Source of the DNA: Styela clava
Taxonomy: Eukaryota
DNA: 64,000 nt
Assembly: GCF_964204865.1 (NCBI RefSeq)
Contig: NC_135257.1
Coordinates: 21,948,001-22,012,000, forward strand
Direction of reading: 5' to 3'
The notes under the pieces: generated by a model
What the model was told of the DNA's origin: nothing
What the model saw: only the letters and a program-made list of their open reading frames with translations
Database searches by the model: none
Shown here: positions 1 to 64,000 of the stretch, piece by piece
Layout of the letters: every line of letters starts with the position of its first letter
Position numbering within the stretch: position 1 is the first letter of the stretch
Program-made: the position numbers and the translations under genes

Positions 1-1826
1 TTATTAAGACCGCTACGAGAAATAATTTCACCGGTCTCACCTAATACCTAACCTGATAATAATAAAATTCAAGTTTATATCATATTTGTTGCCGATATGA
101 CGTCATATACTCGATGACGTCATACTATATAAGTAAATATTTAAGACAAACAGTATTGCTATGCAGGCCGACGTCTTTAAAATACAAATTTACACTAAAA
201 AAGGTAATCATTATTTTTAATGTTCCTCAAAATATATTCAAGAAATAAATCAAAATCTAAAAGGTTCGGAGTTGTGCTGTGAGTGTCTACTAAATTAAAA
301 ATGCAATAAATATTTATTATATTTAGAAAAAAATGATGTAAATGACTTATAGCATGAAAATTGATATTCACAAAACATTGGGCATTGCGAATTGACATTG
401 TATAGTGTGTATTCGCTACGAACGAGTCTCCATATAGTTGACGATCATTGATATGTAAGAGATAAATTATTCACTGCAACTGAAAACTAAACGTAACACA
501 TCGCGAGCATGGAAGTTTTAAAGTTGCCGGGCTAATCATATTCAAACAGTAAACATATTGCTTAAGGATTGCATTGGAAAGAATATCTGAAAGAATAAAA
601 GTCCGTTATGGGCAAAGGTATTTACGTTAGTATCTGCCTTCATTCAATGCTAATTTTGGATATCATATTTAGATGGATAGACAATAATTAAATACAGAAA
701 AATACATTTCCACAATTTTTCATAGTTTTCTCACTATAAGCTTCAATTTTTATACGTTTGCTAAAAGATTAAGTCGTATTAAAATTCCGTCTTATCGGCT
801 TTCATCTCCCCCACATGAAATATAAAAAAAACTTTTACACAGATACTGATGTTTGCATACTCCCGATAAAACTTTAAACCTCTGCAGCGCTATTTCCAGA
901 TTCCAGATATTGCATAACTTGCGAACATCAGATTGCTACATAAATCGTAGTTGCGCAACACAGCGCTTTACCAACTATAAGTTACAACTAGTAAAACAGC
1001 GATGCGAGAGAGAACTTATCGGCAGCTGTTTGCACTGTTCTGCTACTACCTCGTCAGCAAGCGATTACAAAATTGCGCAACCTCTTTCGAGAAATTTAAT
1101 CGAACGTTTTCTGTTGCCGCAGGCTTTCGTAAAAGTTTTTCGACACTCTGTAAAGCTAAAAACAATGCGTATCAGCTGATTTCGAGACATAGCAGTAGTT
1201 TTTATATTATATGACTAAAAAACGCTTGGAAATAGTATGTTTTCGGGCTTTTACTATAGTTTCTAACTTCATGATATAGATGTGTTCCTGCCGCTCGGTC
1301 AAATCGACACTTTTACTCTCTTTTTCATATGTTCCAGACGAGACGGACGGTGTTTCCCAATGATTTCTCTCGTTTTAAAAAATTGAATTTATGCTTCTTT
1401 GTCGACATCTAGCGGGCACGAAATTACATAAGTCCACTGAAAACCAGAGTCGATGGAGTCGAGGAAATTTACAATCGACATTGACTCAGGGTTGAAGAAA
1501 ACTTTAACTTCAACCCCACATCCAACTTAAACTCCCAGAGAAGCAAATTTAGAAAACCAAATATTTGGTGTATGCAAGTCTTCGTTAGTTGACTGCTACG
1601 AATGGTTGGTAAACCAAATGCTTACTTCTTTAAAAAAATTCGATTTCTTTTTATTATCGTTAGGTGTTGGCAGGGGCGTAGCGAGAAGTAACCGGAGTCC
1701 GAAAACGTGGGCTGTTAGGAGTCTTACGGGTCTAAAAAATGGTTCGAGTTACGAAAAATTGCTACGTGTGAATTAGATTTTTATTACATTTCAAAAGGGT
1801 GTCATGAATAATGCTTTTTACTGGCG

Positions 1827-3953
1827 CAGTGGTTCTCAAACTTTTTACCCGCACCCACTTTTTAGAATTTGTCTCGCGCCCCAAATCCAAAATAACTTGT
1901 TAACAATAAGCTACAAATAACAGATAGTAAGGCGAAAGTATGTTTTGTTCGAAAAACACGTTGAAAATACGTGAATAGAGCGTAAATAATGAAACAAATG
2001 CAAAGTTTCAAAAACAAACAAAAATCTGTTGTTTGGACTCTAAACTTTAGAGTCTAACTCTAACTAAACGATAAAGAATAGTAAATATCCAAAATAAGGC
2101 GGGCAACAATGAATCGAAAAAAAAAAAAATTTTATTGGTTTCACGCCCCCTCAAAATAGTGTCTACACTCTACACTAGTGGTTCTCAAACTTTTTTAGTC
2201 CCAGAGCCGCATTTCAAACCTCAAAGGTATGAAGAGCCGCACACAAACAACGCAAGGTAAAATAGCAAAAAACCTTTACCGCGTAATTAAAATACTAAGT
2301 CATCGTAACAACAACACACGTAACAACTAGGGCTGACCTGCGCCGCTCTGTTTGGACACCGAACTCGAGCGTCTCCAACTCAATCGTGAATTGTGCGAGA
2401 TTTCCCAACGGCGCTCGCTATCAGAAAAAAAAGGAAAATTTGAAAAGTTGTCTTTGCGTTATGGTGTTATATGCTTATTTTTGCACTTAACGTATCCTTT
2501 CAATTCATCATTTTGCAAAAAAAAAACGTACCGACCGTTCCGTAAATTTAGAAACGTCAAACCAGATTAGGTATTTAAAATAAATTTCCCAGATTTAAAC
2601 TCGGCATGCTTGGTGACATGTCATTAGCCATTTCTTGCATTACCGAACATAAAGTTGCTTAAAATTAAATGTTAAAATGACTTCTCGGCGTTTCATTGTG
2701 AAAAAGGCGATTTTAGGTCGTTAAAACACTCTAGTTATGTAAATAGCATGAATTTAAAAATGACCAAAAGTTTTCCCAAAAACTGGTATAAGTTACTTGT
2801 ATGGAAAACACTCATTAAGTTGTAACCAGATGAGAAATGTCATGTCCTACTCCCTTTAAAGCACTTTGTATTAGCTCTTTAGTGATCCCTTCCATCCTTT
2901 GCCAAGTAATGTTTCGAATATGTAAACATTTTACTCGACCCCGCATGGCCGTTGAGCCAAGAGTAGAACATAAAATCAATCGTGAATTTCGTTGTAACAA
3001 TGCACACTGACTCGTTCACGAATTGTTGCGTCTATTATCATCGAAAATGATTACAATTGTTAAATTCAGTCCTTAAATGTATTCAACAGCTGTCGCTGAT
3101 GTGAACGCAAGGGTATACTAGAAATATGAAATTTCGATATTCGGCGACCGCTTATTCTTGCAAAAACGAGAAAGGGCGGAAATATAGAATACCAACTTCA
3201 GGATATCGCCGCCAAAACGATCGCGGTGACAAAGATAATCAGAAATTATGATAAAATTAACCATTAAAAAACGCTTTATTGCCGACTTTCTAATGTTTCT
3301 ATTGATTTCCAAATGGAGTATCGACCTCCGACGTTCTGGATCCCTGTTATGTATAAAAAAAAACATTCAAATTATCCGATTCGAGAAAAGATTCAATTTT
3401 GCCCACCCTACCCTAACAGGCTTTGATTTCTAATAAGTTTGTCAAAGCGGGTCGTAATCGTTGAGGATGCAAGCTGCAGTAGCTGCTTGAGATGATCGCC
3501 AGATTTTTCGGGACTATTTTCGATTACTGGAACAAAATTAAAATGCTATAGAAATTAAAATAATCATCGAGTTATTTGATTTATACATAAGATCTGAAAA
3601 TGCGACAAAAACTGAAAATCCACGAAAGCAAGCCAATGATAACCGCCATGTCTAAAATCTTTCCAAGTGAAAAGTGTCCGATTGGCCGCGAAAACGCTCA
3701 CTGTCGCGTCACTATTGCATCTTATAGGTTAGTCAACGCTACGCAAATAAACACGGGGGAATCCATTCGACTAACTAATAGACTTCAGCATTTTAATTTC
3801 GAGTCAATGATTAGTTTTCAATGAAAAAATTTCTTTGAAAATAATTAATTTTTAAAACATTAACGGGAGCCGCAGGAAAGGTTGTTGAGAGCCGCATGCG
3901 GCTCTCAAACCCTAGTTTGAGAATCACTGCTCTACACTGTTTGAGAGCCACTG
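1827..3953. mobile_element. Nested hAT(Charlie-like) non-autonomous elements: outer 1827-3953, inner 2176-3929
   Basis: Outer TIRs CAGTGGTTCTCAAAC / GTTTGAGAGCCACTG. Inner TIRs TAGTGGTTCTCAAAC / GTTTGAGAATCACTG, flanked by a perfect 8-bp TSD CTCTACAC (2168-2175, 3930-3937). Confidence 0.85.
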
Positions 3954-4217
3954 CACTAGGGAAAAACTAAAATTGTCGATAGTTCAAAAATAAGACTCCA
4001 GCGAAAACGTGCCGAACTCCGACTCAGCCTGACTGTTCTAATCACCACGAGTGAACTGTTGAAAGTATTTACCTAACATTTCAAATGCTACAATGATATC
4101 AAAATAAAATTCATGCAATTGCTTCTACCTCATACTGGTACCGGCTATTATTGGCTGCACAACAGCAAGATAGTACAGGCAGTCTTACTTCTTCGCCTAA
4201 ACTCCGAGAGAACCATA

Positions 4218-4420
4218 CAGGGTGGCCCAAAATTAGGTATACAGTTATTAAACTATTTTATATGCTTGCAGTTCACTTTATGTTACTTGTTAAGTACCAC
4301 AAAAATTGCTTATTTTTTTAGATAATAAATCTAGTGTGAATTTTACATTAGTTTTCTAGCTGCTTGGAGGGTAAAAAAAAGTAAATAAAATAACTGTATA
4401 CCTACTTTTGGGCCACCCTG
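4218..4420. mobile_element. Tc1/mariner-type MITE
   Basis: ~27-bp TIRs CAGGGTGGCCCAAAA(T/G)TAGGTATACAG with TA on both sides. Confidence 0.85.
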
Positions 4421-4592
4421 TATTGTTCGTTTTGCGCAAGGCAACTAATGATAATGCAAGCAGTCTTGTCGTCTTTGCCCTACCTTGAGATCAATCATAC
4501 ATCATATCGGTGATATAGTTGGTTTTGCGCACCGGTATTGCGTTTACAAACAGTACAGCACAAAATTAGCTAATCCTGAATTCATATATTTA

Positions 4593-4703
4593 GGTGCTCC
4601 AGAAGTATGCGCACCAAGATGTCGCACAACCTGAATCCTAACCGGTACACACATACTATGTTCAGGTTGTGCGCCATCTTGGTGCGCATACTTATGGAGG
4701 TCC
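4593..4703. mobile_element. Short palindromic MITE (GGTGCTCCAGAAGTATGCGCACCAAGATG family); further copies ~9498-9607, ~13856-13968, ~57193-57292
   Basis: Near-perfect foldback of ~110 bp; the same termini recur at several loci in the window. Confidence 0.75.
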
Positions 4704-4852
4704 ATACCGACACGTATGAAAAAATTGAATGGTAAACTGTTCCTATACAAGATCTGGACTGGAAACCGGGCAAGATACCGCGTTTCGCCATTTAAATCCC
4801 TGCAGGCCCTTCTTCAGGGAAAAACTAGCTAAACTTATGTCGTGCACTAGGG

Positions 4853-5188
4853 CAGGGCTACTCAACTATTCTCACCAAAGGTCCGTTTACGAAACTTCAA
4901 AATTACTGGGGTCCGGACATTACAGAAAATTTATTTCATCAAATAAACGAAACTTCAAATGCAATAATAAATCAAATACAAGAGCAATGAATGGCTCGCA
5001 AATATGGACACAAATGTCGCACATCGGTACCAGTACGACAAACTGTATAGCTGTGTATATAAATTGTATCAAAATAATCTAAAACTAAAACGATGCTTAT
5101 GCTGCCAAAATAACCAAGCAGACGCGGTCCAAATTAAATGGTCGAAAGGTCCGAATTCCGACCGCGGTCCGCCAGTTGAGTAGCTCTG
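4853..5188. mobile_element. hAT-type MITE
   Basis: TIRs CAGGGCTACTCAACT / AGTTGAGTAGCTCTG with subterminal GGTCC motifs; TSD degenerate. Confidence 0.7.
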
Positions 5189-5493
5189 TACTGGTATATT
5201 GTGTACTGAACTGCACCCTTTCTCCTTGTTTACTTTCTTATGTAGGTACTGAAATCAACTTTTCATACAGGTACATTGATAACTAACCATAGCCTTCAAG
5301 TCCATACAATTTCGGTAAGACAGTACTACTTATACTCCAAATGTATTTCTTTGGTACCCAAGTGCCGGTACAACCCTGTTATCGTCTCATCAATAATTTC
5401 CCGCTCTATTAAACTACGTTCATCTTAACTCAGGATGGTATGAGTTCGAAGATGAGGCAATGATATAACTTATCCCACTCCTCAACCGCAACC

Positions 5494-5835
5494 AGAGGGC
5501 ATCAGAACATCTGGCTTTCACACCCTAGGAAATACGGTCGGGTCGACGATATTGTTGCTAATTTTTCAATGTTATTTACTGTACAATCTGCAGCAAATAC
5601 CTATTGTTTTAGCTACAGAAAAGACGCATGATTTACTCTCTTGGTACCGTACCTTGAGGCAAAATGAGCGGTTAGCATTTGTCCAATCGTGTCAAAACGA
5701 CCCCGATTGGTTCATTTTGCGGCCAAAATACCAAGTCTATCATCTGTAACTGGCACACTCAGAAAAGTGATTGACCACCGCTGCATTGGAAAGTATGGTT
5801 TGAACATTTCTCGCCAGTGCTTTCGTGAATATGAC
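5494..5835 (+). pseudogene. RPS29: 40S ribosomal protein S29 (uS14) pseudogene in two degenerate pieces
   Basis: 5497-5540 reads GHQNIWLSHPRKYGR (cf. MGHQQLYWSHPRKFGQGSR) with the ATG lost. 5773-5835 reads DHRCIGKYGLNISRQCFREY (cf. HGLIRKYGLNMCRQCFRQY), with a zinc-ligand Cys mutated. Confidence 0.75.
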
Positions 5836-7656
5836 CTAAATGATCAGAAAAATGGCAGTGGAGCAATAACAATATAGTAGCAAATTAATACCTTGCTTAC
5901 CATTTTGTCCCCTAGAGTTGGTCCACCCTGCTTTTACTACAGTAGAAAGAAACCTAACGGGAGAACCGATAGAGTGAAAAAAAAAACAGTATTGACATGA
6001 GCTTATTGGGGTTTGATCATTCCCTCACTCGAGACCTCATTATCCTGACCTGTTTATTCTTGGTTAAAAGGGGAGACAATTAACTAACAGAATTATAGAA
6101 AACAGATCTCATTATTAGCGCAATGACACCAACTTTGAATAGCACCAAAGCAGACTGAATCCGCCGTCCAAAGTTCAATAAAATTAATAAATTTTGTCGG
6201 TACCTACCTCATACCAATCCACAAATAGAAGTATGACTCAAAACTGAAATTGGTAGTTCCTATCAACTTGTACTGGAAAGATCAATACTAGGTCAAGCTC
6301 AAAATAATTTGAATAACGCAATAAATTGACGACTGTCTGTCTTGGGAGCAACAGCTTTTTATTGAAATTACACTTGCCACATTTCTAAATGCTATGAAAT
6401 ATAAATTAAAATTTCGTTTTTAAATAGTTTGTTTATAGTTATTTAATTATAAAATTGTATCATACAGCTTTAATATTTTTTTATTTCTGTAAAATAGTAT
6501 TATGGAAATCAAAATTAGGGGTAATTTCATCGAACTTTTGATTTGAAAAAGTAAATAAATATGGCAACATAAACCTTTATTTTCGTTTCTCGCAGTTTAA
6601 CGTTGTGGTGTCATAATGATAAAAGTGACATCAAAATAGGTCTGGTAATGACGATTTTCGCTAGGCTAGTACTAAATTAAGCTTTTCCAGTCAAAATTGT
6701 CAACCATTCCACATATGAAACATTTAAATTGAATGGCTTTTACACATACCGGATGAAATTTAACTCGAATAGTATTAACCATGAGCAGTATGACCCCAAT
6801 GGCGTCGGAAACATGCAGGATTGCTTCCTATTTCTAAATTTAGGCCATTCGCTAACTCATGACCATTCAGAAACTTTCGCGCTGATTTTGTGAATGAGCA
6901 GTTTAATTTATGAATGGAGACGAACGTGTGAAAGTATAAAAGTAACCGAAATAGAATAGTAAAACACTGAATTCACCCTGTACGAATTACAGCTCTATTT
7001 TTGCATATTGCATGTGATTACTATGCAATTCAAGAGACCTGCCACACACTAGCGCAAATGTATAACACACCTTAGTAGACAGCAGTTCACAACAATCCAC
7101 TTCTCGCTTGCAAGGACCTATTCCTAAACAAAATTAGGCTATAGGAATATTTAGGCAAATCATATTGTAAAATCCCAACGACTGAGGGCGTCAATTTCCA
7201 CTTGTCAGTAAAATTATTCAAAATTTATCGAATCCGGGAACCGAAACTTTCCAAGGGAACGTGAAGGTCCAATCGACAAGACACTATTTCACCGAGAATG
7301 GGAAGTCTGTAGGTACTTTTGCTGTCAGGGCTGGCCTATACGAGACAAATTGCGTGGGGCCCAGTCACAGTATGAATAAGGTTATCTGAAAAGATCTTTT
7401 GTACAAAGCCCCGCCAAAGAAAATAAATGAAAAATAAGAAAATTAGTAATTACCCAGTTAGGGTTAGGTTTGCAGATTGCGATGTAAATTCAAATCATTC
7501 TGAACCCTAACCAAACCAACTGGATAATTACTAATTTGTTATTTTAGAACGTGACGTTTTTTTTTCTTCACAAATCTCACATTTTGCATTTAGCGACGGG
7601 GTATTTGTATGGAAGATTCACTGAAAATTAAGGTTTTTAATAGGAAATCAAATCAT

Positions 7657-8545
7657 CAGGGGTGTGGAAAGTGCGGCCCGCGGGCCAAATACATTCCGCA
7701 AGAGAAAATTGTACTGCCCGCGGAAGGAGTTTTTAATTTAGTTTTTATCTGCTACCTTTGAGCAATTCCAACCCATTTGCGTTGCAAAGCTTATATCCGA
7801 GTCTAATTTATTATAAAACCTATGACGTTACATTGTCCGCGAAGCGAACAACGTGATTCACAATGCTGATACTTGCTGAGTAGCGAGCAATTTAAGAAAG
7901 TGCGGAGCAGACGCTAATAAATTAGTAATTACGGGCAATAGGAGTTTAGGCAATTGGAAAGCAGTTTAAAAAAATTAATAGTAAGAGATACAGAAGATGA
8001 ATGAGTTTTGGTTCCAGCCTATCAGTTGACTTTGTCTAAATCTAGTCTAGAATAAGATTTGACAGCAAATTATTTGGAAATGAATCCTGGCGATTTTTAC
8101 CGAAAACATCTCAGCCAAGATAACTTTCCACATTTGAAAAAAGTCATGGCTTCAAATATGGCACTTTTTGGCTCAACAACTTCACACGCACAATTTTTTT
8201 CTAAATTGGGCGTCATAAAATCAGACGAACCTTGGAAAATGGTTAGTGAATTGCTAGCACTTCCAAGCAAATTTGGATAAAAGTAGTCGGAAAAACTTTT
8301 TCTCACTGAATTCGTTTAAATTTGGCGTGACAAAAAATTTGAATAACAGTTTTTAGAAATTTATGCGTTTTAAAACTCATCATTTATGCAATGACTCCTA
8401 ATAATGCCATAAAATAAATAAAAAAGACACTATTTTGTGCCTGCAACTATTAGAAAGCCTACGGTATGTTAAATGAAGGTGCGGCCAGCAGTTTTACCCA
8501 GGTATTGATATCTGGACCGTCCGTGATAAAGGTTGCACACCCCTG
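7657..8545 (+). mobile_element. Internally deleted hAT (Charlie/GTF2IRD2-like) transposon
   Basis: TIRs CAGGGGTGTGGAAA / GGTTGCACACCCCTG. ORF 8059-8280 carries a decayed transposase C-terminus (FPHLKK...LFGSTTSHAQFFSKLGVIKS, cf. FGSTYxCEQxFSxMxxxKS). Confidence 0.75.
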
Positions 8546-8821
8546 CTAACCCATTATGAAATCACAATCAAAGTAGCATTACGAGTCATGCGCCTACAGA
8601 ATATTTAAGATGCCAATCGCGGCTACACAGTCGCATTGTCCGACCTATTTGCTGGTGGTGTTGCAGTCGGGAATTTAGTATTGCATGTAATATATCCACC
8701 CAATACAAGACTTTGAGAACATGATTTTTCATTGTTTTCTGAGATCTAAACCTACCTGGTTGCCACCATTCATTCGTAGACTGTTTTTATACAAGTTTAC
8801 TCAAAGCAATGTTTCGAATCC

Positions 8822-9094
8822 GGATCTTTTGTACAAAGCCTCACCACTAATGCAAAAATGTGGGATTTGAGCAAAACACCCCATCGTTACCCCCCCCCCC
8901 CCCCTCATCGTTTTGAAATAACTAAAACTTAGAAAATTATTTAGTTGGTTTGGGGTTATGGTTAGGAATAATTGACAAATTTAACTTTCCACCTCAATCT
9001 GCATTCATAACACTAACTGTATAATTACAATTTTTTTTCATTTTGAGCGCTGGCGAGGTTTTTTTTATGGCGAGGGCTTTCTATAAAAGATCCT
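8822..9094. mobile_element. Palindromic MITE (GGATCTTTTGTACAAAGCC family; second copy ~7392-7618)
   Basis: Inverted termini GATCTTTTGTACAAAGCC / GGCTTTCTATAAAAGATCC; internal GGTTAGG motifs; two copies. Confidence 0.6.
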
Positions 9095-9954
9095 CGATTC
9101 CCCGCCAAAAATCTTGAAGAGCACAGGTGCACAATGAAACGCAAAAGGAGACATTCATCCAGTGGCGTATCTACGTTACATGGCGCCCATGGCAAAGTTA
9201 AAAAATGCACCCCGTGATAGTTGGTTTACGATTTATAATGACTGTTATCGAAATGCTATACCTGTACGATATTATTTAAGTAAAAATGCGAGTTTCAGTT
9301 GTCTCAAATTTGAAATTATTCTATTGAAACATATTGCGATTAAAACTTTTCGCCGTTTTCGCGCCCCTGGCACGAGTCATGGCTGCCACACCCCCGATAC
9401 GCCGCCGCATTCATCATCTGTTGTTGTTGCTCAATACCACGTGACCTAGGACTTGTCGGATAATGAACTTCTCAGCAAACTTATAGGGAAATTGTTTGGT
9501 GCTCCTGAAGTATGCGCACCAAGATGTCGCACATCCTGAACGCTAACCTGGTACACAACCTGAGTTCAGGTTGTGCGCCATCTTGGTGCGCATACTTCAG
9601 GAGGTCCGATTGCTTTGCATTGTCCAAGGCAAGCGGTGACATTTCCTTCCATTGAATAATACCACTCTATCAGACAGATTACGGGCCTGCGATTCCCCAA
9701 CCTGTCGCGAGTTTCGGTTCCTTCAGCCATACTTGAAATGTTGGCACCTAACATTGAATAATTTAAAAAGTTCGCAATTTACAGTTTTAAAAATAAATGG
9801 AAGTCACAAAGGGCTTTGGATGAAGGAACATACCCATTGGCGGTTACAGTTTCCTGGTATTATGTTGCCTTTTGTGTTCACGTGATCCCTTAAGAGTCAA
9901 AGGTCACACACTTGACAAGTTTGCGGTAGAATCATATGAGTTTGAGGTTATATA

Positions 9955-10968
9955 TAGGGTGACCATTCGTCAGGTTTTTCCCGGATATGTCCTGAATTTT
10001 AGTGGTCAAATTTGTGTCACGGAGATATATTAAAAAGTGCTTAAATGTCAGGGATTTTTGAATACAGTGCATCCCTGCTGCAAATACATATGTTTTCATA
10101 TATTGCGATTCCGCAAAATCGATTTTTTCAGAGATATGTCGTATATAAAGGCTTTGTTGTGCAACACGGATTGTGTCGCATTCAGATGATTGTGATGTCA
10201 CATATGATCTAAATTGTCAGCATTTTGTAATCGGTATTGTCGGTCGCTTTACTCCGTTACTTTGTGCGAGCAATTTTCATAAACGTATTGTTCACAGAAC
10301 CACTTAGTTTAGTAACATGCAACAAGTTTGCTCCTTTCGTTTTGTTCTGTATTCATTCTATTCTCACAAAAAAGCGGCGTCAGCTCGTGTTTTTGGATTT
10401 ATTGCGAATTAATACTATAATCTAAGTCAGGGTCGTCCAACCCTCTTGGCCGAAGGGCCACATGTAGCTTACTAATAATTGCGCGGGCCACCTAACATGG
10501 CATTATGTTCTAGTTTTGCTACACTGACAACAGGTTATTAAAAAAACAAACAATACCCGCACACCAAACTTTCACAAATATTATACCAATAAAACTGTTT
10601 TTTTTCCAACCATTGATGGGGCGCCATCAGTAGTTATTTCCGAAAGTTTCGCCAGAGACAAGTTTCCGCTATAAAGTTTCCCAAGCTCTTCAACACGACG
10701 AGTTATGGTCTGTCTTGACAGGCTAGTTTTGCAAACTCGTTTGTATCACATCTTTATATACTACATCACTCGAAAAATAGTTCTCTCCAATTTTTTTACT
10801 CAATTCTGAAAAATACAGCGCGGGCCACTCAAAATGCTTCCGCGGGCCACGAGTTGGACGACCCTGTTTTAAGTGTTTTGGTTGCAAAATTGGTCAACGT
10901 GGCATATTATAATTTTGTCAGGAATTTTGTCTTTTAAGTCTAAGATATATATTTACTTGGTAACCCTA
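9955..10968. mobile_element. TAGGGTGACCA-type element with nested hAT deletion derivative (10428-10866)
   Basis: Outer TIRs TAGGGTGACCA / TGGTAACCCTA. Inner TIRs CAGGGTCGTCCAAC / GTTGGACGACCCTG with near-TSD ATCTAAGT/TTTTAAGT. Inner minus strand (~10605-10661) encodes LSLAKLSEITTDGAPSMVG, the Charlie-type transposase catalytic-Asp motif. Confidence 0.75.
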
Positions 10969-13413
10969 GTTCCATACCAGTGTACTATTGAAATGGCTGA
11001 ACTTTCCCCCATGTTGGATAAACGCAAGATCACGCTCACACACTCTGAAATGATGTAAAATCACCTACGAGAAAGATACCAACTGATATTCCAATAACGA
11101 CTTAAACTAGATAGAATTATGGTTATTTCATAGCATTTATGAGCATTTCGCACCAGTTAATCACGATTGACTTCAAGAAAGGGTGTGTGACATTTTTTAT
11201 CGGCCATATCACCAACTTCAGACACCTAGCTGGGACATTAGCAATAGCCAGAGCGCCGCTGAAAAGAATGCGGCTATCGCTTAGCCTTACAGATATAAAA
11301 ACACCGGACACGACGAAAGGCAGCGACAAGAGCAAAAAAACATTATGTATTTTTACCCATGCGAGCGCCTTTTTAGGCATAAACTGTCGGATAGAATTTT
11401 TTACTGAATGGAGAAAAAACCTGAGTGTTGACGAGGGCCACACTGAATGACTTGGTAGACCGAGTTGTGGCCCGCGGGCACACCCCTGACCTAAAGTATT
11501 CCAAGTCAATACACTCTGTAGACATATTTTTTAATATATTAGATTTTTATATGAGAAAATTATATTTAGAATATGTTCGGAATAGTGGAATATTAGGCCT
11601 TGGACATCCTTGTTACAATCCTCTTATTAGTACCTCAACTGCTCTAGTTGACGGAACGTGGTGTGTATGTTCTGGGTTAGGATAGATATAAAACTTTAGG
11701 CGAAAGGTTAGGGTAAGCAAATGAATGAAGTGGGATTCATTGTAAATTCGGTATTCAAGCAAAAACACATATCGATACAATCTCACCATTGTCAAATGGA
11801 AACAATCAATTATGTTTTCACAAAGTAAATGATTGTTCGCAAATAATTGTAAATCCCTAACAATAAAACGTCGCGACTCATGACAAATAAACCATTATTT
11901 TGCGATAATATAAAGTCATTTTAAAGAGCTTTTCCCGCCAAAAGTTCAAAGAATATAATGTGGTAGTCATATTCAAATATTTGCAAACCATCATCAGGCG
12001 AGCAATTTACTCTTTCATATATTCAAAAATATTGTTAAAAAAGCAAAGTATTAACTGGCATTTAAAAGTAATTACAAGTTTTTTGACAAACGCCATCAAC
12101 TGACATATATAAATCTTTTCACGGTTTTTGCACGTTTTTGTTACGATTTTTCAGTGTTTTTCCACGTTTTTGGTGGTGTTTGACGATTTTTACACATTTT
12201 TGCAAGGTTTTTTAACGTTTTTGCATTTGTATCTTAGCCAGACGCACGTATGGCGTACAGTTCATTAGTTTTTAGACATGACGTGGACCTAAGGATCGTT
12301 TTGTTGTTAAATTATTGCTAGTATTCTTTTTCTTGATGTTGTGGAAAAAATTGATTATCTCTTCAACTACTGGATCAATTGCTTTGATATTCAGAAGTTG
12401 GAGATTGTATTTTTCGCTGGAAGGCCATTACTTTTATTTATTTTAAAAATTATGTTGACTGCACGGAATCCGTTTTCTCTTCTAAGTAGTTTTGTGTGAT
12501 GGCGTCCTCAAAGTTAAACTGCGCACTGTGTGGCCGTTCCGCGATCGCGGAATAGCTTTCTCCTCACGATGTTACTACCACCGAAGATTTAAAAATGAAA
12601 AATTGAGATGGAATGTTTGCTTTAACGTCCAGACAGTCTGTCTGGCGCCGTGTTATTTCGAATTCCATGGTTTTCGAAAGTTTGCATATAAGTTATAGGT
12701 GTTTGCCTTAGTAAGTACGTGGCAGGATTGAACAAAAAAGTGTAAATATCTTTAATAGTTCCGATTAGTAATGTGTGTTTGCTTTAAAGCGTTTCTTGAA
12801 AAGAACATTTAGTGCGACTTGGTAAAATATTCGTATTTTTGCTCCGAACTAAGCAATGAACAAGCTGTTAATAAGAATGAGCTCGCGCTAGTCGGAGGTG
12901 GGCAAATCACGGCCCGCGGGCCCGATCCGACCCGCCGGAGTGTTTCATTCGACTCACATGTGCCTGATGAAATTACGACTATAGTTTTCATAGATATAAA
13001 TTTCTGTTGAAAATATCAATGAAAATAACGTCATAATGACCCCGATTGTTACATTGCGCTTATTATTATTATTATTATTATTATATGAACGTTAGCCAGC
13101 TGTTAGACTAGCTTTATAAATAAACTGTTTTTTATTCATAGTTTCCATATTGAGTTTTAAGCCTCCGGCCCAGTAACCAAGTCTATTACCTGTAACTGGC
13201 CTATTCAGTGAATTAATTGTCCAACCCTGTCCTAGTTACTATGCGTGGGTGCATGAGTTCGAATCCCATACAGATAGTTACATAGCAGAGCTGTGGTTTA
13301 ACCAAACGCTTGTCCGTCATGATTTTCATCACATTAAGCTGAAGTGTATGAAACGAACTACATATTTCCTAGCCGGGATGGGATTTCTCACAAATGAGGA
13401 ATTTAGCGTTATC

Positions 13414-13782
13414 CCGCGTTTCCCCCAAAATAAGACCTAGACTGAATTTTAAAAATAATTCTAATATAAGCCCTCACCTTAAAATAAGACTTAATCAATA
13501 TCGCAATTTTTTTGAATCAGTCGATAGCAAGAAATCGTTCCTATTCATTTTGATTAATTAATCATCTATGTTTAGCAGTTATTTTAAATTAAAACGTGTT
13601 ATTTATGGATAGCAAGTAAATGGATATCGGTTTTTATATTTTGTATTTTCGAAAATCTCGTAATTTTCTACTGTCATTTTGTTTTTGATAAATTAAAATA
13701 AAAAACACCACCCTAAAATAAGCCCTAGTGTTATTTTTCAAGAGAAAATTGAAATAAGACACTTATCTTCGGGGAAACACGG
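13414..13782. mobile_element. pogo/Tc2-like MITE
   Basis: TIRs CCGCGTTTCCCCCAAAATAAG / CTTATCTTCGGGGAAACACGG followed by TA; internal AAAATAAG repeats. Confidence 0.7.
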
Positions 13783-14068
13783 TATATGCTGTAGTATTAA
13801 TAATATTCTTTAGTTATTTATCATCACTATAATACTAAACATCCAGCATTATAAACGGCGCTCTGGAAGTATTCGTACCAAGATGACGCACAACCTGAAC
13901 ATCCCTGTCCTGGTACACATAGTATGTTCAGGTTGTGCGCCATCTTGGTACGAATACTTCGGGAGCACCTTATAAACTACTTGAACTGTACGAAAGCTGG
14001 AGAGTGACTTGCGCGTAAGAATGCCTAAGACACCATTGAAAATTTAAAAAAATAAATTAGTTTTTTTT

Positions 14069-14302
14069 GGGACTCCTGTAGTATGCGAACTAAGATGGCG
14101 GACACCGGAACGTAGTATGTGTACCAGGTTAGGGTTTGACCATAATTTTATTCTAATTTACCTTTTTTAGTTCTATTACGAAGTCGTGGACTAGCCAAGT
14201 GACTTTCGTAGTATTTATACTTGAAATTATGGCCAAACTCTAACCTGGTACACATACTACGTTCCGGTGTCCGCCATTTTGGTTGGCATACTACCGGTGT
14301 AC
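14069..14302. mobile_element. ~235-bp palindromic MITE family with AAGATGGCGG termini and TAACCCTAAC motifs; copies also ~15172-15405, ~32480-32718, 48466-48701, ~55934-56169
   Basis: Long inverted termini (GG.GCTCC.GAAGTATG.GAACCAAGATGGCGGAC...GTACCAGGTTAGGGTTAGGCCATAATTT) and a shared AT-rich core in five copies. Confidence 0.85.
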
Positions 14303-14432
14303 CGTTTTTTTGCATAATGCAGTAGAAATTTAACGGAAAAGGTTGGAAACCATTGTAATAATATACCCGACATGGGCTGGTATGGATCATAAATGAATAT
14401 CTATTTAAGAACTCGAGTTGCATGACCTAGTC

Positions 14433-15884
14433 CAGCGGTTCCCAAAGGGTACGTCGGGAAAATTAACAGAATTGTATTGAACGTAGCTAATATATGATTG
14501 AATATTTTACATATTGTAATTATTTTTATTTTATTTTAAATGCCGTGTATATGAAACAATAAATTCATTTCAGCTTTATATGTCGTTTACTTTCTGTTGC
14601 GTAGCATCTGCCTCTATTGTTACGTAACACTACTTGCTGCAATTTCGCGAGTTGCAGCTTCTTTATCTGATGAACCGAGTTGAGCAAACATGTGTGATTT
14701 TTTAATATTTCAAAAGAAAATCAGGCAGAGATGAGAAAAAAGAGTCGACCCTTTGTCTTTATTTTTTGCTTCATATTCCACATGTTTACAAACTTTGAAC
14801 GGCACAAAGTACACATTAACGATCACAAAATTCAGTTTCAACTAAAGGAAGCAATTTTGTTTCGAGTAAGTGTAAGAGTAAATATTTTGGCGCCGCACAA
14901 ACAAAAAGTTTGGGAACCGCTGGCCTAGACCTGCGTTTCCCAAACTGTGTTCCGCGAGTGTCTTACGAGTGTTCCGTTGAAAATTAATCAAAAATACGTC
15001 TAAATGGGTCGCCATGGCGATCTAGGAATCGTGCACTTGTCGCCCAACTGACCGTTCAATATCGCGTCACAGTCGGCCTGAAGCGGGCTAACTAAGGTAG
15101 GGTAGTGGCATTTTCGTTAACCGTCGGCCCACTTTTGGTTTTGTTATAGGCAAACAAGTAGATCTAAGGCAGGTGCTCCCGAAGTATGCGAACCAAGATG
15201 GCGGACATCGGAACGTAACATGGGTAACAGGTTAGGGTTAGGCGATAATTTTTTTCCAATTTTCCTTATTTTAGTCCTATTATCAGTTCGAAGACTAGCC
15301 AAGAGCCTCCCGTAGTATTTATACCTAAAATTATGGCCTAACCCTAACCTAGTACACATAATACATTCCGATGTCCGCCATCTTGGTTCGCATACTTCGG
15401 CATACCTAAGGCAAATGGTAAAATCTTCTTCCGCCATCTATGCCTGGTTTTACTTTGAAATGCTGAAAAAATTACTCATGTTCGCTAAACTCGATTCAGC
15501 AGATAAATAAACTGCAGCTCGCGAAGTTGCAGCAAGTACTTCTATCTCCATTAGACGTAACATTAGAGGCAAACACTACGTAATGGAAAGTAAACGATAT
15601 AGAAAGGTAACATGAATTTGTTTATTCATATAAACAGCATTCAAATTAAAAAGCAATAAAACATTTATAGGAAATGAAATATGTAAAATATTCAATCATA
15701 TTTTAGGTATGTTTAACACAATTCTGTTAGTTTTTGCGACGCATTTGGCAACTCGCCACGATGAACCCACTGGGAACCGCTTCATTACACCGTTTTTCTT
15801 TATCAATTTTACCCTTTCATTTTTTAGTGTTCCGCGAGGCGAGATAAAAAGTGTTCCTTCGCCGAAAAAGTTTGGGAAACGCTG
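14433..15884. mobile_element. Two abutting hAT MITEs (14433-14922 and 14931-15884) sharing an nCCTAGnC target; the second contains nested MITEs
   Basis: TIRs CAGCGGTTCCCAAA / TTTGGGAACCGCTG and C(T)GCGTTTCCCAAAC / TTTGGGAAACGCTG. Flanks ACCTAGTC, GCCTAGAC, ACCTAGAC. Confidence 0.75.
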
Positions 15885-17556
15885 ACCTAGACCAATAGGC
15901 TAGCGGATGTAATATCATGAAAATACGCCATTACTTTATACATGGCTTAAGCATGCCATATATTATGAAAATACCACATTATTCCAAACAAGGCTATAGG
16001 AAAACGACAACTACACACTAACATTAAACACAAATTATTAAATCGCCATATTCCGGCGCCGGAATTATTTCCGTTCTAATGCCAAAGCAAATATTTACCT
16101 AGTCAGTAAAAGCCACTGGAATTTGTTGTTAAAATATCCCAAGTCAAAGATCACAGAAGCAAACATAAGTTAGCAAACTCAAGGCGCCGGGAAAATCATT
16201 AAAATCGTCGCATGCCTACTAATTTCTCTCGTTAGGTTAAGTTAGGAGAATGGCATAGTGCGGGACTCTACAAACTGGGCACCTCGAAGCCCGATGGGTC
16301 ACGGAAGGGCTCAATCAAATTTGAAAGATTTTGAACCAGTTCTGATACCCATCAATACCGAGCCAAGATTCGTTCTTTTGTACCAGAAGGTGACCGTACA
16401 TTTAACCCATGTGTATATTCGCGGGTTCAATCTATATGCGGGTGCTAAACCCCATGGGTTAGGATTAGTATGGGTTAAAATATCCGTAAAACAAAAAAAA
16501 TTCCATATGTGCAATTGTCATGGGTTCAAATGCCATGGGACCGTGCCAGAATATTCTAGCGCATCGGTATTATTAACGGTATTGCTAATTTTCAAGTTCA
16601 CAAAAAGCAAACATGGACAAGCAAACTCCAGGCGCCGGAAAAATGATTAAAATAATAATGAGTACGCCCGATTACTCAGGGTTTATCTAAATTACCTCGG
16701 AGTTCGTTAGATATTTTTCAAAATTTTAGCGCGACTCCGTTTACTACGGTAACTATCCGCAAAGCAAAGGGTAGGAGAAACACTCCGACAGGTTCCGCTG
16801 TCGATTAGGACGTTGCAGTTACAATACCTCGCGTAAATAAAATTTTGACAGCTCGCTAGCATCATCTAGTGTGCACTATATGAGGCATTGATTTTGCTAA
16901 CCTCGACAAAAGCTTGGAGTCTGAAAAAAGTTTCATATCACTCCGGATTATAAACAATGACTCCAAATCCGGAGTACTGAAAATTCGACTCGGGCTTCAA
17001 CTCTCGAATAGCAAAATCTTGACTACAAAGATCTTGACGAATGCAGACCTCAAAGCCCAAAAAGGAAAAAATTCGATATCAATGTCTCTGGTGAAGTTTT
17101 GAAATTCGCCAGAGAGCGAAGGCACCACCAGATGCTTTTACGTTCGAATCATTGTCACCGACGCCTCCAACAACAATTAATTCTGAAGTCATCCAAAATC
17201 TTTACTCCCGGCATTTTTGCGAGTGTGAGTATCAAGGGGCGCACCCAGAAGGGATTGTGGGCCAAATCCCCCCCCCCCCCCCACCTTTCAAACGCAAAAA
17301 AAAAAAAGTATTATACATACGATTATTCGTACTTTGAAATGATTTTTTGATTCTCAAGACAATGGCAATTACAAATTTCAGTCCCTTCCCTTAAAAATTT
17401 CCTAGCTACACGCATGGGTCAGACTAGAAGAACAGAGTTGAAATGTGGAATTTAAATAACACTCAGTCACTCCGAGAAATTCGGTATCCTTGTCTTCTGG
17501 ATACCAATAGCTGTTGAGGCCCGCGGGGCGCTTTTTGCTCACCCACGTCCTAGACC

Positions 17557-17882
17557 AGTGGTTCTCAACCTTTTTTCTTTCGTGGCCCACTTTTGTTGCC
17601 CAAAAATTCTCGTGCCCCATTAACTTTTTATTGCAAGGGGAAAACTACAAAAAAATCAAGATCTTTCTGCAAAAATGGACCCTTCAGGCTTCAACGTTTA
17701 TAATTAGAATGGAAATTACGTAGCACTCAGTAGCAGAAACAGCATTGTCATTGATTGCTGCTACAATCAAAATTGACTATTTTGACATAAATAAAACAAG
17801 CAATTTTCAATACTTCTGTGGCCCACCTCAAAATCTTTTGTGGCCCAGCAGTGGGCCATGGCCCACTGGTTGAGAACCAGTG
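17557..17882. mobile_element. hAT MITE
   Basis: TIRs CAGTGGTTCTCAACC / GGTTGAGAACCAGTG in a CTAG-type target context. Confidence 0.7.
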
Positions 17883-18199
17883 TCCGAGACAAATCATTAG
17901 AAAATTATTAAAAAACACCCGGCTTGACATACTCAGACCACTAAAGGTTTCCCGCGCCTCCCGTTACCCAGGATTGCAATTTTTACATCTTCTTGCATTA
18001 TTTATTCATAAAGTGTATTTCGTGTTTGGTGCAATATTAAGCTACTGACTATAGTAAATCCCAATTTATTATCGCGAATACTTAGGATTAGGATTTAGGA
18101 TTTTTTTTATTTTTAATTACCTTTACTTCTCGGTGTTTATCTTTTATAAGCATTCACAAAGTTACAAACTAACTGTGTTCATTTTTCAATTACTATTAA

Positions 18200-18905
18200 A
18201 TCCAGCTAACTTTGCTGTATATTTTAATAGCATATGTGACTCATATTTTACAATTAATTTCGACTTCTTTAAAAATAGAATATTGCAAAATACTGAAATT
18301 AATTCTGCGATGTCATTGTTTATCACATAATGGCCACGCGTCGTCGCTAGTCTGATTAGGTTCTGAAACTGCGTCACGACATAAGTGCATGAAATTTTCT
18401 ATATATATCCAAATGAGGTAAATTTTTAGGCATAAAAGCGAAGCGGAAAAACATATCAGTATAGTTTGATATCGATTACATAAAAACAAGTAGCTAATGG
18501 AACAGTTAGCTAAGTTTTCGAAGTTTGAAAGAAAGTGCTTTGAACTTGGTAATTTTTAGACGTGATTCAAGGACATTTTTAAAAGTAGAATAGTTGCTGT
18601 TAAAGTTATACGACTACTTTCGAAGCTTAAAAGACTAAACTATAGGTATATATATATATTATATGTATATGTGTGTGCTATATCAAGAATGTGAGATGCG
18701 AAGAATAGCCAAACTTGGTTAAATTCAGACCAAAACTTTAAAAACATCGTCACGTAAGAATTAGTAAGATTGCTATTTCTAGTCTTATGTTGCGTTTGCC
18801 TCAGGCGATGAAATCAAACGAAACGATCGGCGTCGTGGTGTACGGTACAGATAGACGGCTGTTTTAATTTATTATTGTTCACATGGCCTGGTCTATAAAT
18901 GGTCA
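18200..18905 (+). promoter_or_regulatory. Conserved upstream block of lectin gene 1 (paralogous to ~34100-34762 upstream of gene 4)
   Basis: Non-coding homology between the two loci, highest over 18770-18900. Includes GCCTCAGGC (18798-18806; 34658-34666) and TATAAAT (18894-18900; 34754-34760). Function inferred. Confidence 0.45.
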
Positions 18906-19764
18906 GGGTCGGCTATAACTACACCGACACACTCTGTGCTATCCGGATTGTCTTTTACTTAAACACAAAATTACGATGTTATTTGTTTACAACCTTCACG
19001 AGTCCAGGTATACAGTTTATTAGGAACGTTACGAACCTATATTGATAAAATTTATATAAAGTAAATTTATTAATTTAACCTAGAATCAGCGCCGACCTTA
19101 TGGGCCCGTTGCGGACCCACAGTTTGCAGTGGCTTATAGCGTGACCTTTAAATGTTATTTGAACATACGCAAAGTTCATCAATTTCCGATTTTAATCTCC
19201 AAAACTGCGATCCCACGGGTACTGACATAGGAAAATTCAAAATACCTAGCCAAAAACAATCCAACCAACATTCAACACAATACTTTGAACCACGTTAACA
19301 ACAGATGAACGTAACATCAAATCGAGTTAAGACAATTAGAAATGAATTCCCAACATTAAATATTTTCAGAACGAGATCTAGGCGATTACTAGAAAAAGTA
19401 TTGGACATACATAAAAATTTTAGTCGTCAAACTCTCAGATTTTATCCGTAATTGTTCGCTCCACTATTTTATCATCTCAGTGGCCCTTTGCACTTCAACG
19501 GTCGCCCACAATTTTGATTAGAGATTAGTTACCTTTGTTTTCAAATGAAATATCATAAGATTAATTTGAGCAAAATTTCCTAAAAGTGATTTTCAAGTTT
19601 TAGAACAACTAAAGAGTTAGCCAGTATCGTCATTTAGAACAACAGCAAGCTCGTAGTTTCAACGAGATTTCTGCATTTCCTGACATGTTCAGGGTTATAC
19701 GTTGAAATAAACAAAAAAATTATTCAACCATTCAGTTATAACGTAAATATCCTGAAACCTTGAG

Positions 19765-22700
19765 ATGAAAATCTCAATCGTTTTTATCTTAATTTACGTC
19801 ATCGACGCATCCTGGTGTCAAGATGAAACAGTGTTTCACTGCTCTCCCAAGCCTGGTTGCCAGATCGCACAATGTGATCCGGTTGCTGTAGGTTGGGACA
19901 GACCAGGCTTCAACATTAATGAACATATGCACGACAAAGAATTTCCGATTACATGCAAATCGAAGAAAACGACAAAGTCCGGAAATAATGGAGACTTGCT
20001 TCCTATCATATCTAGAAATATCTTAGGCAAGTATTTCTTACTCGTAACAAAGTCTTGTTGGTCGTTCTTGCAAATATTCTAGACTGCTCAATTAACAAAA
20101 GCGAGGTTGAATCTGCTCCAAATTTTGTATGTGCATTCATCATAGCTCGGATCAGAAGCCTATTGATTATGGATGAGTTATGTCGTATATTTAGCGAGTT
20201 ATTAATTAATTAGTGATGAAAAGATTTGGATTTTTGCAAATCGAGAAAACGATTTTTGCAAAGCGAGAGATACTATGAAGTAAGAGCGGGTGAATCGAAA
20301 CGTCAGTTTCTGTTTTGGGGATCCCCTGACTTTCGATCGATAAGTCTTCGGTCTCCGACCGATATTCTCGTTTTTAAATTATTTCAATTGGAAATAGTCT
20401 TTTCCAATCCCGATATCGGGATTCATGTTTGTAAAATCACGGAATTTCAATGTTTTATCTATAAACGTCAAGACGGTGCCAATATGGGAGGGAATGACGT
20501 CCTGTGACTGTTACAAGGAGACTGGATTGTTTTGTGCATCAGGACCAAGCCGATGATGGTAAAACCACTCCTCTATTTTCATGGTCATGTGACAGCAGTG
20601 AAGAACCGCAGAGCTGACTTAGCGCAGCGCGATCTAGTTTTTTCATCTGGGTCCGGAGTCCCAACTTAGACGGACTTCGTTGTTCATTGCCGATAGCACC
20701 AGGCCTGCCCAAGCGACCAGTAATAAAACGAGAATATCGGTCGGAGACATAAGACTTATCGATCGAAACTGCGGTTTCGATTCATGACTCTATAGTGACA
20801 CCGCGTGTCCCATCACTAATTAAAAAATAACTCGCTAATTATACGACATAATTCATCCAAAATCAATAGGCTTCTGGTCCGAGATATGATGAATTATATG
20901 ACAAAATTTGGAGCAGATTCAACCTCGCCTTCTTGAGATATCGCGTTCATCTAACAGACATACAAAGAGACATACAGACAAATACCTATCAACATACTTA
21001 CCGATCTTAAGATCGATGAGTAATTAGTCAAATATAACAATTCATTAAAAACAAAGAGTGTAAAAAAGGTGACCGAGGTAAACTGTGAGGAAACGTATTT
21101 TTTCAACCTACAACAACGTCAAATCACAGTGTCTGGTGTGTTTTCAAGTAATATTTGCCACGAAAGAGGCCCGCGAGACATCCTCAAAAGTTTTTGCGGA
21201 CCGCCAAGCTCGCAATCTTGACCACCCTGTTACAAACTATCATGGAACGTAAACTCCAATCACCAAAAGTCTGGTTTGATCTGGTATTTATTCGAGCAAC
21301 TGAGAATTTGTCTATATTTTAAATTTATTGTACTTTTTTCACTTAGATATAAATAACATCAAATCAGAATTCAAAGAGTTGGAGAAAAACGTTGATGCAA
21401 AAATGAAAAGCATTCATAGCTTTGATAAAGAAATCTCAAGTTAGTATTAATGATACGATTATTCGTTATCCGAACTTCCTTCTAATGGAGTATTCTCTTA
21501 ACTTGACCAAAGGTGGCATGAAACAGTTTTATAGTTGGAATAAGTTGAATTTTAACGATAAATTTGAAAACTGTTTTGATGCTTAGTTATTATTGCCAAG
21601 ATTGTCAATTTCTAATCATATATACCACGTAGAAATTAGGGAGATACAGAATGAAAATGCATGGCACACTTCCGAAATAGCTGCTTTAAAGCAGAGCCGT
21701 AAAGAACAATCAACTGAAATCAATGAATTGAAGAAAGGTTTGTTTGATATTTTTTAATATGACATTTGATCCAGTAAAATAAGAATTATTTTTCTGTGTG
21801 AAGTCTAAGAAATGGGCACTGGTGTAAACGTGCTTCTATAATATTGACTTGCAAACTTGAAAAATACGCATTGGAGATCGACACTAGCAACAGTACCAAG
21901 CAACACAAAATTTCAAATCTTTATAGGAAATGAAAACAACTTGGATTAGATATCAATCAATAATTTAATTATTGATCTACATGTGAGTTTTTATTAGATC
22001 TGCTCCGACTTGAAACAATGAACAACAAGCTTCTGGAAGAATTGGACAAACAAATGCAAACAAACAATGAGACGAAGAAAGGTAAAATTACGCAAATATA
22101 GCTCAGCAAATGTATCTTAGACAAAATGAAATCATGCCAAGAATTTCACATTATTAAATCATATTTTACAACGGGAATAGAAATTTCCTATTCTCAAGGG
22201 TAATGTTAAAAGTTAAATTTACAGAAACTCAAGTTTACTAAGCTCTATGGCTTGCATACCTTCATGTCTTTATCAACAAAATTAGCATTTTTGTGGGTTC
22301 GAAGCTGCAGTCCGAGTCAAAATTAACAAATTTCGATTGTAAATTTTCCCAACTTTTCAGCCCTGTCCCGAAAAATACAGTAATAATAACTTCATAACTG
22401 TCGTATGAGTATGTCTATAGTTAGCAAGAGTAATTTACTTCTTCCAAAACCTAGCGATTTGTGCTCTAAGAAGAGACACATATTGTGATGTTTGGTGAAA
22501 TTGCATTGTGTAAATTAGATATGTGATAGAGGCAAAAAGTGCATTTTCAACGGTGGCGGGAGAGTTTTTACACTTTTCAAATTTGTAAAACTGCAAACAA
22601 AAATCATTAAATTTTAGAAAACTGCGATCTGAAGATTAGAAATATCTGTTATTATGTTGTGATACGAGCTAAAGAAGATACCAACTACGACAAAGCAGTT

Positions 22701-23677
22701 GATATTTGTAAGAAACGTAACGCAGATGCTGGTTTGATTCGAGATGAAGAATCCTTCAATGCGGTTATAAAATACTTGGGAAAGGGAGACCAGAGGATAT
22801 TGATATGGACAGGAATCCGCATTGATCCAATGGTTGGTATCTCATATGGCTGTTCTATTTATACTCGCGAAAAATAAGAATCTGTTATTAGACGGATGAA
22901 GGGAGGGAAGGCCGCAGATACAATACGGCAACAGAGATTTGGAAATATTATACGAGCGATTTCAAAACGCAACGATGACATTGCTACCAATCCGGACTTT
23001 TTACACATCAGTATAGTTGGACTTGCTGGTTGAAGGAAACCATCAGTCCTGATGATTGTGAAGGAATTATGTGAGCCAAGTGAATTAGGAATCTGTCAAA
23101 AGTCTTGTTTTTTGGTTCATTACTGTAGATTGCGCCTATTACCACGGATGCTTTGAGCACAGGGGGCAGACTTGGTTAAGAGTTCATGCTTTTCACATGT
23201 TACACGTATGTATGACTGATAACAAATATCCTAATCATCGTTTTAATTAATAATAGTTGTGCAGCATGAACATAGAGTTGTAATTGACAAACATTTAAAG
23301 ACTAAATGCATTTGAAACTTCAACACGTCTACAAACGAATATTCAAATCAGACTTTACTTTTTATATTAATTATGAAACCATACGAACATGGAGATAAAC
23401 AGCACTTGAGAGACTAGTGAGAGTTGCATTTGATCAAACATAATCTAATGAAAGTCTTCATCTAATCGTTTTTATTATTTGTTCTCAGACCCGTGACGTC
23501 ACTCCTGCAGATTCCTTCATTAAATGGCTTCCAAGTCTTCCAAATACTGGAATTATTTATAAAGATTACACAAATGTTATTCTCTATGTTGATCTCAAAC
23601 GGAGATTGAAAGGAATGGGTAATGCTCTTCCCACTGGGGAAATGAGTGGAGTTATTTGTGAGATCCAGATCTTATAA
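19765..23677 (+). CDS. Secreted coiled-coil + C-type lectin-like domain protein, copy 1 (~315 aa)
   Basis: Exons 19765-20026 (signal peptide MKISIVFILIYVIDASWC plus 4-Cys module; GC donor), 21347-21439, 21633-21737, 21998-22081, 22618-22832, 23489-23677 splice in frame (948 nt). CTLD hallmarks CxxxxxxxCY, YDKAVDIC, WTGI, terminal GVICE. AATAAA at 23775-23780. Confidence 0.8.
20095..21024. mobile_element. Foldback composite in intron 1: Helentron-associated (DINE-1/HINE-like) element plus inverted partial copy enclosing another IR element
   Basis: ~20100-20220 is the reverse complement of ~20810-20930, and ~20283-20375 of ~20725-20790. The 3' end has a CAGACA/CATACA microsatellite and a terminal stem-loop TTACCGATC-TTAA-GATCGATGAGTAA. 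Confidence 0.6.
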
Positions 23678-24627
23678 ACGTCTTTGTGGTTTTATTCTAA
23701 TCCTTTGGATCTATCATATATAAATCATTGATTCCCAATTTGAAATTGATGTCGAAAACTTTATTGATAGTTTGAATAAAAAAAGTGAGCATTTTATAAC
23801 AGTATAGTTGATCTGTTTACATAGTTGTATCCGTGAAATTGTTCTGTTTAGCCAGTTTGATTACTTTGCATAATGAAAATTTGGTTTTGAAATTCAGAGA
23901 TTCCAATGTTTAATTTACCAAATTTTAGATATTTGGAAATGAAATATATTACGAACTTGCTTTAGCTCACATGTGATATCTTTTTTGTCATTTTTATGTC
24001 TATTTCTCAGAAGAATCCAGATGAGCAAGAATTAGTTTAAATTCATTGAATTGAGATAGCCCATTTAGTTACAAAACAGCTGATAACGTTTCTTTGTACT
24101 TTTGATTTATGAAAAAAAAAAGTATGTTCCTGGGGTGATCAATATACTATTTGCGATCAAGTTTCTAATACAATGGGAAATGCTCCTCCTACACGGGAGT
24201 TTCAAATGAGATCTAATGAACGTCTGCTTGGTTGAGTTTTGTTATTCAGGATCATTTTATCTGTTAGATTATTTTGACTTTGTCGTTCTAACATTCTTGA
24301 ATTATGAAGGTAAATATGAAAAATTTAGAGGCTTTAATTCTTAATTTGCGTAATTTTAGAAATCCAAGAATGGAAAAAAGAACACAGTTGGCAGGGGCTC
24401 AAGATCTTTATAAATGAACGCAAAGTTCAATTTCGCTTAGAGATCAGTTACTTTTGATTTCGAAGGAAGTCTCGTGAGTGTTTTTTAGGTTTTAGCACCA
24501 ATTTTAGGGTTAGCGAGCAGCGTAATTTAGAACAGTTGTAGGATAAATAGAATATTTTTTGAAGATTTTAAAGATTATTTCAGACGAAGCTGGTGTAGAC
24601 AACTGAAACTGTAATATTTTCTGCCAG

Positions 24628-26073
24628 AAATCCGAGAGAATCGTAACAGAATTGTAGAACTATCAAACGAAACAAATGATTTTCGTAATAACACCCTTCA
24701 GCAATCTCGTCAAATTGAAACTCTATTGAAAGAAAAAACAGAACAAAACTCTGTGATCAATGGATTAAAGAAATGTTAGTGACGGTATGTTGTTGTGATT
24801 GATATTTGACATCAAATCCGGTGATTTATGCCGTGTCGAAAAGATTCTGTCTTTTCAAAAAGCAGCTTCAGTGTGGCTTGATGGACACAATTTGGACCTG
24901 TGAATCGTTTTGTTGCTATGTTGATTTTTTCTTGTTATTGTCGTGAAAAAAACAAAATGATTTTTATTTACCTACTGGACCGATTGATTCAAAATGTTCA
25001 GTGGTTAAAGATTGTTGCTATCGGCAAAAGGCTATAACTTTTTGTTATTTTAAATATGTCAGTGTGCTGTAACCCGTTTCCCAAATTGCAGGAACAAATT
25101 CCTTCGGAACAAAACTGTTGCGCAAAGCGTCCCAAATTACTGGAAATTTTTGGTGCAATCAGACACTTTTTTACTCAGAAAAGAAATATAAGCTGAGATA
25201 AAACAGGCAGATTATTGCATAAAATTTATACATTTCGTATCCATTAAATAATGTTGCATCTCTAACAAACCTGTAGGATCGATGACGTGTTCCAGCATCA
25301 TAATGAACTTTCAAACATAGCAGCATGATGCTTTTTTAGATTTGATTGAAGTTCAAGAAAGAAATGATAAGTTGATGGAGGAATTGAATAAACAACAGAA
25401 AACAAATAATGAGATGAAGAATGGTAATAACTGTTATATTAGTTTATAATTTAGGAGCATTGCGTGGCGCAAAATGGCCGTTGGAGTTAAATGTGAAATA
25501 TGATATGAAAATATGATCTATGTCCTATATTACTCTGAATATTGCTATATTCAGCGATATCTCGAATTGAACAAATACTTGTTATAATGGAAAAGCCTCA
25601 GCCTCTTCAAAACAAACCCGAACTGATCACCAGACCAACAACAAAGCCTCAAACGGCATTAATACCAACTCCTTCTCCAGGTGAATGTTTGAGTCTTTCG
25701 ACGAAAATTGAAAATAAAAATAAAGATAGCGTTATAGAATCAGTAGACCCGAGTCATGTTAGATACTTTTCCGACAATGCAATACCGAGCCATGTGAACA
25801 TAAAGATTTTTTTACAGCACATGAGAGGCGAGTGAGGGTTAACCCAACGATAATCTTCATCAAATCCTTTTATTTTTTTGTTCTCAGACCCGTGATGTCA
25901 ATCCTGCAGATTCAATCATAAAATGGAGTCCAAGTTCTCTATTCACCGGAATTAATTATAAAGATAACACAAATGTTTATCTTTATATTTATTCAAACCC
26001 GATATATGAAGGAATGGTGAACGCTGATCTTCACACAAGGCTTGCTGGGGTTATTTGTGAGATCAATATTTAA
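24628..26073 (+). pseudogene. Lectin copy 2, broken (no leader exon, first CTLD exon missing)
   Basis: Exons 24628-24774, 25340-25423, 25555-25680 (Pro/Thr) and 25888-26073 (last CTLD exon TRDVNPADS...GVICEINI*). The phase-1 donor at 25680 cannot join the phase-0 last exon in frame. A further last-exon remnant (MGNAPPTREF) lies at ~24170-24220. Confidence 0.7.
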
Positions 26074-26730
26074 TGAAAAGTCTGCCCGGTTGCATATTGT
26101 TCCTCGTGATCTATAACCAATGAAATACAGACCATTGAATCCTACTTTAGTGTCCATACGATTGACGTTTTAAATCAAATTGTTGTTAAAAATCCGCCAA
26201 AAGTTAAATTAAAAATAGCAACAATTTAAACAGTCATTCAACTGTTAGTTTAGTTTGTCTTTGTCGATCAACTTTTTTGAATTATGGAGGTAGAGATGAA
26301 AAATTTAGATGCTTCAATTCTTAATTTGCGTAATTTCAGAAATTCGGAAAATTTTTATTTTACGAATTTGCCTCATAAACTCGAAATAAATTTAGCATTC
26401 ATGTGATATTTTTTTTGTTGTTTCACCTGTTTATAAATAGAATAGGGTTGAACAAGAAATAGTTCAGTCATTGGTTTGAGGTAAGTTATCACACGATAAT
26501 AGAGATTGTCTTATCACATTGATTAGATAAATGGAAATTCGCTCAATTTTTATTTAACATTCATAGGTAAGTTTTCAATATCTCTTACCATCGGTGAGCA
26601 AGAAATCATCCAATATTATTCGGGCGTTCATTCTAGATTGAGTTAAGCTAGAATCATTTGTATGACCAAGAGACCTTTGTAACATGGGTGGGGGGATGGG
26701 CTGTGAGGAATAGAGCTGTGGGTCGAGGAG

Positions 26731-27791
26731 AATTTAGAACAGTTGTAGGATAAATAGAATATTTTTTGAAGATTTTAAAGATTATTTCAGACGAAGCTGG
26801 TGTAGAAAACTAAAACTGTAATATTTTCTGCCAGAAATCCGAGAGAATCGTAACAGAATTGTAGAACTATCAAACGAAACAAATGATTTTCGTAATAACA
26901 CCCTTCAGCAATCTCGTCAAATTGAAACTCTATTGAAAGAAAACACAGAACGAAACTCTGTGATCAATGGATTGAAGAAAGGTTAGTGACGGTATGTTGT
27001 TGTGATTGATATTTGACATCAAATCCGGTGATTTATGCCGTGTCGAAAAGATTCTGTCTTTTCAAAAAGCAGCTTCATTGTGGCTTGATGGACACAATTT
27101 GGACCTGTGAATCGTTTTGTTGCTATGTTGATTTTTTCTTGTTATTGTCGTGAAAAAAACAAAATGATTTTTATTTACCTACTGGACCGATTGATTCAAA
27201 ATGTTCAGTGGTTAAAGATTGTTGCTATCGGCAAAAGGCTATAACTTTTTGTTATTTTAAATATGTCAGTGTGCTGTATAGAACCCGTTTCCCAAATTGC
27301 AGGAACAAATTCCTTCGGAACACAACTGTTGCGCAAAGCGTCCCAAATTACTGGAAATTTTTGGTGCAATCAGACACTTTTTTACTCAGAAAAGAAATAT
27401 AAGCTGAGATAAAACAGGCAGATTATTGCATAAAATTTATACATTTCGTATCCATTAAATAATGTTGCATCTCTAACAAACCTGTAGGATCGATGACGTG
27501 TTCCAGCATCATAATGAACTTTCAAACATAGCAGCATGATGCTTTTTTAGATTTGATTGAAGTTCAAGAAAGAAATGATAAGTTGATGGAGGAATTGAAT
27601 GAACAACAGAAAACAAATAATGAGATGAAGAATGGTAATAACTGTTATATTAGTTTATAATTTAGGAGCATTGCGTGGCGCAAAATGGCCGTTGGAGGTA
27701 AATATGAAATATGATATGAAAATATGATCTATGTCCTATATTAATCTGAATATTGCTATATTCAGCGATATCTCGAATTGAACAAATACTT
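26731..27791 (+). repeat. Near-identical 1.06-kb direct duplication of 24524-25580 (coiled-coil exons 26835-26981, 27551-27634; Pro/Thr exon truncated)
   Basis: Direct comparison shows only a few substitutions and one small indel. Confidence 0.9.
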
Positions 27792-27986
27792 TTTATCTCT
27801 AAAATTAAAAGAACCCCGATATTAGTTGATAAATGGCGCGACAACTCTTTCAATTGTCATGGTGCATTTCATCTATTCGTCTGGATCACCAGACATTGTA
27901 TAATCGTGTTACTTTGTAGACGTTTGTTTATGATCAATGTTTAATATGTATTGTTGCTTTGTGCCAATGTTAGCAACGAAACAAGG

Positions 27987-28033
27987 TGTCAAAAGTGGGA
28001 TTCGAACCCACGCCTCCATTCAGAGACCAGAAC
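27987..28033 (-). pseudogene. 3' half of tRNA-Leu (CAA-type), truncated
   Basis: Minus strand GTTCTGGTCTCTGAATGGAGGCGTGGGTTCGAATCCCACTTTTGACA = anticodon-stem 3' side, long variable arm, T arm and acceptor strand of eukaryotic tRNA-Leu. 5' half absent. Confidence 0.75.
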
Positions 28034-28437
28034 TTTACCTATCAGAGTTTATGAAAAGTTACTTTCAAATTTTCTGTAGCTTTAGGTTATTCCTTCCAGA
28101 TATCTGTTCAGAAAACAGAAAATTTATTTATTTTTCATCAGAAAATCGCGACTCTAGCAAAATCAAAGAACAATCTGCAAGATACGCAAATGTTTTTTTA
28201 AATTACGACAGCCGCAGCCATTTGAAACTTTTCCATTTCATGTTACTATTGACTGACTGTTTGGGTGATGAAACTACTGATGCTACAACCACTAAAATTA
28301 GATTAAGCCATTCGAATGTTATTGTAAACTACCATGAATCGTAAACGCCAATCACCAAAAGTCTGATTAAATCTGGTATTCATTCGAGAAACTGAAAATA
28401 TATCAAAATGTCAAATTTATTTTACTTTATTTCTCAG

Positions 28438-31059
28438 ACATCAGTAACATCAAATCAGAATTCAAATGGTTGGAAGAAAACGTTGATGAAAAAATGAAAA
28501 GCATTCATAGCTTTGAGAAAGCAATTTCAAGTTCGTAATATTGATACGATTATTCGTTATCCGAAGTTTCTTCAGTGTTTCTAACTTGACCAAACTTTGC
28601 ATAAGTACGTTTGATAACTAAAGGAGGTGGAATTTAAAAAAAATCTACTTTGAAATCTTGCTTTAAGGTATTACTGCCATGATTATTACTTTTAACTGTA
28701 TATGTCACGCAGTAATTTGTGAAATACAGAATGAAAATGCGGAGCAATTTGCCGAAATAGCTGACCTAAAACAGAGCCGTAAAGAACAATCAGCTGAAAT
28801 CGTTGACCTAAAGCAGAGCCGTAAAGAACAATCAGCTGAAATCAGGGAATTGAAGAAAGGTGTGTGTGGTTTATTTTAATCTAGTGAAATAGGAACTCTT
28901 TTTCTGTATGAAGTCTAGAAAATGGACGCTATTGAAAACATGCTTCTATGATTTTGACATTGAAATTGAAAAATCCGCATTGGAGACCAACACTTAGCAC
29001 AATACCATGTCACACAAAATTCCAAATATGTACAACGAACGAAAACGAGTTGAATTAGAAAAATGAATAACAATGAGTAGACTCGGCAATTCACATGCAT
29101 CCAGTGTTTTATGTAATATTTCTTTCTTTAGATTAGTCCGACTTGAAACGATGAACAACGAGCTACTGAAAGAATTGAACAAACAAAAGCAAACAAACAA
29201 TGAGATGAAGAAATGTAAAATTGCGCAAATATACCTCAGCTGATGAAATAAAATCATACTAATAATTTCAAATTTTTAATTCATAGATTTACAACAAAAT
29301 GGAGTACCATATGTACGTGAAAATTAGTACAGATAGATCTTAAAGACTTTTTGCTGTAATGCTGGAAATAGACTCTAACTTATGTATATTCTTCTATTCA
29401 GCAATGGAGCGGATTGAAGAAAAACTCTCTGCAACGGAGAAGCCTCGACAGGTTCAATCTGGAAACCAACAGATACCGACGACAACAACCAAAACTACAT
29501 TGAAACCGACTCCTTCCCCAGGTAAGCAATTATAATCAGAGGCGCTGTGAAGATCTTATTCAGGAGTTTGGAGTCGAACTTGGTTTCACCGGAGTCGAGA
29601 CTTGGGTAACATTTTTAAGCTTCCGGATTTCCCCGAAATTCGGGATTAGAAAATTCATTATTTCAATGGCAATAGTGAAAAGTCTAATTTTACAGAAACT
29701 CAAGTTATCAAGTTTACTTACCGTTGTTAACTTGACTATGCCCATGTCTTTCAACTCAAAGTCAAATTTTATTTGACGCTGCACTCGATTGTGAAGTTTC
29801 CTACCTGCACATCCCTGTTCAGAATACCACACTAATAACAACTTCATAACTGTCGTAAGAGTTTGTTTATAGTTAGCAAGAGTAAGATACTTTCTCTAAC
29901 ACCTAGCGATCTGTGTTCTAAGAAGATGTCTAACCAGACACCTATTGAAGTGTAATTTGCAATGTGTAAATTAGATATGGGAACCAATTATGGAGACAGA
30001 AAGTCCACGTTGATCGGTGCGGGCAAAATTTTTATTATGATCAATAATAACACTGTTTGAGTATGTAAAACTGCAAATGAAATTTCCTACATTTCAGAAA
30101 ACTGCAAATTGAAGATTAGAAATATCTGTTATATTTTCGTGATACAAAGAGTCAACTACGACAAAGCAGTTGATATTTGCAAGAAACGTAACGCAGATGT
30201 TGGTTTGATTCGAGATGAAGAATCTTACAATGCGATTATGGATTACCTGAGAAAGAATATTCTAAAGAGAAGGCCGTGGATCCACATATGGACTGGAATC
30301 CACTTTGATCCAATGGTTATTGTCATATGCCTGTTCTATTTATACTTTCAAAATACAATGATATGCTATTAGATGGGTAAAATGAAGGCAAATGCAATAC
30401 AACAACAGATATTTGAAAGTATCACACTAGCGATCTTAAAAGGCAACGATAACATTGTTACCAATCCGAGATATTTTATACATTAGAATAGTTGGACTTG
30501 CTGATTGAAGGAAACCATCTGTCCTGATGATTGTGATGGAAATATGTATGTCAAGTGTATAAGGAATCTGCTAAATGCTTGGTTTCTTCTTTTTCATTAC
30601 TGTAGTTTGCGCTCATAACACATCAGATCCTTTGAGTACAGGGGTCACTGTTTGAGGGTCCGTACTTTTGAAATGTAATACGTATGTACGAGTGATAACG
30701 AATATCTTAATCAGTGTTTAATTTTCTAAGAATTGTGCTGTTCCTAACAAGTTAATACCCAGCCACATGAACCTAAAGTTTTTTTCACAGCATATAAGAG
30801 ACTATTAAGAATTACAGTTGATCATGAATAATCCAACGATAATCTTCATCTAATAATTTTTACTGTTTGTTTTCAGACTCGTGAAGTCACACCTGCAGAT
30901 TCCTTTATTAAATGGCGTCAAGGTTCTCCACTCACGGGAATTCATTATAAAGATTCCACAAATGTTTATCTCCATATTTGGCACATGTTTGGATTACAAG
31001 GGATGGACAATGCTCCTACCTTTAAGCATCATGGAGTTATTTGTGAGATCCAGATCTAA
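28438..31059 (+). CDS. Lectin copy 3, body intact but lacking its own signal-peptide exon (pseudogene or alternative 3' cassette)
   Basis: Exons 28438-28530, 28713-28859, 29137-29214 (in frame only from the second AG), 29402-29521, 30098-30315, 30877-31059. AATAAA at 31134-31139. No MKISIV exon between 23.7 kb and 28.4 kb. Confidence 0.65.
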
Positions 31060-31535
31060 TAAACGTATGCCTATGATATATAAACCATTAATTCCCACTT
31101 TGAAATTGATGTCGAAAATTTATTGAGAGTTTGAATAAAAATAGCAAAAATTCTATAACAGTATGACCTATGTGTTTACATAGTTTTATCTGTCATATTG
31201 TTTCGTTTTACCAGTCTGACTACTTTGCATTATAAAAATATGGTTGTAAAATTCAGAGATTTTGATATTTGATTTATGCAATTTTAAAAACTCGAAAATG
31301 AAAAGTATTACAAACTTGCCTCATTAATTCGAAATAAATTTTGCTCCAATGTAACATATTTTTCTTTGTTTTTTTCGTCGTCTTTCTCAAAGGAATCGGG
31401 TTGAGTTAAAAATAGTTCAGACTCGTTTAATTAAAAGAGCTTATCACATATAAATAGTAAATATATTATTGGGACAATCCGCCAAGAATGTTTGACTTTC
31501 CCATAAGTTAAATAGGATTCGAAGCTAGACAATAC

Positions 31536-32276
31536 ATAGGAGGGATGGGGGAGGTAGGGCATTAGGTCGGGGATAGGAAGTCTGGAGGCGATAGGGCAGT
31601 TGGTGGAGGAAAGGGAGGCTGAGGGAGATAGGGCAGTGGGTGGAAGGCAGATAGGGCAGTGGGTGGAGGAAAGGGAGGCTGAGGGAGATAGGAAAGTGTG
31701 TCGAAGACAGATAGGGCAGTGGGTGGAGGAAAGGGAGGCTGGGGAGATAGGAAAGTGTGTCGAAGACAGATAGGGCAGTGGGTAGAGGACATGGAGGCTG
31801 AGGGAGATAGGGCCGTGGGTGGAGAATAGGAAGGCAAAGGGCAGTGGTTCGGGAATATGAAGGACGGGAGAGATAGGGCGGTAGGTCGGGGATAATAGGG
31901 CTAAGGAAGTAAGGAGCAGTGGGTCTAGGATGTGAAGGCTGAAGGAGATAGAGCAGTAGGTTGTAACTGAGAAGGATGACAGGTATAGGGCAGTGAGCAG
32001 AAGATATGGAGGAGATAAGGCAGTGAGTTAAAGATAGGAGAGCTTAGGGAGTTAGGGTAGTGCGTCGATGATAGGAAGCCTAAGGGAGATAAGGCAGTGG
32101 GTCGAAATCGGAAGAATGAAGGAGATAGGGACGTAAATCGGAAGGACTTGGAAGATAGGGTAGATTATAGAAGATAGTAAGGTTGAAAGAGATAGAGCAG
32201 TGAGTACAAGATATGAAAGCTGAGGGAGATAGGGCAGTGAGTCAAAGACACGAACACTGATGGAGATAGGGCAGAA
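31536..32276 (+). repeat. Purine-rich minisatellite, ~35-37-bp unit GGAGATAGGGCAGTGGGTGGAGGAAAGGGAGGCTGAG
   Basis: About 20 degenerate tandem units with extreme G/A strand bias. Confidence 0.9.
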
Positions 32277-32940
32277 AGAAACACACGCGTGGAGTTGATA
32301 GCAAAGAACGCATTGTTCGCTACTAATTAATTTTCGTATGTAGTTGGAAATAAATTACGTGCACGACTAGTAATAATTAAATATATCGTATAAAACTATA
32401 TTTTTCATACATTTGCCTATTCGGGAGTTACATGCCTTGTTTATTTCAATATTCGATCTCATCATATGATGATAATTTGGGCGCTCCAGAAGTATGTGCA
32501 CCATGATGGCGGTGGACACCGGAATGTCGCATGTGTACCAGGTTAGAGACAGCCATAATTTTATTTCAATTTTCCTTAATTTAGTTCTAGTGCGAGTTCG
32601 GTGATTAGCCAAGTGACTCCCGTAATAATTGTACTTAAAATTATGGCCTAAACCTAACCTGGTACACATACGACGTTCCGGTGTCCGCCATCTTGGTGCA
32701 CATACTTCTGGAGTACCATAATTTGTGCATGCTAATATAATATCGAGATTGGCTGTTCATATCATTACTATTACAAACTGACCGCCAATAGAAGTCATGT
32801 GTCATCTTAAATATATCTTGGCAATTCGATTTATTTCTTGTATATACGTATTCGGCTATATCTGCTTTTGCAATGCAATAACTCGGACTTGAGAGGTGAT
32901 TGTAAACGAAAACGATTTTTTGACAGCCCTGCCTAGTTTT

Positions 32941-32983
32941 TATTACTAAATCTCCGCTATAGGAGACCCTTATTATCGTTTTT

Positions 32984-33020
<37 letters not shown>

Positions 33021-33599
33021 GTGTCTAAGCAGTACCGTCTAAACGGCTGGGCCGATTTAGATGAAATCTCACACGTGGGTTATCTTGTCACCCTAGTAAT
33101 GTGCGTTTTATAGAAAGTCCGGATTGGATATTCGTTTCCATGGCAACAGCGAAAAAACGCGCCAATCGTTTGGTACACTGGTACACGGCGCGGCTCATTG
33201 TGCTAAGCGTTAGGAAACGCTCGCCACCGCATCTCTAATTACTCTGCGTGGGTTCGCAGGTTCGAATCCCATGCGGTTATGTGCGAGAGGATTGCTGGAC
33301 TCCTCGCCGTCGTAGGGTGGTTTACTTAATCGCTGGACGGTTACGGCTTCCTCCACCATCAAGTACATGCTTGACTAATCCCATACCCGACATGGACTGG
33401 TAACCGGACGAGAGGCCGTGGTTCACCATATGGTTAAGCCGTCTTATGAGCTTTCCCCTCCCCCGGGATAAATATGTAAATCCTATCCTATCCCACTTTT
33501 CTCGGTACAATGACGTCACCGTATTATCCTTTAGTAAACTGAAATTACGCGGGCCTCAAGTAATGGCGGAGATCCATATTGGGCGCCTACCGGCTTGTT
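32941..33599 (-). mobile_element. HINE/DINE-1-like element with (GTCT)n microsatellite, interrupted by a SINE
   Basis: Terminal stem-loop TCTCC-GCTATA-GGAGA, (GTCT)n at ~32986-33025, subterminal IR ATCTCCGC / GCGGAGAT. A similarly built element lies at ~53385-53930. Confidence 0.55.
33187..33493 (+). mobile_element. tRNA-derived SINE
   Basis: tRNA-like head with B box GGTTCGAATCC and (ATCCT)n tail; homologous to 54307-54645 and 54688-55010. Confidence 0.85.
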
Positions 33600-35413
33600 A
33601 TAATAAGCAATACAAAGCACTTATAGCAGAAATAGCATTTCGAGCTGAATTTTAAAAAATAGGTCACCGAAATGAGATTAAAGAAAAAAGACTACAAACT
33701 ATTCTATTGTTGTAAAATTGCACACACTAAACCACTTGTTGTCAAAGAAATCTACCACCTACTGAGCCAATTCAATGACAACTTCGGATAAACCAAATTT
33801 CGAATGCGACTCCAGTATAAAGATAATTTTGGGTCAAACTCTAAATAAGCAGGCGGTAAAAACAAAAACTTTGTAATTGAAGTCTTCGTGAATTATCTGT
33901 AGCTACTTTATACTGCCTTGGAGTTTCTGTAGGCTACATTTCTCTCCTTTCAGTAACTAACTACGTCTAAGTTGCCATTTCCACAGAGGTTCAAACATCC
34001 TTGTTCACAAAATTACCTACAGAAATAATAAATGATATATTACCTAAAAGTTTGGTAAGTTTGATGTCCGCTTTAGCAGTGTACGTCAGCTTGTATAATC
34101 ATTCAACTTTTCCATTCTCTCTTAACTTACAAATAATTTTAAATAGCTTTGCGTTGAAATTTAATAGCATATGAAACTCACTGCGATTTCTCTGAAAATA
34201 GAATATAGCAAACAACTAAAATTGACTCTGCGATGTCATTATTTATCACACGACATCGGTAATCCGAACTGCGTCAGGAGATAATTATGTGTATTCTGCT
34301 ATATATATCCGATTGCGGTAAATTTTTGGGCATAAAAGCGAGGCGACGAAAACATATCAGTATAGTTTGATATCGATTGCATGGAGACAAGTAGTTAATA
34401 GAATAGTTAGCATGATAGAAAGGGGTTTGAACTTGGTAATTTCTAGACGTGATTTACTACGATAATACCTTTCTGAAAGCAGAATTGTTGCTCTTCAACA
34501 CATTTGTTTGCTTTCGAAAAGTTAAAGACTGAAATATGAGTTTATATATATGTATTATATCTAAATTATGAAGCGACAAAAATGGTCAAACTCAAAAATA
34601 GACGAAGCGACAGGTAAGAATTAGTAAGTTTGCTATTTCTAGTCTGATGTTGCGTTTGCCTCAGGCGATGAAGTCAAACGAAACGATCGGCTTCGTGGTG
34701 TACGGTAAAGATAGACGGCTGTTTTAATTTATCATTGCTGACATGGTCTGGTCTATAAATGGCCAGAGACGACCCTTACTATAATTGGCCCTTTACGAAA
34801 CGGATTGCGCGGGCCCAATCTAAGTGGAGACAAGAAAAATAACCGAAAACTAAAGATTTTGTAAAGGAGAGCAATATAGTGCTTACGTCCTGTTACTTTT
34901 TAACTGTGTATGGAAGCAGAATTCAACCTATTTAGCCCTAGCATGAGCGCGAAGGCCATGGAGCATTGCGGACGTATAGTTTGCAGTGGCCTAAAGCCGG
35001 ACATGGATGTGGTCTATAAATATGTGCATGGTTGAAGTGATTTTACTTTCTCAAGTTGCGAGTACACATAAATTGCCCTGAAGAAACTGAGAACCAGTGG
35101 TACCTTATAGGTGGTGAACACCTCCATCCTCTGAAATTTGAAAAAAAAATTCATTCTAATTTTCAGGTGTGGCACCAAACTCCAATTCTTGGGTAAATAA
35201 AAATGTATACGAATATTCGGAAAGTGGCTCATATGGCGGTGAAGATCATTCCAATAACACATTTTTATCAGTTACAAATAGTTTTATCACTAATAGCAAA
35301 ATATTTACTACCCTCTAAATTTCGATTAACAATTAAAATATAAAGCTGGGGAACGTACTAATAAGAAGTAACTAGAAAAAAACACGATCCAGTCAACACA
35401 CTTACTTTGAACC

Positions 35414-35670
35414 ATGGTGCTCCGCTGGCTTTCCGAGCGTGCCAGGGATCATCAATCTTCTATGGAGCATCTGGACAATGCAGTAAAATACCGAACATTC
35501 GGAAATGTTAATATTGCAGCACAGTTGGATGAAGGACGCGCGGTTTCTATTCGTCGACACAACCAAAACGTCGAGAAAAACCGCCATGTTCTTGGTCGAT
35601 CGATAGATGTTTTGAAGTTCATTGGTTGTCACGAGCTGTCCCTCCGTGGGCACGATGAACGGGCTGGCTC
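35414..35670 (+). mobile_element. Captured internal fragment of a hAT (ZMYM1-like/DUF4371) transposase
   Basis: Encodes ...HQSSMEH...NVEKNRHVLGRSIDVLKFIGCHELSLRGHDE; no TIRs; absent from the paralogous site at 48835-48872. Confidence 0.8.
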
Positions 35671-35800
35671 ATTAGAGTGGCAACCTCCTCGTGGAAGTTT
35701 GAATGAGATTTGCAGCATTTCAGGGTTACGTATTGCTTTGGAATAAACACAAACAAATTTTATTCATTCAGTTATAACGTAAATATTCTGAAACCTCGAG

Positions 35801-38800
35801 ATGAAAATCTCAATCGTTTTGATCTTAAACTACGTCATCACGACATCCTGGTGTCAGGATAAAACAGTGTTCCATTGCTCAGACAAGCGCATTGATGAAA
35901 ATCTGCATGACAAGGAATTCCCGATTACATGCAAATCTATGAACGCTACTGAATCAAGTAATACTGGCAACTGGCTTCCTGTCGTAACTCAAAATAGTTT
36001 AGGTAAGTGAGAACTATTGAACATCATTTTAAAATAGTTTAGGTAAGTAAGAACTATTGAACATCATTTTAAAATAGTTTAGGTAAGTAAGAACTATTGA
36101 ACATCATTTTAAAATAGTTTAGGTAAGTAAGAACTATTGAACATCATTTTAATCGGCGCTCCAGAAGTGTATCTACCAATTGGGGGGGGGGGGGGGGGGG
36201 GGGGGTAACTAGTATTATTCGCCTACTTTACATCAAGTTGTATTAAGTGACTGAAACCCATAGGCATGGTGTATATTCACATGGCTAACACGAACAGTCC
36301 CGAGACTCGTAATAGAGCTAAAATAAGAGAAATCGAAAAAAAAAAAATATTAACCTTACATTAACTTAGTACACACGCTACGGGAGTTGTAGTTTTCAAA
36401 CAGTTTGAATAGTTTATAATATGTATATACAAATTGTATAGTCGGCTAATGCTAAGTTAAGAATATAATAATGCTACAGCTGAACATGAAGCACAAATTT
36501 TTTTCCTAAAACATCAAAATTTCTTTCCTAGGGAGAATTACCATCTGGTTTAATAGAAATTTGGATTCAAATTTTTTTAAGAGTTTATATCTGTTCTTGA
36601 GTAAAACGATATTCATTAGAGATTAACAAGATTACTTCCAGGGGAAACATTCATTTCTCTGGGAGGAAGAATTATAGGAATCTGAAAATGTCATATTTTC
36701 CACCAGAAATTCGCGAGAATCGTAACAAGATCGCAAAACAAACAAACGAAATGAAAGATTTTCGTGATAGAACTCTTCAGCAATCTCGTCAAATTGACAA
36801 TCTACTGGAGGAAAACAAAGAACAAAACTCTGAAATCAGGGACTTGAGGAAAGGTTAGTAGTGCGTTGTCAAAGATTGACCGTTAGTTAATTATTGTTTC
36901 ATTAAAATCTAGGACTTTTACAATTTAAATCTGTGAGAATTTGAAGTTGACCTTGATATAAACATTCATACGTTTGGAAATATGGTTTAAAATAAGTATT
37001 TACGATACTATTAGAATACTTTCATAACTATATTCATCTTACAGAAAGTCGCGAGTTACGGAATAAACTTGTGCTGCAATCAGCCGAAATCGTTGACCTA
37101 AAGAAGAGCCGTGAAGAACAGTCAAGAGAAATTGGGGAATTGAAGAATGGTTTGTGTGACATTTTTAATACGGAATTTAATCTATAGTGATATGGAAATT
37201 CTTTTTGTTGTATGAGATCTCGGAAAAATGGGTCATATTGTAAACATGCTCCTATTATTCCGATATTCAAACTTGAAAAAAAAAATGTGCAGTATGGAAC
37301 TTATACTGAGTGCAGTAATAGGTCACACAAAATTCCAAATCAGCATAACGAATGAACACAACTTGAAATAGAAAAATGAAGATCAATAAGTAGGATTGGT
37401 AATTCACTGCACCCGTTGTTCAATGTGATCTTTCTTTTGATACAAAATAATTTGCAAAAAATTAGATATTTTATTCAAATTTAGAGTATAGTCGAGTTAC
37501 AAGATCAACTGCAAACAAATTGGCTTTTTTGAGGCTGAATTGGACGACATTTTGTTTCTGGTAATCCTGGAAATTGACGCTAACTTATGTATATTCTTCT
37601 ATTCAGCAATGGGTCGGATTAAAGAAAAATTCTCTGCAACGGAGAAGCCTCAACAGGTTCAATCTGGAAACCAACAGAGACCTACGACAACAACCAAAAC
37701 AACATTGAAACCGACACCTTCCCCAGGTAAATTACGTAGTCACATATCCAGAAGTAGGCCTATATGTACCAATATAGAGGTAACTAGTTTTGTTTGGCTA
37801 CGTTACATCAAGTTGTGTAAAGGGACTGAAACCTATGGGCAGGGGTTATATTCACTTGGCTAACGCAGACAGTCCTCGAACTCGTAATACAACTAAAGTC
37901 GCAGAGCCGCAGTCGGAGTCAAGTTTGTTTCAACCCGGAGTCGGGAAAAGATTGTATTTCCCACGACTGCACAGCTCTATCCAGGAGACCAAACTGACAA
38001 CTTTATGAGTGACAGTATGTATATAATTGGCGAAATTAATTTAATTTTCCCTAAACGTCGCGATTTGTGCTTTAAGAAGATGTCTGGCCAGACATCTACG
38101 AATGTGGAATTTGCCATGAGCAAAATTAGACTTGGGAACCAAGTATAGAGGCAAAAGACATATTCATCGGGTCTGTCAAACTTGTTGTTGTGTTCAATAA
38201 TAAAACTTTTCAAATTTATAAATCTGTAAGCTAAATTTTTTACATTTCAGAGAACTGCAAATTAAAGATTGAAAATATGTGTTATTTTGCTGTGATACAT
38301 GATCCATGGGATGTCGACTACGACAAAGCAGTTGATATTTGTAAGAAACGTAACGCAGATGTTGGTTTGATTCGAGATGAAGAATCTTTCAATGCGATTA
38401 TGAATTACTTGGTCAAGTATACTCCCATGGGATTTCGGGGGATGATTATATGGACAAGAATCCGCTTTGATCCAATGGTTAGTGCCATACGTATGTTCTA
38501 TATATAATCGAGCAATTTTTAAATGCAACGATGACATTGTTACCCATCCGGGACTTTTTACACATCAGTATAGTTTGACTTGCTGATGATTGTGATGGAA
38601 TTAGGTGAGTTAAGTGAATTAGGAATCTGTTAAATATCTGGTTTGTTTTTGTTAATTACTGTAGATTGCGCTATTTAGCACATCAGATTCTTTGAGTAGA
38701 GTGGGCACTGTAGTTCCAGGCCTTTTAAATGACCTACGTCTGTCCGAGTTATAACGAACATCCTAATCAGCGTTTAATTTTATCAATCCCATGCAGCATA

Positions 38801-39077
38801 TAAGATAGTAGTGATAGTTACAGTGGATCAAGCATAATTCAATGATAATTTTCATTCAAACATTTTCATTGTTTGTTCTCAGACCCGTGACGTTACTCCT
38901 GCAGATTCATTCATTAAATGGTCAAGTCCATTTGACTCTTTTCCACGGATTGGAATTAAAAATAAAGATCGCACAAATGTTTATCTCCATGTTGATTCGA
39001 AACTGATATGGCACTCAATGGGTAATGCTTCTCCTACCTTGAAGCTAAACGGAGTTATTTGTGAGATTCAGATCTAA
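35801..39077 (+). CDS. Secreted coiled-coil + Pro/Thr stalk + CTLD protein, copy 4 (~331 aa)
   Basis: Exons 35801-36002, 36707-36853, 37045-37149, 37607-37726, 38251-38477, 38883-39077; all GT-AG and in frame (996 nt). Confidence 0.85.
35991..36150 (+). repeat. 4 x 40-bp tandem repeat spanning the exon-1 splice donor
   Basis: AAAATAGTTTAG|GTAAGT(A/G)AGAACTATTGAACATCATTTT x4; single copy in paralogue 5. Confidence 0.95.
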
Positions 39078-39132
39078 AGAAACGTCTGCCTGGTTGTATT
39101 TTGTTCCGCTTGATCATATATTTTAAACCATT

Positions 39133-39739
39133 TGAAACTGCCTCTTTCGCTTCATTATATTTTTTGTTGTTTACCACTGGAGGCGCTGGTGGTACATACG
39201 TTCACAGATTTTAGTGATTGTGACATCATAATACCCCGTGCGCGTTTGCTGCGCGCGCTGCTTCAGTACCTTGATTCGACCTTCTCAGGACTGTGGGATT
39301 TGTGGTGCAAGGTTTTCGTTGTCTGGAGATTTGTAGTTCCAAGGTTTTAATTGTATTTTCATATATTTAGATTTAATAACATTAACTTAATTTCAATAAC
39401 TGTCCCAATCAACTGTCGATTGTTTTGTAAGCTGAAAGCTACACTGTCAAAAAACCGTACTGCCGTACTTCCCGTACACGTATTGATGTACTCTCTTACT
39501 GACGTACTCTCGTATCCACGTATTGTCGTAATCACGTACTGTTGTATTATCATACCTATAACATCGTACCGACGTATCTTCATACACCTGTACTTTCCTG
39601 ACAATAAACGACATCAACTTGTACTGTTATACGCGTCTTTTTGCATTGGAGTGACAAAATCAGTTTACTAAAACAGATCGACCATCTAAGAAATACACCT
39701 GGTGTGGGCGCTAAAGGCACTCCAAATTTGGCGTCTACA
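39133..39739 (+). repeat. 5' LTR (607 bp)
   Basis: Matches 46243-46849 with one mismatch seen (39496 T vs 46606 G); AATAAA at 39603-39608. Confidence 0.97.
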
Positions 39740-39784
39740 TTAGTTTTTTGACATTTGCAATACTGCAACAAAGTTTTTGAAAAT

Positions 39785-40732
39785 ATGGCCGAATCAAATG
39801 ACAACATCAATGAACCAGCTGCCGCTGATGAACTAGTGAACAGAGACAATGATATGTTAGAAAATATGTCGGTTACTGGATCTTCTGAAGCAACTGAAAA
39901 TAATGTAATTGCTTTGCAGACTATTCCAACACAAGATATAATTCCTGTTTTGCCTAATGAAAGTCAATCAACTTCTAAAGATTGTCATAGTGCGTCAATC
40001 AAAGATCTGTTCCTAAGAAGTCCTGATGTAGAGTCAGATGTCCAACCAAGTTCAGAAAAGAACAACCAAGGAGCATCTGTAGCATCTGGCCTTGCTAAAG
40101 AAGGATCAACAAATGCGCATGCTATGACAACAAGGTCGAAGACAAAGACAAATAAAAGCAGGACTTCAAAAATAAATAGTCAGCAACATAGATCAGTAAT
40201 GCGAAGTTTGATAACATCACGCAGTGGTACAATTCGGTCGCGATCTTCACGCTCAATAAGAATGTCCAATTTGAGTGATTCACAAATTGAGAATATATTC
40301 GAAACAAGAAAGCTGAATCAACAAAGGCGCACAGAATTGGAGAAACAACAATTGCAAAATCGCCTAGAAAGTGAGAAACAAATTTGGGAAAATAACAATC
40401 AAGTTGAAAACTTAAATTTAGACAATGAGTGGCAACAGATTCTACAAAAACAGCAAGCTGAAGAGCGTAAAAGAAAGGCCGAACTGGAAGCTTTTCAACA
40501 TCGTCGCCAACAAATGCTACAACGAAGAAACATCGAGATGGAGCAGTTCAACAAGAGGAAGCAGATGAACCTACAAGAAATTGAAGACAAAAACCAACGT
40601 GAACAATTGGAACTGGACACTAATTTAAATGAAACTTTAGCAGAAAGAGGCGTTCTTATAAATACGCCCCCTGTTGCTGCTAGTATCGAAATCAGTCAGC
40701 AGCCAGCCGAGTGCATGTGTGACTGCTGTTGA
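39785..40732 (+). CDS. BEL/Pao Gag N-terminal region (acidic, Ser/Arg-rich, coiled coil), out of frame with the downstream polyprotein
   Basis: First ATG after the LTR; SRSGTIRSRSSRS followed by an E/Q/K/R-rich helix; overlaps the long ORF in another frame. Confidence 0.75.
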   Translation: MAESNDNINEPAAADELVNRDNDMLENMSVTGSSEATENNVIALQTIPTQDIIPVLPNESQSTSKDCHSASIKDLFLRSPDVESDVQPSSEKNNQGASVASGLAKEGSTNAHAMTTRSKTKTNKSRTSKINSQQHRSVMRSLITSRSGTIRSRSSRSIRMSNLSDSQIENIFETRKLNQQRRTELEKQQLQNRLESEKQIWENNNQVENLNLDNEWQQILQKQQAEERKRKAELEAFQHRRQQMLQRRNIEMEQFNKRKQMNLQEIEDKNQREQLELDTNLNETLAERGVLINTPPVAASIEISQQPAECMCDCC

Positions 40733-43700
40733 ATCTGTGTGTGACATGGCCCAAATACCGTTAACATCTGAAAATTTGTTTGTGAGCTCTTGTAGTGTGG
40801 TGAATTCTGGTTTGACTTCCTGTGTACCTGCATCATGTGTATCTAAGCCAAGTTTAAGGTGTTGTGAAATTCCAATGTCATGTGTGGGTGATAACAGACA
40901 ATTGCAGAGCAATGCAATTTACACTGGGGCTGGAACGAACCACAGTGAAATATTAACGAAATTTCCAACTTCATTCAATACTATTCCATTGCATACGACT
41001 AGTTCGGCTGTTAATATGAACCCTACATTACCAACACTAATAGATAATCCTGGCAGAATTGAAAATGCAGAGGCAATGCACTCAGTGAATATTGGCTCAA
41101 TTCGAAAGCCTATTGTGGGCAGTCAACCAAGTAATGCAAATGCACAGAATGACAATATTTCGAATCAACAAGCAGCCAACCCTCAAGTTATATATGTGCC
41201 TCAAACTTTAGGTTTGCCACCATCTGAACCCCCTGTATTTTGTGGTAATGCAGGTGAATATAGGGATTTCATTGATATTTTTGAAACCGTAATTGGTAGC
41301 AGATTACAAAATCCAAAGCACAAACTAGTTTATCTTCTTCAATATACAAAAGGCCCTGCTCGTGCTTTGGTTAAGGGATGCCAGCACAGAACAGATAGCT
41401 ATGATGAAGCTATCCGATTACTTGAAGAAACTTATGGTCAGAAATTTCAAATTGGCGAATCCTGCATTAATTCCATAGCAAATGGTCCTCGACTGAATTT
41501 GAGTAACAAAGAATCATTAACTGTGTATTCAGCAGAAATCATGTCATGCAAAAATACGTTGATAGGGGTTGAATATAAAAATGTTGCCCTTATGACCATA
41601 GAAAAAATAGCTTTAAGAATGCCGCCTGAATGGAGATCTGGGTGGTTATCAAAGATGGACAATGTACTACAAATAAAGAAAAAAGACCTAACAATAGAGG
41701 ATCTTGCTGATTACGTCCGTAAGAAAACTAGAGAAGTATGCAATGTTCCCTCTATCGAATTTAATACTTCAAAACAAATTATTCCCACAAGAGGCTCGAG
41801 GCCATACAAATCCTCATTTGCAACTACAGTTCATAATAATAGACCTGTACGCAGATGTGTAAAATGTGATGGAGATCATTACTTAAATCAATGCGATGAA
41901 TTTCGAGGCATGACGTATGATAAGAGATTGGAGTTTGTAAAAAAGCAAAAGTTGTGTTTTTCATGTTTATTATCTGGGCATTGGGTCAGGGAATGTAAAC
42001 GAAACAACCCTTGCAAAAATGCAAACTGCAGAAGAAAACACACAACACTTCTTCATCCTCCGGATAAGGAACCAATAAAAGTCCCTACATCAAGTAGTCA
42101 TGAAAGTACTACACAAACACATAATGATTATAGGACACAGATGTCTGAAACCAAATTTAATGCATTCCTAAATGCCTCTGACGAACAAAAGGTTTTGCTC
42201 AATGTTGTACCTGTTAAGGTACGCATAGCTGGTAGAAGAAATGCTGTTATAACCAATGCATTCTTTGACAATGGATCGACTTGCTCTTTTATAAGCAATT
42301 CGCTGATGAATAAATTAAAGGTCAATGGACCAGTTACAAATCTGAACATTCGTACGATAAATAATACTGTGGAACACAAGCAATGCACTGTTATAAAGAA
42401 CCTCGAATTAGCAGATTTCGAGGAGTCAAAATATGTAAGGTTAAATCCCTTGTTTTCAAACGATCAAATTGGTGTTGATCAAACAGATATCCCTACACAA
42501 AGTGATCTTGATCAATTTAAAGAATTTAATGGTATTGTGATACCCAAAGTAGAATGTGATGTGGAGCTCTTGATTGGCAAAGATAATCTTGGTTTGCATA
42601 AACCATTGGAAGTGATTTATGGCCCAAACAATTATTTTGCATTGAAGACAATTGCTGGATGGATGGTTAACTGCCCTGCGAAAAATGGAAATACCAAAAA
42701 TTCTACATATTTCACCAAATCTCAACTAAATCCTTTGTGCCAAATGTGTGCAGATGTTGTTGATTCTGCAATTAATGAAAAAGATGAAGTTTCACCAATT
42801 CAACAAGTTTTTCTTGACAAAGTTAGTAAGTCAATTAAGCTCAGAACTGATGGACATTACGAAATAGGTTTACCATTGAAGAATCCTGATGTTAAGTTGC
42901 ACTCAAATAAATATCAAGTTTTGCAGCGAGCAGAATCATTAAAGCGTCGTCTTCACAAGGAACCGGAATTTTATGCAGAATACAAGGATTTTGTTGCAAA
43001 TATGATCACAATGGGTTATGCTGAAGAAGTTCTGGATGCCAATGAAGAAGAAGGAAGGACTTGGTACCTCAGTCATCATGGAGTTCGTCATCCAGAGAAG
43101 AAAACATTGAGGGTTGTATTTGACTGCTCTGCAAAATCAGAAGGAATTTCATTTAATGACATCCTGTTACAGGGGCCGGATTTAACAAATAATTTAGTTG
43201 GAGTCTTGTCACGCTTTCGCAAAAATATTGTAGCTGTTCAAGGGGATATACGGTCCATGTTTCATCAGGTAAAGGTGAAAGAATGTGATAGAAATTTCCT
43301 CCGTTTCTTCTGGTGGGAAAATGGTGACATCACTTTACCCATGAAAATTTATAGAATGGCGGTTTTTCTCTTTGGAACTGTGTGCTCTCCCAGTTGTTGC
43401 AACTTTGCTTTGAGACAAACTGCAATAGACAACAAAGATGATTTTGAACAAAGTGTGATTGATGCAATTAATGATTCATTTTATGTTGATGATTTTTGTG
43501 ATTCTAAACCGGATGCTGCTAGTGCCCTCCAACATATAAAGAGTGTTACTGAAATTGCTGCTAAAGGTGGTTTTGAAGTGACGAAATGGGTGAGCAATGA
43601 CCGTGAAGTATTGGCCTCAATTCCAGAAGCTCACCGATCGAAGGAAGCAAAGCGTTTGGATATCTCTATAGATGAATTGCCTGTTGAGCGAGCTCTTGGC

Positions 43701-46094
43701 ATGATATGGAACGCAAATGAAGATACAATAAGTTTCAGTACTAAATACACTGAACGACCAGCTACCAGACGGGGTATGCTGGGTGTTGTGAACTCAATAT
43801 TTGACCCTCTTGGCATTGGCCAGCCGGTCATTCAACCTATGAAGGTCCTTATGCAAGGATTGTGCAGGAAGAAGCTGGGATGGGACGATTCAATTCCTCC
43901 AGAGTGTGAACAGGAATGGCTAAAGTGGATATCAGAATTATCCAAGTTAGAAGATTTTAATATTCCAAGATGTTTTTTACCGCCTGATTTTGGAAAAACC
44001 ACAGAAATACAAATTCATCACTTTTCTGATGCATCCGAAAAGTCTTATGGTGCTGTTTCATATATACGTTTAAAAAATTCGTCTGGACAAATTCATTGCT
44101 CAATACTGTGTGGTAAAAGTCGATTAGTACCTCTCAAAGGCTCAACGATTCCCAGGTTAGAGTTATGTGCAGCAACAATATCTGCGCGAAATGAAAAATT
44201 CTTCCGTAAAGAACTCAAGCTCCCAATTGATGCATCTATATTTTGGACGGATAGCACCACCGTATTACGATATTTGGCAAATACTGATAAAGTTCTAAAA
44301 ACTTTTGTTGCAAACAGGGTGAATGTTATCAAAGAAGTTTCTGATGTGAATCAATGGTACTATGTGCCTTCCAAATTAAACCCTGCAGATGTTGCATCTA
44401 GGGGCATGTCTGCTGATCAATTTTTGAACTACCCACAATGGAAATTTGGACCAGAATTTTTATGGAAAAATCAGGAAGAATGGCCTAAACAACCAGATTT
44501 CCTGCATACAATGAATGATAAGAATTTGGAATTTAAAAAGCAGAGTCCAGATTCACAGATGTGTTTTGCTCTAAATACAGATATACCTACTGTATTAGAC
44601 CAAGTTACTAATAAATATTCAAATTGGTTCAAAATGAAGAAGATTGTAGCATGGGTTTTACGTTACAAGCGAGCACTGCTTTCCAAGGTCAGAGAGGATG
44701 TTTCTTGCAATTTGGGGAGTGAAAATAATAAATTTTTATCTGTGGATGAAGTGAACTTGGCAGAATTGGAAATAATCAAAAATGAACAATTCAAATATTA
44801 TTCAAAGGAAATTAATGTATTGACCAAAGGTGAACAATTGCCAAAATCAAGTTCATTGTGTAAATTGCAGCCTATTATGAAAGAAGGTCTTCTCCGTGTT
44901 GGTGGAAGAATTGGAGCATCGAGTCTTCAATATGACGCAAAACATCCTATAATAATTCCAAACAAGAGTTCTATTGCTAATTTGATTATTGAACATACTC
45001 ATCAAGTTACAGGCCATAGTGGAAGAGAATATGTAATTGCTGAATTACATCAAAAGTTCTGGATTATAAAAGCAAATGCAATGACACGAAAGATTCTCAA
45101 CAACTGTATATCTTGTCGCAAGAGACAGCGGGCACCTGAATCTCAATTGATGGCCGACCTCCCAGAAGACCGATTAATACCAGACAAGCCACCTTTCTCT
45201 TTTGTCGCTCTTGACTGTTTCGGTCCATTTCTTGTTCGTCAAGGACGAAGCGAAGTAAAAAGATATGGTGTTATTTTCACTTGCCTAGTGACCCGTGCAG
45301 TGCATGTTGAAATTGCACATAGCCTAGATACAAGTGCCTTTATAATGTCTCTTAGAAGATTCATTTCAAGAAGAGGACAAGTAGTTGAAATAAGATCAGA
45401 TAACGGAACAAATTTTGTCTCTGGAGAACAAGAATTGAGAAATTCTATCAAGACTTGGAATCAGAATCAAATACATAGGTTTTTGCTGCAAAAGAACATC
45501 AAGTGGCTGTTTCAAACTCCAGCGGCTTCTCACCATGGTGGAGTTTTTGAGAGACAAATCAGAACAATTAGAAAAATTTTCAACGCTATTTGCAGAGAAC
45601 AAAAATTAACTGATGAAAGCTTAATTACACTTATGTGTGAATGTGAATCCATAGTGAATGGAAGGCCAATAACAACTGTATCCAATGATCCAAAAGATTT
45701 GACTCCTTTGAGCCCGAACAATTTGTTGTTGTTGAAAGAAGAACCGATACTTCCTCCAGGAGTATTTGATGCTAAAGACTTGTATGTTCGTAAGAGATGG
45801 AAACAAGTACAATACTTAGCTGATGTGTTTTGGAAAAGATGAAGACGAGAATACCTTCCTCTGCTTCAAACAAGACAAAAATGGAACAAAGTTCAAAGGA
45901 ATTTAGCTAAGAATGATGTTGTACTTGTGATGGATGAAAATTTGCCAAGAAATGCATGGCTGTTGGGTAGAATCATTGGAACGTTTCCCGACAACAAAGG
46001 CCGTGTACGTTCTGCTACGGTGCAAACCAACCATTCAATCTTAGATAGGCCCATTACTAAATTAATTCTTCTGTGTGCAAGTGACTCTGATTGA
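40674..46094 (+). CDS. BEL/Pao Gag-Pol polyprotein, interrupted by a premature TGA at 45840-45842
   Basis: DUF1759-like Gag (PPVFCGNAGEYRDF), three Cys/His knuckles, protease FFDNGST, RT YVDD, RNase H HFSDASEKSYG, integrase HHCC and D-D-E (LDCFGP, SDNGTNF, FERQIR). The frame continues past WKR* as RREYLPLLQTRQKW...RPITKLILL (DUF5641-like) to TGA at 46092-46094. Confidence 0.95.
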
Positions 46095-46242
46095 GTTGTG
46101 TGCAAAACCCATTTCGTTTGACTCTAGTTGAATTGTGTGTATGTGAGATCAATTCCGTTTTTAAATTTTGTGATTTTGTTTTTGAGTGTGTAGAAATTTC
46201 AAATTTGTGGATGGCAAATTCTCAATTTCTAAGGGGCCGGGA

Positions 46243-46849
46243 TGAAACTGCCTCTTTCGCTTCATTATATTTTTTGTTGTTTACCACTGGAGGCGCTGGT
46301 GGTACATACGTTCACAGATTTTAGTGATTGTGACATCATAATACCCCGTGCGCGTTTGCTGCGCGCGCTGCTTCAGTACCTTGATTCGACCTTCTCAGGA
46401 CTGTGGGATTTGTGGTGCAAGGTTTTCGTTGTCTGGAGATTTGTAGTTCCAAGGTTTTAATTGTATTTTCATATATTTAGATTTAATAACATTAACTTAA
46501 TTTCAATAACTGTCCCAATCAACTGTCGATTGTTTTGTAAGCTGAAAGCTACACTGTCAAAAAACCGTACTGCCGTACTTCCCGTACACGTATTGATGTA
46601 CTCTCGTACTGACGTACTCTCGTATCCACGTATTGTCGTAATCACGTACTGTTGTATTATCATACCTATAACATCGTACCGACGTATCTTCATACACCTG
46701 TACTTTCCTGACAATAAACGACATCAACTTGTACTGTTATACGCGTCTTTTTGCATTGGAGTGACAAAATCAGTTTACTAAAACAGATCGACCATCTAAG
46801 AAATACACCTGGTGTGGGCGCTAAAGGCACTCCAAATTTGGCGTCTACA
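46243..46849 (+). repeat. 3' LTR (607 bp)
   Basis: Direct repeat of the 5' LTR, preceded by the PPT and followed by the TSD. Confidence 0.97.
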
Positions 46850-48217
46850 CCATTAATTCCTAATTTGAAATTGCTGTCGAAAATTTATTGAGAGTTTGAT
46901 TATCAGGATTTTTTGTTTTGCAGATCTAACTACTTTGCATTCTAATGGTATAGATGTGAAATTTAGAGATTCAATGTTTAATTCGGGTAATTTTAGAAAT
47001 TCTGAAACAAAAATATTATGTACTTGACTCATTGATTCAAAATAAATCCGGCTTCCATAACAGGTCTCTTGCATCCTAGCCATCTAGACAGGGGTACTAG
47101 GTTTTCGAACGACGGGCCAAACATTTCGTCCACCTAGACTGGCTGACTGACATGTAAGTGTGACATGAAAAGTGAACATTTTATGAACAATATAGTGGAG
47201 AACAATAAGCCTCGTGCCCAAACTAAATTTTATTGCAATCTCAATCCCTTGAGCTATTTTTTAGCTGAAACATCAAAATTTAGTTTAGTTCGGATGTGGA
47301 AGCATCAGGCAGGTCAGATTGAATTACCCAAAGGATCATATTTGGGCCGCAGGACGTAGTTTGCCCATGTTAGATCTAGATGCATTCTGATATGATTATG
47401 TAGGTAAGGTAAGTTGTCCTTCAGCCCTCACAACGTCTCTACATGAAAATCGGTTGAAACGACGAATATATTCAGATATTAGTCAAATCCTTAAACGTTT
47501 GGTTTCTGTGATCACGTGCGTGGTATGAAAGCATTGTTTATATCTAAAGAGGAAAACGATACGACGGCTCAATCTTATGGCGAACCATGGCCTTCTTTCA
47601 GTTACCACTTCATATCGGGAAGGGAAATTGTTAATCGATTAGTTGTTGCTGATGAATGAACTTCATTAAGGATTATTCGCTATTTGATTAAGGCGACCCC
47701 AGAGCAGAGCCAGGGTTAGGCTCTCGATAGTGAAAAAGACATGAAGTTGGATACTCCGCCGCTGTGTCGTCGATTCCTGCTACCTCGTCGTGTACCATAA
47801 TTTTCTTCCGATTTTCCTTATTTTAATTCTTTTACGATTTCCCACACAGTCTGTGTTAGCAAAGTCAATATAACACTGCCTGTCGTAATCTTTCCTTCAC
47901 ACAACTTGATGTAAAGTAGACGGACAAAATTAGTTACCTGCATAAGGTTGCAAAATTGCGTATGTCCCCAAGTCATAACCACATTTCTGCCTAAGTCACA
48001 GTGCGCCATTATGACGTCACTTAACTGCGTCATACAAGTTAACTTAAATCCGGCTACGATCAAAAAATTGAACCATGGCAAATTATTGACTCTCAATGGC
48101 ATAACAATATCATTAGGAAGTTTTTTACGTTTTTCTCAAAACTGCTAAAAATGATTTACGCAATTCGGTTATTAGCGTGACGATATGATAGTTGAGTTTA
48201 ATAACTTACACTTAGAA

Positions 48218-51200
48218 TGAGCGCGGATGCCATGGAGCATTGCGGACGTATAGTTTGCAGTGGCCTAAAGCCAGCCATGGATGTGGTCTATAAATATGTG
48301 CATGGTTGAAGTGAATAATAATTTTACTTTTTCAAGTTGCGAGGACACATAAATTGTCCCGGGGAAACTGAGAACCAGTGACCCCCTATAGGAGGTGAAC
48401 ACCCCCGTCTTCTGAAATTTGAAAAGGTGTGGCACCAAACTTCAATTCTTGGGTAAATAAAAATGGGGGCTCCCGAAGTATGCGAACCAAGATGGCGGAC
48501 ATCGGAATGTAATATGTGTACTAGGTTAGGGTTAGGCCATAATTTTAGGTATAAATACTACGGGAGGCTCTTGGCTAGTCTTCGAACTGATAATAGGACT
48601 AAAATAAGGAAAATTGAAAAAAAATTATGGCCTAACCCTAACCTGTTACCCATGTTACGTTCCGATGTCCGCCATCTTGGTTCGCATACTTCGGGAGCAC
48701 CGTTTTATCACTAATAGCAAAATATTTACTACCCCCTAAATTTCGATCAACAATTAAAATATAAAGCTGGGAAACGTACTAATAAGAACTAACTAGAAGA
48801 AAATACGATCCAGTCAACACACTTACTTTGAACCGCGAGTTTCAGAACAACGAGTTACGAGTGGCGTCATTTATTAGAGTAGCAACCTCGTGGAAGTTTG
48901 AATGAGATTTGCTGCATTTCATGGTTACGTATTGCTTTGGAATAAACACAAACAAATTTTATTCATTCAGTTATAACGTAAATATCCTGAAACCTCGAGA
49001 TGAAAATCTCAATTGTTTTTATCTTAATCTGCGTTATCACGACATCCTGGTGTATGAACGCTACTGAATCAAGTAATACTGGCAACTGGCTTCCTGTCGT
49101 AACTCAAAATAGTTTAGGTAAGTAAGAACTATTGAACATCATTTTAATCGTCGCTCCAGAAGTGTATGTACTAATATGGGGGGGTAACTAGTATCATTCG
49201 CCTTCAAGTTGTATATATAGATTGAAATCCATGGGCATGGTGTATATTCACATGGCTAACACAGACAGTCCCGAAACTCGTAATAGAGCTAAAATAAGAG
49301 AAATCGGAAAAAAATTATAACCTAACATTAACTTAGTACACACGCTACGGGAGTTGTTGTTTTCAAACAGTTTGAATAGTTTATAATACGTATATACAAT
49401 TTGTATAGTCGGCTAATGCTAAGTTAAGAATATAATAATGCTACAGCTAAATATGGAGCAAAAATTTTTTTTTCCTAAAACATCAAAATTTCTTTCTTAG
49501 GGAGAATTACCATCTGGTTTATTAGAAATTTAGATTCAAATTTGTTGGAGAGTTTATATCTGTTCTTGAGTAAAACGATATTCATTAGAGATTTACAAGA
49601 TTACTTCCAGGGGAAACATTCATTTCTCTGGGAGGAGGAATTATAGGAATCTGAAAATGTCATATTTTCCACCAGAAATTCGCGAGAATCGTAACAAGAT
49701 CGCAAAACAAACAAACGAAATAAAAGATTTCCGTAATAGAACTCTTCAGCAATCTCGTCAAATTGACAATCTACTGGAGGAAAACAAAGAACAAAACTCT
49801 GAAATCAGGGACTTGAGGAAAGGTTAGTAGTGCGTTGTCAAAGATTGACCGTTAGTTAATTATTGTTTCAATAAAATCTAGGACTTTTACAATTTAAATC
49901 TGTGAGAATTGGAAGTTGACCTTGATATAAACATGCATACGTTTGGAAATATGGTTTAAAATAAGTATTTACGATACTATTAGGATATTTTCATAACTAT
50001 ATTCATCATACAGAAAGTCGCGAGTTACGGAATAAACTTGTGCTGCAATCAGCCGAAATCGTTGACCTAAAGAAGAGCCGTGAAGAACAGTCAAGAGAAA
50101 TTGGGGAATTGAAGAACGGTTTGTGTGACATTTTTACTACGGGATTTAACCTAGTGGTATGGAAATTGTTGTATGATATCTCGGAAAAATGGGTTATATT
50201 GTAAACATGCTCCTATTATTTCGATATTCGCACTTGAAAAAAAAAATGTGCAGTATGGAACTTATACTGAGTGCAGTAATAGGTCACACAAAATTCCAAA
50301 TCAGCATAACGAATGAACACAACTTGAATTAGAAAAGTGAAGATCAATAAGTAGGATTGGTAAATCACTGCACCCGTTGTTCTATGTGATCTTACTTTTG
50401 ATACAAAATAATTTGCAAAAAATTAGATATTTTATTCAAATTTAGAGTATAGTCGAGTTACAAGATCAACTGCAAACAAATTGGCTTTTTTGAGGCTGAA
50501 TTGGACGACATTTTGTTTCTGGTAATCCTGGAAATTGACGCTAACTTATGTATATTCTTCTATTCAGCAATGGATCGGATTGAAGAAAAACTCTCTGCAA
50601 CGGAGAAGCCTCAACAGGTTCAATCTGGAAACCAGCAGAGACCAACGACAACAACCAAAACAACATTGAAACCGACACCTTCCCCAGGTAAATTACATAG
50701 TCACATATCCAGAAGTAGGCCTATATGTACCAATATAGAGGTAACTAGTTTTGTTTGGCTACGTTACATCAAGTTGTGTAAAGGGACTGAAACCTATGTG
50801 CAAGGGTTATACTCACTTGGCTAACACAGACAATCCTCGGACTCGTAATACAACTAAAGTCGCAGAGCCGCAGTCGGACTCAAGTTTGTTTCAACCCGGA
50901 GTCGGGAAAAGATTGTATTTCCCACGACTGCACAGCTCTATCCAGGAGACCAAACTGACAACTTTATGAGTAACAGTATATATATAATTGGCGAAAGTAA
51001 TTTAATTTTCCCTAAACGTCGCGATTTGTGCTTTAAGAAGATGTCTGGCCAGACATCTACGAATGTGGAATTTGCCATGAGCAAAATTAGACTTGGGAAC
51101 CAAGTATAGAGGCAAAAGTACATATTCATCGGGTCTGTCAAACTTGTTGTTGTGTTCAATAATAAAACTTTTCAAATTTATAAATCTGTAAGCTAAATTT

Positions 51201-53152
51201 TTTACATTTCAGAGAACTGCAAATTAAAGATTGAAAATATGTGTTATTTTGCTGTGATTCACGATCCATGGGATGTCGACTACGACACAGCAATTGATAT
51301 TTGTAAGAAACGTAACGCAGATGTTGGTTTGATTCGAGATGAAGAATCTTTCAATGCGATTATGGATTACTTGGTCAAGAATACTCCCATGGGATTTCGG
51401 GGGATCATTATATGGACAAGAATCCGCTTTGATCCAATGGTTAGTGCCATACGTATGTTCTATGTATAATCGAGCAATTTTTAAATGCAACGATGACATT
51501 GTTACCCATCCGGGACTTTTTACACATCAATATAGTTTGACTTGCTGATGATTGTGATGGAATTAGGTGAGTTAAGTGAATTAGGAATCTGTTAAATATC
51601 TGGTTTCTTTTTGTTAATTACTGTAGATTGCGCTATTTAGCACATCAGATTCTTTGAGTAGAGTGGGCACTGTAGTTCCAGGCCTTTTAAATGACATACG
51701 CCTGTCCGAGTTATAACGAACATCCTAATCAGCGTTTAATTTTATCAATCCCATGCAGCATGTGAGATAGTAGTGATAGTTACAGTGGATCAAGCATAAT
51801 TCAATGATAATTTTCATTCAAACATTTTCATTGTTTGTTCTCAGACCCGTGACGTTACTCCTGCAGATTCATTCATTAAATGGTCAAGTCCATTTGACTC
51901 TTTTCCACGGATTGGAATTAAAAATAAAGATCGCACAAATGTTTATCTCCATGTTGATTCGAAACTGATATGGCACTCAATGGGTAATGCTTCTCCTACC
52001 TTGAAGCTAAACGGAGTTATTTGTGAGATTCAGATCTAATGAAACGTCTGCCTGGTTGTATTTTGTTCCGCTTGATCATATATTTTAAACCATTAATTCC
52101 TAATTTGAAATTGATGTCGAAAATTTATTGAGAGTTTGATTATCAGGATTTTTTGTTTTGCAGATCTAACTACTTTGCATTCTAATGGTATAGATGTGAA
52201 ATTTAGAGATTCAATGTTTAATTCGGGTAATTTTAGAAATTCTGAAACAAAAATATTATGTACTTGACTCATTGATTCAAAATAAATCCGACTTCCATAA
52301 CAGGTCTCTTGCATCCTAGCCATCTAGACAGGGGTACTAGGTTTTCGAACGACGGGCCAAACATTTCGTCCACCTAGACTGGCTGACTGACATGTAAATG
52401 TGACATGAAAGTGAACATTTTATGAACAATATAGTGGAGAGCAATAAGCCTCGTGCCAAAACTAAATTTTATTGCAATCTCAATCCCTTGAGCTATTTTT
52501 TAGCTGGTTGTGGAATCATCAGACAGGTCAGATTGAATTACCCAAAGGATCATATTTGGGCCGCGGGCCGCAGTTTGCCCATGTTAGGTCTTGATGCATT
52601 CTGATATGAATATGTAGGTAAGGTAAGTTGTCCTCCAGCCCTCACAACGTTTCTACATGAAAATCGGTTGAAACGACGAATATATTCAGATATTAGTCAA
52701 ATCCTTAAACCTTTGGTTTCTACGATCACGTGCGTGGTATGGAAGCATTGTTTATATCTAAAGAGGAAAAAAGATACGACGGCTCTTATGGCGAACCAAG
52801 GCCTTCCTTCAGTTACCACTCCATATCGGGAAGGGAAATTGTTAATCGATTAGTTGTTGCTGATGAATGAACTTCATTAAGGATTATTCGCTATTTGATT
52901 AAGGCGACCCCAGAGCAGAGCCAGGGTTAGGCTCTCGATAGTGAAAAAGACTTGTTGGATACACCGCCGCTGTGTCGTTGATTCCTGCTACCTCGTCGTG
53001 TACCATAATTTTTTTCCTATTTTCCTTATTTTAATTCTTCTACGATTTCCCACACAATCTGTGTTAGCAAAGTCAATATAACCCTGCCTATCGTAATCTT
53101 TCCTTCACACAACTTGATGTAAAGTAGACGCACAAAATTAGTTACCTGCATA
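48218..53152 (+). repeat. ~5-kb tandem segmental duplicate of 34943-47944 (minus the LTR element)
   Basis: Collinear high identity across introns, MITEs and 3' flank; last CTLD exon identical by eye. Confidence 0.92.
49000..52039 (+). CDS. Secreted coiled-coil + Pro/Thr stalk + CTLD protein, copy 5 (~303 aa)
   Basis: Exons 49000-49117, 49676-49822, 50014-50118, 50568-50687, 51213-51439, 51845-52039; GT-AG, in frame (912 nt). Confidence 0.85.
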
Positions 53153-54306
53153 TTGGTACACACACTTTTGGAGCGTCAAAATTCCTATATATATATATAC
53201 GTTTATGTATATAGCCATTAACAATTACTTAATCATCGAGGCTATGCGAAAAGGAGACTGCTTAGGCTTGAGAAATGAATAAAACGTCAAATTTAAGAAA
53301 TCGCAACATGAAGCATATCCACGGAAGTTCGGCCCACTGCGGCCGCTTAACTTGCAAGGGACGCCTATACTTCGAGCAAGTTTGATATCCCTATAGTCCT
53401 GGACACGTAGTGGACCTATGGATCGTTTTTGGACACGAAGTGGACATAACGATCGTTTCAAAATTTTGTTGTTATTATTATTGTTATTTGTCTCCGTCTC
53501 CATTTTAAAAAAATCGCTTTTCTCTTCGAATACTGGACCAATTGCTTTGAAATTTTCAGTGGTTAAAGATAAAATTTTTCTCCAGAAGGCTATTACTTTT
53601 TTTTTCGCTATGACGTCATCAAAATTATTGCCATTGGGTGGCGCTACGTGTCCATATATTTGAGCATAGCTCTCTTGTGTTATCATGCTGTTGTATTTGT
53701 TGTTCTTTGGCACATATTTAAAAAACCGATTTTCTCGTCGATTACTGCACCAATTACTTACACTGAAATTTTCAGTGGATGAAGATGGAATTTTTCTCTA
53801 GAAGGCTGTTGTATTTATTATTTATTTCTAAATTTCGTATGAATTCTATTCTATTTGATATTTTGTCCTAAATTTCGCTGTATTATTTTTATCCATGGGA
53901 ACACGGATTTTAGTCCGCGCGTTGACTGGCTGTACGTTTTGTTCAGCAAATTCTTGAAATTCGAAATTTTTTTTAAGGTACCGTTAAGGTGAGCTAGGCT
54001 AGACTACTGCTTCGCTTTGCTTTGCGTATCCATATATTTTAGCATTACTCTCTTGGTATTTCAATAGACAGTAATACTTTTTGACAGCATGGGATTTCTT
54101 CGTTCGATTAATGTTTCTCCGTTTATGATATTGTGAACGTTTCTCGGTTTTTCGATCTTCAGTTTTATCGGCAAAGGTTTCCGGGTGAAAGTTGATCTGG
54201 TTGTTGTTGTCATTGGTTCAGATCCTGATAAATAAAGTATTGATTACCAACAAACCCCGATCCCGACCCGTCATCCAAGTCCCAAGTCGCATCGCAAGTC
54301 GCCCAT

Positions 54307-54645
54307 GGCGCGGCGGTGTGGCTCAACGGGCTAAGCGTTAGGAATACGCTCGCCACCGCACCTCTAATCACTCTGCGTGGGTTCGCAGGTTCGAATCCCA
54401 TGCAGGGATGGTTATGTGCGAGAGGATTGCTGGACTCCTCGCCGTCGTTGGGTGGTTCACGTAACCGCTGGTCGGTTACGGCTTCCTCCACCACCAAGTC
54501 CATGGTTCCGAAAACAAACAATACAGTAAAACTAATCCCATACCCGACTTGGAATGGTAACCGGACGAGGGGCCGTGGTTCGCCATATGGATAAGCCGTC
54601 TTATCGGCTTTCCTCTCCCCCGGGATAAATATGTAAATCCTATCC
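54307..54645 (+). mobile_element. tRNA-derived SINE
   Basis: A box TGGCTCAACGG, B box GGTTCGAATCC, ATCCTATCC tail. Confidence 0.88.
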
Positions 54646-54687
54646 AATCAAACATTACATTTCACTGGCGCTTAGTTGATGACGATT

Positions 54688-55010
54688 GGATAGGATAGGA
54701 TTTACATATTTATCCCGGGGATAAGGAAAGCCGATAAGAAGGCTTAACCATATGGCGAACATGGCTCTTCGTCCGGTTACCATTCTATGTCGGGTATGGC
54801 ATTAGTTAGTTATTTGTTTTCGGAAGCATGGCCTTGATGGTAGAGGAAGCCATACCCGACCAGTGGTTACGTGAACCACCCTACAATGGTGAGGAGTCCA
54901 GGAATCCCCTCGCACACCTCTATCGGATTGAAACCTGCGAACCCACGCAGAGTAATCAGAGTCGGGATGGTCTGCGTATTTCTTACGTTTAGCACAATGA
55001 CCGCCGCGCC
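54688..55010 (-). mobile_element. tRNA-derived SINE, inverted copy (partials also ~55545-55650 and ~58935-59040)
   Basis: Reverse-complement homology to the 54307 copy with a GGATAGGATAGGAT tail. Confidence 0.85.
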
Positions 55011-58000
55011 AATGCTTTTGAATTTATCATCGATTATTTCCAAATATCAATTTCCTTGTATTTTTCTCACCAAAAGGGCAACATTGACGTAACAATTTAA
55101 ATAAGTGAAGCAGAGGGATTTTGAGGCGTGGAAGTTAAGACAAACATCCATTGAGTTAGAGAAGTGATAAATCAGCTTCAAATGCATGTAAGCCGTATTT
55201 TCATTTCCCCGAAATCAAAAGTCAAAACGTTTACCAGAAACTTAAATTTCTCGGAAAATATAACTTTTAGTGTTTCCTATTAAACTTGGTTTTCCCAGAT
55301 TCTGAGCGGATTTCGAATAATTCGGAGAAGGTTGAAACCTACGACCGCAAATGAACATATCTATTGAGGAGTTGAATTTTGAATTCCGAGTCTATTTTTT
55401 GATTGGCTAAAGCAGGATAAAAATTTGACACCGCCGTTTCACTAATATAAATACAGTCGGAGTTCAATTCCTTTTCATATCGGAGTTTGTTTTATTGCAT
55501 AATTAGAATCCGGAAAAAATTCGGCCTTCGCAGTTTAAGCGATAGTAGTCATTGTGCTAAACTGTGGGTCATTGTGCTAAACGTAAGGAATACGCTCACC
55601 ATCCCGACTCTGATTACTCTGCATGGGTTCGCAGGTTTCAATCCGATCAAAAATCCGGTTTGAACTCACAAGGCTTCGATAAATCAACACTACATACCTA
55701 TGTTGTAACCCCAGTTGTGAGTTGTTATCACTGGGAATCTTCGTCGTCTTGGATTCATTTTCCAGGCTAGTGACGTCATAAAGTTAACATCTTCCTTCTA
55801 TAATGAAGTATTGATATGATATATAATGACGCAACAGGAATGTTTATTACATTATGACGCCACATACCTGGCAAGATGGCAGAATTATCGTTCGCTCAGA
55901 CGGTCCGCCTGAATAAATTAAAGTAGTTTGAATGGTATTCCCGTAGTATGGAAACCAAGATGGCGGTCACCGCAACAAAGTATGTGTACCAGGTTAGAAT
56001 TAGGCCATAAATTTAGGTACAAATATTACGGGAGTCACTTAACTAGTCCCCGAACTCTTAAAAGGACTAAAATAAGGAAAATTGGAATAAAATTATGGTC
56101 TAACCTTAACCTGGTACACATACTACGTTCCGGTGGCCGCCATCTTGGTTCACATACTACGGGAGCGCCGTTTAAATAGATGACAGGGGCACTTTTAAGT
56201 ACGAAAAGTGTTTAGGAAGAATGAATGAGAAGATTTGGTGCTATACTATAGCGTGAGATCTACCTCCACTAAGTACCATGCGGAGACCTTGAGTACCGTA
56301 CCTCCGTAATACGTGTACCAGGTTAGGGTTGGCCATACTTTTATTTTGATTTTTCTTATTTTATTTCTATTGCGAGTTTGGGAACTGTCTGTGTTAGCCA
56401 AGTGAATATACCGCCTGCACATCATAGGTTTTCGTTATTTTACACAACTTTATGTAACATAGGCGAACAAAATTAGTAACTTCCATATTGGTAGTTTGGT
56501 ACACATACTTATGTAGCGCCAGCCCTTGTTCTACTCACCACATCCTGTTCTTGATGGGATTGGTAAGATTCCTTTCGCAGGTGATCTTTTCGTCCATGGA
56601 TGTTTTACTCCTTGCCGTGACAAATTTGACAAGGTAAAATCTATTTTGTACGCCGATTGACAAGTTGATAGTGGGGTTTTGTCTTCACTCATTTTGCTGT
56701 TTATCACGTTGTTACTTCGGTTTTGTATTTGCCTCGAAGTGACGTCACACACTGGTCGATAACATATCCGTGCCAAGTGAATTGCCTTTTGTAAAATGAA
56801 CAACAGAGCATAACTCAAATCTCGTGCACGGAGTTTGCTGAAGGGATCGCCAGTCAAGCGATATGGAATCCAAAATGTTCTCCTTTGTTTATTTAAGTTA
56901 ATACAGCAAAATTTTTGCTGAAATTTCGTGCCCAATAGAGATTTTAAAATGAAATTAAAAGCTGTTTCCCATTCCTTGCAGAGAGAAGTGATTTTTCCCA
57001 ACAGCAGTGAAAGTAAACCCCAATAAAAACAAGCGAGAATTTAGCAGAATAATACATATGCAAACTTCTTGTTCAACAAGAGAACATTGCTTTACAATGT
57101 CGTCACGAAAGTAGTACCGGCACTATACATACTGAAATTAGGCCCAAATCATATTTATTGTGGACAAGATTAAGGCAAACCTATTATTATTTGGATCTCC
57201 TGAAGTATGCGCCCCAAGATGGCGCACAACCTGCACTCAGATTGTGTACCCGGTTAGGGTTCAGGTTGTGTGCCCATACTTCAGGAGTATGGACACTGTA
57301 ATAGCTTACCTTGTGCGATTGTGGATTATGGCGTCGTGTTGGTGACGTAGGGCGCATCAATGTTTTGCTGACTATTTTATGAATAAACTGATCGTTGTAA
57401 TTTGAGACCGGCGGCTTAAGTTGAAACGTTGCAAGTAAGCTAAAACGGTTATGGTATATTTTAGGAAACAGTTTTTTTTTTCTTTGTATCTCATGTTGTA
57501 TGAAAGTGAAATATCTAGGTAACGTATGGAAATGATAGGCTTCTTCCACAAATACGGTACTACAAATTTTGAATTTTATTGTTCCATTTGTTTAAAAGGA
57601 AAGCAATTTTTCATAACCCCAATAACATTTTAGCAAAACTCTCCATAATTTCTGTCCGATAATTAAATGTTATTGCTATTTTTCATCGATCAAATAAAGA
57701 TGAAAAGCCAGTTTTTTGAAAGACTTGTGAAAAACTTCTAATCGGTGCATTTATCACATTTAAATGGTAAGGCATCCTAGACAGCAAGATTTATAATTAA
57801 ACTGTTTTATTAGCTTTCTTCTTTGCGAAAATATATTTTCCATATAACAAAACAAACACTTTTATTGTGCAAATACATATTTATCAGACATAGCCATCCA
57901 AGGCTAATAAAATCCATATTCGATTTTTAGTTTTCTATGATGCCTATATTGTTAGCATATATTCCCGACCAAAAATATGGAAATCCAGATAATAATTTAG

Positions 58001-59423
58001 ACTGCCAAGAACATCATTTAAGCTTCGCTAGTTGCCTCAGCTAGCTATAACACTAGTCAATTCAGTGACATTAGATGATGTAACAATATGTCAAAAGATT
58101 TTTCTGATTAATTTTATTACGAAACAACACGAAATGCGATTTTTTGATTACTCTCCCAATGTGACGCGGGCCACATATAATGAATCCGCGGGCCACATGT
58201 GGCCCGCTGGGTTTGGACCACCCTTGGCCTAATGTATAGATCAGGTAGTGCTTTGTTACCTCGACTTTAACCAGTAACGGTATTACTTTAAAAACCGTTG
58301 CTTCTCATATCACGATGCGCCTTATGCACGAACAAGAACGCAATCGATGCGCCTTATGGTCGTAAAATACGGTAGTTAACCGGTTCATCGTTTCAGACAT
58401 GTACTGCACATAGCCAAATAGAGTTATTTTAATTAAAAGTGATTCTTTTCAACTTACTTGTTATTTTCTTTTGCAAACGGGTATACAAACGGTCGTTGAG
58501 CAGAAAGATTCCCGTCTTTTCCCGACTGATTAAATTGCACTGAATTTGGAAATTGACGAAAGTCGATCACTGACATTTTGATTAGCTAATATTTCACGAT
58601 CAATATGGAATTAACTTTTATGATTGTCCTATCGATTTATGCATTTTTCTTTTAATTAAAATAATTTTGATTTTGCACGGATTTTTATTGATTTAACATT
58701 GATTATGACGTGATACTAGTGCATATGCTTTATGTGTATTCACGTAAACTAAGCTTTTCCCAGCTTTAGTGACTAAGGAAGCGAATTGTTTTACTTACCT
58801 CAGATGAAGTAGAAGAATTGCAGTGTCTACTTATTATTTATTCATTGTTCACGCAATAACTGTGAATAAAGCGTTGGTTTATATTCGCAAAAGACTATAT
58901 TGGCCGTTTTATTGATGACAAAGCTAGAATTTTCATATTTATCCCGGGAGAGAAAAACAGATAAGACAACTTAATCATTTAGCAAATCACGGCCATTCGC
59001 GCGGTGACCAGTATCTGTCGATTATGTAGGTATGGGAATAGAAACCAGTTTTTTATTTCAGATGAATAAACTAATAAGTCTTTAGTTACGTGTTTAATAT
59101 ACCTAAAATCGTAGGAACATGAACTTAGTCGTCAGAAAGATTATGAATAATAGAAAACTTGTGGTATGGGTTAGCCAGATTTCATGTGAATATGCATCTC
59201 CAAATAAAATTAAAAAAAAAGTCATCATGTTTTCATATTCGGATTGAATGCTTTTGTCTCCGACTACCACGCTTGAAACACGTCACATGTTTAGACATGC
59301 ATGATTGATCTCAAAATCGATTGCGACGAGCTAGGATACATTTTTTAAAGTCTAAATTCTGGTTCTGTTTTATTTTCTTCGCTAACAAGTTAGGTTTTAT
59401 TTATTTTATTAAACACAAGAGGC

Positions 59424-62400
59424 ATGGCAAGCCCTAGAACACGAAGAGTTTTAAAGGAATTGAAGCCAAAGTACGGCAATAAGGTATGTGTTACATTACT
59501 GTAAATACTGTCGGGTTGATGTCTGCATGTAACGTTATGCCTATTTCGGTATTTGCTGTGTTCTGGTACACATGCATTTTAAGACCAATTGAAGTAAATA
59601 GAGAATATCTCATCTTTTTTCATTTAATCTAGAGTCCCCTCGCCGTTATGCGATCATTTTTACCAAAATGCTTCTAATATGCTTTGTAGTCACAGAAAAC
59701 ACTTCATTTTTTCATTAACATACTCTACAAATCCATCTCAATCACTTCCCTCAAAATCATGCCGGTACCGTGACCGGAAAATCGTTTATACCGCCTCTAC
59801 TTTCACCATGTCAGTGGGGCAATTGCGATCAACAACGTATATTTGCGATCACTAAAAATCTCGCCAATCGGAGCGCCGACGTTCCTGTTTTAGACCCTAC
59901 ATAGGTATGGAAAATGTTTGCGAAATCATCTTTTGGGTGTGCTGACGCGAATACTGTCATCCGACAAGCTTATTACAAACGTTTTTTTTTCAACCGAATC
60001 TCACCAACCCGATTACTGTATTTGATTCTACACGGGACAAATAAAATTGAATAGCATAGCGACTCAACCTTGTCCATTCGATAAACCGATAATAATACCC
60101 TTACTTTTTTATTAGTGATTACAATAGGTAGGTACTTAGGACGATGGTTTGTATTCAATCAACATGTGTATACATTTGCAGTATGGCGAACAGATTCCGT
60201 GGGTGACTGGAAAAACAGCCTTGTCTTGTCATATGATTAATTACGCACATCTCTTCACCCCATCACGGCGATGTGTACAAAAATCTTAATCTTTCGGTAG
60301 AAAGCCGGTATGTTTACATTGCAGAGAACAATGTTATCAAATTTATTTTTGCGCTCAAAATTATCGCTTTACAAATGCCAAGAAGTAGTGTTTTCATACA
60401 ATTCAATGTGATCAAAGCCCCAAAGATATACTATTTTTGGCTCCGCCGGAAACGCATTGCTGTTCGATATAATGAGAGGCTAAACCTATATTTTCGATGA
60501 CTCCCAATGTGCTCTGCAAGTAGTCTATGTCAACTCCTAAACTGATGAATTTAAATAATTACAAATGGTGCTCGTAAAATTTTTTTGTTAACAATAATGA
60601 AATTTGACATTGGCGCTGATACATTAGGAATCATGAGGTCGGTCAAAAACATTTAAATCAACAAGAAACATTCAGAGCAGACATGGTTGGTGTAACCTAC
60701 GGCAAATACAGGGCAGGTAAATTTAATTTATTACGTTATTGACCCCTCAGTGATTGTTTATAAATTGATTGTGGGGAAAGATGTGATCTAATTTCGGAAA
60801 TCTACATATCATGCAATATTTTTAAAACGAATAATGTGAAAAATAAGAGCTTTATTGTATTCTGGAGTTTTCTTGATACGTTGTCTACACCATTCGAAGT
60901 AAATGGGCTTTCACTCGGGTCTCGATCTTACATTTTTGCTTGATCGCAAATGTGACCAAAGTGGAAATCGCGAGCGCCCTTTTTCACACGTGGAATTATC
61001 TGCGATGCAATAAAGATAGAGACTCATTACTCCGGCGACGAATAGGAGAGAATATAAGTTGTTCCCACTCCAATTTTCACGGCTCTATCTTTATTTTAAC
61101 CTCCCCATATGCTTCCGTTCTTTCTGAAATAGAAAAAGAGGTTTCGTGCTCTAAAATTGGTCATTTTCGACCACTAGTGGCGTTTTGACCCAGAAAAATC
61201 TCATTTTTGGACGAAATTTGACGAGAAGCGAGCTGTGGGTAGGCGAGTAGGTTTGTATTATGTATACCGAGCGGGAATCTATCACTATTTCTAGTTTGGC
61301 CAAAACAGGACGCTGAAAGGCAGTGATCGTAAATGTGACGTGAACGCTTATCGGGGAGGGGACTCTATATTCAATCTCATAAACTGAGCTTGCCCATTGA
61401 GTTCTTATACAATTTCAGAATTTTATTCCTCATGTTTTGAACCTCATTTAACTCCGTAACTGTTTAAAGTTTTAACAACTTTACTGAGTTTTGGCCAGTG
61501 CATTTGTCTTGTGTATTATTATTTTTCTCTTAACTAACACATCTGCACATAGTAAACTTCTGGGGTCTAGTATAGTTCCAGTCTGGATTTCATGGCCTTT
61601 TTGAACGAGAAATCGGGCGTGCAATCAGAAATTCCCGCGTGCAAATAAGAATTCCTGGCGTGCAATTATAGCTCACGACGTGCAAAACAACTGCACTCGC
61701 GTGCAACTGACTTTGACATCAGATACCTCTCAATACATCCGCGTAAAATTACCGGTATCGGATAAAAAATACGTTGAATCAGAGAAAAAATGGACGTTCG
61801 ACCTTTGACCCCAAACATTATTTCTACAGTTTGTCGCTAATTTTGAGAGTGTTTGTGCGACTTTGGATACCGGTACTGTTCAGTACATCCGCGTAAAATT
61901 ATTGGATAAAAAATACGTTGAACCAGAGCAAAATGGACATACTTTGTCATTAATTTTGGTAGTGTTTTTACGTAGAATTAATGGATAAAAAATACGTCAA
62001 ATTAGAGCAAAATGGACGTTTGACCTTTGACCCCAAACATTATTTTCATACTTTGTCACTAATTTTGGGAGTGTTTGAGCAACTTTAGATACCGGTACTG
62101 TTCAGTACATTCGTGTAAAATTATTGTATGAAAAATACGCTGAATCAGAGCCGTACTTGGCCATTGGTGCGGAGGCGATCTTTTCGTCCATAACTATTCT
62201 CACGGGATTCCTATTTCCTATCATTCAACACGATATGGACCTTTCCCCGAGCATCGACTTCCTTGTTTACTTCGTGACATTGGCCAATCAGCAAGATGCA
62301 AAAAAGGACGTAACAATGAGAGGAATTTTTCGCGGGTCAAAGGTTGGGGAAAGGTCCATGGTCTTTTTGCTTCGCAATATTTCGATCAGACCAAATCTTG

Positions 62401-64000
62401 CAAGCTGGTATTTGTCGACAATTGTGGAGTTATAATATTTTGGCATCTTTATATTACTGGATTATTGATTTTAAAACCATTTAAACCGATTTACATTGGT
62501 GAGCAATTGCAAATTTTCGGCGTGCAAAATTGATTTCGCTCGCGTGCATTTTTGCGGAGCGCTAGCGCCCTCGGGCGTGCACCTGCCATGGAATCCAGTC
62601 TGGGTATAGTTTAGTACCACAGGTACTTCCAGTGGGCGTAGCATGACGAATTTTGCATATGTTATTCCTAACCCCCACCTGACTATGCCATCCAAAAATT
62701 ACGTCACTACGATGTCACCATCACGTCATAGGGATTGCCAAAGTATAATTACGATCGCCCGAAATGACATCTGCGCGGCCAATAACGAACTCGCTAAAGC
62801 CAGCGATCTCTCTCCTATCGTGATCGTTGTGACGAGAAAATGAGAGAGATAGCTTGCTCGATTTCGGGTGCTCGTCTGCGCGTTTTGGACGACCATTCGC
62901 ATACTTTGGTGGGCATTATTACGCCACTGTGTCATCGTAATGTCGTATTTTTTGGGTGACGTAGTCAGGTGAGGGTTAGGATTGACATATGCAAAAATTG
63001 TTGAGCCAGGCCAACTAGAAGTACATGTGATACTAAACTATACCAGACCAAACTTCTGTAATCAATACCTGACTGATCTATTTCTCTGACTTGCTGAAGT
63101 CTGTTCTGTTTGTCTTCATAAGTACTGAACTATAATTTATTTGGATAATGAACATAACAGATAATTGAATAATTATGTAATTGACATAACACATTTCTGA
63201 GTCTGGATAGCAAACAATACCTTTTGTGAGGTTTAAAATTGTTATTTTTGGTACAGTTTGCTGAGGGCGGAAATCAAAATTAATTATTTAATTAAGACAA
63301 ATAAAAATACAACTATTCCTTTTTATTTTAAGATAAGATAAGTTTATTTTGACTTCATAATCAGCATAAAGGCAATAAAACGGTTGATAAAAACAAACAA
63401 ATAAAAACTGATTATGAAATCAGGAGAGTAAACAAAACCTTGAATAAGGTTTAAAACGTACAGAATATGGGATGGCAGGTGTTGCCCAAAAAGTGGGACG
63501 TGTTCACTCGCCCAAAAGTACTGAGATAATTCATACACACTCGCACACACATACACAACCATGGGTCATTAGAAAAAAGAAAGAAGCTTTAGATAAATTA
63601 TATGGTAACAAAAAAATAAATAAATAAACACGTAAAAAAGATATTAGAATAAAAGATAAGAAATGTAATAAAAAATAAGAATTGTTGGCCGCACCATTTT
63701 AATAATTTTATAAAAATTCCCAAACAAGAGTGAACATTACTTGATATAGAGACAAAAAAAAAGATTTCGCCAAGCTGATTATAATTGGAGTCAAATGCCG
63801 AATTGCCCAACCAAAGTTGCCAAAGTTGAGTACATGAAGAGTATATATCTGTTCTTTTCTTTGTATTGTGATCTACATCCTTTTTTTCAGACTTGTTTTG
63901 AATGTGGTGCTCTGAATCCGCAATGGGCATCAGTTACGTACGGAATATGGATTTGTTTAGAATGTTCTGGAAAACATCGCGGGCTCGGAGTTCATTTAAG
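59424..64000 (+). CDS. ARFGAP1: ADP-ribosylation factor GTPase-activating protein 1, first two coding exons (gene continues beyond window)
   Basis: Exon 59424-59483 [20 protein letters not shown]|GTATGT. Exon 63891-64000 after TTTTTTTCAG reads [36 protein letters not shown], the ArfGAP CxxCx16CxxCxxxHR zinc finger with the ArfGAP1-type MASPRTR start. Confidence 0.95.
59632..61365. mobile_element. ~1.7-kb non-autonomous TIR element in the ArfGAP1 intron
   Basis: TA-GAGTCCCCTCGCCGTTATGCG ... CGCTTATCGGGGAGGGGACTC-TA. Confidence 0.65.
61578..62603. mobile_element. TIR element with 8-bp TSD, inserted into the left end of a palindromic MITE (~61565-63048)
   Basis: TIRs CCAGTCTGGATTTCATGG / CCATGGAATCCAGTCTGG, TSD GTATAGTT (61570-61577, 62604-62611), subterminal CGTGCAA repeats and internal tandem sub-repeats. 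Host element is a foldback over 62604-63048. Confidence 0.8.

Follow-up and report, generated by a model that had tools for sequence, protein, structure and literature searches.

The locus described here raises the question of whether a tandem run of genes, in which conserved framework blocks alternate with short variable patches, encodes a diversified set of recognition proteins. The window, the stretch of 64,000 nucleotides of Styela clava DNA that was analyzed, contains four multi-exon genes (A, B, C and D) and one fragment (A′), all on the + strand (Table 1). The six frames of the window were scanned for all the strings quoted in an earlier sequence-only reading as framework blocks or variable patches, and every string was found, on the + strand only. 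The block YD[KT]A[VI]DICKKRNAD.GLIRDEES was located at 22686, 30157, 38319 and 51281, and the blocks TR.V.PADS.IKW, KD.TNV and GVICEI at 23504, 25903, 30892, 38898 and 51860. The variants following KW are LPSLPNT, SPSSLFT, RQGSPLT and SSPFDSFPRI; those following TNV are ILYVDLKRRLKG, YLYIYSNPIYEG, YLHIWHMFGLQG and YLHVDSKLIWHS; those following NA are LPTGEMS, DLHTRLA, PTFKHH and SPTLKLN; and those preceding WT are GKGDQRILI, RKNILKRRPWIHI and VKYTPMGFRGMII.

Table 1. Features of the window; positions are counted from its first nucleotide.
Feature	Positions	Strand	Basis or remark
Gene A	19765..23677	+	tblastn of exon peptides and database protein P0011; splice sites read
Gene A signal peptide and Cys-rich N-terminus exon	19765-20026	+	ATG at 19765; donor GC, AG/GCAAGT
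Gene A coiled-coil exons	21347-21439, 21633-21737, 21998-22081	+	
Gene A head exon 1	22618-22832	+	
Gene A loop L1 (RAKEDTN)	22665..22685	+	beta1-alpha1; entropy profile of 43 family proteins
Gene A loop L2 (GKGDQRILI)	22779..22805	+	alpha2-beta2; the patch before WT
Gene A head exon 2	23489-23674	+	stop 23675-23677
Gene A loop L3 (LPSLPNT)	23528..23548	+	where sugar-binding C-type lectins have the EPN/QPD motif
Gene A patch L4 (ILYVDLKRRLKG)	23579..23614	+	strand beta3, hairpin turn, start of beta4
Gene A loop L5 (LPTGEMS)	23627..23647	+	beta4-beta5, past the WND-equivalent position
Fragment A′	24615..26073	+	tblastn
Fragment A′ coiled-coil exon	about 24615-24773	+	
Fragment A′ Thr/Pro linker exon	about 25542-25691	+	
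Fragment A′ orphan head exon 2	25888-26070	+	plus stop
Gene B	26822..31059	+	tblastn
Gene B possible coiled-coil exon	about 26822-26983	+	
Gene B coiled-coil exons	about 28706-28861, about 29133-29213	+	
Gene B linker	about 29398-29520	+	
Gene B head exon 1	30098-30315	+	flanked by AG acceptor and GT donor
Gene B head exon 2	30877-31056	+	plus stop; AG/GT sites flank the head exons
Gene C	35801..39077	+	splice sites and phases read
Gene C signal peptide and N-terminus	35801-36002	+	
Gene C coiled-coil exons	36707-36853, 37045-37149	+	
Gene C Thr/Pro linker	37607-37726	+	
Gene C head exon 1	38251-38477	+	
Gene C head exon 2	38883-39074	+	plus stop
Pao/BEL-type LTR retrotransposon	39133..46849	+	LTR identity, open-frame domains
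Pao/BEL LTRs	39133-39739, 46243-46849	+	99.8% identical over 607 nt
Gene D	49000..52039	+	tblastn; likeness to gene C
Gene D signal-peptide exon	49000-49117	+	
Gene D coiled-coil exons	49676-49822, 50014-50118	+	
Gene D linker	50568-50687	+	
Gene D head exon 1	51213-51439	+	
Gene D head exon 2	51845-52036	+	stop codon 52037-52039

In the shared layout, a signal peptide and a Cys-rich N-terminus precede coiled-coil exons in phase 1; a Thr/Pro linker may come next, and the C-terminal (head) domain is encoded by two exons. Both head exons are present in four copies only; the fifth copy (25888-26073) is an orphan last exon within a partial gene, fragment A′, for which tblastn detected neither a signal-peptide exon nor head exon 1. 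Gene A lacks the Thr/Pro linker exon. Protein P0011 matches its last five exons at 95-100% (tblastn), and the database model of this protein has a different first exon, without a signal peptide. In gene C, all junctions are in phase 1 save that between the two head exons, which is in phase 0. Database protein P0088 (331 amino acids, Styela clava LOC144425819) matches both head exons and one of the coiled-coil exons of this gene at 100%, and the local alignments of the remaining exons run past the splice junctions; P0088 corresponds to the gene C model. Genes C and D almost duplicate each other (95.7% identity over 3 kb), and their second head exons are identical; the signal-peptide exon of gene D has an in-frame 28-amino acid deletion relative to gene C, by which the Cys-rich stretch is lost. 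A Pao/BEL element with an open frame of 1722 amino acids (Peptidase_A17, RVT_1 and rve) sits 55 nt downstream of the gene C stop codon. It has TG..CA ends and a 5-nt CCATT duplication, and gene D retains the empty site.

The head exons are repeated far beyond the window. In a sequence search of the Styela clava genome, head exon 1 was found in at least 82 copies (E<=1.3e-10); contig C9 carries 78 of the 82, and 76 of these lie within 2.4 Mb of one chromosome (21.05-23.45 Mb). All 45 homologues go by 'uncharacterized protein ... [Styela clava]' or a similar name, and none of the 45 carries a precomputed Pfam domain. Within the window, the segment 24524-25585, which takes in part of fragment A′, is duplicated at 26731-27796 with 98.4% identity. 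The sequence-only reading had proposed birth-and-death evolution, and the family has the form expected from it, a tandem array that includes fragments and broken copies. Tandem and segmental duplication would add whole genes, and truncation would remove them.

The Pfam search missed the head domain, for which Lectin_C scores were under the cut-off. The AlphaFold2 model of the gene A protein (pLDDT 94.2) consists of a helix at residues 2-95 followed by a beta/alpha domain. Foldseek returned 372 matches at E<=1e-3 for this model, with CL-K1 first (E=2e-6) and CD23, Mincle, dectin-2, DCIR and SP-A next; the target-normalised TM scores of single-domain chains were 0.61-0.76. A family profile compared with solved structures matched PLA2R (4.5e-7), DEC-205 (1.4e-5), SP-A (7.5e-5) and tetranectin (1.5e-3). 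Since the model resembles the C-type lectin domains of collectins, CD23 and Mincle, the assignment proposed earlier holds: by predicted fold and profile search, the head is a C-type lectin-like domain (CTLD). The proposal that the products are secreted coiled-coil CTLD proteins stood for the most part, with a long helix predicted before the head and a signal-peptide exon opening three of the four genes, but no such exon was found by tblastn within the window for gene B. A complete gene product would be secreted, with a short Cys-rich N-terminus, a stalk whose phase-1 coiled-coil exons vary in number, a mucin-like Thr/Pro-rich linker (some genes only), and a divergent long-form CTLD at the C-terminus. 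The stalk and the Cys-rich end may form oligomers. The head has no C2-C3 disulfide, and because most canonical Ca2+/sugar ligands are missing, classical Ca2+-dependent sugar binding is probably not its mode of action.

Five loops of the head vary. In addition to the four patches listed earlier, there is a loop at beta1-alpha1 (L1) whose variability equals or exceeds theirs. When the family profile is aligned to surfactant protein A, its W-y-P-G-x-P-x falls on WYPGEPN, and the strands of the L4 region in the gene A model are E197-203 and E208-214. Subgroups differ by in-frame indels in L3 and L4. The patch after KW is located at the EPN motif, that after TNV at the beta3-beta4 hairpin and that after NA past the WND position, in agreement with the earlier suggestion that variability maps to the ligand face; this did not extend to the patch before WT, which, from the topology, is probably off that face. 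Three of the five loops would therefore occupy Ca2+/sugar-binding positions of classical C-type lectins.

Selection was analyzed in 23 of the at least 76 copies. The framework is under purifying selection (maximum-likelihood omega 0.38, p=2e-12, and 0.53, p=1.6e-4). Omega was 0.80 in L2, 0.73 in L3, 0.88 in L4 and 1.44 in L5, none significantly different from 1, so the dN/dS above 1 anticipated for these four patches is not demonstrated. The last-exon loops pooled gave 0.95 (p=0.73), and pairwise Nei-Gojobori estimates for the loops were 0.93-0.99. L1 gave 3.0 (p=6e-4), in a partition picked after its variability was seen. A per-site test detected an excess of amino acid change (p<0.05) at 7 of 146 sites, none of which remained significant after correction for multiple tests. 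Five of the seven are in last-exon loops, and among them are the positions that align with the N of EPN and with the W of WND. In these loops, p was 0.014 at the L3 site following Pro, 0.007 at one hairpin site in L4 and <0.05 at two sites in L5.

Loop omega values of about 1 would be compatible with relaxed constraint only, i.e., a redundant, fast-duplicating family in which the loops drift and many copies become pseudogenes, with no selection for diversity. Also in its favour, stop codons interrupt 7 of the 82 head exon 1 matches, one of 27 extracted last head exons is frameshifted and another truncated, the window includes fragment A′ and gene B without its signal peptide, and in three sequencing runs presumed to be RNA the coverage of gene A was almost nil and no splice joint appeared among those listed. 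However, open frames and intact splice sites are seen in all 32 extracted first head exons and in 25 of the 27 last ones, constraint on the framework is strong, and neutral sites cannot outpace introns. The loops exceed the intron between the head exons about 1.6-2.7-fold at the nucleotide level in four of five non-overlapping gene pairs, with no excess in the fifth. As raw nucleotide differences, genes A and C differ at 24/270 framework positions, 36/78 positions of the three last-exon loops and 58/309 intron positions (P=2.5e-6 for loops versus intron), a contrast much greater than chance would give; the top loops and the intron differ at 33/75 and 101/478 in B-L029 (6.5e-5), 22/81 and 148/1477 in L041-L043 (2e-5), and 19/84 and 75/541 in L047-L048 (0.048). 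Top-loop dN was 2.1-4.4 times intron K in 16 pairs with K of 0.08-0.25; the loop/intron ratio drops to 1.0-1.6 in 10 pairs with K>=0.29, and the loops have hardly changed in recent duplicates (K<0.05). Patch divergence no greater than that of the flanking introns had been named as evidence against diversification, and the patches diverge much more. Therefore, plain relaxed constraint is insufficient, and we consider it unlikely as the whole explanation. These results support diversification beyond neutral drift.

The synonymous rates of the patches are also raised (1.2-1.7 versus 0.77-0.87), so part of the excess may be non-selective, through conversion, mutation clusters or alignment error. 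Accordingly, one can propose concerted evolution with escape, in which conversion homogenises framework and introns while the loops keep or import older divergence; the contrast would then arise mainly because mosaic histories distort the dating, whether or not homogenised loops are selected against. The ordering of A-C framework dS (0.13), intron K (0.22) and patch dS (0.48) is consistent with this proposal, as is a 40-nt tract in the L043 patch with 90% identity to an L046-type paralogue, at which L041, the nearest relative of L043, differs. On the other hand, the L4-L5 stretch of gene A (69 nt) has no other match anywhere in the genome, nor have the L4-L5 patches of genes C and D a second one, and thus there is no present donor. 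Furthermore, the L041-L043 differences are bunched within a handful of codons and do not make up a single clean tract, and loop escape from repeated conversion would itself require selection. We regard this explanation as improbable, somewhat more so than relaxed constraint. That the indels in L3 and L4 led to comparison of non-homologous codons, inflating dN and dS together and so giving a high dS and an omega near 1, is very improbable, as counting was restricted to gap-free columns, A, B, C and A′ share L4 length with L5 differing by at most one codon, loops differ at 44-51% of nucleotides versus 19-21% for introns despite near-equal lengths, and the clustering of differences reappears when nucleotides are aligned without constraint.

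Loops that vary beyond introns on a conserved core suggest an inherited set of recognition proteins. Our preferred explanation, which taken as a whole we hold to be somewhat probable, is that the window is one edge of a large, recently growing Styela clava tandem cluster of diversified, stalked CTLD proteins, which may be multivalent binding proteins that make up a germline repertoire. Purifying selection would keep the fold-forming framework while the five surface loops change much faster, through clustered point substitutions, in-frame indels and at least one short gene-conversion tract from another paralogue. The targets could be microbial, allogeneic, gametic or the tunic matrix.

Among known systems, tetranectin-type proteins are alike in being secreted, with an N-terminal segment, an alpha-helical stalk, no collagen and a C-terminal long-form CTLD with an extra N-terminal Cys pair, in line with the profile match given above. 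In contrast, the Styela genes encode a far longer, modular stalk (2-4 or more phase-1 exons), to which some of them add the Thr/Pro linker, the head lacks the C2-C3 disulfide, and about 80 paralogues with hypervariable loops replace a few conserved genes. The collectins (MBL, SP-A, SP-D, CL-K1) provide the top structural matches, the CL-K1 and SP-A neck and CRD, as well as a profile match (SP-A), and in a distant family member, P0035, which formerly went by 'pulmonary surfactant-associated protein A-like', a Gly-X-Y stretch precedes the same head. A 'pulmonary surfactant-associated protein collectin' family is listed among those expanded in the Styela clava genome paper (PMC7540406). Unlike collectins, the genes in the window have neither a collagen region nor the EPN/QPD motif, and their heads keep only the Asn of WND and score under the Pfam Lectin_C cut-off. 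Fast-evolving CTLD families, such as snake-venom snaclecs, Ly49/KLR-type NK-cell receptors and invertebrate CTL expansions, keep the CTLD scaffold conserved, change faster in the long loop and beta3-beta4 region, and form tandem multigene clusters with birth-and-death turnover. Compared with these, dN/dS>1 is not demonstrated for the Styela family, which is soluble, coiled-coil stalked and restricted to a single lineage.

The units of the window were resolved by self-comparison and tblastn, and their positions, which count from the start of the window, are collected in the table below. The sequence-only reading had described a tandem family in which conserved framework blocks alternate with short hypervariable patches, and every framework and patch string that it quoted was recovered by a motif scan in six frames, all on the + strand. 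The family members consist of a stalk of phase-1 coiled-coil exons, an optional Thr/Pro linker and a C-terminal head encoded by two exons. In gene C, the junctions between signal peptide, coil 1, coil 2, Thr/Pro linker and head exon 1 are in phase 1 throughout, and the junction between head exon 1 and head exon 2 is in phase 0. Stalk length differs from member to member, from 208 to 584 aa in the proteins read, because the coiled-coil exons are phase-1 symmetric. The window sequence was queried one exon at a time, and whole-protein analyses were carried out on database models; our own exon models were never joined for searches. The gene C model corresponds to the database protein P0088 (331 aa, LOC144425819), to which both head exons and one coiled-coil exon matched at 100%; over the remaining gene C exons the local alignments run past the splice junctions. 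Genes C and D share 95.7% identity across 3 kb in the self-comparison. The first exon of gene D (49000-49117) has an in-frame deletion of 28 aa with respect to gene C, with loss of the Cys-rich N-terminal stretch (QDKTVFHCS...ITCKS) that follows the signal peptide. The signal-peptide exon of gene A has a GC donor (AG/GCAAGT, 20026-20028) where gene C has GT, and the database model of gene A, P0011, has a different first exon that lacks a signal peptide and leaves the GC-donor exon unused. A signal-peptide exon of gene B was not found by tblastn within the window.

Family members and other elements of the window
Feature	Position	Strand	Description
Gene A	19765-23677	+	three coiled-coil exons, without linker
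High-copy repeat	20000-21200		in the first intron of gene A
Fragment A'	about 24615-26073	+	coiled-coil exon, linker exon and orphan last exon
Tandem duplicate, 1.06 kb	24524-25585, again at 26731-27796		98.4% identity
Gene B	end at 31059	+	
Imperfect direct repeats	31590-32274		follow closely on gene B; copies share 67% identity and are offset by about 180 nt
Gene C	35801-39077	+	
Pao/BEL LTR retrotransposon	39133-46849		55 nt past the gene C stop
Gene D	49000-52039	+	
Repeat of ~230-260 nt	14046-15400, 32476-32730, 48459-48706, 55912-56173		self-match in both orientations, 72-99% identity

Several other elements are interspersed with the genes. The 1.06-kb duplicate bears a family coiled-coil exon and lies within the broken stretch between genes A and B. 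The Pao/BEL element is very young. Its LTRs measure 607 nt and share 99.8% identity, its ends are TG..CA, and the 5-nt target sequence CCATT is duplicated. It has an open pol-type frame of 1722 aa with a 325-aa frame upstream, and gene D retains the empty site of this insertion. The direct repeats downstream of gene B can be read on the - strand as Pro-rich open frames made of PPFPPPTALS units. The repeat of ~230-260 nt resembles a small inverted-repeat transposon, and two of its copies, 15172-15400 and 48473-48701, are 98.7% identical.

Transcription was checked with contigs from four runs, three of them taken as RNA by guess and the fourth DNA-like, aligned against 19600-25599; none of the runs that contain this DNA is recorded as RNA. 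In the RNA-guessed runs, the coverage of the gene A region was confined to the first-intron repeat and two small exon pieces. The first piece, 81 nt long, lies on the signal-peptide exon and has 5 mismatches. The second, 96 nt out of a 583-nt contig, falls on the conserved framework and has 10 mismatches, which suggest that this contig is probably derived from a paralogue. Among the joints listed for these contigs, none was a splice joint of gene A. In all four runs the contigs over the high-copy repeat were hundreds to thousands of times deeper than on either side of it, and joints and loose ends were numerous there. In the DNA-like run X1 a single contig passes, with 3 other letters in between, from 21740 at the end of a gene A coiled-coil exon to 24785, shortly after the coiled-coil exon of A'; this joint may represent a haplotype with a deletion or a path of the assembly between coiled-coil exons of similar sequence.

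The identity of the head was not apparent from single exons. When the window exons were searched singly with Pfam Lectin_C (PF00059, gathering score 22.6 bits), the best one, head exon 1 of gene B, reached 17.2 bits (E=0.0089) and six others gave no match, and single-exon profiles produced no significant lectin match among PDB sequences (E-selectin, 0.12; chance matches to alliin lyase). Full-length relatives in the database also scored below the Lectin_C cut-off (P0008, 17.4 bits; P0020, 18.4 bits), and only the four-domain protein P0001 passed it (37.1 bits). The fold assignment came instead from full-length database proteins, by means of a structural model, Foldseek and a family profile. 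The AlphaFold2 model of the gene A protein, made with 67 family sequences, has a pLDDT of 94.2 and an unbroken helix at residues 2-95 (pLDDT mostly >90), after which the elements follow the beta-beta-alpha-alpha-beta order of a C-type lectin-like domain (CTLD). Foldseek comparison of this model with the PDB returned 372 matches at E<=1e-3; the top ones were all CTLDs, with target-normalised TM values of 0.61-0.76 for single-domain chains, and the best were the neck and CRD of CL-K1 (E=2e-6), CD23, Mincle, dectin-2, DCIR, mannose-receptor CRD4 and SP-A. A profile of the 67 family proteins matched the solved structures of PLA2R (4.5e-7), DEC-205 (1.4e-5), SP-A (7.5e-5), mosGCTL-3 of the mosquito GCTLs (2.7e-4), tetranectin (1.5e-3) and E-selectin. 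By its predicted fold and the full-domain profile, the head is a CTLD, though one that does not pass Pfam, and the CTLD call of the sequence-only reading holds. Cysteines C0, C0', C1 (in DIC) and C4 (in VIC) are invariant or nearly so in the family, IWTGI is the counterpart of the WIGL motif, and the profile alignment places the family G-M-x-N on G-x-W-N and W-y-P-G-x-P-x on the WYPGEPN of SP-A. Cysteines C2 and C3 are absent; in the alignment with PLA2R their places are taken by the N of TNV, which is invariant in the family, and by a Thr, respectively. Therefore, the head is a variant of the long-form CTLD that keeps two disulfides out of three, C0-C0' and C1-C4, and lacks C2-C3.

A search with the first head exon of gene C found at least 140 places in the 377-Mb genome, where only the best candidates were scored. 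At E<=1.3e-10 there were at least 82 places, 78 of them on contig C9 (NC_135257.1), which includes the window (21948001-22012000), and 76 of these lie within 21.05-23.45 Mb, a count that is a lower bound. Stop codons interrupt 7 of the 82 matches. Several copies encode identical head exon 1 proteins in C9 22.53-22.73 Mb (-) and 23.01-23.20 Mb (+), and the introns of four copies, L034-L037, are 0.2-2.5% apart; the identical copies reflect a recent segmental duplication in inverted orientation or, alternatively, a duplication made by the assembly. Remoter relatives of head exon 1 (35-41% identity) occur in tandem rows with near-equal scores within each row on two other contigs, C6 (12.94-13.03 Mb) and C17 (14.86-15.03 Mb), and are further arrays of a wider family. 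A head exon 1 profile searched against 1.84 billion cluster representatives matched only 57 at E<=1e-3; the 20 that were looked up comprised 16 from Styela clava, three unnamed Logan or ENA records and one chance fungal match. Other front ends precede the same head in relatives: CCP domains in P0012, four heads in a row in P0001 and a Gly-X-Y collagen stretch in P0035, a distant relative formerly named 'pulmonary surfactant-associated protein A-like'. Family members carry the name 'uncharacterized' or wrong names of the golgin-like or Smc-like kind, and all 45 homologues examined for names belong to Styela clava. A large family can thus escape domain annotation when it has no Pfam domain and its names are uninformative or wrong. 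In the Styela clava genome paper, 78 expanded families are reported, 'pulmonary surfactant-associated protein collectin' among them, and 25 MBL genes are counted (PMC7540406). Our literature search found no published account of the cluster or its loop variability; Table S8 of the genome paper lay outside that search and could bear on the point.

To locate the variation, an entropy profile was combined with the secondary structure of the model. A single domain could be parsed in 67 of the 95 stored proteins, and the 43 with >=40% identity to gene A were used. The variable columns fall in five loops, L1-L5, described in the table below together with the results of the codon model. The region of L3-L5 is the classical ligand face of CTLDs; from the strand topology, L1 is expected to adjoin L5 and L2 to sit on the far side. 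The position of EPN or QPD reads L-P-N, S-L-F, S-P-L and F-P-R in the window genes. The position of WND reads x-N-[A/G/V/R/T], with A or G in the window genes, and its Asn alone is invariant. Among what we take to be the five canonical ligand positions of Ca2+ site 2, the Asn of WND is the sole one retained in the family.

Head regions, their place in the fold and omega (dN/dS) under the tree-based codon model
Region	Place in the fold	Patch in the sequence-only reading	Omega	p
Framework, head exon 1			0.38	2e-12
Framework, head exon 2			0.53	1.6e-4
L1	beta1-alpha1 loop	absent	3.0	6e-4 (partition chosen post hoc)
L2	alpha2-beta2 loop	before WT	0.80	not significant
L3	EPN position	after KW	0.73	not significant
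L4	strand beta3, hairpin and start of beta4	after TNV	0.88	not significant
L5	beta4-beta5 loop	after NA	1.44	not significant
L3-L5 pooled			0.95	0.73

Selection was analysed on both head exons of 23 genes, four in the window and 19 at other loci, all with AG and GT splice sites, and each exon was treated separately. The last exons of L033 (frameshifted) and L040 (truncated) were excluded from the alignments, and identical sequences were taken out before the trees were made (L037 and L046 for ct1; gene D and L037 for ct2). Pairwise Nei-Gojobori estimates gave an omega of 0.26-0.54 for the framework, in four bins with framework dS>=0.05, and of 0.93-0.99 for the patches of the sequence-only reading against their own dS, which was 2-3 times the framework dS. 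Because patch dS is inflated and near saturation, these patch values are no proof of neutrality. Therefore, three further measures were added: the divergence (K) of the intron between the two head exons, raw counts of nucleotide differences, and a codon model fitted on trees.

In the intron comparison, 219 of the 253 pairs were omitted (intron cover <0.6 or <250 aligned sites). Among genes A, B and C, K was 0.22-0.25, with 84-100% of the shorter intron aligned. In the 16 pairs with K of 0.08-0.25, dN of the last-exon loops (L3-L5) was 2.1-4.4 times K and dN of the framework about 0.3-0.65 times K; at K>=0.29 the loop ratio was down to 1.0-1.6, and recent duplicates showed almost no loop change. 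The sequence-only reading had named a patch dN/dS of at most 1, combined with divergence no greater than that of flanking introns, as an outcome that would speak against it; the patches diverge much more than the intron, and the claim was not refuted by this comparison. Counted as raw differences in gap-free columns, the loops exceeded the intron at P<0.05 in four of five non-overlapping pairs: A-C (loops 36/78, intron 58/309, P=2.5e-6), L041-L043 (P=2e-5), B-L029 (P=6.5e-5) and L047-L048 (P=0.048), with L032-L027 as the fifth pair (P=0.5).

The codon model was run with our own code, whose likelihood agrees with the IQ-TREE GY+F3X4 value, and gave whole-exon omega values of 0.62 and 0.74 for the two head exons. 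In a site-by-site test the nonsynonymous rate exceeded the synonymous rate at p<0.05 in 7 of 146 codons, none of which was left after Bonferroni correction; five of the seven lie in last-exon loops or correspond, by alignment, to the N in EPN and the W in WND. The diversifying selection proposed from sequence was thus borne out in part, since the loops outpace the intron in most pairs but the patch omega values, from 0.73 to 1.44, are not significant.

The pair L041/L043 (intron K 0.11) provided a view of how the loops change. The nucleotide alignment has about 5 differences across the first 96 nt of the last exon, after which substitutions crowd together in L4-L5, along with an indel of 3 nt. 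The second half of the L043 patch shares 90% identity over 40 nt with an L046-type paralogue, a match that indicates a probable short gene-conversion tract. This match, for L5 of L043, was the only one obtained when donor cassettes were sought. For L4-L5 of genes A and C/D no other match was found in the genome, and therefore these loops diverged in place or their donors are since gone. Compensated frameshifts were rejected as the origin of the radical patch changes; the alignments show clustered substitutions and whole-codon indels with the frames unshifted.

We consider the existence of the genes, of their fold and of the cluster to be settled, as is constraint on the framework. Loop divergence outpaces that of the introns, and therefore relaxed constraint alone is insufficient. 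Part of the loop excess may stem from mosaic histories, because synonymous rates are raised too. The pattern resembles that of loci with homogenised introns and framework but diverse binding regions, an analogy that would also imply selection on the loops. Selection on the loops is only partly demonstrated; the dN/dS estimates fall short of the classical evidence for positive selection. The family is a real, lineage-restricted variant of the coiled-coil and CTLD theme with diversified loops on the ligand face.

Tunicates are the sister group of vertebrates and, to our knowledge, lack adaptive immunity of the antibody type. Their route to broad recognition is an open question of the field. The cluster, of ~2.4 Mb and ~80 genes whose common scaffold is stable and whose differences lie mainly in the loops of the C-type lectin ligand site, is a testable candidate for an inherited, germline recognition repertoire, a function suggested by its architecture. 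A fuller reading, which we put forward tentatively and think somewhat unlikely as a whole, is that some 80 or more oligomeric, stalked lectin-fold binders would form a germline repertoire for anticipatory immunity or allorecognition, with ligand-face loops actively diversified by selection and short-tract conversion among paralogues, and a site that would no longer be the classical one for Ca2+ and sugar. In practical terms, studies of expression, populations and binding can start from a defined set of genes, loops and sites.

The architecture can be compared with two known groups. As in collectins, where an alpha-helical neck stands ahead of the CRD, the gene A protein has a predicted helix in front of the head; in genes C and D a Thr/Pro linker parts stalk from head. 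However, the Gly-X-Y collagen region of collectins is absent from P0011 (gene A) and P0088 (gene C) and was found only in the distant relative P0035, and the window genes have neither EPN or QPD nor a complete WND, the motifs that provide sugar ligands at Ca2+ site 2 in collectins. The tetranectin group has in common with the window family a coiled-coil stalk and a long-form CTLD without collagen. Unlike that group, with its three conserved disulfides, the window family lacks C2-C3, and the profile match to tetranectin is just E=1.5e-3.

Follow-up and report, generated by a model that had tools for sequence, protein, structure and literature searches.

The locus analysed here raises a simple question: why should the LTRs of a retrotransposon carry a run of CGTAC-like pentamers, mostly 8 nt apart, that starts immediately after a putative self-primer? 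The window, by which we mean the whole stretch of 64,000 nucleotides from Styela clava, had been interpreted before from its letters and open reading frames. That original prediction described a conserved core in fixed phase with free spacers, and offered a multivalent protein-binding lattice, an unstructured linker aiding pairing or strand transfer, or a DNA factor or methylation array as explanations.

A young BEL/Pao element with the array in both LTRs

The array lies in both LTRs of a young BEL/Pao retrotransposon on the forward strand, flanked by a 5-bp target-site duplication (TSD; left 39128..39132, right 46850-46854). The 5' LTR (39133..39739, 607 nt, TG...CA) is 226 nt shorter than the LTRs of sister copies and differs from the 3' LTR (46243..46849) by a single mismatch, at 39496. 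It contains 11 nt complementary to the element's primer-binding site (PBS), which are the predicted self-primer (39445..39455), followed by the array, a degenerate 8-nt tandem repeat of about 17 units that begins on the first base past the primer (39456..39596), and by an AATAAA predicted from the sequence as the likely poly(A) signal (39603..39608). The PBS itself (39743..39753) has no TGG start and is complementary to 39445-39455.

Two open frames fill the interior. The first (39752..40732, 326 aa from stop to stop) encodes the N-terminal part of gag. The second (40662..45842, 1726 aa) encodes DUF1759, three zinc knuckles (41856-42056), protease, RT, Peptidase_A17 and integrase, and stops in-frame at 45842, earlier than in sister copies, two of which keep one uninterrupted frame each (2186 and 2232 aa). 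The frame break lies near 40.7 kb, where 218 nt present in a sister are missing from the window copy. This gap was considered as a second lost intron and ruled out, since its ends are not GT-AG. Downstream, a polypurine tract (PPT, 46231..46242) precedes the 3' LTR, whose array copy (46566..46706, 16 YRTAY matches) equals, letter for letter, the array carried by the commonest young sisters.

Three Gag zinc knuckles are a mark of the BEL/Pao family, and the three-knuckle Gag domain invoked by the original prediction is indeed present. Pfam searches matched PF05380 (Peptidase_A17, E 2.9e-48) and PF03564 (DUF1759, E 2.8e-12) besides RT and integrase. The domain order in Pol (protease, RT, A17, integrase) is Pao-type and not that of the Ty3/gypsy (chromovirus) elements, and the LTR length (within 0.2-1.2 kb), PPT and TSD are likewise those of BEL/Pao. 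The closest named protein, 97% identical, is labelled as from the ascidian Styela clava, and the remaining named matches, mostly from fish, have 41-48% identity.

The element sits inside one copy of a local duplication (35.7-39.1 kb plus 46.85-47.6 kb versus 48.9-52.8 kb). Because the repeat offsets on the left (12962) and right (5240) differ by 7722, which equals the element plus its 5-bp duplication, the second copy, near 52.09 kb, is the empty site. The window also holds a MITE-like family of about 230 nt with long terminal inverted repeats (14097-14310, 15172-15411, 32511-32724, 48471-48705 and 55939-56173), a purine-rich tandem array with 23/37/60-nt units (31526-32274) and a near-perfect 40-nt array of four copies (35991-36152).

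Phase and composition of the array

CGTAC-like pentamers stand at the positions listed in the original prediction, and the strict motif YRTAY matches 15 times in the 5' LTR and 16 times in the 3' LTR, the background in the 64-kb window being 0.0096 per nt. The 17 listed units are thus correctly placed, although two are not intact: the unit at 39527 reads CGTAA, and the one at 39495 is disrupted, as had been noted, by the sole LTR mismatch at 39496. The claimed 8-nt phase is beyond chance. None of 2000 dinucleotide shuffles reached 11 gaps of 8 or 16 nt, and none reached the lag-8 identity of 0.51 seen in the array. The YRTAY count alone is largely compositional, with a shuffle mean of 10.3 and 13 of 2000 shuffles reaching 15. 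The extent of the array, from the base directly following the 11-nt PBS complement to 6 nt before the AATAAA at 39603, was also confirmed.

The spacers had been said all to differ, and here the description does not hold: 14 of the 17 are distinct, with TGA, TCT and TGT occurring twice each, and the spacer base at unit position 6 is T in 11 of the 17 units. Identity between spacers was 0.62 at lag 2 and 0.67 at lag 5, compared with 0.30 expected, and Tandem Repeats Finder returned periods of 8, 16 and 40 within the array. The spacers recur in 16- and 40-nt blocks, and so are not free. The original prediction had set its reading against an amplified single 8-mer. Such an amplification is largely what is found, in the form of block duplications of 16 and 40 nt.

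Two further properties ascribed to the array were not borne out. It was called CpG-rich for this genome; its observed/expected ratio is 2.17, yet the ratios of 0.98 in the window and 0.80 in the fetched loci reveal no depletion, and the idea of a CpG island in a depleted genome was rejected on the window value. Elsewhere in the element the ratio was 0.56 in the internal region (39740-46242) and 0.99 in the LTR outside the array. The suggestion of an unstructured linker is unsupported, the array folding like its own shuffles (z 0.19).

A GT-AG intron divides the predicted self-primer

Sister LTRs match the window LTR over its positions 1-318 and again from 319 onward, with about 226 extra bases in between (the sister LTRs are longer by 226 or 230 nt). 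The insert begins with GTACGT and closes with ATTTAG, a pyrimidine tract preceding the TTTAG, and shows the marks of a U2-type spliceosomal intron: a GT donor, the pyrimidine tract, a YAG acceptor and precise removal from RNA, the last in probable RNA runs. The LTR of the window element's family holds a GT-AG intron, and the junction alone yields the 11-nt PBS complement, to which exon 1 contributes 6 nt and exon 2 the other 5 (junction 39450|39451). The window copy lacks the intron in both LTRs (junction 46560|46561 in the 3' LTR), and the loss is precise. A genome-wide pattern search recovered the joined form twice, both times in the window element, versus 21 donor sites, which makes the window copy the sole intron-less copy found by this search.

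The spliced form is present in contigs of probable RNA runs. Contigs of X1 and X2 (63 and 79 million letters, versus 316 million for X10; both runs are taken as RNA on a software guess) join position 1405 to 1632 of the sister copy L069, skipping 226 nt with GT..AG ends. The same joint was absent from contigs of X6 and X10, and the unspliced intron is covered by contigs as well. A second joint in X1 connects the donor with a shorter type of array, beginning at unit eight. This type matches the intron-bearing copies L017, L019 and L020, not the window copy, and the pattern search found no intron-less copy of it in the genome, so this joint likely reflects real splicing. In the family of L046, a joint to its own acceptor was not seen in three probable RNA runs (X1, X2 and X7).

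The spliced contigs hold 21 and 30 letters of the upstream exon, so they either start upstream of the primer or derive from the 3' LTR; contigs cannot show transcript ends or strand. The 5' end at the primer start is a predicted one, and spliced contigs extend 21-30 nt upstream of the donor. The premise of a self-primer does hold up, and we consider it very likely that the primer is built by splicing.

Other contigs of the probable RNA runs exit the LTR exactly at the donor into unrelated sequence (L069:1405 and L046:1598, in one case with a depth of 176). They may represent chimeric transcripts, driven by the LTR and spliced into exons of the host; their non-LTR sequence was not placed among the fetched loci.

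Predicted primer and PBS change together across families

From 376 candidates, 150 were scored and 60 BEL/Pao loci, chosen for long frames, were fetched. Three without an LTR pair and 11 without TSD-refined ends were dropped, leaving 46, which together with the window element make 47 delimited elements in 17 families. L033 was rejected as a segmental repeat. None of the 47 delimited elements has a TGG-type PBS start or the 18-nt PBS for tRNA-Arg or tRNA-Gly, a count that, like those below, is not fully independent because the elements are related.

All 17 families have a PBS complement inside their own LTR. In eight, an intron of 74-287 nt that has a canonical donor interrupts it, and exon 2 invariably supplies 5 nt; in nine it is contiguous (9-14 nt). 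The split score was reached by none of 300 shuffled PBSs for each of seven representatives; the eighth, L074, carries an acceptor change from AG to GG at about position 716 that is confined to the 5' LTR, while the 3' LTR and its sister copy are intact. For the contiguous complements, 0-12 of 300 shuffles reached the observed match. Both halves of the primer change between families together with the PBS, and the complement averages 11.0 nt within a family versus 7.2 nt across families (n = 272).

On a quick Pol tree the split/contiguous label requires 2 changes, versus a shuffled mean of about 6, and with the tree unrooted one gain and two losses of the split primer are a possible history. The contiguous primer of L077, L080 and L098, which follows a CAG, also allows a reading in which a 162-nt GT-AG segment interrupts it (LTR about 271-433), and this gives 14 nt instead of 12. 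It is possibly an intermediate state.

Metagenomes were scanned with a 5-row alignment, the 17-row alignment being too divergent. They yielded 79 loci, 35 of them with a flanking repeat, from which 11 were picked by eye for a readable LTR end. Nine of these 11 have a split primer (4-11 nt on the exon-2 side) and two a contiguous one, and 0-1 of 200 shuffles reached them. No relative was found among viral contigs.

In the predicted fold of 39441-39800, both the MFE and the centroid structure pair the primer with the PBS and stack this helix on a 16-bp stem formed by the U5 end and a 3-nt spacer (39700..39742). Taken over all 360 nt, the fold does not exceed its shuffles in stability (z -0.78); for the last 83 nt of a sister LTR the z is -2.56. 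Across the families, a stem at the U5 end is among the two most stable of the LTR in 9 of 17, with z < -2 in only 6.

Repeats begin at the predicted primer end

Primer ends were taken from PBS pairing and not from the repeats. The offset test covered 27 elements, with 10 of the 11 metagenome elements since L148 and L152 share one PBS, and in both this and the periodicity test the primer end of L041 was lengthened by one G:U pair. Summed over the 27 elements, the recurrence of 4-mers stayed between 11 and 14 from offset -6 through -1 and was 55 at offset 0, with 12 expected. When the three CGTAC families were removed, the rise was from 11 to 38 at offset 0. The first 4-mer was repeated at least twice in 13 of the 27 elements, versus 18.4% of random LTR positions, and recurred fewer than two times in the other 14. 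The boundary reads AY^C in 22 of the 27. Across these elements, short repeats begin exactly at the predicted 3' end of the primer.

In 11 of the 17 families the 45 nt after the primer fall in the top decile of LTR periodicity. The more distant families have other units, with periods of 5-11 nt, and a foreign metagenome element, L161, has a clear 11-nt array.

Variation of the array among sister copies

The window element's family has 14 distinct arrays, with 5-19 cores in 59-213 nt (L034 was left out, its array end having been mis-called). Among 87 pairs, the poly(A) side of the array was the more shared in 73 and the primer side in 7. Array length varies mostly at the primer end, and some differences between sisters are internal. 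In the 13 other distinct sister arrays, substitutions were about equally frequent in core (18 events in 85 columns) and spacer (12 events in 49 columns). The TA positions of the core changed least, which could reflect selection, in 3 events over 34 columns, small numbers from repeat alignments that can slip.

The two LTRs of L067 (G000:C2:18.80-18.81 Mb) show no substitutions and differ by one leading array unit, and also by a 4-nt duplication within the intron. In L017 (G000:C9:5389961-5391204) and L020 (G000:C6:5456873-5458138), the LTRs are duplicated internally: a partial array runs straight into U3 at position ~91, and a second intron and array come after it. The arrangement resembles the outcome of a second template jump into the array.

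Origin of the array

We hypothesize that the array is a degenerate, variable-number 8-nt repeat that out-of-register minus-strand transfer has lengthened and shortened at the cut end of a probably splice-assembled self-primer, and we regard this as the probable, if by no means certain, explanation. The spliced junction would pair with the PBS on the U5 stem, and the RNA would be cut at the 3' end of the primer, mostly at AY^C, as in Tf1. Strong-stop DNA would then end at the first array base and jump to the array copy at the 3' end of the RNA. A landing out of register by 1, 2 or 5 units would duplicate or delete leading units, which would later drift. Misaligned templates and misaligned template switches cause insertions, according to the accessible part of PMC3187697. 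The core would look conserved because units are re-copied from the constrained bases after the cleavage site, not through selection on each unit. The intron would usually survive because the 3' LTR copy of the RNA stays unspliced, and the window copy would stem from an RNA spliced in its 3' LTR as well. The link between array and strand transfer drawn in the original prediction holds up. That the same applies to a wide branch of BEL/Pao, we judge evenly balanced: in this branch the spliceosome would assemble the primer in the LTR, the intron would be inherited as only the 5' copy is spliced and consumed, and arrays would record the cleavage site together with transfer slips, making that site readable from the genome sequence.

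Selection might instead maintain the array, if several copies of the cleaved end within R offered multiple acceptor sites and better transfer efficiency. That the units set in precisely at the predicted cut and reiterate its first 4-7 bases is what one would then see, as are the long arrays (15-16 cores) of young copies with near-identical LTRs. Many young families, however, have little or no array (L042, L081 and L093), and the about equal change of core and spacer columns also speaks against it; we find this account unlikely.

We find distinctly unlikely the lattice of the original prediction, in which the array would putatively be bound, as a packaging signal, by Gag's three-knuckle domain or by an RNA-binding protein of the host. 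The array lies between primer and AATAAA, so it would be present at both ends of the RNA. The three knuckles are there, the TA positions vary least, and CGTA units persist in three families at 66-70% Pol identity. The lattice reading, with its conserved core, free spacers and fixed phase, does not hold up, however: core and spacer change about alike, spacers are inherited in blocks and the number of cores ranges from 5 to 19. A phased array had been expected in related families, and the two closest sister families do keep the CGTA units but lose the strict phase. Units are moreover family-specific and always run from the primer end, although a lattice for protein binding has no need of such a start.

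Still less probable is an ordinary minisatellite, produced by replication slippage or unequal recombination with no relation to reverse transcription. Such a process would fit the duplicated blocks of 16 and 40 nt, a core and spacer that decay equally, and the internal indels; it gives no reason to expect the step precisely at offset 0 among unrelated families whose units differ, or the 73 versus 7 polarity, and an acceptor and primer upstream would only bound the repeat without setting its phase. Least probable of all is an RNA-processing element (exonic splicing enhancers at the LTR 3' splice site, or poly(A) upstream elements, adjusting the choice of LTR copy for splicing or cleavage), for although the array runs from 5 nt after the acceptor to 6 nt before AATAAA, contigs show spliced and unspliced forms, and three units carry TGTA, UGUA being the CFIm site, repeats also follow the primer in families without a split intron (L041, L052, L055, L063 and L077), and host factors would favour one motif where the units differ by family.

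A splice-assembled self-primer, if real, would have consequences beyond the array. Host splicing would control when the retrotransposon can be copied, and the elements would be freed from silencing by tRNA fragments. Searches for contiguous complements miss a split primer, which would explain the failure of PBS finders on these elements. The array would serve as an independent marker, drawn from sequence alone, of the predicted cleavage site, so that the mechanism becomes testable through the ends of RNA and strong-stop DNA. The intron-less copy would be a natural record of an LTR-spliced RNA that was still copied and inserted.

Comparison with known systems

Belpaoviridae, with the genus Semotivirus, are defined with an 18-nt PBS for tRNA-Arg or tRNA-Gly, and the ICTV describes their replication as poorly understood (PMC8742986). 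The elements studied here agree with the family in Peptidase_A17, DUF1759, three knuckles, the order PR-RT-RH-IN, a 5-bp TSD and a PPT (PMC8742986), with LTRs of 0.47-1.09 kb here, but they differ in that the PBS complement lies in their own LTR and that all 47 lack a TGG-type PBS. A term search of the BEL/Pao survey PMC3118150 returned no mention of priming, PBS, tRNA, introns or splicing in its accessible text, and that of the Sinbad paper (PMC554778) contained only unrelated uses of priming and splicing terms. Listings and the beginnings of abstracts yielded no paper on self-priming BEL/Pao elements, on an LTR intron that splits a primer or on repeats phased on a primer, with subscription papers, Repbase and GyDB outside the scope of this search.

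Variable-number tandem repeats inside LTRs are known from retroviruses and Tnt1, in the portion of PMC3601003 available to us. Those repeats lie in U3 and have a transcriptional role, whereas the present array is downstream of the primer, in the predicted R, and phased on the primer end. Self-priming has been reported or predicted for Tf1/sushi, Tcn1 and TAR elements, as far as the excerpts of PMC6317226, PMC4600332 and PMC5341516 extend. The TAR elements (Houba, Osr-1), plant Ty1/copia retrotransposons, resemble the present case in that a self-primer was predicted where LTR and PBS are complementary over at least 10 nt (PMC6317226, in part). Their primer is contiguous and they belong to another superfamily. 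Half-tRNA-primed elements (copia, Osser and Bianca type) have a PBS that pairs with the 5' half of a tRNA; the PBS of the present elements varies between families in step with the LTR. The contiguous blastn test, as described in the available part of PMC6317226, would miss a primer split by an intron.

The Tf1 group shares more than one feature with the window element. A U5 stem reportedly lies next to the primer helix in Tf1, and such a stem is predicted beside the primer helix in the window element. In the accessible parts of PMC7175516, PMC4600332, PMC5341516 and PMC6317226, Tf1/Tf2 and Tj1 of Schizosaccharomyces, Tf1/sushi and Tcn1 also have an 11-nt LTR complement of a non-tRNA PBS just past the LTR. 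A cut by RNase H at the primer 3' end belongs to the Tf1 type (PMC7175516, in part) and is predicted for the BEL/Pao element. In Tf1 the primer is made up of the RNA's first 11 bases, as its available description has it, whereas here spliced contigs, which cannot show starts, reach 21-30 nt upstream of the donor. The Tf1 group is furthermore Ty3/gypsy, while the window element is BEL/Pao, has a primer split by a spliceosomal intron and carries family-specific tandem repeats from the predicted cut onward. By analogy in priming and cleavage the window element would work like Tf1, but it is no member of Tf1/sushi. Taken alone, the array is a modest variable-number repeat; what is new is its exact start at the predicted primer end, beside a self-primer that is probably assembled by splicing.

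Follow-up and report, generated by a model that had tools for sequence, protein, structure and literature searches.

Reverse transcription that is primed by the element's own RNA is best known from Tf1, Tf2 and Tj1 of fission yeasts and from the Tf1/sushi group, which are Ty3/gypsy chromoviruses. In these elements, an 11-nt stretch of the LTR RNA is complementary to the site just after U5, a tRNA site is lacking, and a U5 stem-loop sits beside the duplex (PMC7175516, PMC4600332). Self-priming has further been predicted for the plant Tcn1 (gypsy) and TAR (copia: Houba, Osr-1) lineages, by the criterion of an LTR complement of 10 nt or more that starts 0-5 nt after the LTR (PMC6317226); there, the complement is contiguous in the LTR and no splicing is involved. 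Other elements whose primer site lacks TGG, such as copia, Ty5 and the plant Osser and Bianca lineages, use internal tRNA or half-tRNA sites, which match tRNA-Met or tRNA-Ile halves (PMC6317226). In contrast, the ICTV profile of the Belpaoviridae (BEL/Pao, Semotivirus) describes an 18-nt site complementary to the 3' end of tRNA-Arg or tRNA-Gly, with tRNA priming (PMC8742986), and the BEL/Pao element Achilles uses tRNA-Tyr (PMC4580426).

We analyzed a stretch of 64,000 nucleotides of the sea squirt Styela clava (the window), which holds one LTR retrotransposon; all coordinates refer to the window and all features of the element lie on its forward strand. The LTRs (39133-39739 and 46243-46849) are 607 bp long, have TG...CA ends and differ only at position 39496. 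The element is flanked by a target-site duplication CCATT (39128-39132 and 46850-46854). It is inserted in one unit of a roughly 5.24-kb tandem duplication (34932-38506 and 46846-47944 versus 48206-53152), whose other unit preserves the empty site with a single CCATT at 52090-52094, so that the LTR ends are exact. Between the LTRs lie a 45-nt leader, a gag-like ORF (39785-40732, first ATG at 39785) without a Pfam hit of its own, an overlapping pol ORF of 1722 aa (40674-45842) and a polypurine tract, AAGGGGCCGGGA (46231-46242), directly before the 3' LTR. The pol ORF contains Peptidase_A17 (2.9e-48), the gag-type domain DUF1759, RVT_1, Integrase_H2C2 and rve, in that order. Its nearest database proteins are named from Styela clava and carry the same Pfam set. 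In domain content, gag-pol organization, LTR ends, 5-bp target-site duplication and polypurine tract this is a BEL/Pao element, and a young one. It belongs to a different superfamily from the Tf1/sushi clade and lives in an animal host; as it does not belong to that clade by descent, any self-priming here would be convergent or independently retained.

The 5' LTR ends ...GGCGTCTACA at 39739 and is followed by the 14 nt TTAGTTTTTTGACA. The last eleven of these, GTTTTTTGACA (39743-39753), are the exact reverse complement of TGTCAAAAAAC at 39445-39455 in the LTR, which recurs at 46555-46565 in the 3' LTR. AATAAA, a poly(A) signal, lies at 39603-39608, 158 nt downstream of the 11-mer. The sequence-only reading that had pointed to this self-complement, to the lack of a tRNA site and to a hairpin at the U5 end was accurate in what it described. 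The hairpin is longer than it had noted, with 16 bp including G-U pairs and an 11-nt loop (39700-39742, predicted −19 kcal/mol). In the window, the 11-mer occurs only at the two LTR sites, the primer-binding site (PBS) position and one other place, against an expectation of 0.15 on both strands. A perfect complement of 11 nt or more between the 25 nt after the LTR and a 607-nt Markov-shuffled LTR arose in 0.4% of 20,000 trials, and at one fixed 22-nt junction window in 0.008%. The site is A/T-rich, and it was picked in a search for such matches, so that the look-elsewhere effect is large.

A tRNA-type site is lacking. The only TGG in the 60 nt after the LTR overlaps the gag ATG at 39786, 47 nt downstream, which excludes a full-length tRNA. 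A search with Rfam on 39000-40000 returned no hit, and no tRNA was found in the window or in the loci retrieved from the genome. The PBS position is part of a conserved 18-nt block, AGTTTTTTGACRTTTGCA (39742-39759), and exact matches to its complement occur in the genome only at these elements. An Rfam tRNA search of the genome returned almost only one cluster of tRNA-Lys(UUU) genes, which do not match the site; the comparison with host tRNAs thus rests on this set alone. The cluster is a dense array of more than 100 tRNA-Lys(UUU) genes and variants, one every few hundred bp, at 15.88-15.94 Mb of sequence C2 (C and L numbers are our labels for sequences and loci of the searched genome). PBS-like 18-mers with two mismatches were seen elsewhere in the genome, but not preceded by an LTR end. 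One of these, TGCCAACGTCAAAAAACC, recurs on C4 and C5 in plus/minus pairs 3.3-4.5 kb apart (for example C4:7081661 and 7086030, C5:6410102 and 6414618).

In a genome search with 39400-39900, every other copy aligned in two pieces, with about 226 extra bp between 39450 and 39451. The copies read ...CTACACTGTCAA, then 226 bp, then AAAACCGTAC..., giving an LTR of 833 bp. The extra segment begins GTACGT and ends TTGTTTGTTTTATTTAG, that is, with a splice donor, a pyrimidine tract and an acceptor; a tandem-repeat origin is not supported, as the segment has no internal periodicity. About 50 other LTRs of this family (A) and of a sister family (B) carry an insert of 198-232 bp at this place, which starts GTACGT or GTAAGT and ends in a pyrimidine tract plus TTTAG, and is therefore a GT-AG intron. 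Genome-wide, 50 LTRs carry the exon-donor motif and only the two window LTRs carry the joined form, with the junction between 39450 and 39451 and between 46560 and 46561, respectively. The 11-mer TGTCAA|AAAAC is thus an exon-exon junction that does not exist in the DNA of the family at large, and the window element, which has lost the intron precisely from both LTRs, is a copy made from spliced RNA. We hold the intron and the processed-copy reading with high confidence. The unspliced 833-bp LTR has no complement of 8 nt or more to the 40 nt after the LTR; a search for complements elsewhere in the element likewise found none of 8-9 nt or more, and RNA duplex scans gave no conserved site. A possible intronless relative of the junction, present in four copies, has no predicted primer site beside it.

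The window copy also lacks 218 nt after 40705 that three other copies, on C2, C16 and C18, have. The boundaries of this deletion are not GT-AG and its length is not a multiple of three. As a result, gag and pol lie in two overlapping ORFs, where other copies have a single ORF of 2186-2232 aa. Two further loci, at C9:5.39 Mb and C6:5.46 Mb (L006 with L011, L012 with L013), share the same family A copies and the same flanks, suggesting a segmental duplication or an uncollapsed haplotype.

Family B was found in a gag search (pol about 73% identical, gag 44-51%). Its 1.1-kb LTR starts and ends like that of family A, and although aligned LTR columns are only 50-60% identical, four blocks are nearly invariant: the initiator-like motif with the exon end and donor; the acceptor and exon start; a block near the poly(A) region; and the U5 hairpin with the LTR end and the 18-nt post-LTR block. 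The initiator-like motif (YYANWYY) reads CTACACT at 39439-39445 and CTACATC in family B, and marks a candidate region for the transcription start site (TSS), inferred from sequence alone. The position homologous to AATAAA reads AACAAG in family B. An 8-nt periodic (C)GTA array (39456-39580), which begins at the first bases of the downstream exon, is partly conserved in family B; as GUAC is self-complementary, a role in dimerisation or packaging is conceivable. One family B copy (L068, C314:158814-162719) has a different stretch upstream of its U5, with a 192-nt periodic repeat containing GCATCGGCGTCGAAAGAAGCC, which may be an insertion or an LTR variant.

Family B has ...CTACATCGTCAA, then GTAAGT...TTTCTGTTTAG (198-210 nt), then AAAACCGTAC, and after the LTR TAAGTTTTTTGACG. 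Removing the intron in silico gives CGTCAAAAAAC, a perfect 11-nt complement of family B's own site. In family A, TGTCAA|AAAAC faces GTTTTTTGACA; in family B, CGTCAA|AAAAC faces GTTTTTTGACG. The single difference between the families is compensated, with T pairing with A in family A and C pairing with G in family B. This linkage holds in every copy listed, namely four A and nine B post-LTR sites and about 20 A and 26 B donors. One B copy (L072) has a further change in the post-LTR site that lengthens the complement to 13 nt. Across 18 distinct LTR copies the intron boundaries are kept, while intron length varies between 198 and 232 nt. The absence of LTR/PBS complementarity in sister families had been named beforehand as an outcome that would speak against self-priming, and family B shows the opposite. 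However, only these two related families were compared, leaving out more distant ones (66% and 44% pol identity) and homologues in other species, so the covariation rests on one base pair plus one variant copy.

To see whether the spliced RNA could adopt a priming structure, we folded the spliced 5' RNAs of both families from the 11-mer onwards. Both are predicted to fold with nt 1-11 paired to the post-LTR site (pair probabilities 0.65-1.0), and this duplex stacks on the terminal U5 hairpin, which is kept in family B, where one G-U pair becomes G-C. As we chose the starting point ourselves, this shows compatibility and not proof.

Thirteen public runs contain the stretch, of which eight look like transcriptomes by their size and by the lack of cover on the flanks; that they are RNA is a guess, and they were examined as assembled contigs, which cannot show transcript starts or ends. 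In two studies (runs X1 and X2), a 60-nt unitig covers exactly the junction-spanning words (39421-39480). Contigs also run from 39450 into GTACGTATTTCAG, so spliced and unspliced forms both occur. Further contigs join the polypurine tract to the LTR start, which shows that the 3' LTR is transcribed. At 39496 the contigs carry the allele of the 3' LTR and of the other copies, not that of the window's 5' LTR. The 30 junction-spanning 31-mers reach 30 nt upstream of the junction, so at least some spliced RNAs carry upstream LTR sequence, although these may be 3' LTR copies. One contig of run X1 continues from the donor into sequence that is absent from the assembly and from the retrieved loci; it may represent a splice from the LTR donor to another exon, or a variant in that individual. 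Depth steps in the contig tables gave no interpretable TSS.

The interpretation offered by the sequence-only reading, namely that this BEL/Pao element primes itself independently of tRNA with the first 11 nt of its transcript, as Tf1 does, is partly supported. The assignment to BEL/Pao, the lack of a tRNA-type site and the conserved complementarity hold up, but the splice junction had been missed, and plain priming with the first 11 nt of the transcript, as in Tf1, does not describe the family. We propose instead Tf1-like self-priming with a primer created by splicing. In this model, a transcript that starts at or just before the T/C of the 11-mer is spliced, joining six bases at the end of a short upstream exon and five at the start of the downstream exon into (U/C)GUCAAAAAAC. 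Its 5' end would pair with the site 3 nt after U5, next to the U5 hairpin, be cut by RNase H after AAAAC, and prime minus-strand DNA. Since the template would then begin downstream of the junction, strong-stop DNA would never copy the junction; after transfer to the 3' end of the RNA, synthesis would run through AAAAC, the unspliced intron and the upstream exon into U3, so that progeny LTRs regain the intron. If the 3' copy of the intron is spliced too, an intronless copy such as the window element would result. This would account for the persistence of the intron, the rarity of intronless copies and a site length of exactly 11 nt in both families. What our analysis establishes is the anatomy of the element, the intron, its precise loss in this copy, the conserved and compensated complementarity and the absence of a tRNA-type site; the TSS (which the sequence-only reading had predicted at 39445), the RNase H cleavage, the priming itself and its action in cis or in trans are inferred.

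We consider functional self-priming through the spliced junction only somewhat more likely than not. The compensated difference between the families and the position of the match argue for the element's own RNA as primer. The match meets the published sequence criterion for predicted self-priming (PMC6317226), in copies other than the window element and in family B only after removal of the intron, and it has the same length as the Tf1 primer (PMC7175516). On the other hand, if transcripts start at 39445, the first exon has only 6 nt, which is unusually short for cis-splicing, and if they start well upstream, the 11-mer is internal and copying of a long primer would obstruct the plus-strand transfer. 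Host splicing also acts on the 5' part of the RNA of other elements, as in spliced LTR-retrotransposon RNAs such as those of Cer1 (PMC12786077). Splice donors also lie in retroviral leaders or R regions, those of HTLV and foamy viruses being in the R region. Here, however, donor and acceptor both lie inside the LTR, and the exon junction itself forms the complement of the primer site.

Among the alternatives, all of which we consider unlikely, the one that survives best is priming at the conserved block by a host RNA other than a full-length tRNA, such as a tRNA fragment or another small RNA, with the match to the spliced junction having arisen by chance in the common ancestor of families A and B. 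The conservation of the 18-nt block beyond the 11 paired bases would be expected for a site read by a shared cellular factor, priming from internal tRNA sites and half-tRNA sites has precedents (PMC6317226), and the A/T-richness of the site and its selection for complementarity also favor this reading. Against it, no genomic locus other than these elements holds the 18-mer complement, the A/G difference in the site is matched by T/C in the LTR, and the chance of 11 nt or more at a fixed junction window is about 8e-5. Further, a run of six A is not known as a feature of cytosolic tRNAs.

Somewhat less likely still, the junction-PBS pairing may be real but regulatory, masking the primer site or closing the 5' region in spliced RNA and thereby separating spliced messenger RNA from unspliced genomic RNA. 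The pairing indeed exists only after splicing, only one of about 13 elements with a PBS is intronless, as expected if spliced RNA is rarely reverse-transcribed, and spliced RNAs with upstream LTR sequence exist. Yet this reading leaves the element without any identified primer, although the paired stretch sits exactly where a primer must anneal, 3 nt after the CA end of the LTR, and it is less economical, as the Tf1-like model also explains why the intron is retained. Finally, a random 226-bp deletion that happened to create a match to a low-complexity stretch, which the A6/T6 run, the restriction of the contiguous 11-mer to this copy and its ordinary 218-nt deletion might suggest, is very unlikely and largely refuted by the consensus GT-AG boundaries and pyrimidine tract of the missing segment, their conservation in a family with 50-60% LTR identity, and the same latent complement with a compensating change in family B.

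Self-priming is so far tied to Tf1/sushi-type gypsy elements and to some plant lineages, and our literature searches, in which most subscription journals were not represented, found no report of self-priming in BEL/Pao and none of an intron inside an LTR whose exon junction forms the primer. In practical terms, PBS-finding tools that compare the post-LTR site with tRNAs, or with the unspliced LTR, would label these elements as having no PBS. In its strongest form, which we put forward tentatively and regard as slightly less likely than not, BEL/Pao elements of a tunicate prime reverse transcription with their own RNA and the primer is made by the host spliceosome; the intron inside the LTR splits the primer sequence, so that only spliced RNA can prime, and the intron is inherited because the primer is cut off before strong-stop DNA reaches the junction. 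This would be the first self-priming described in Belpaoviridae and the first primer of reverse transcription that depends on splicing. If the model holds, it adds a third superfamily to self-priming, shows a new link between host splicing and the start of reverse transcription, and explains how an intron can persist in an element that replicates through RNA.
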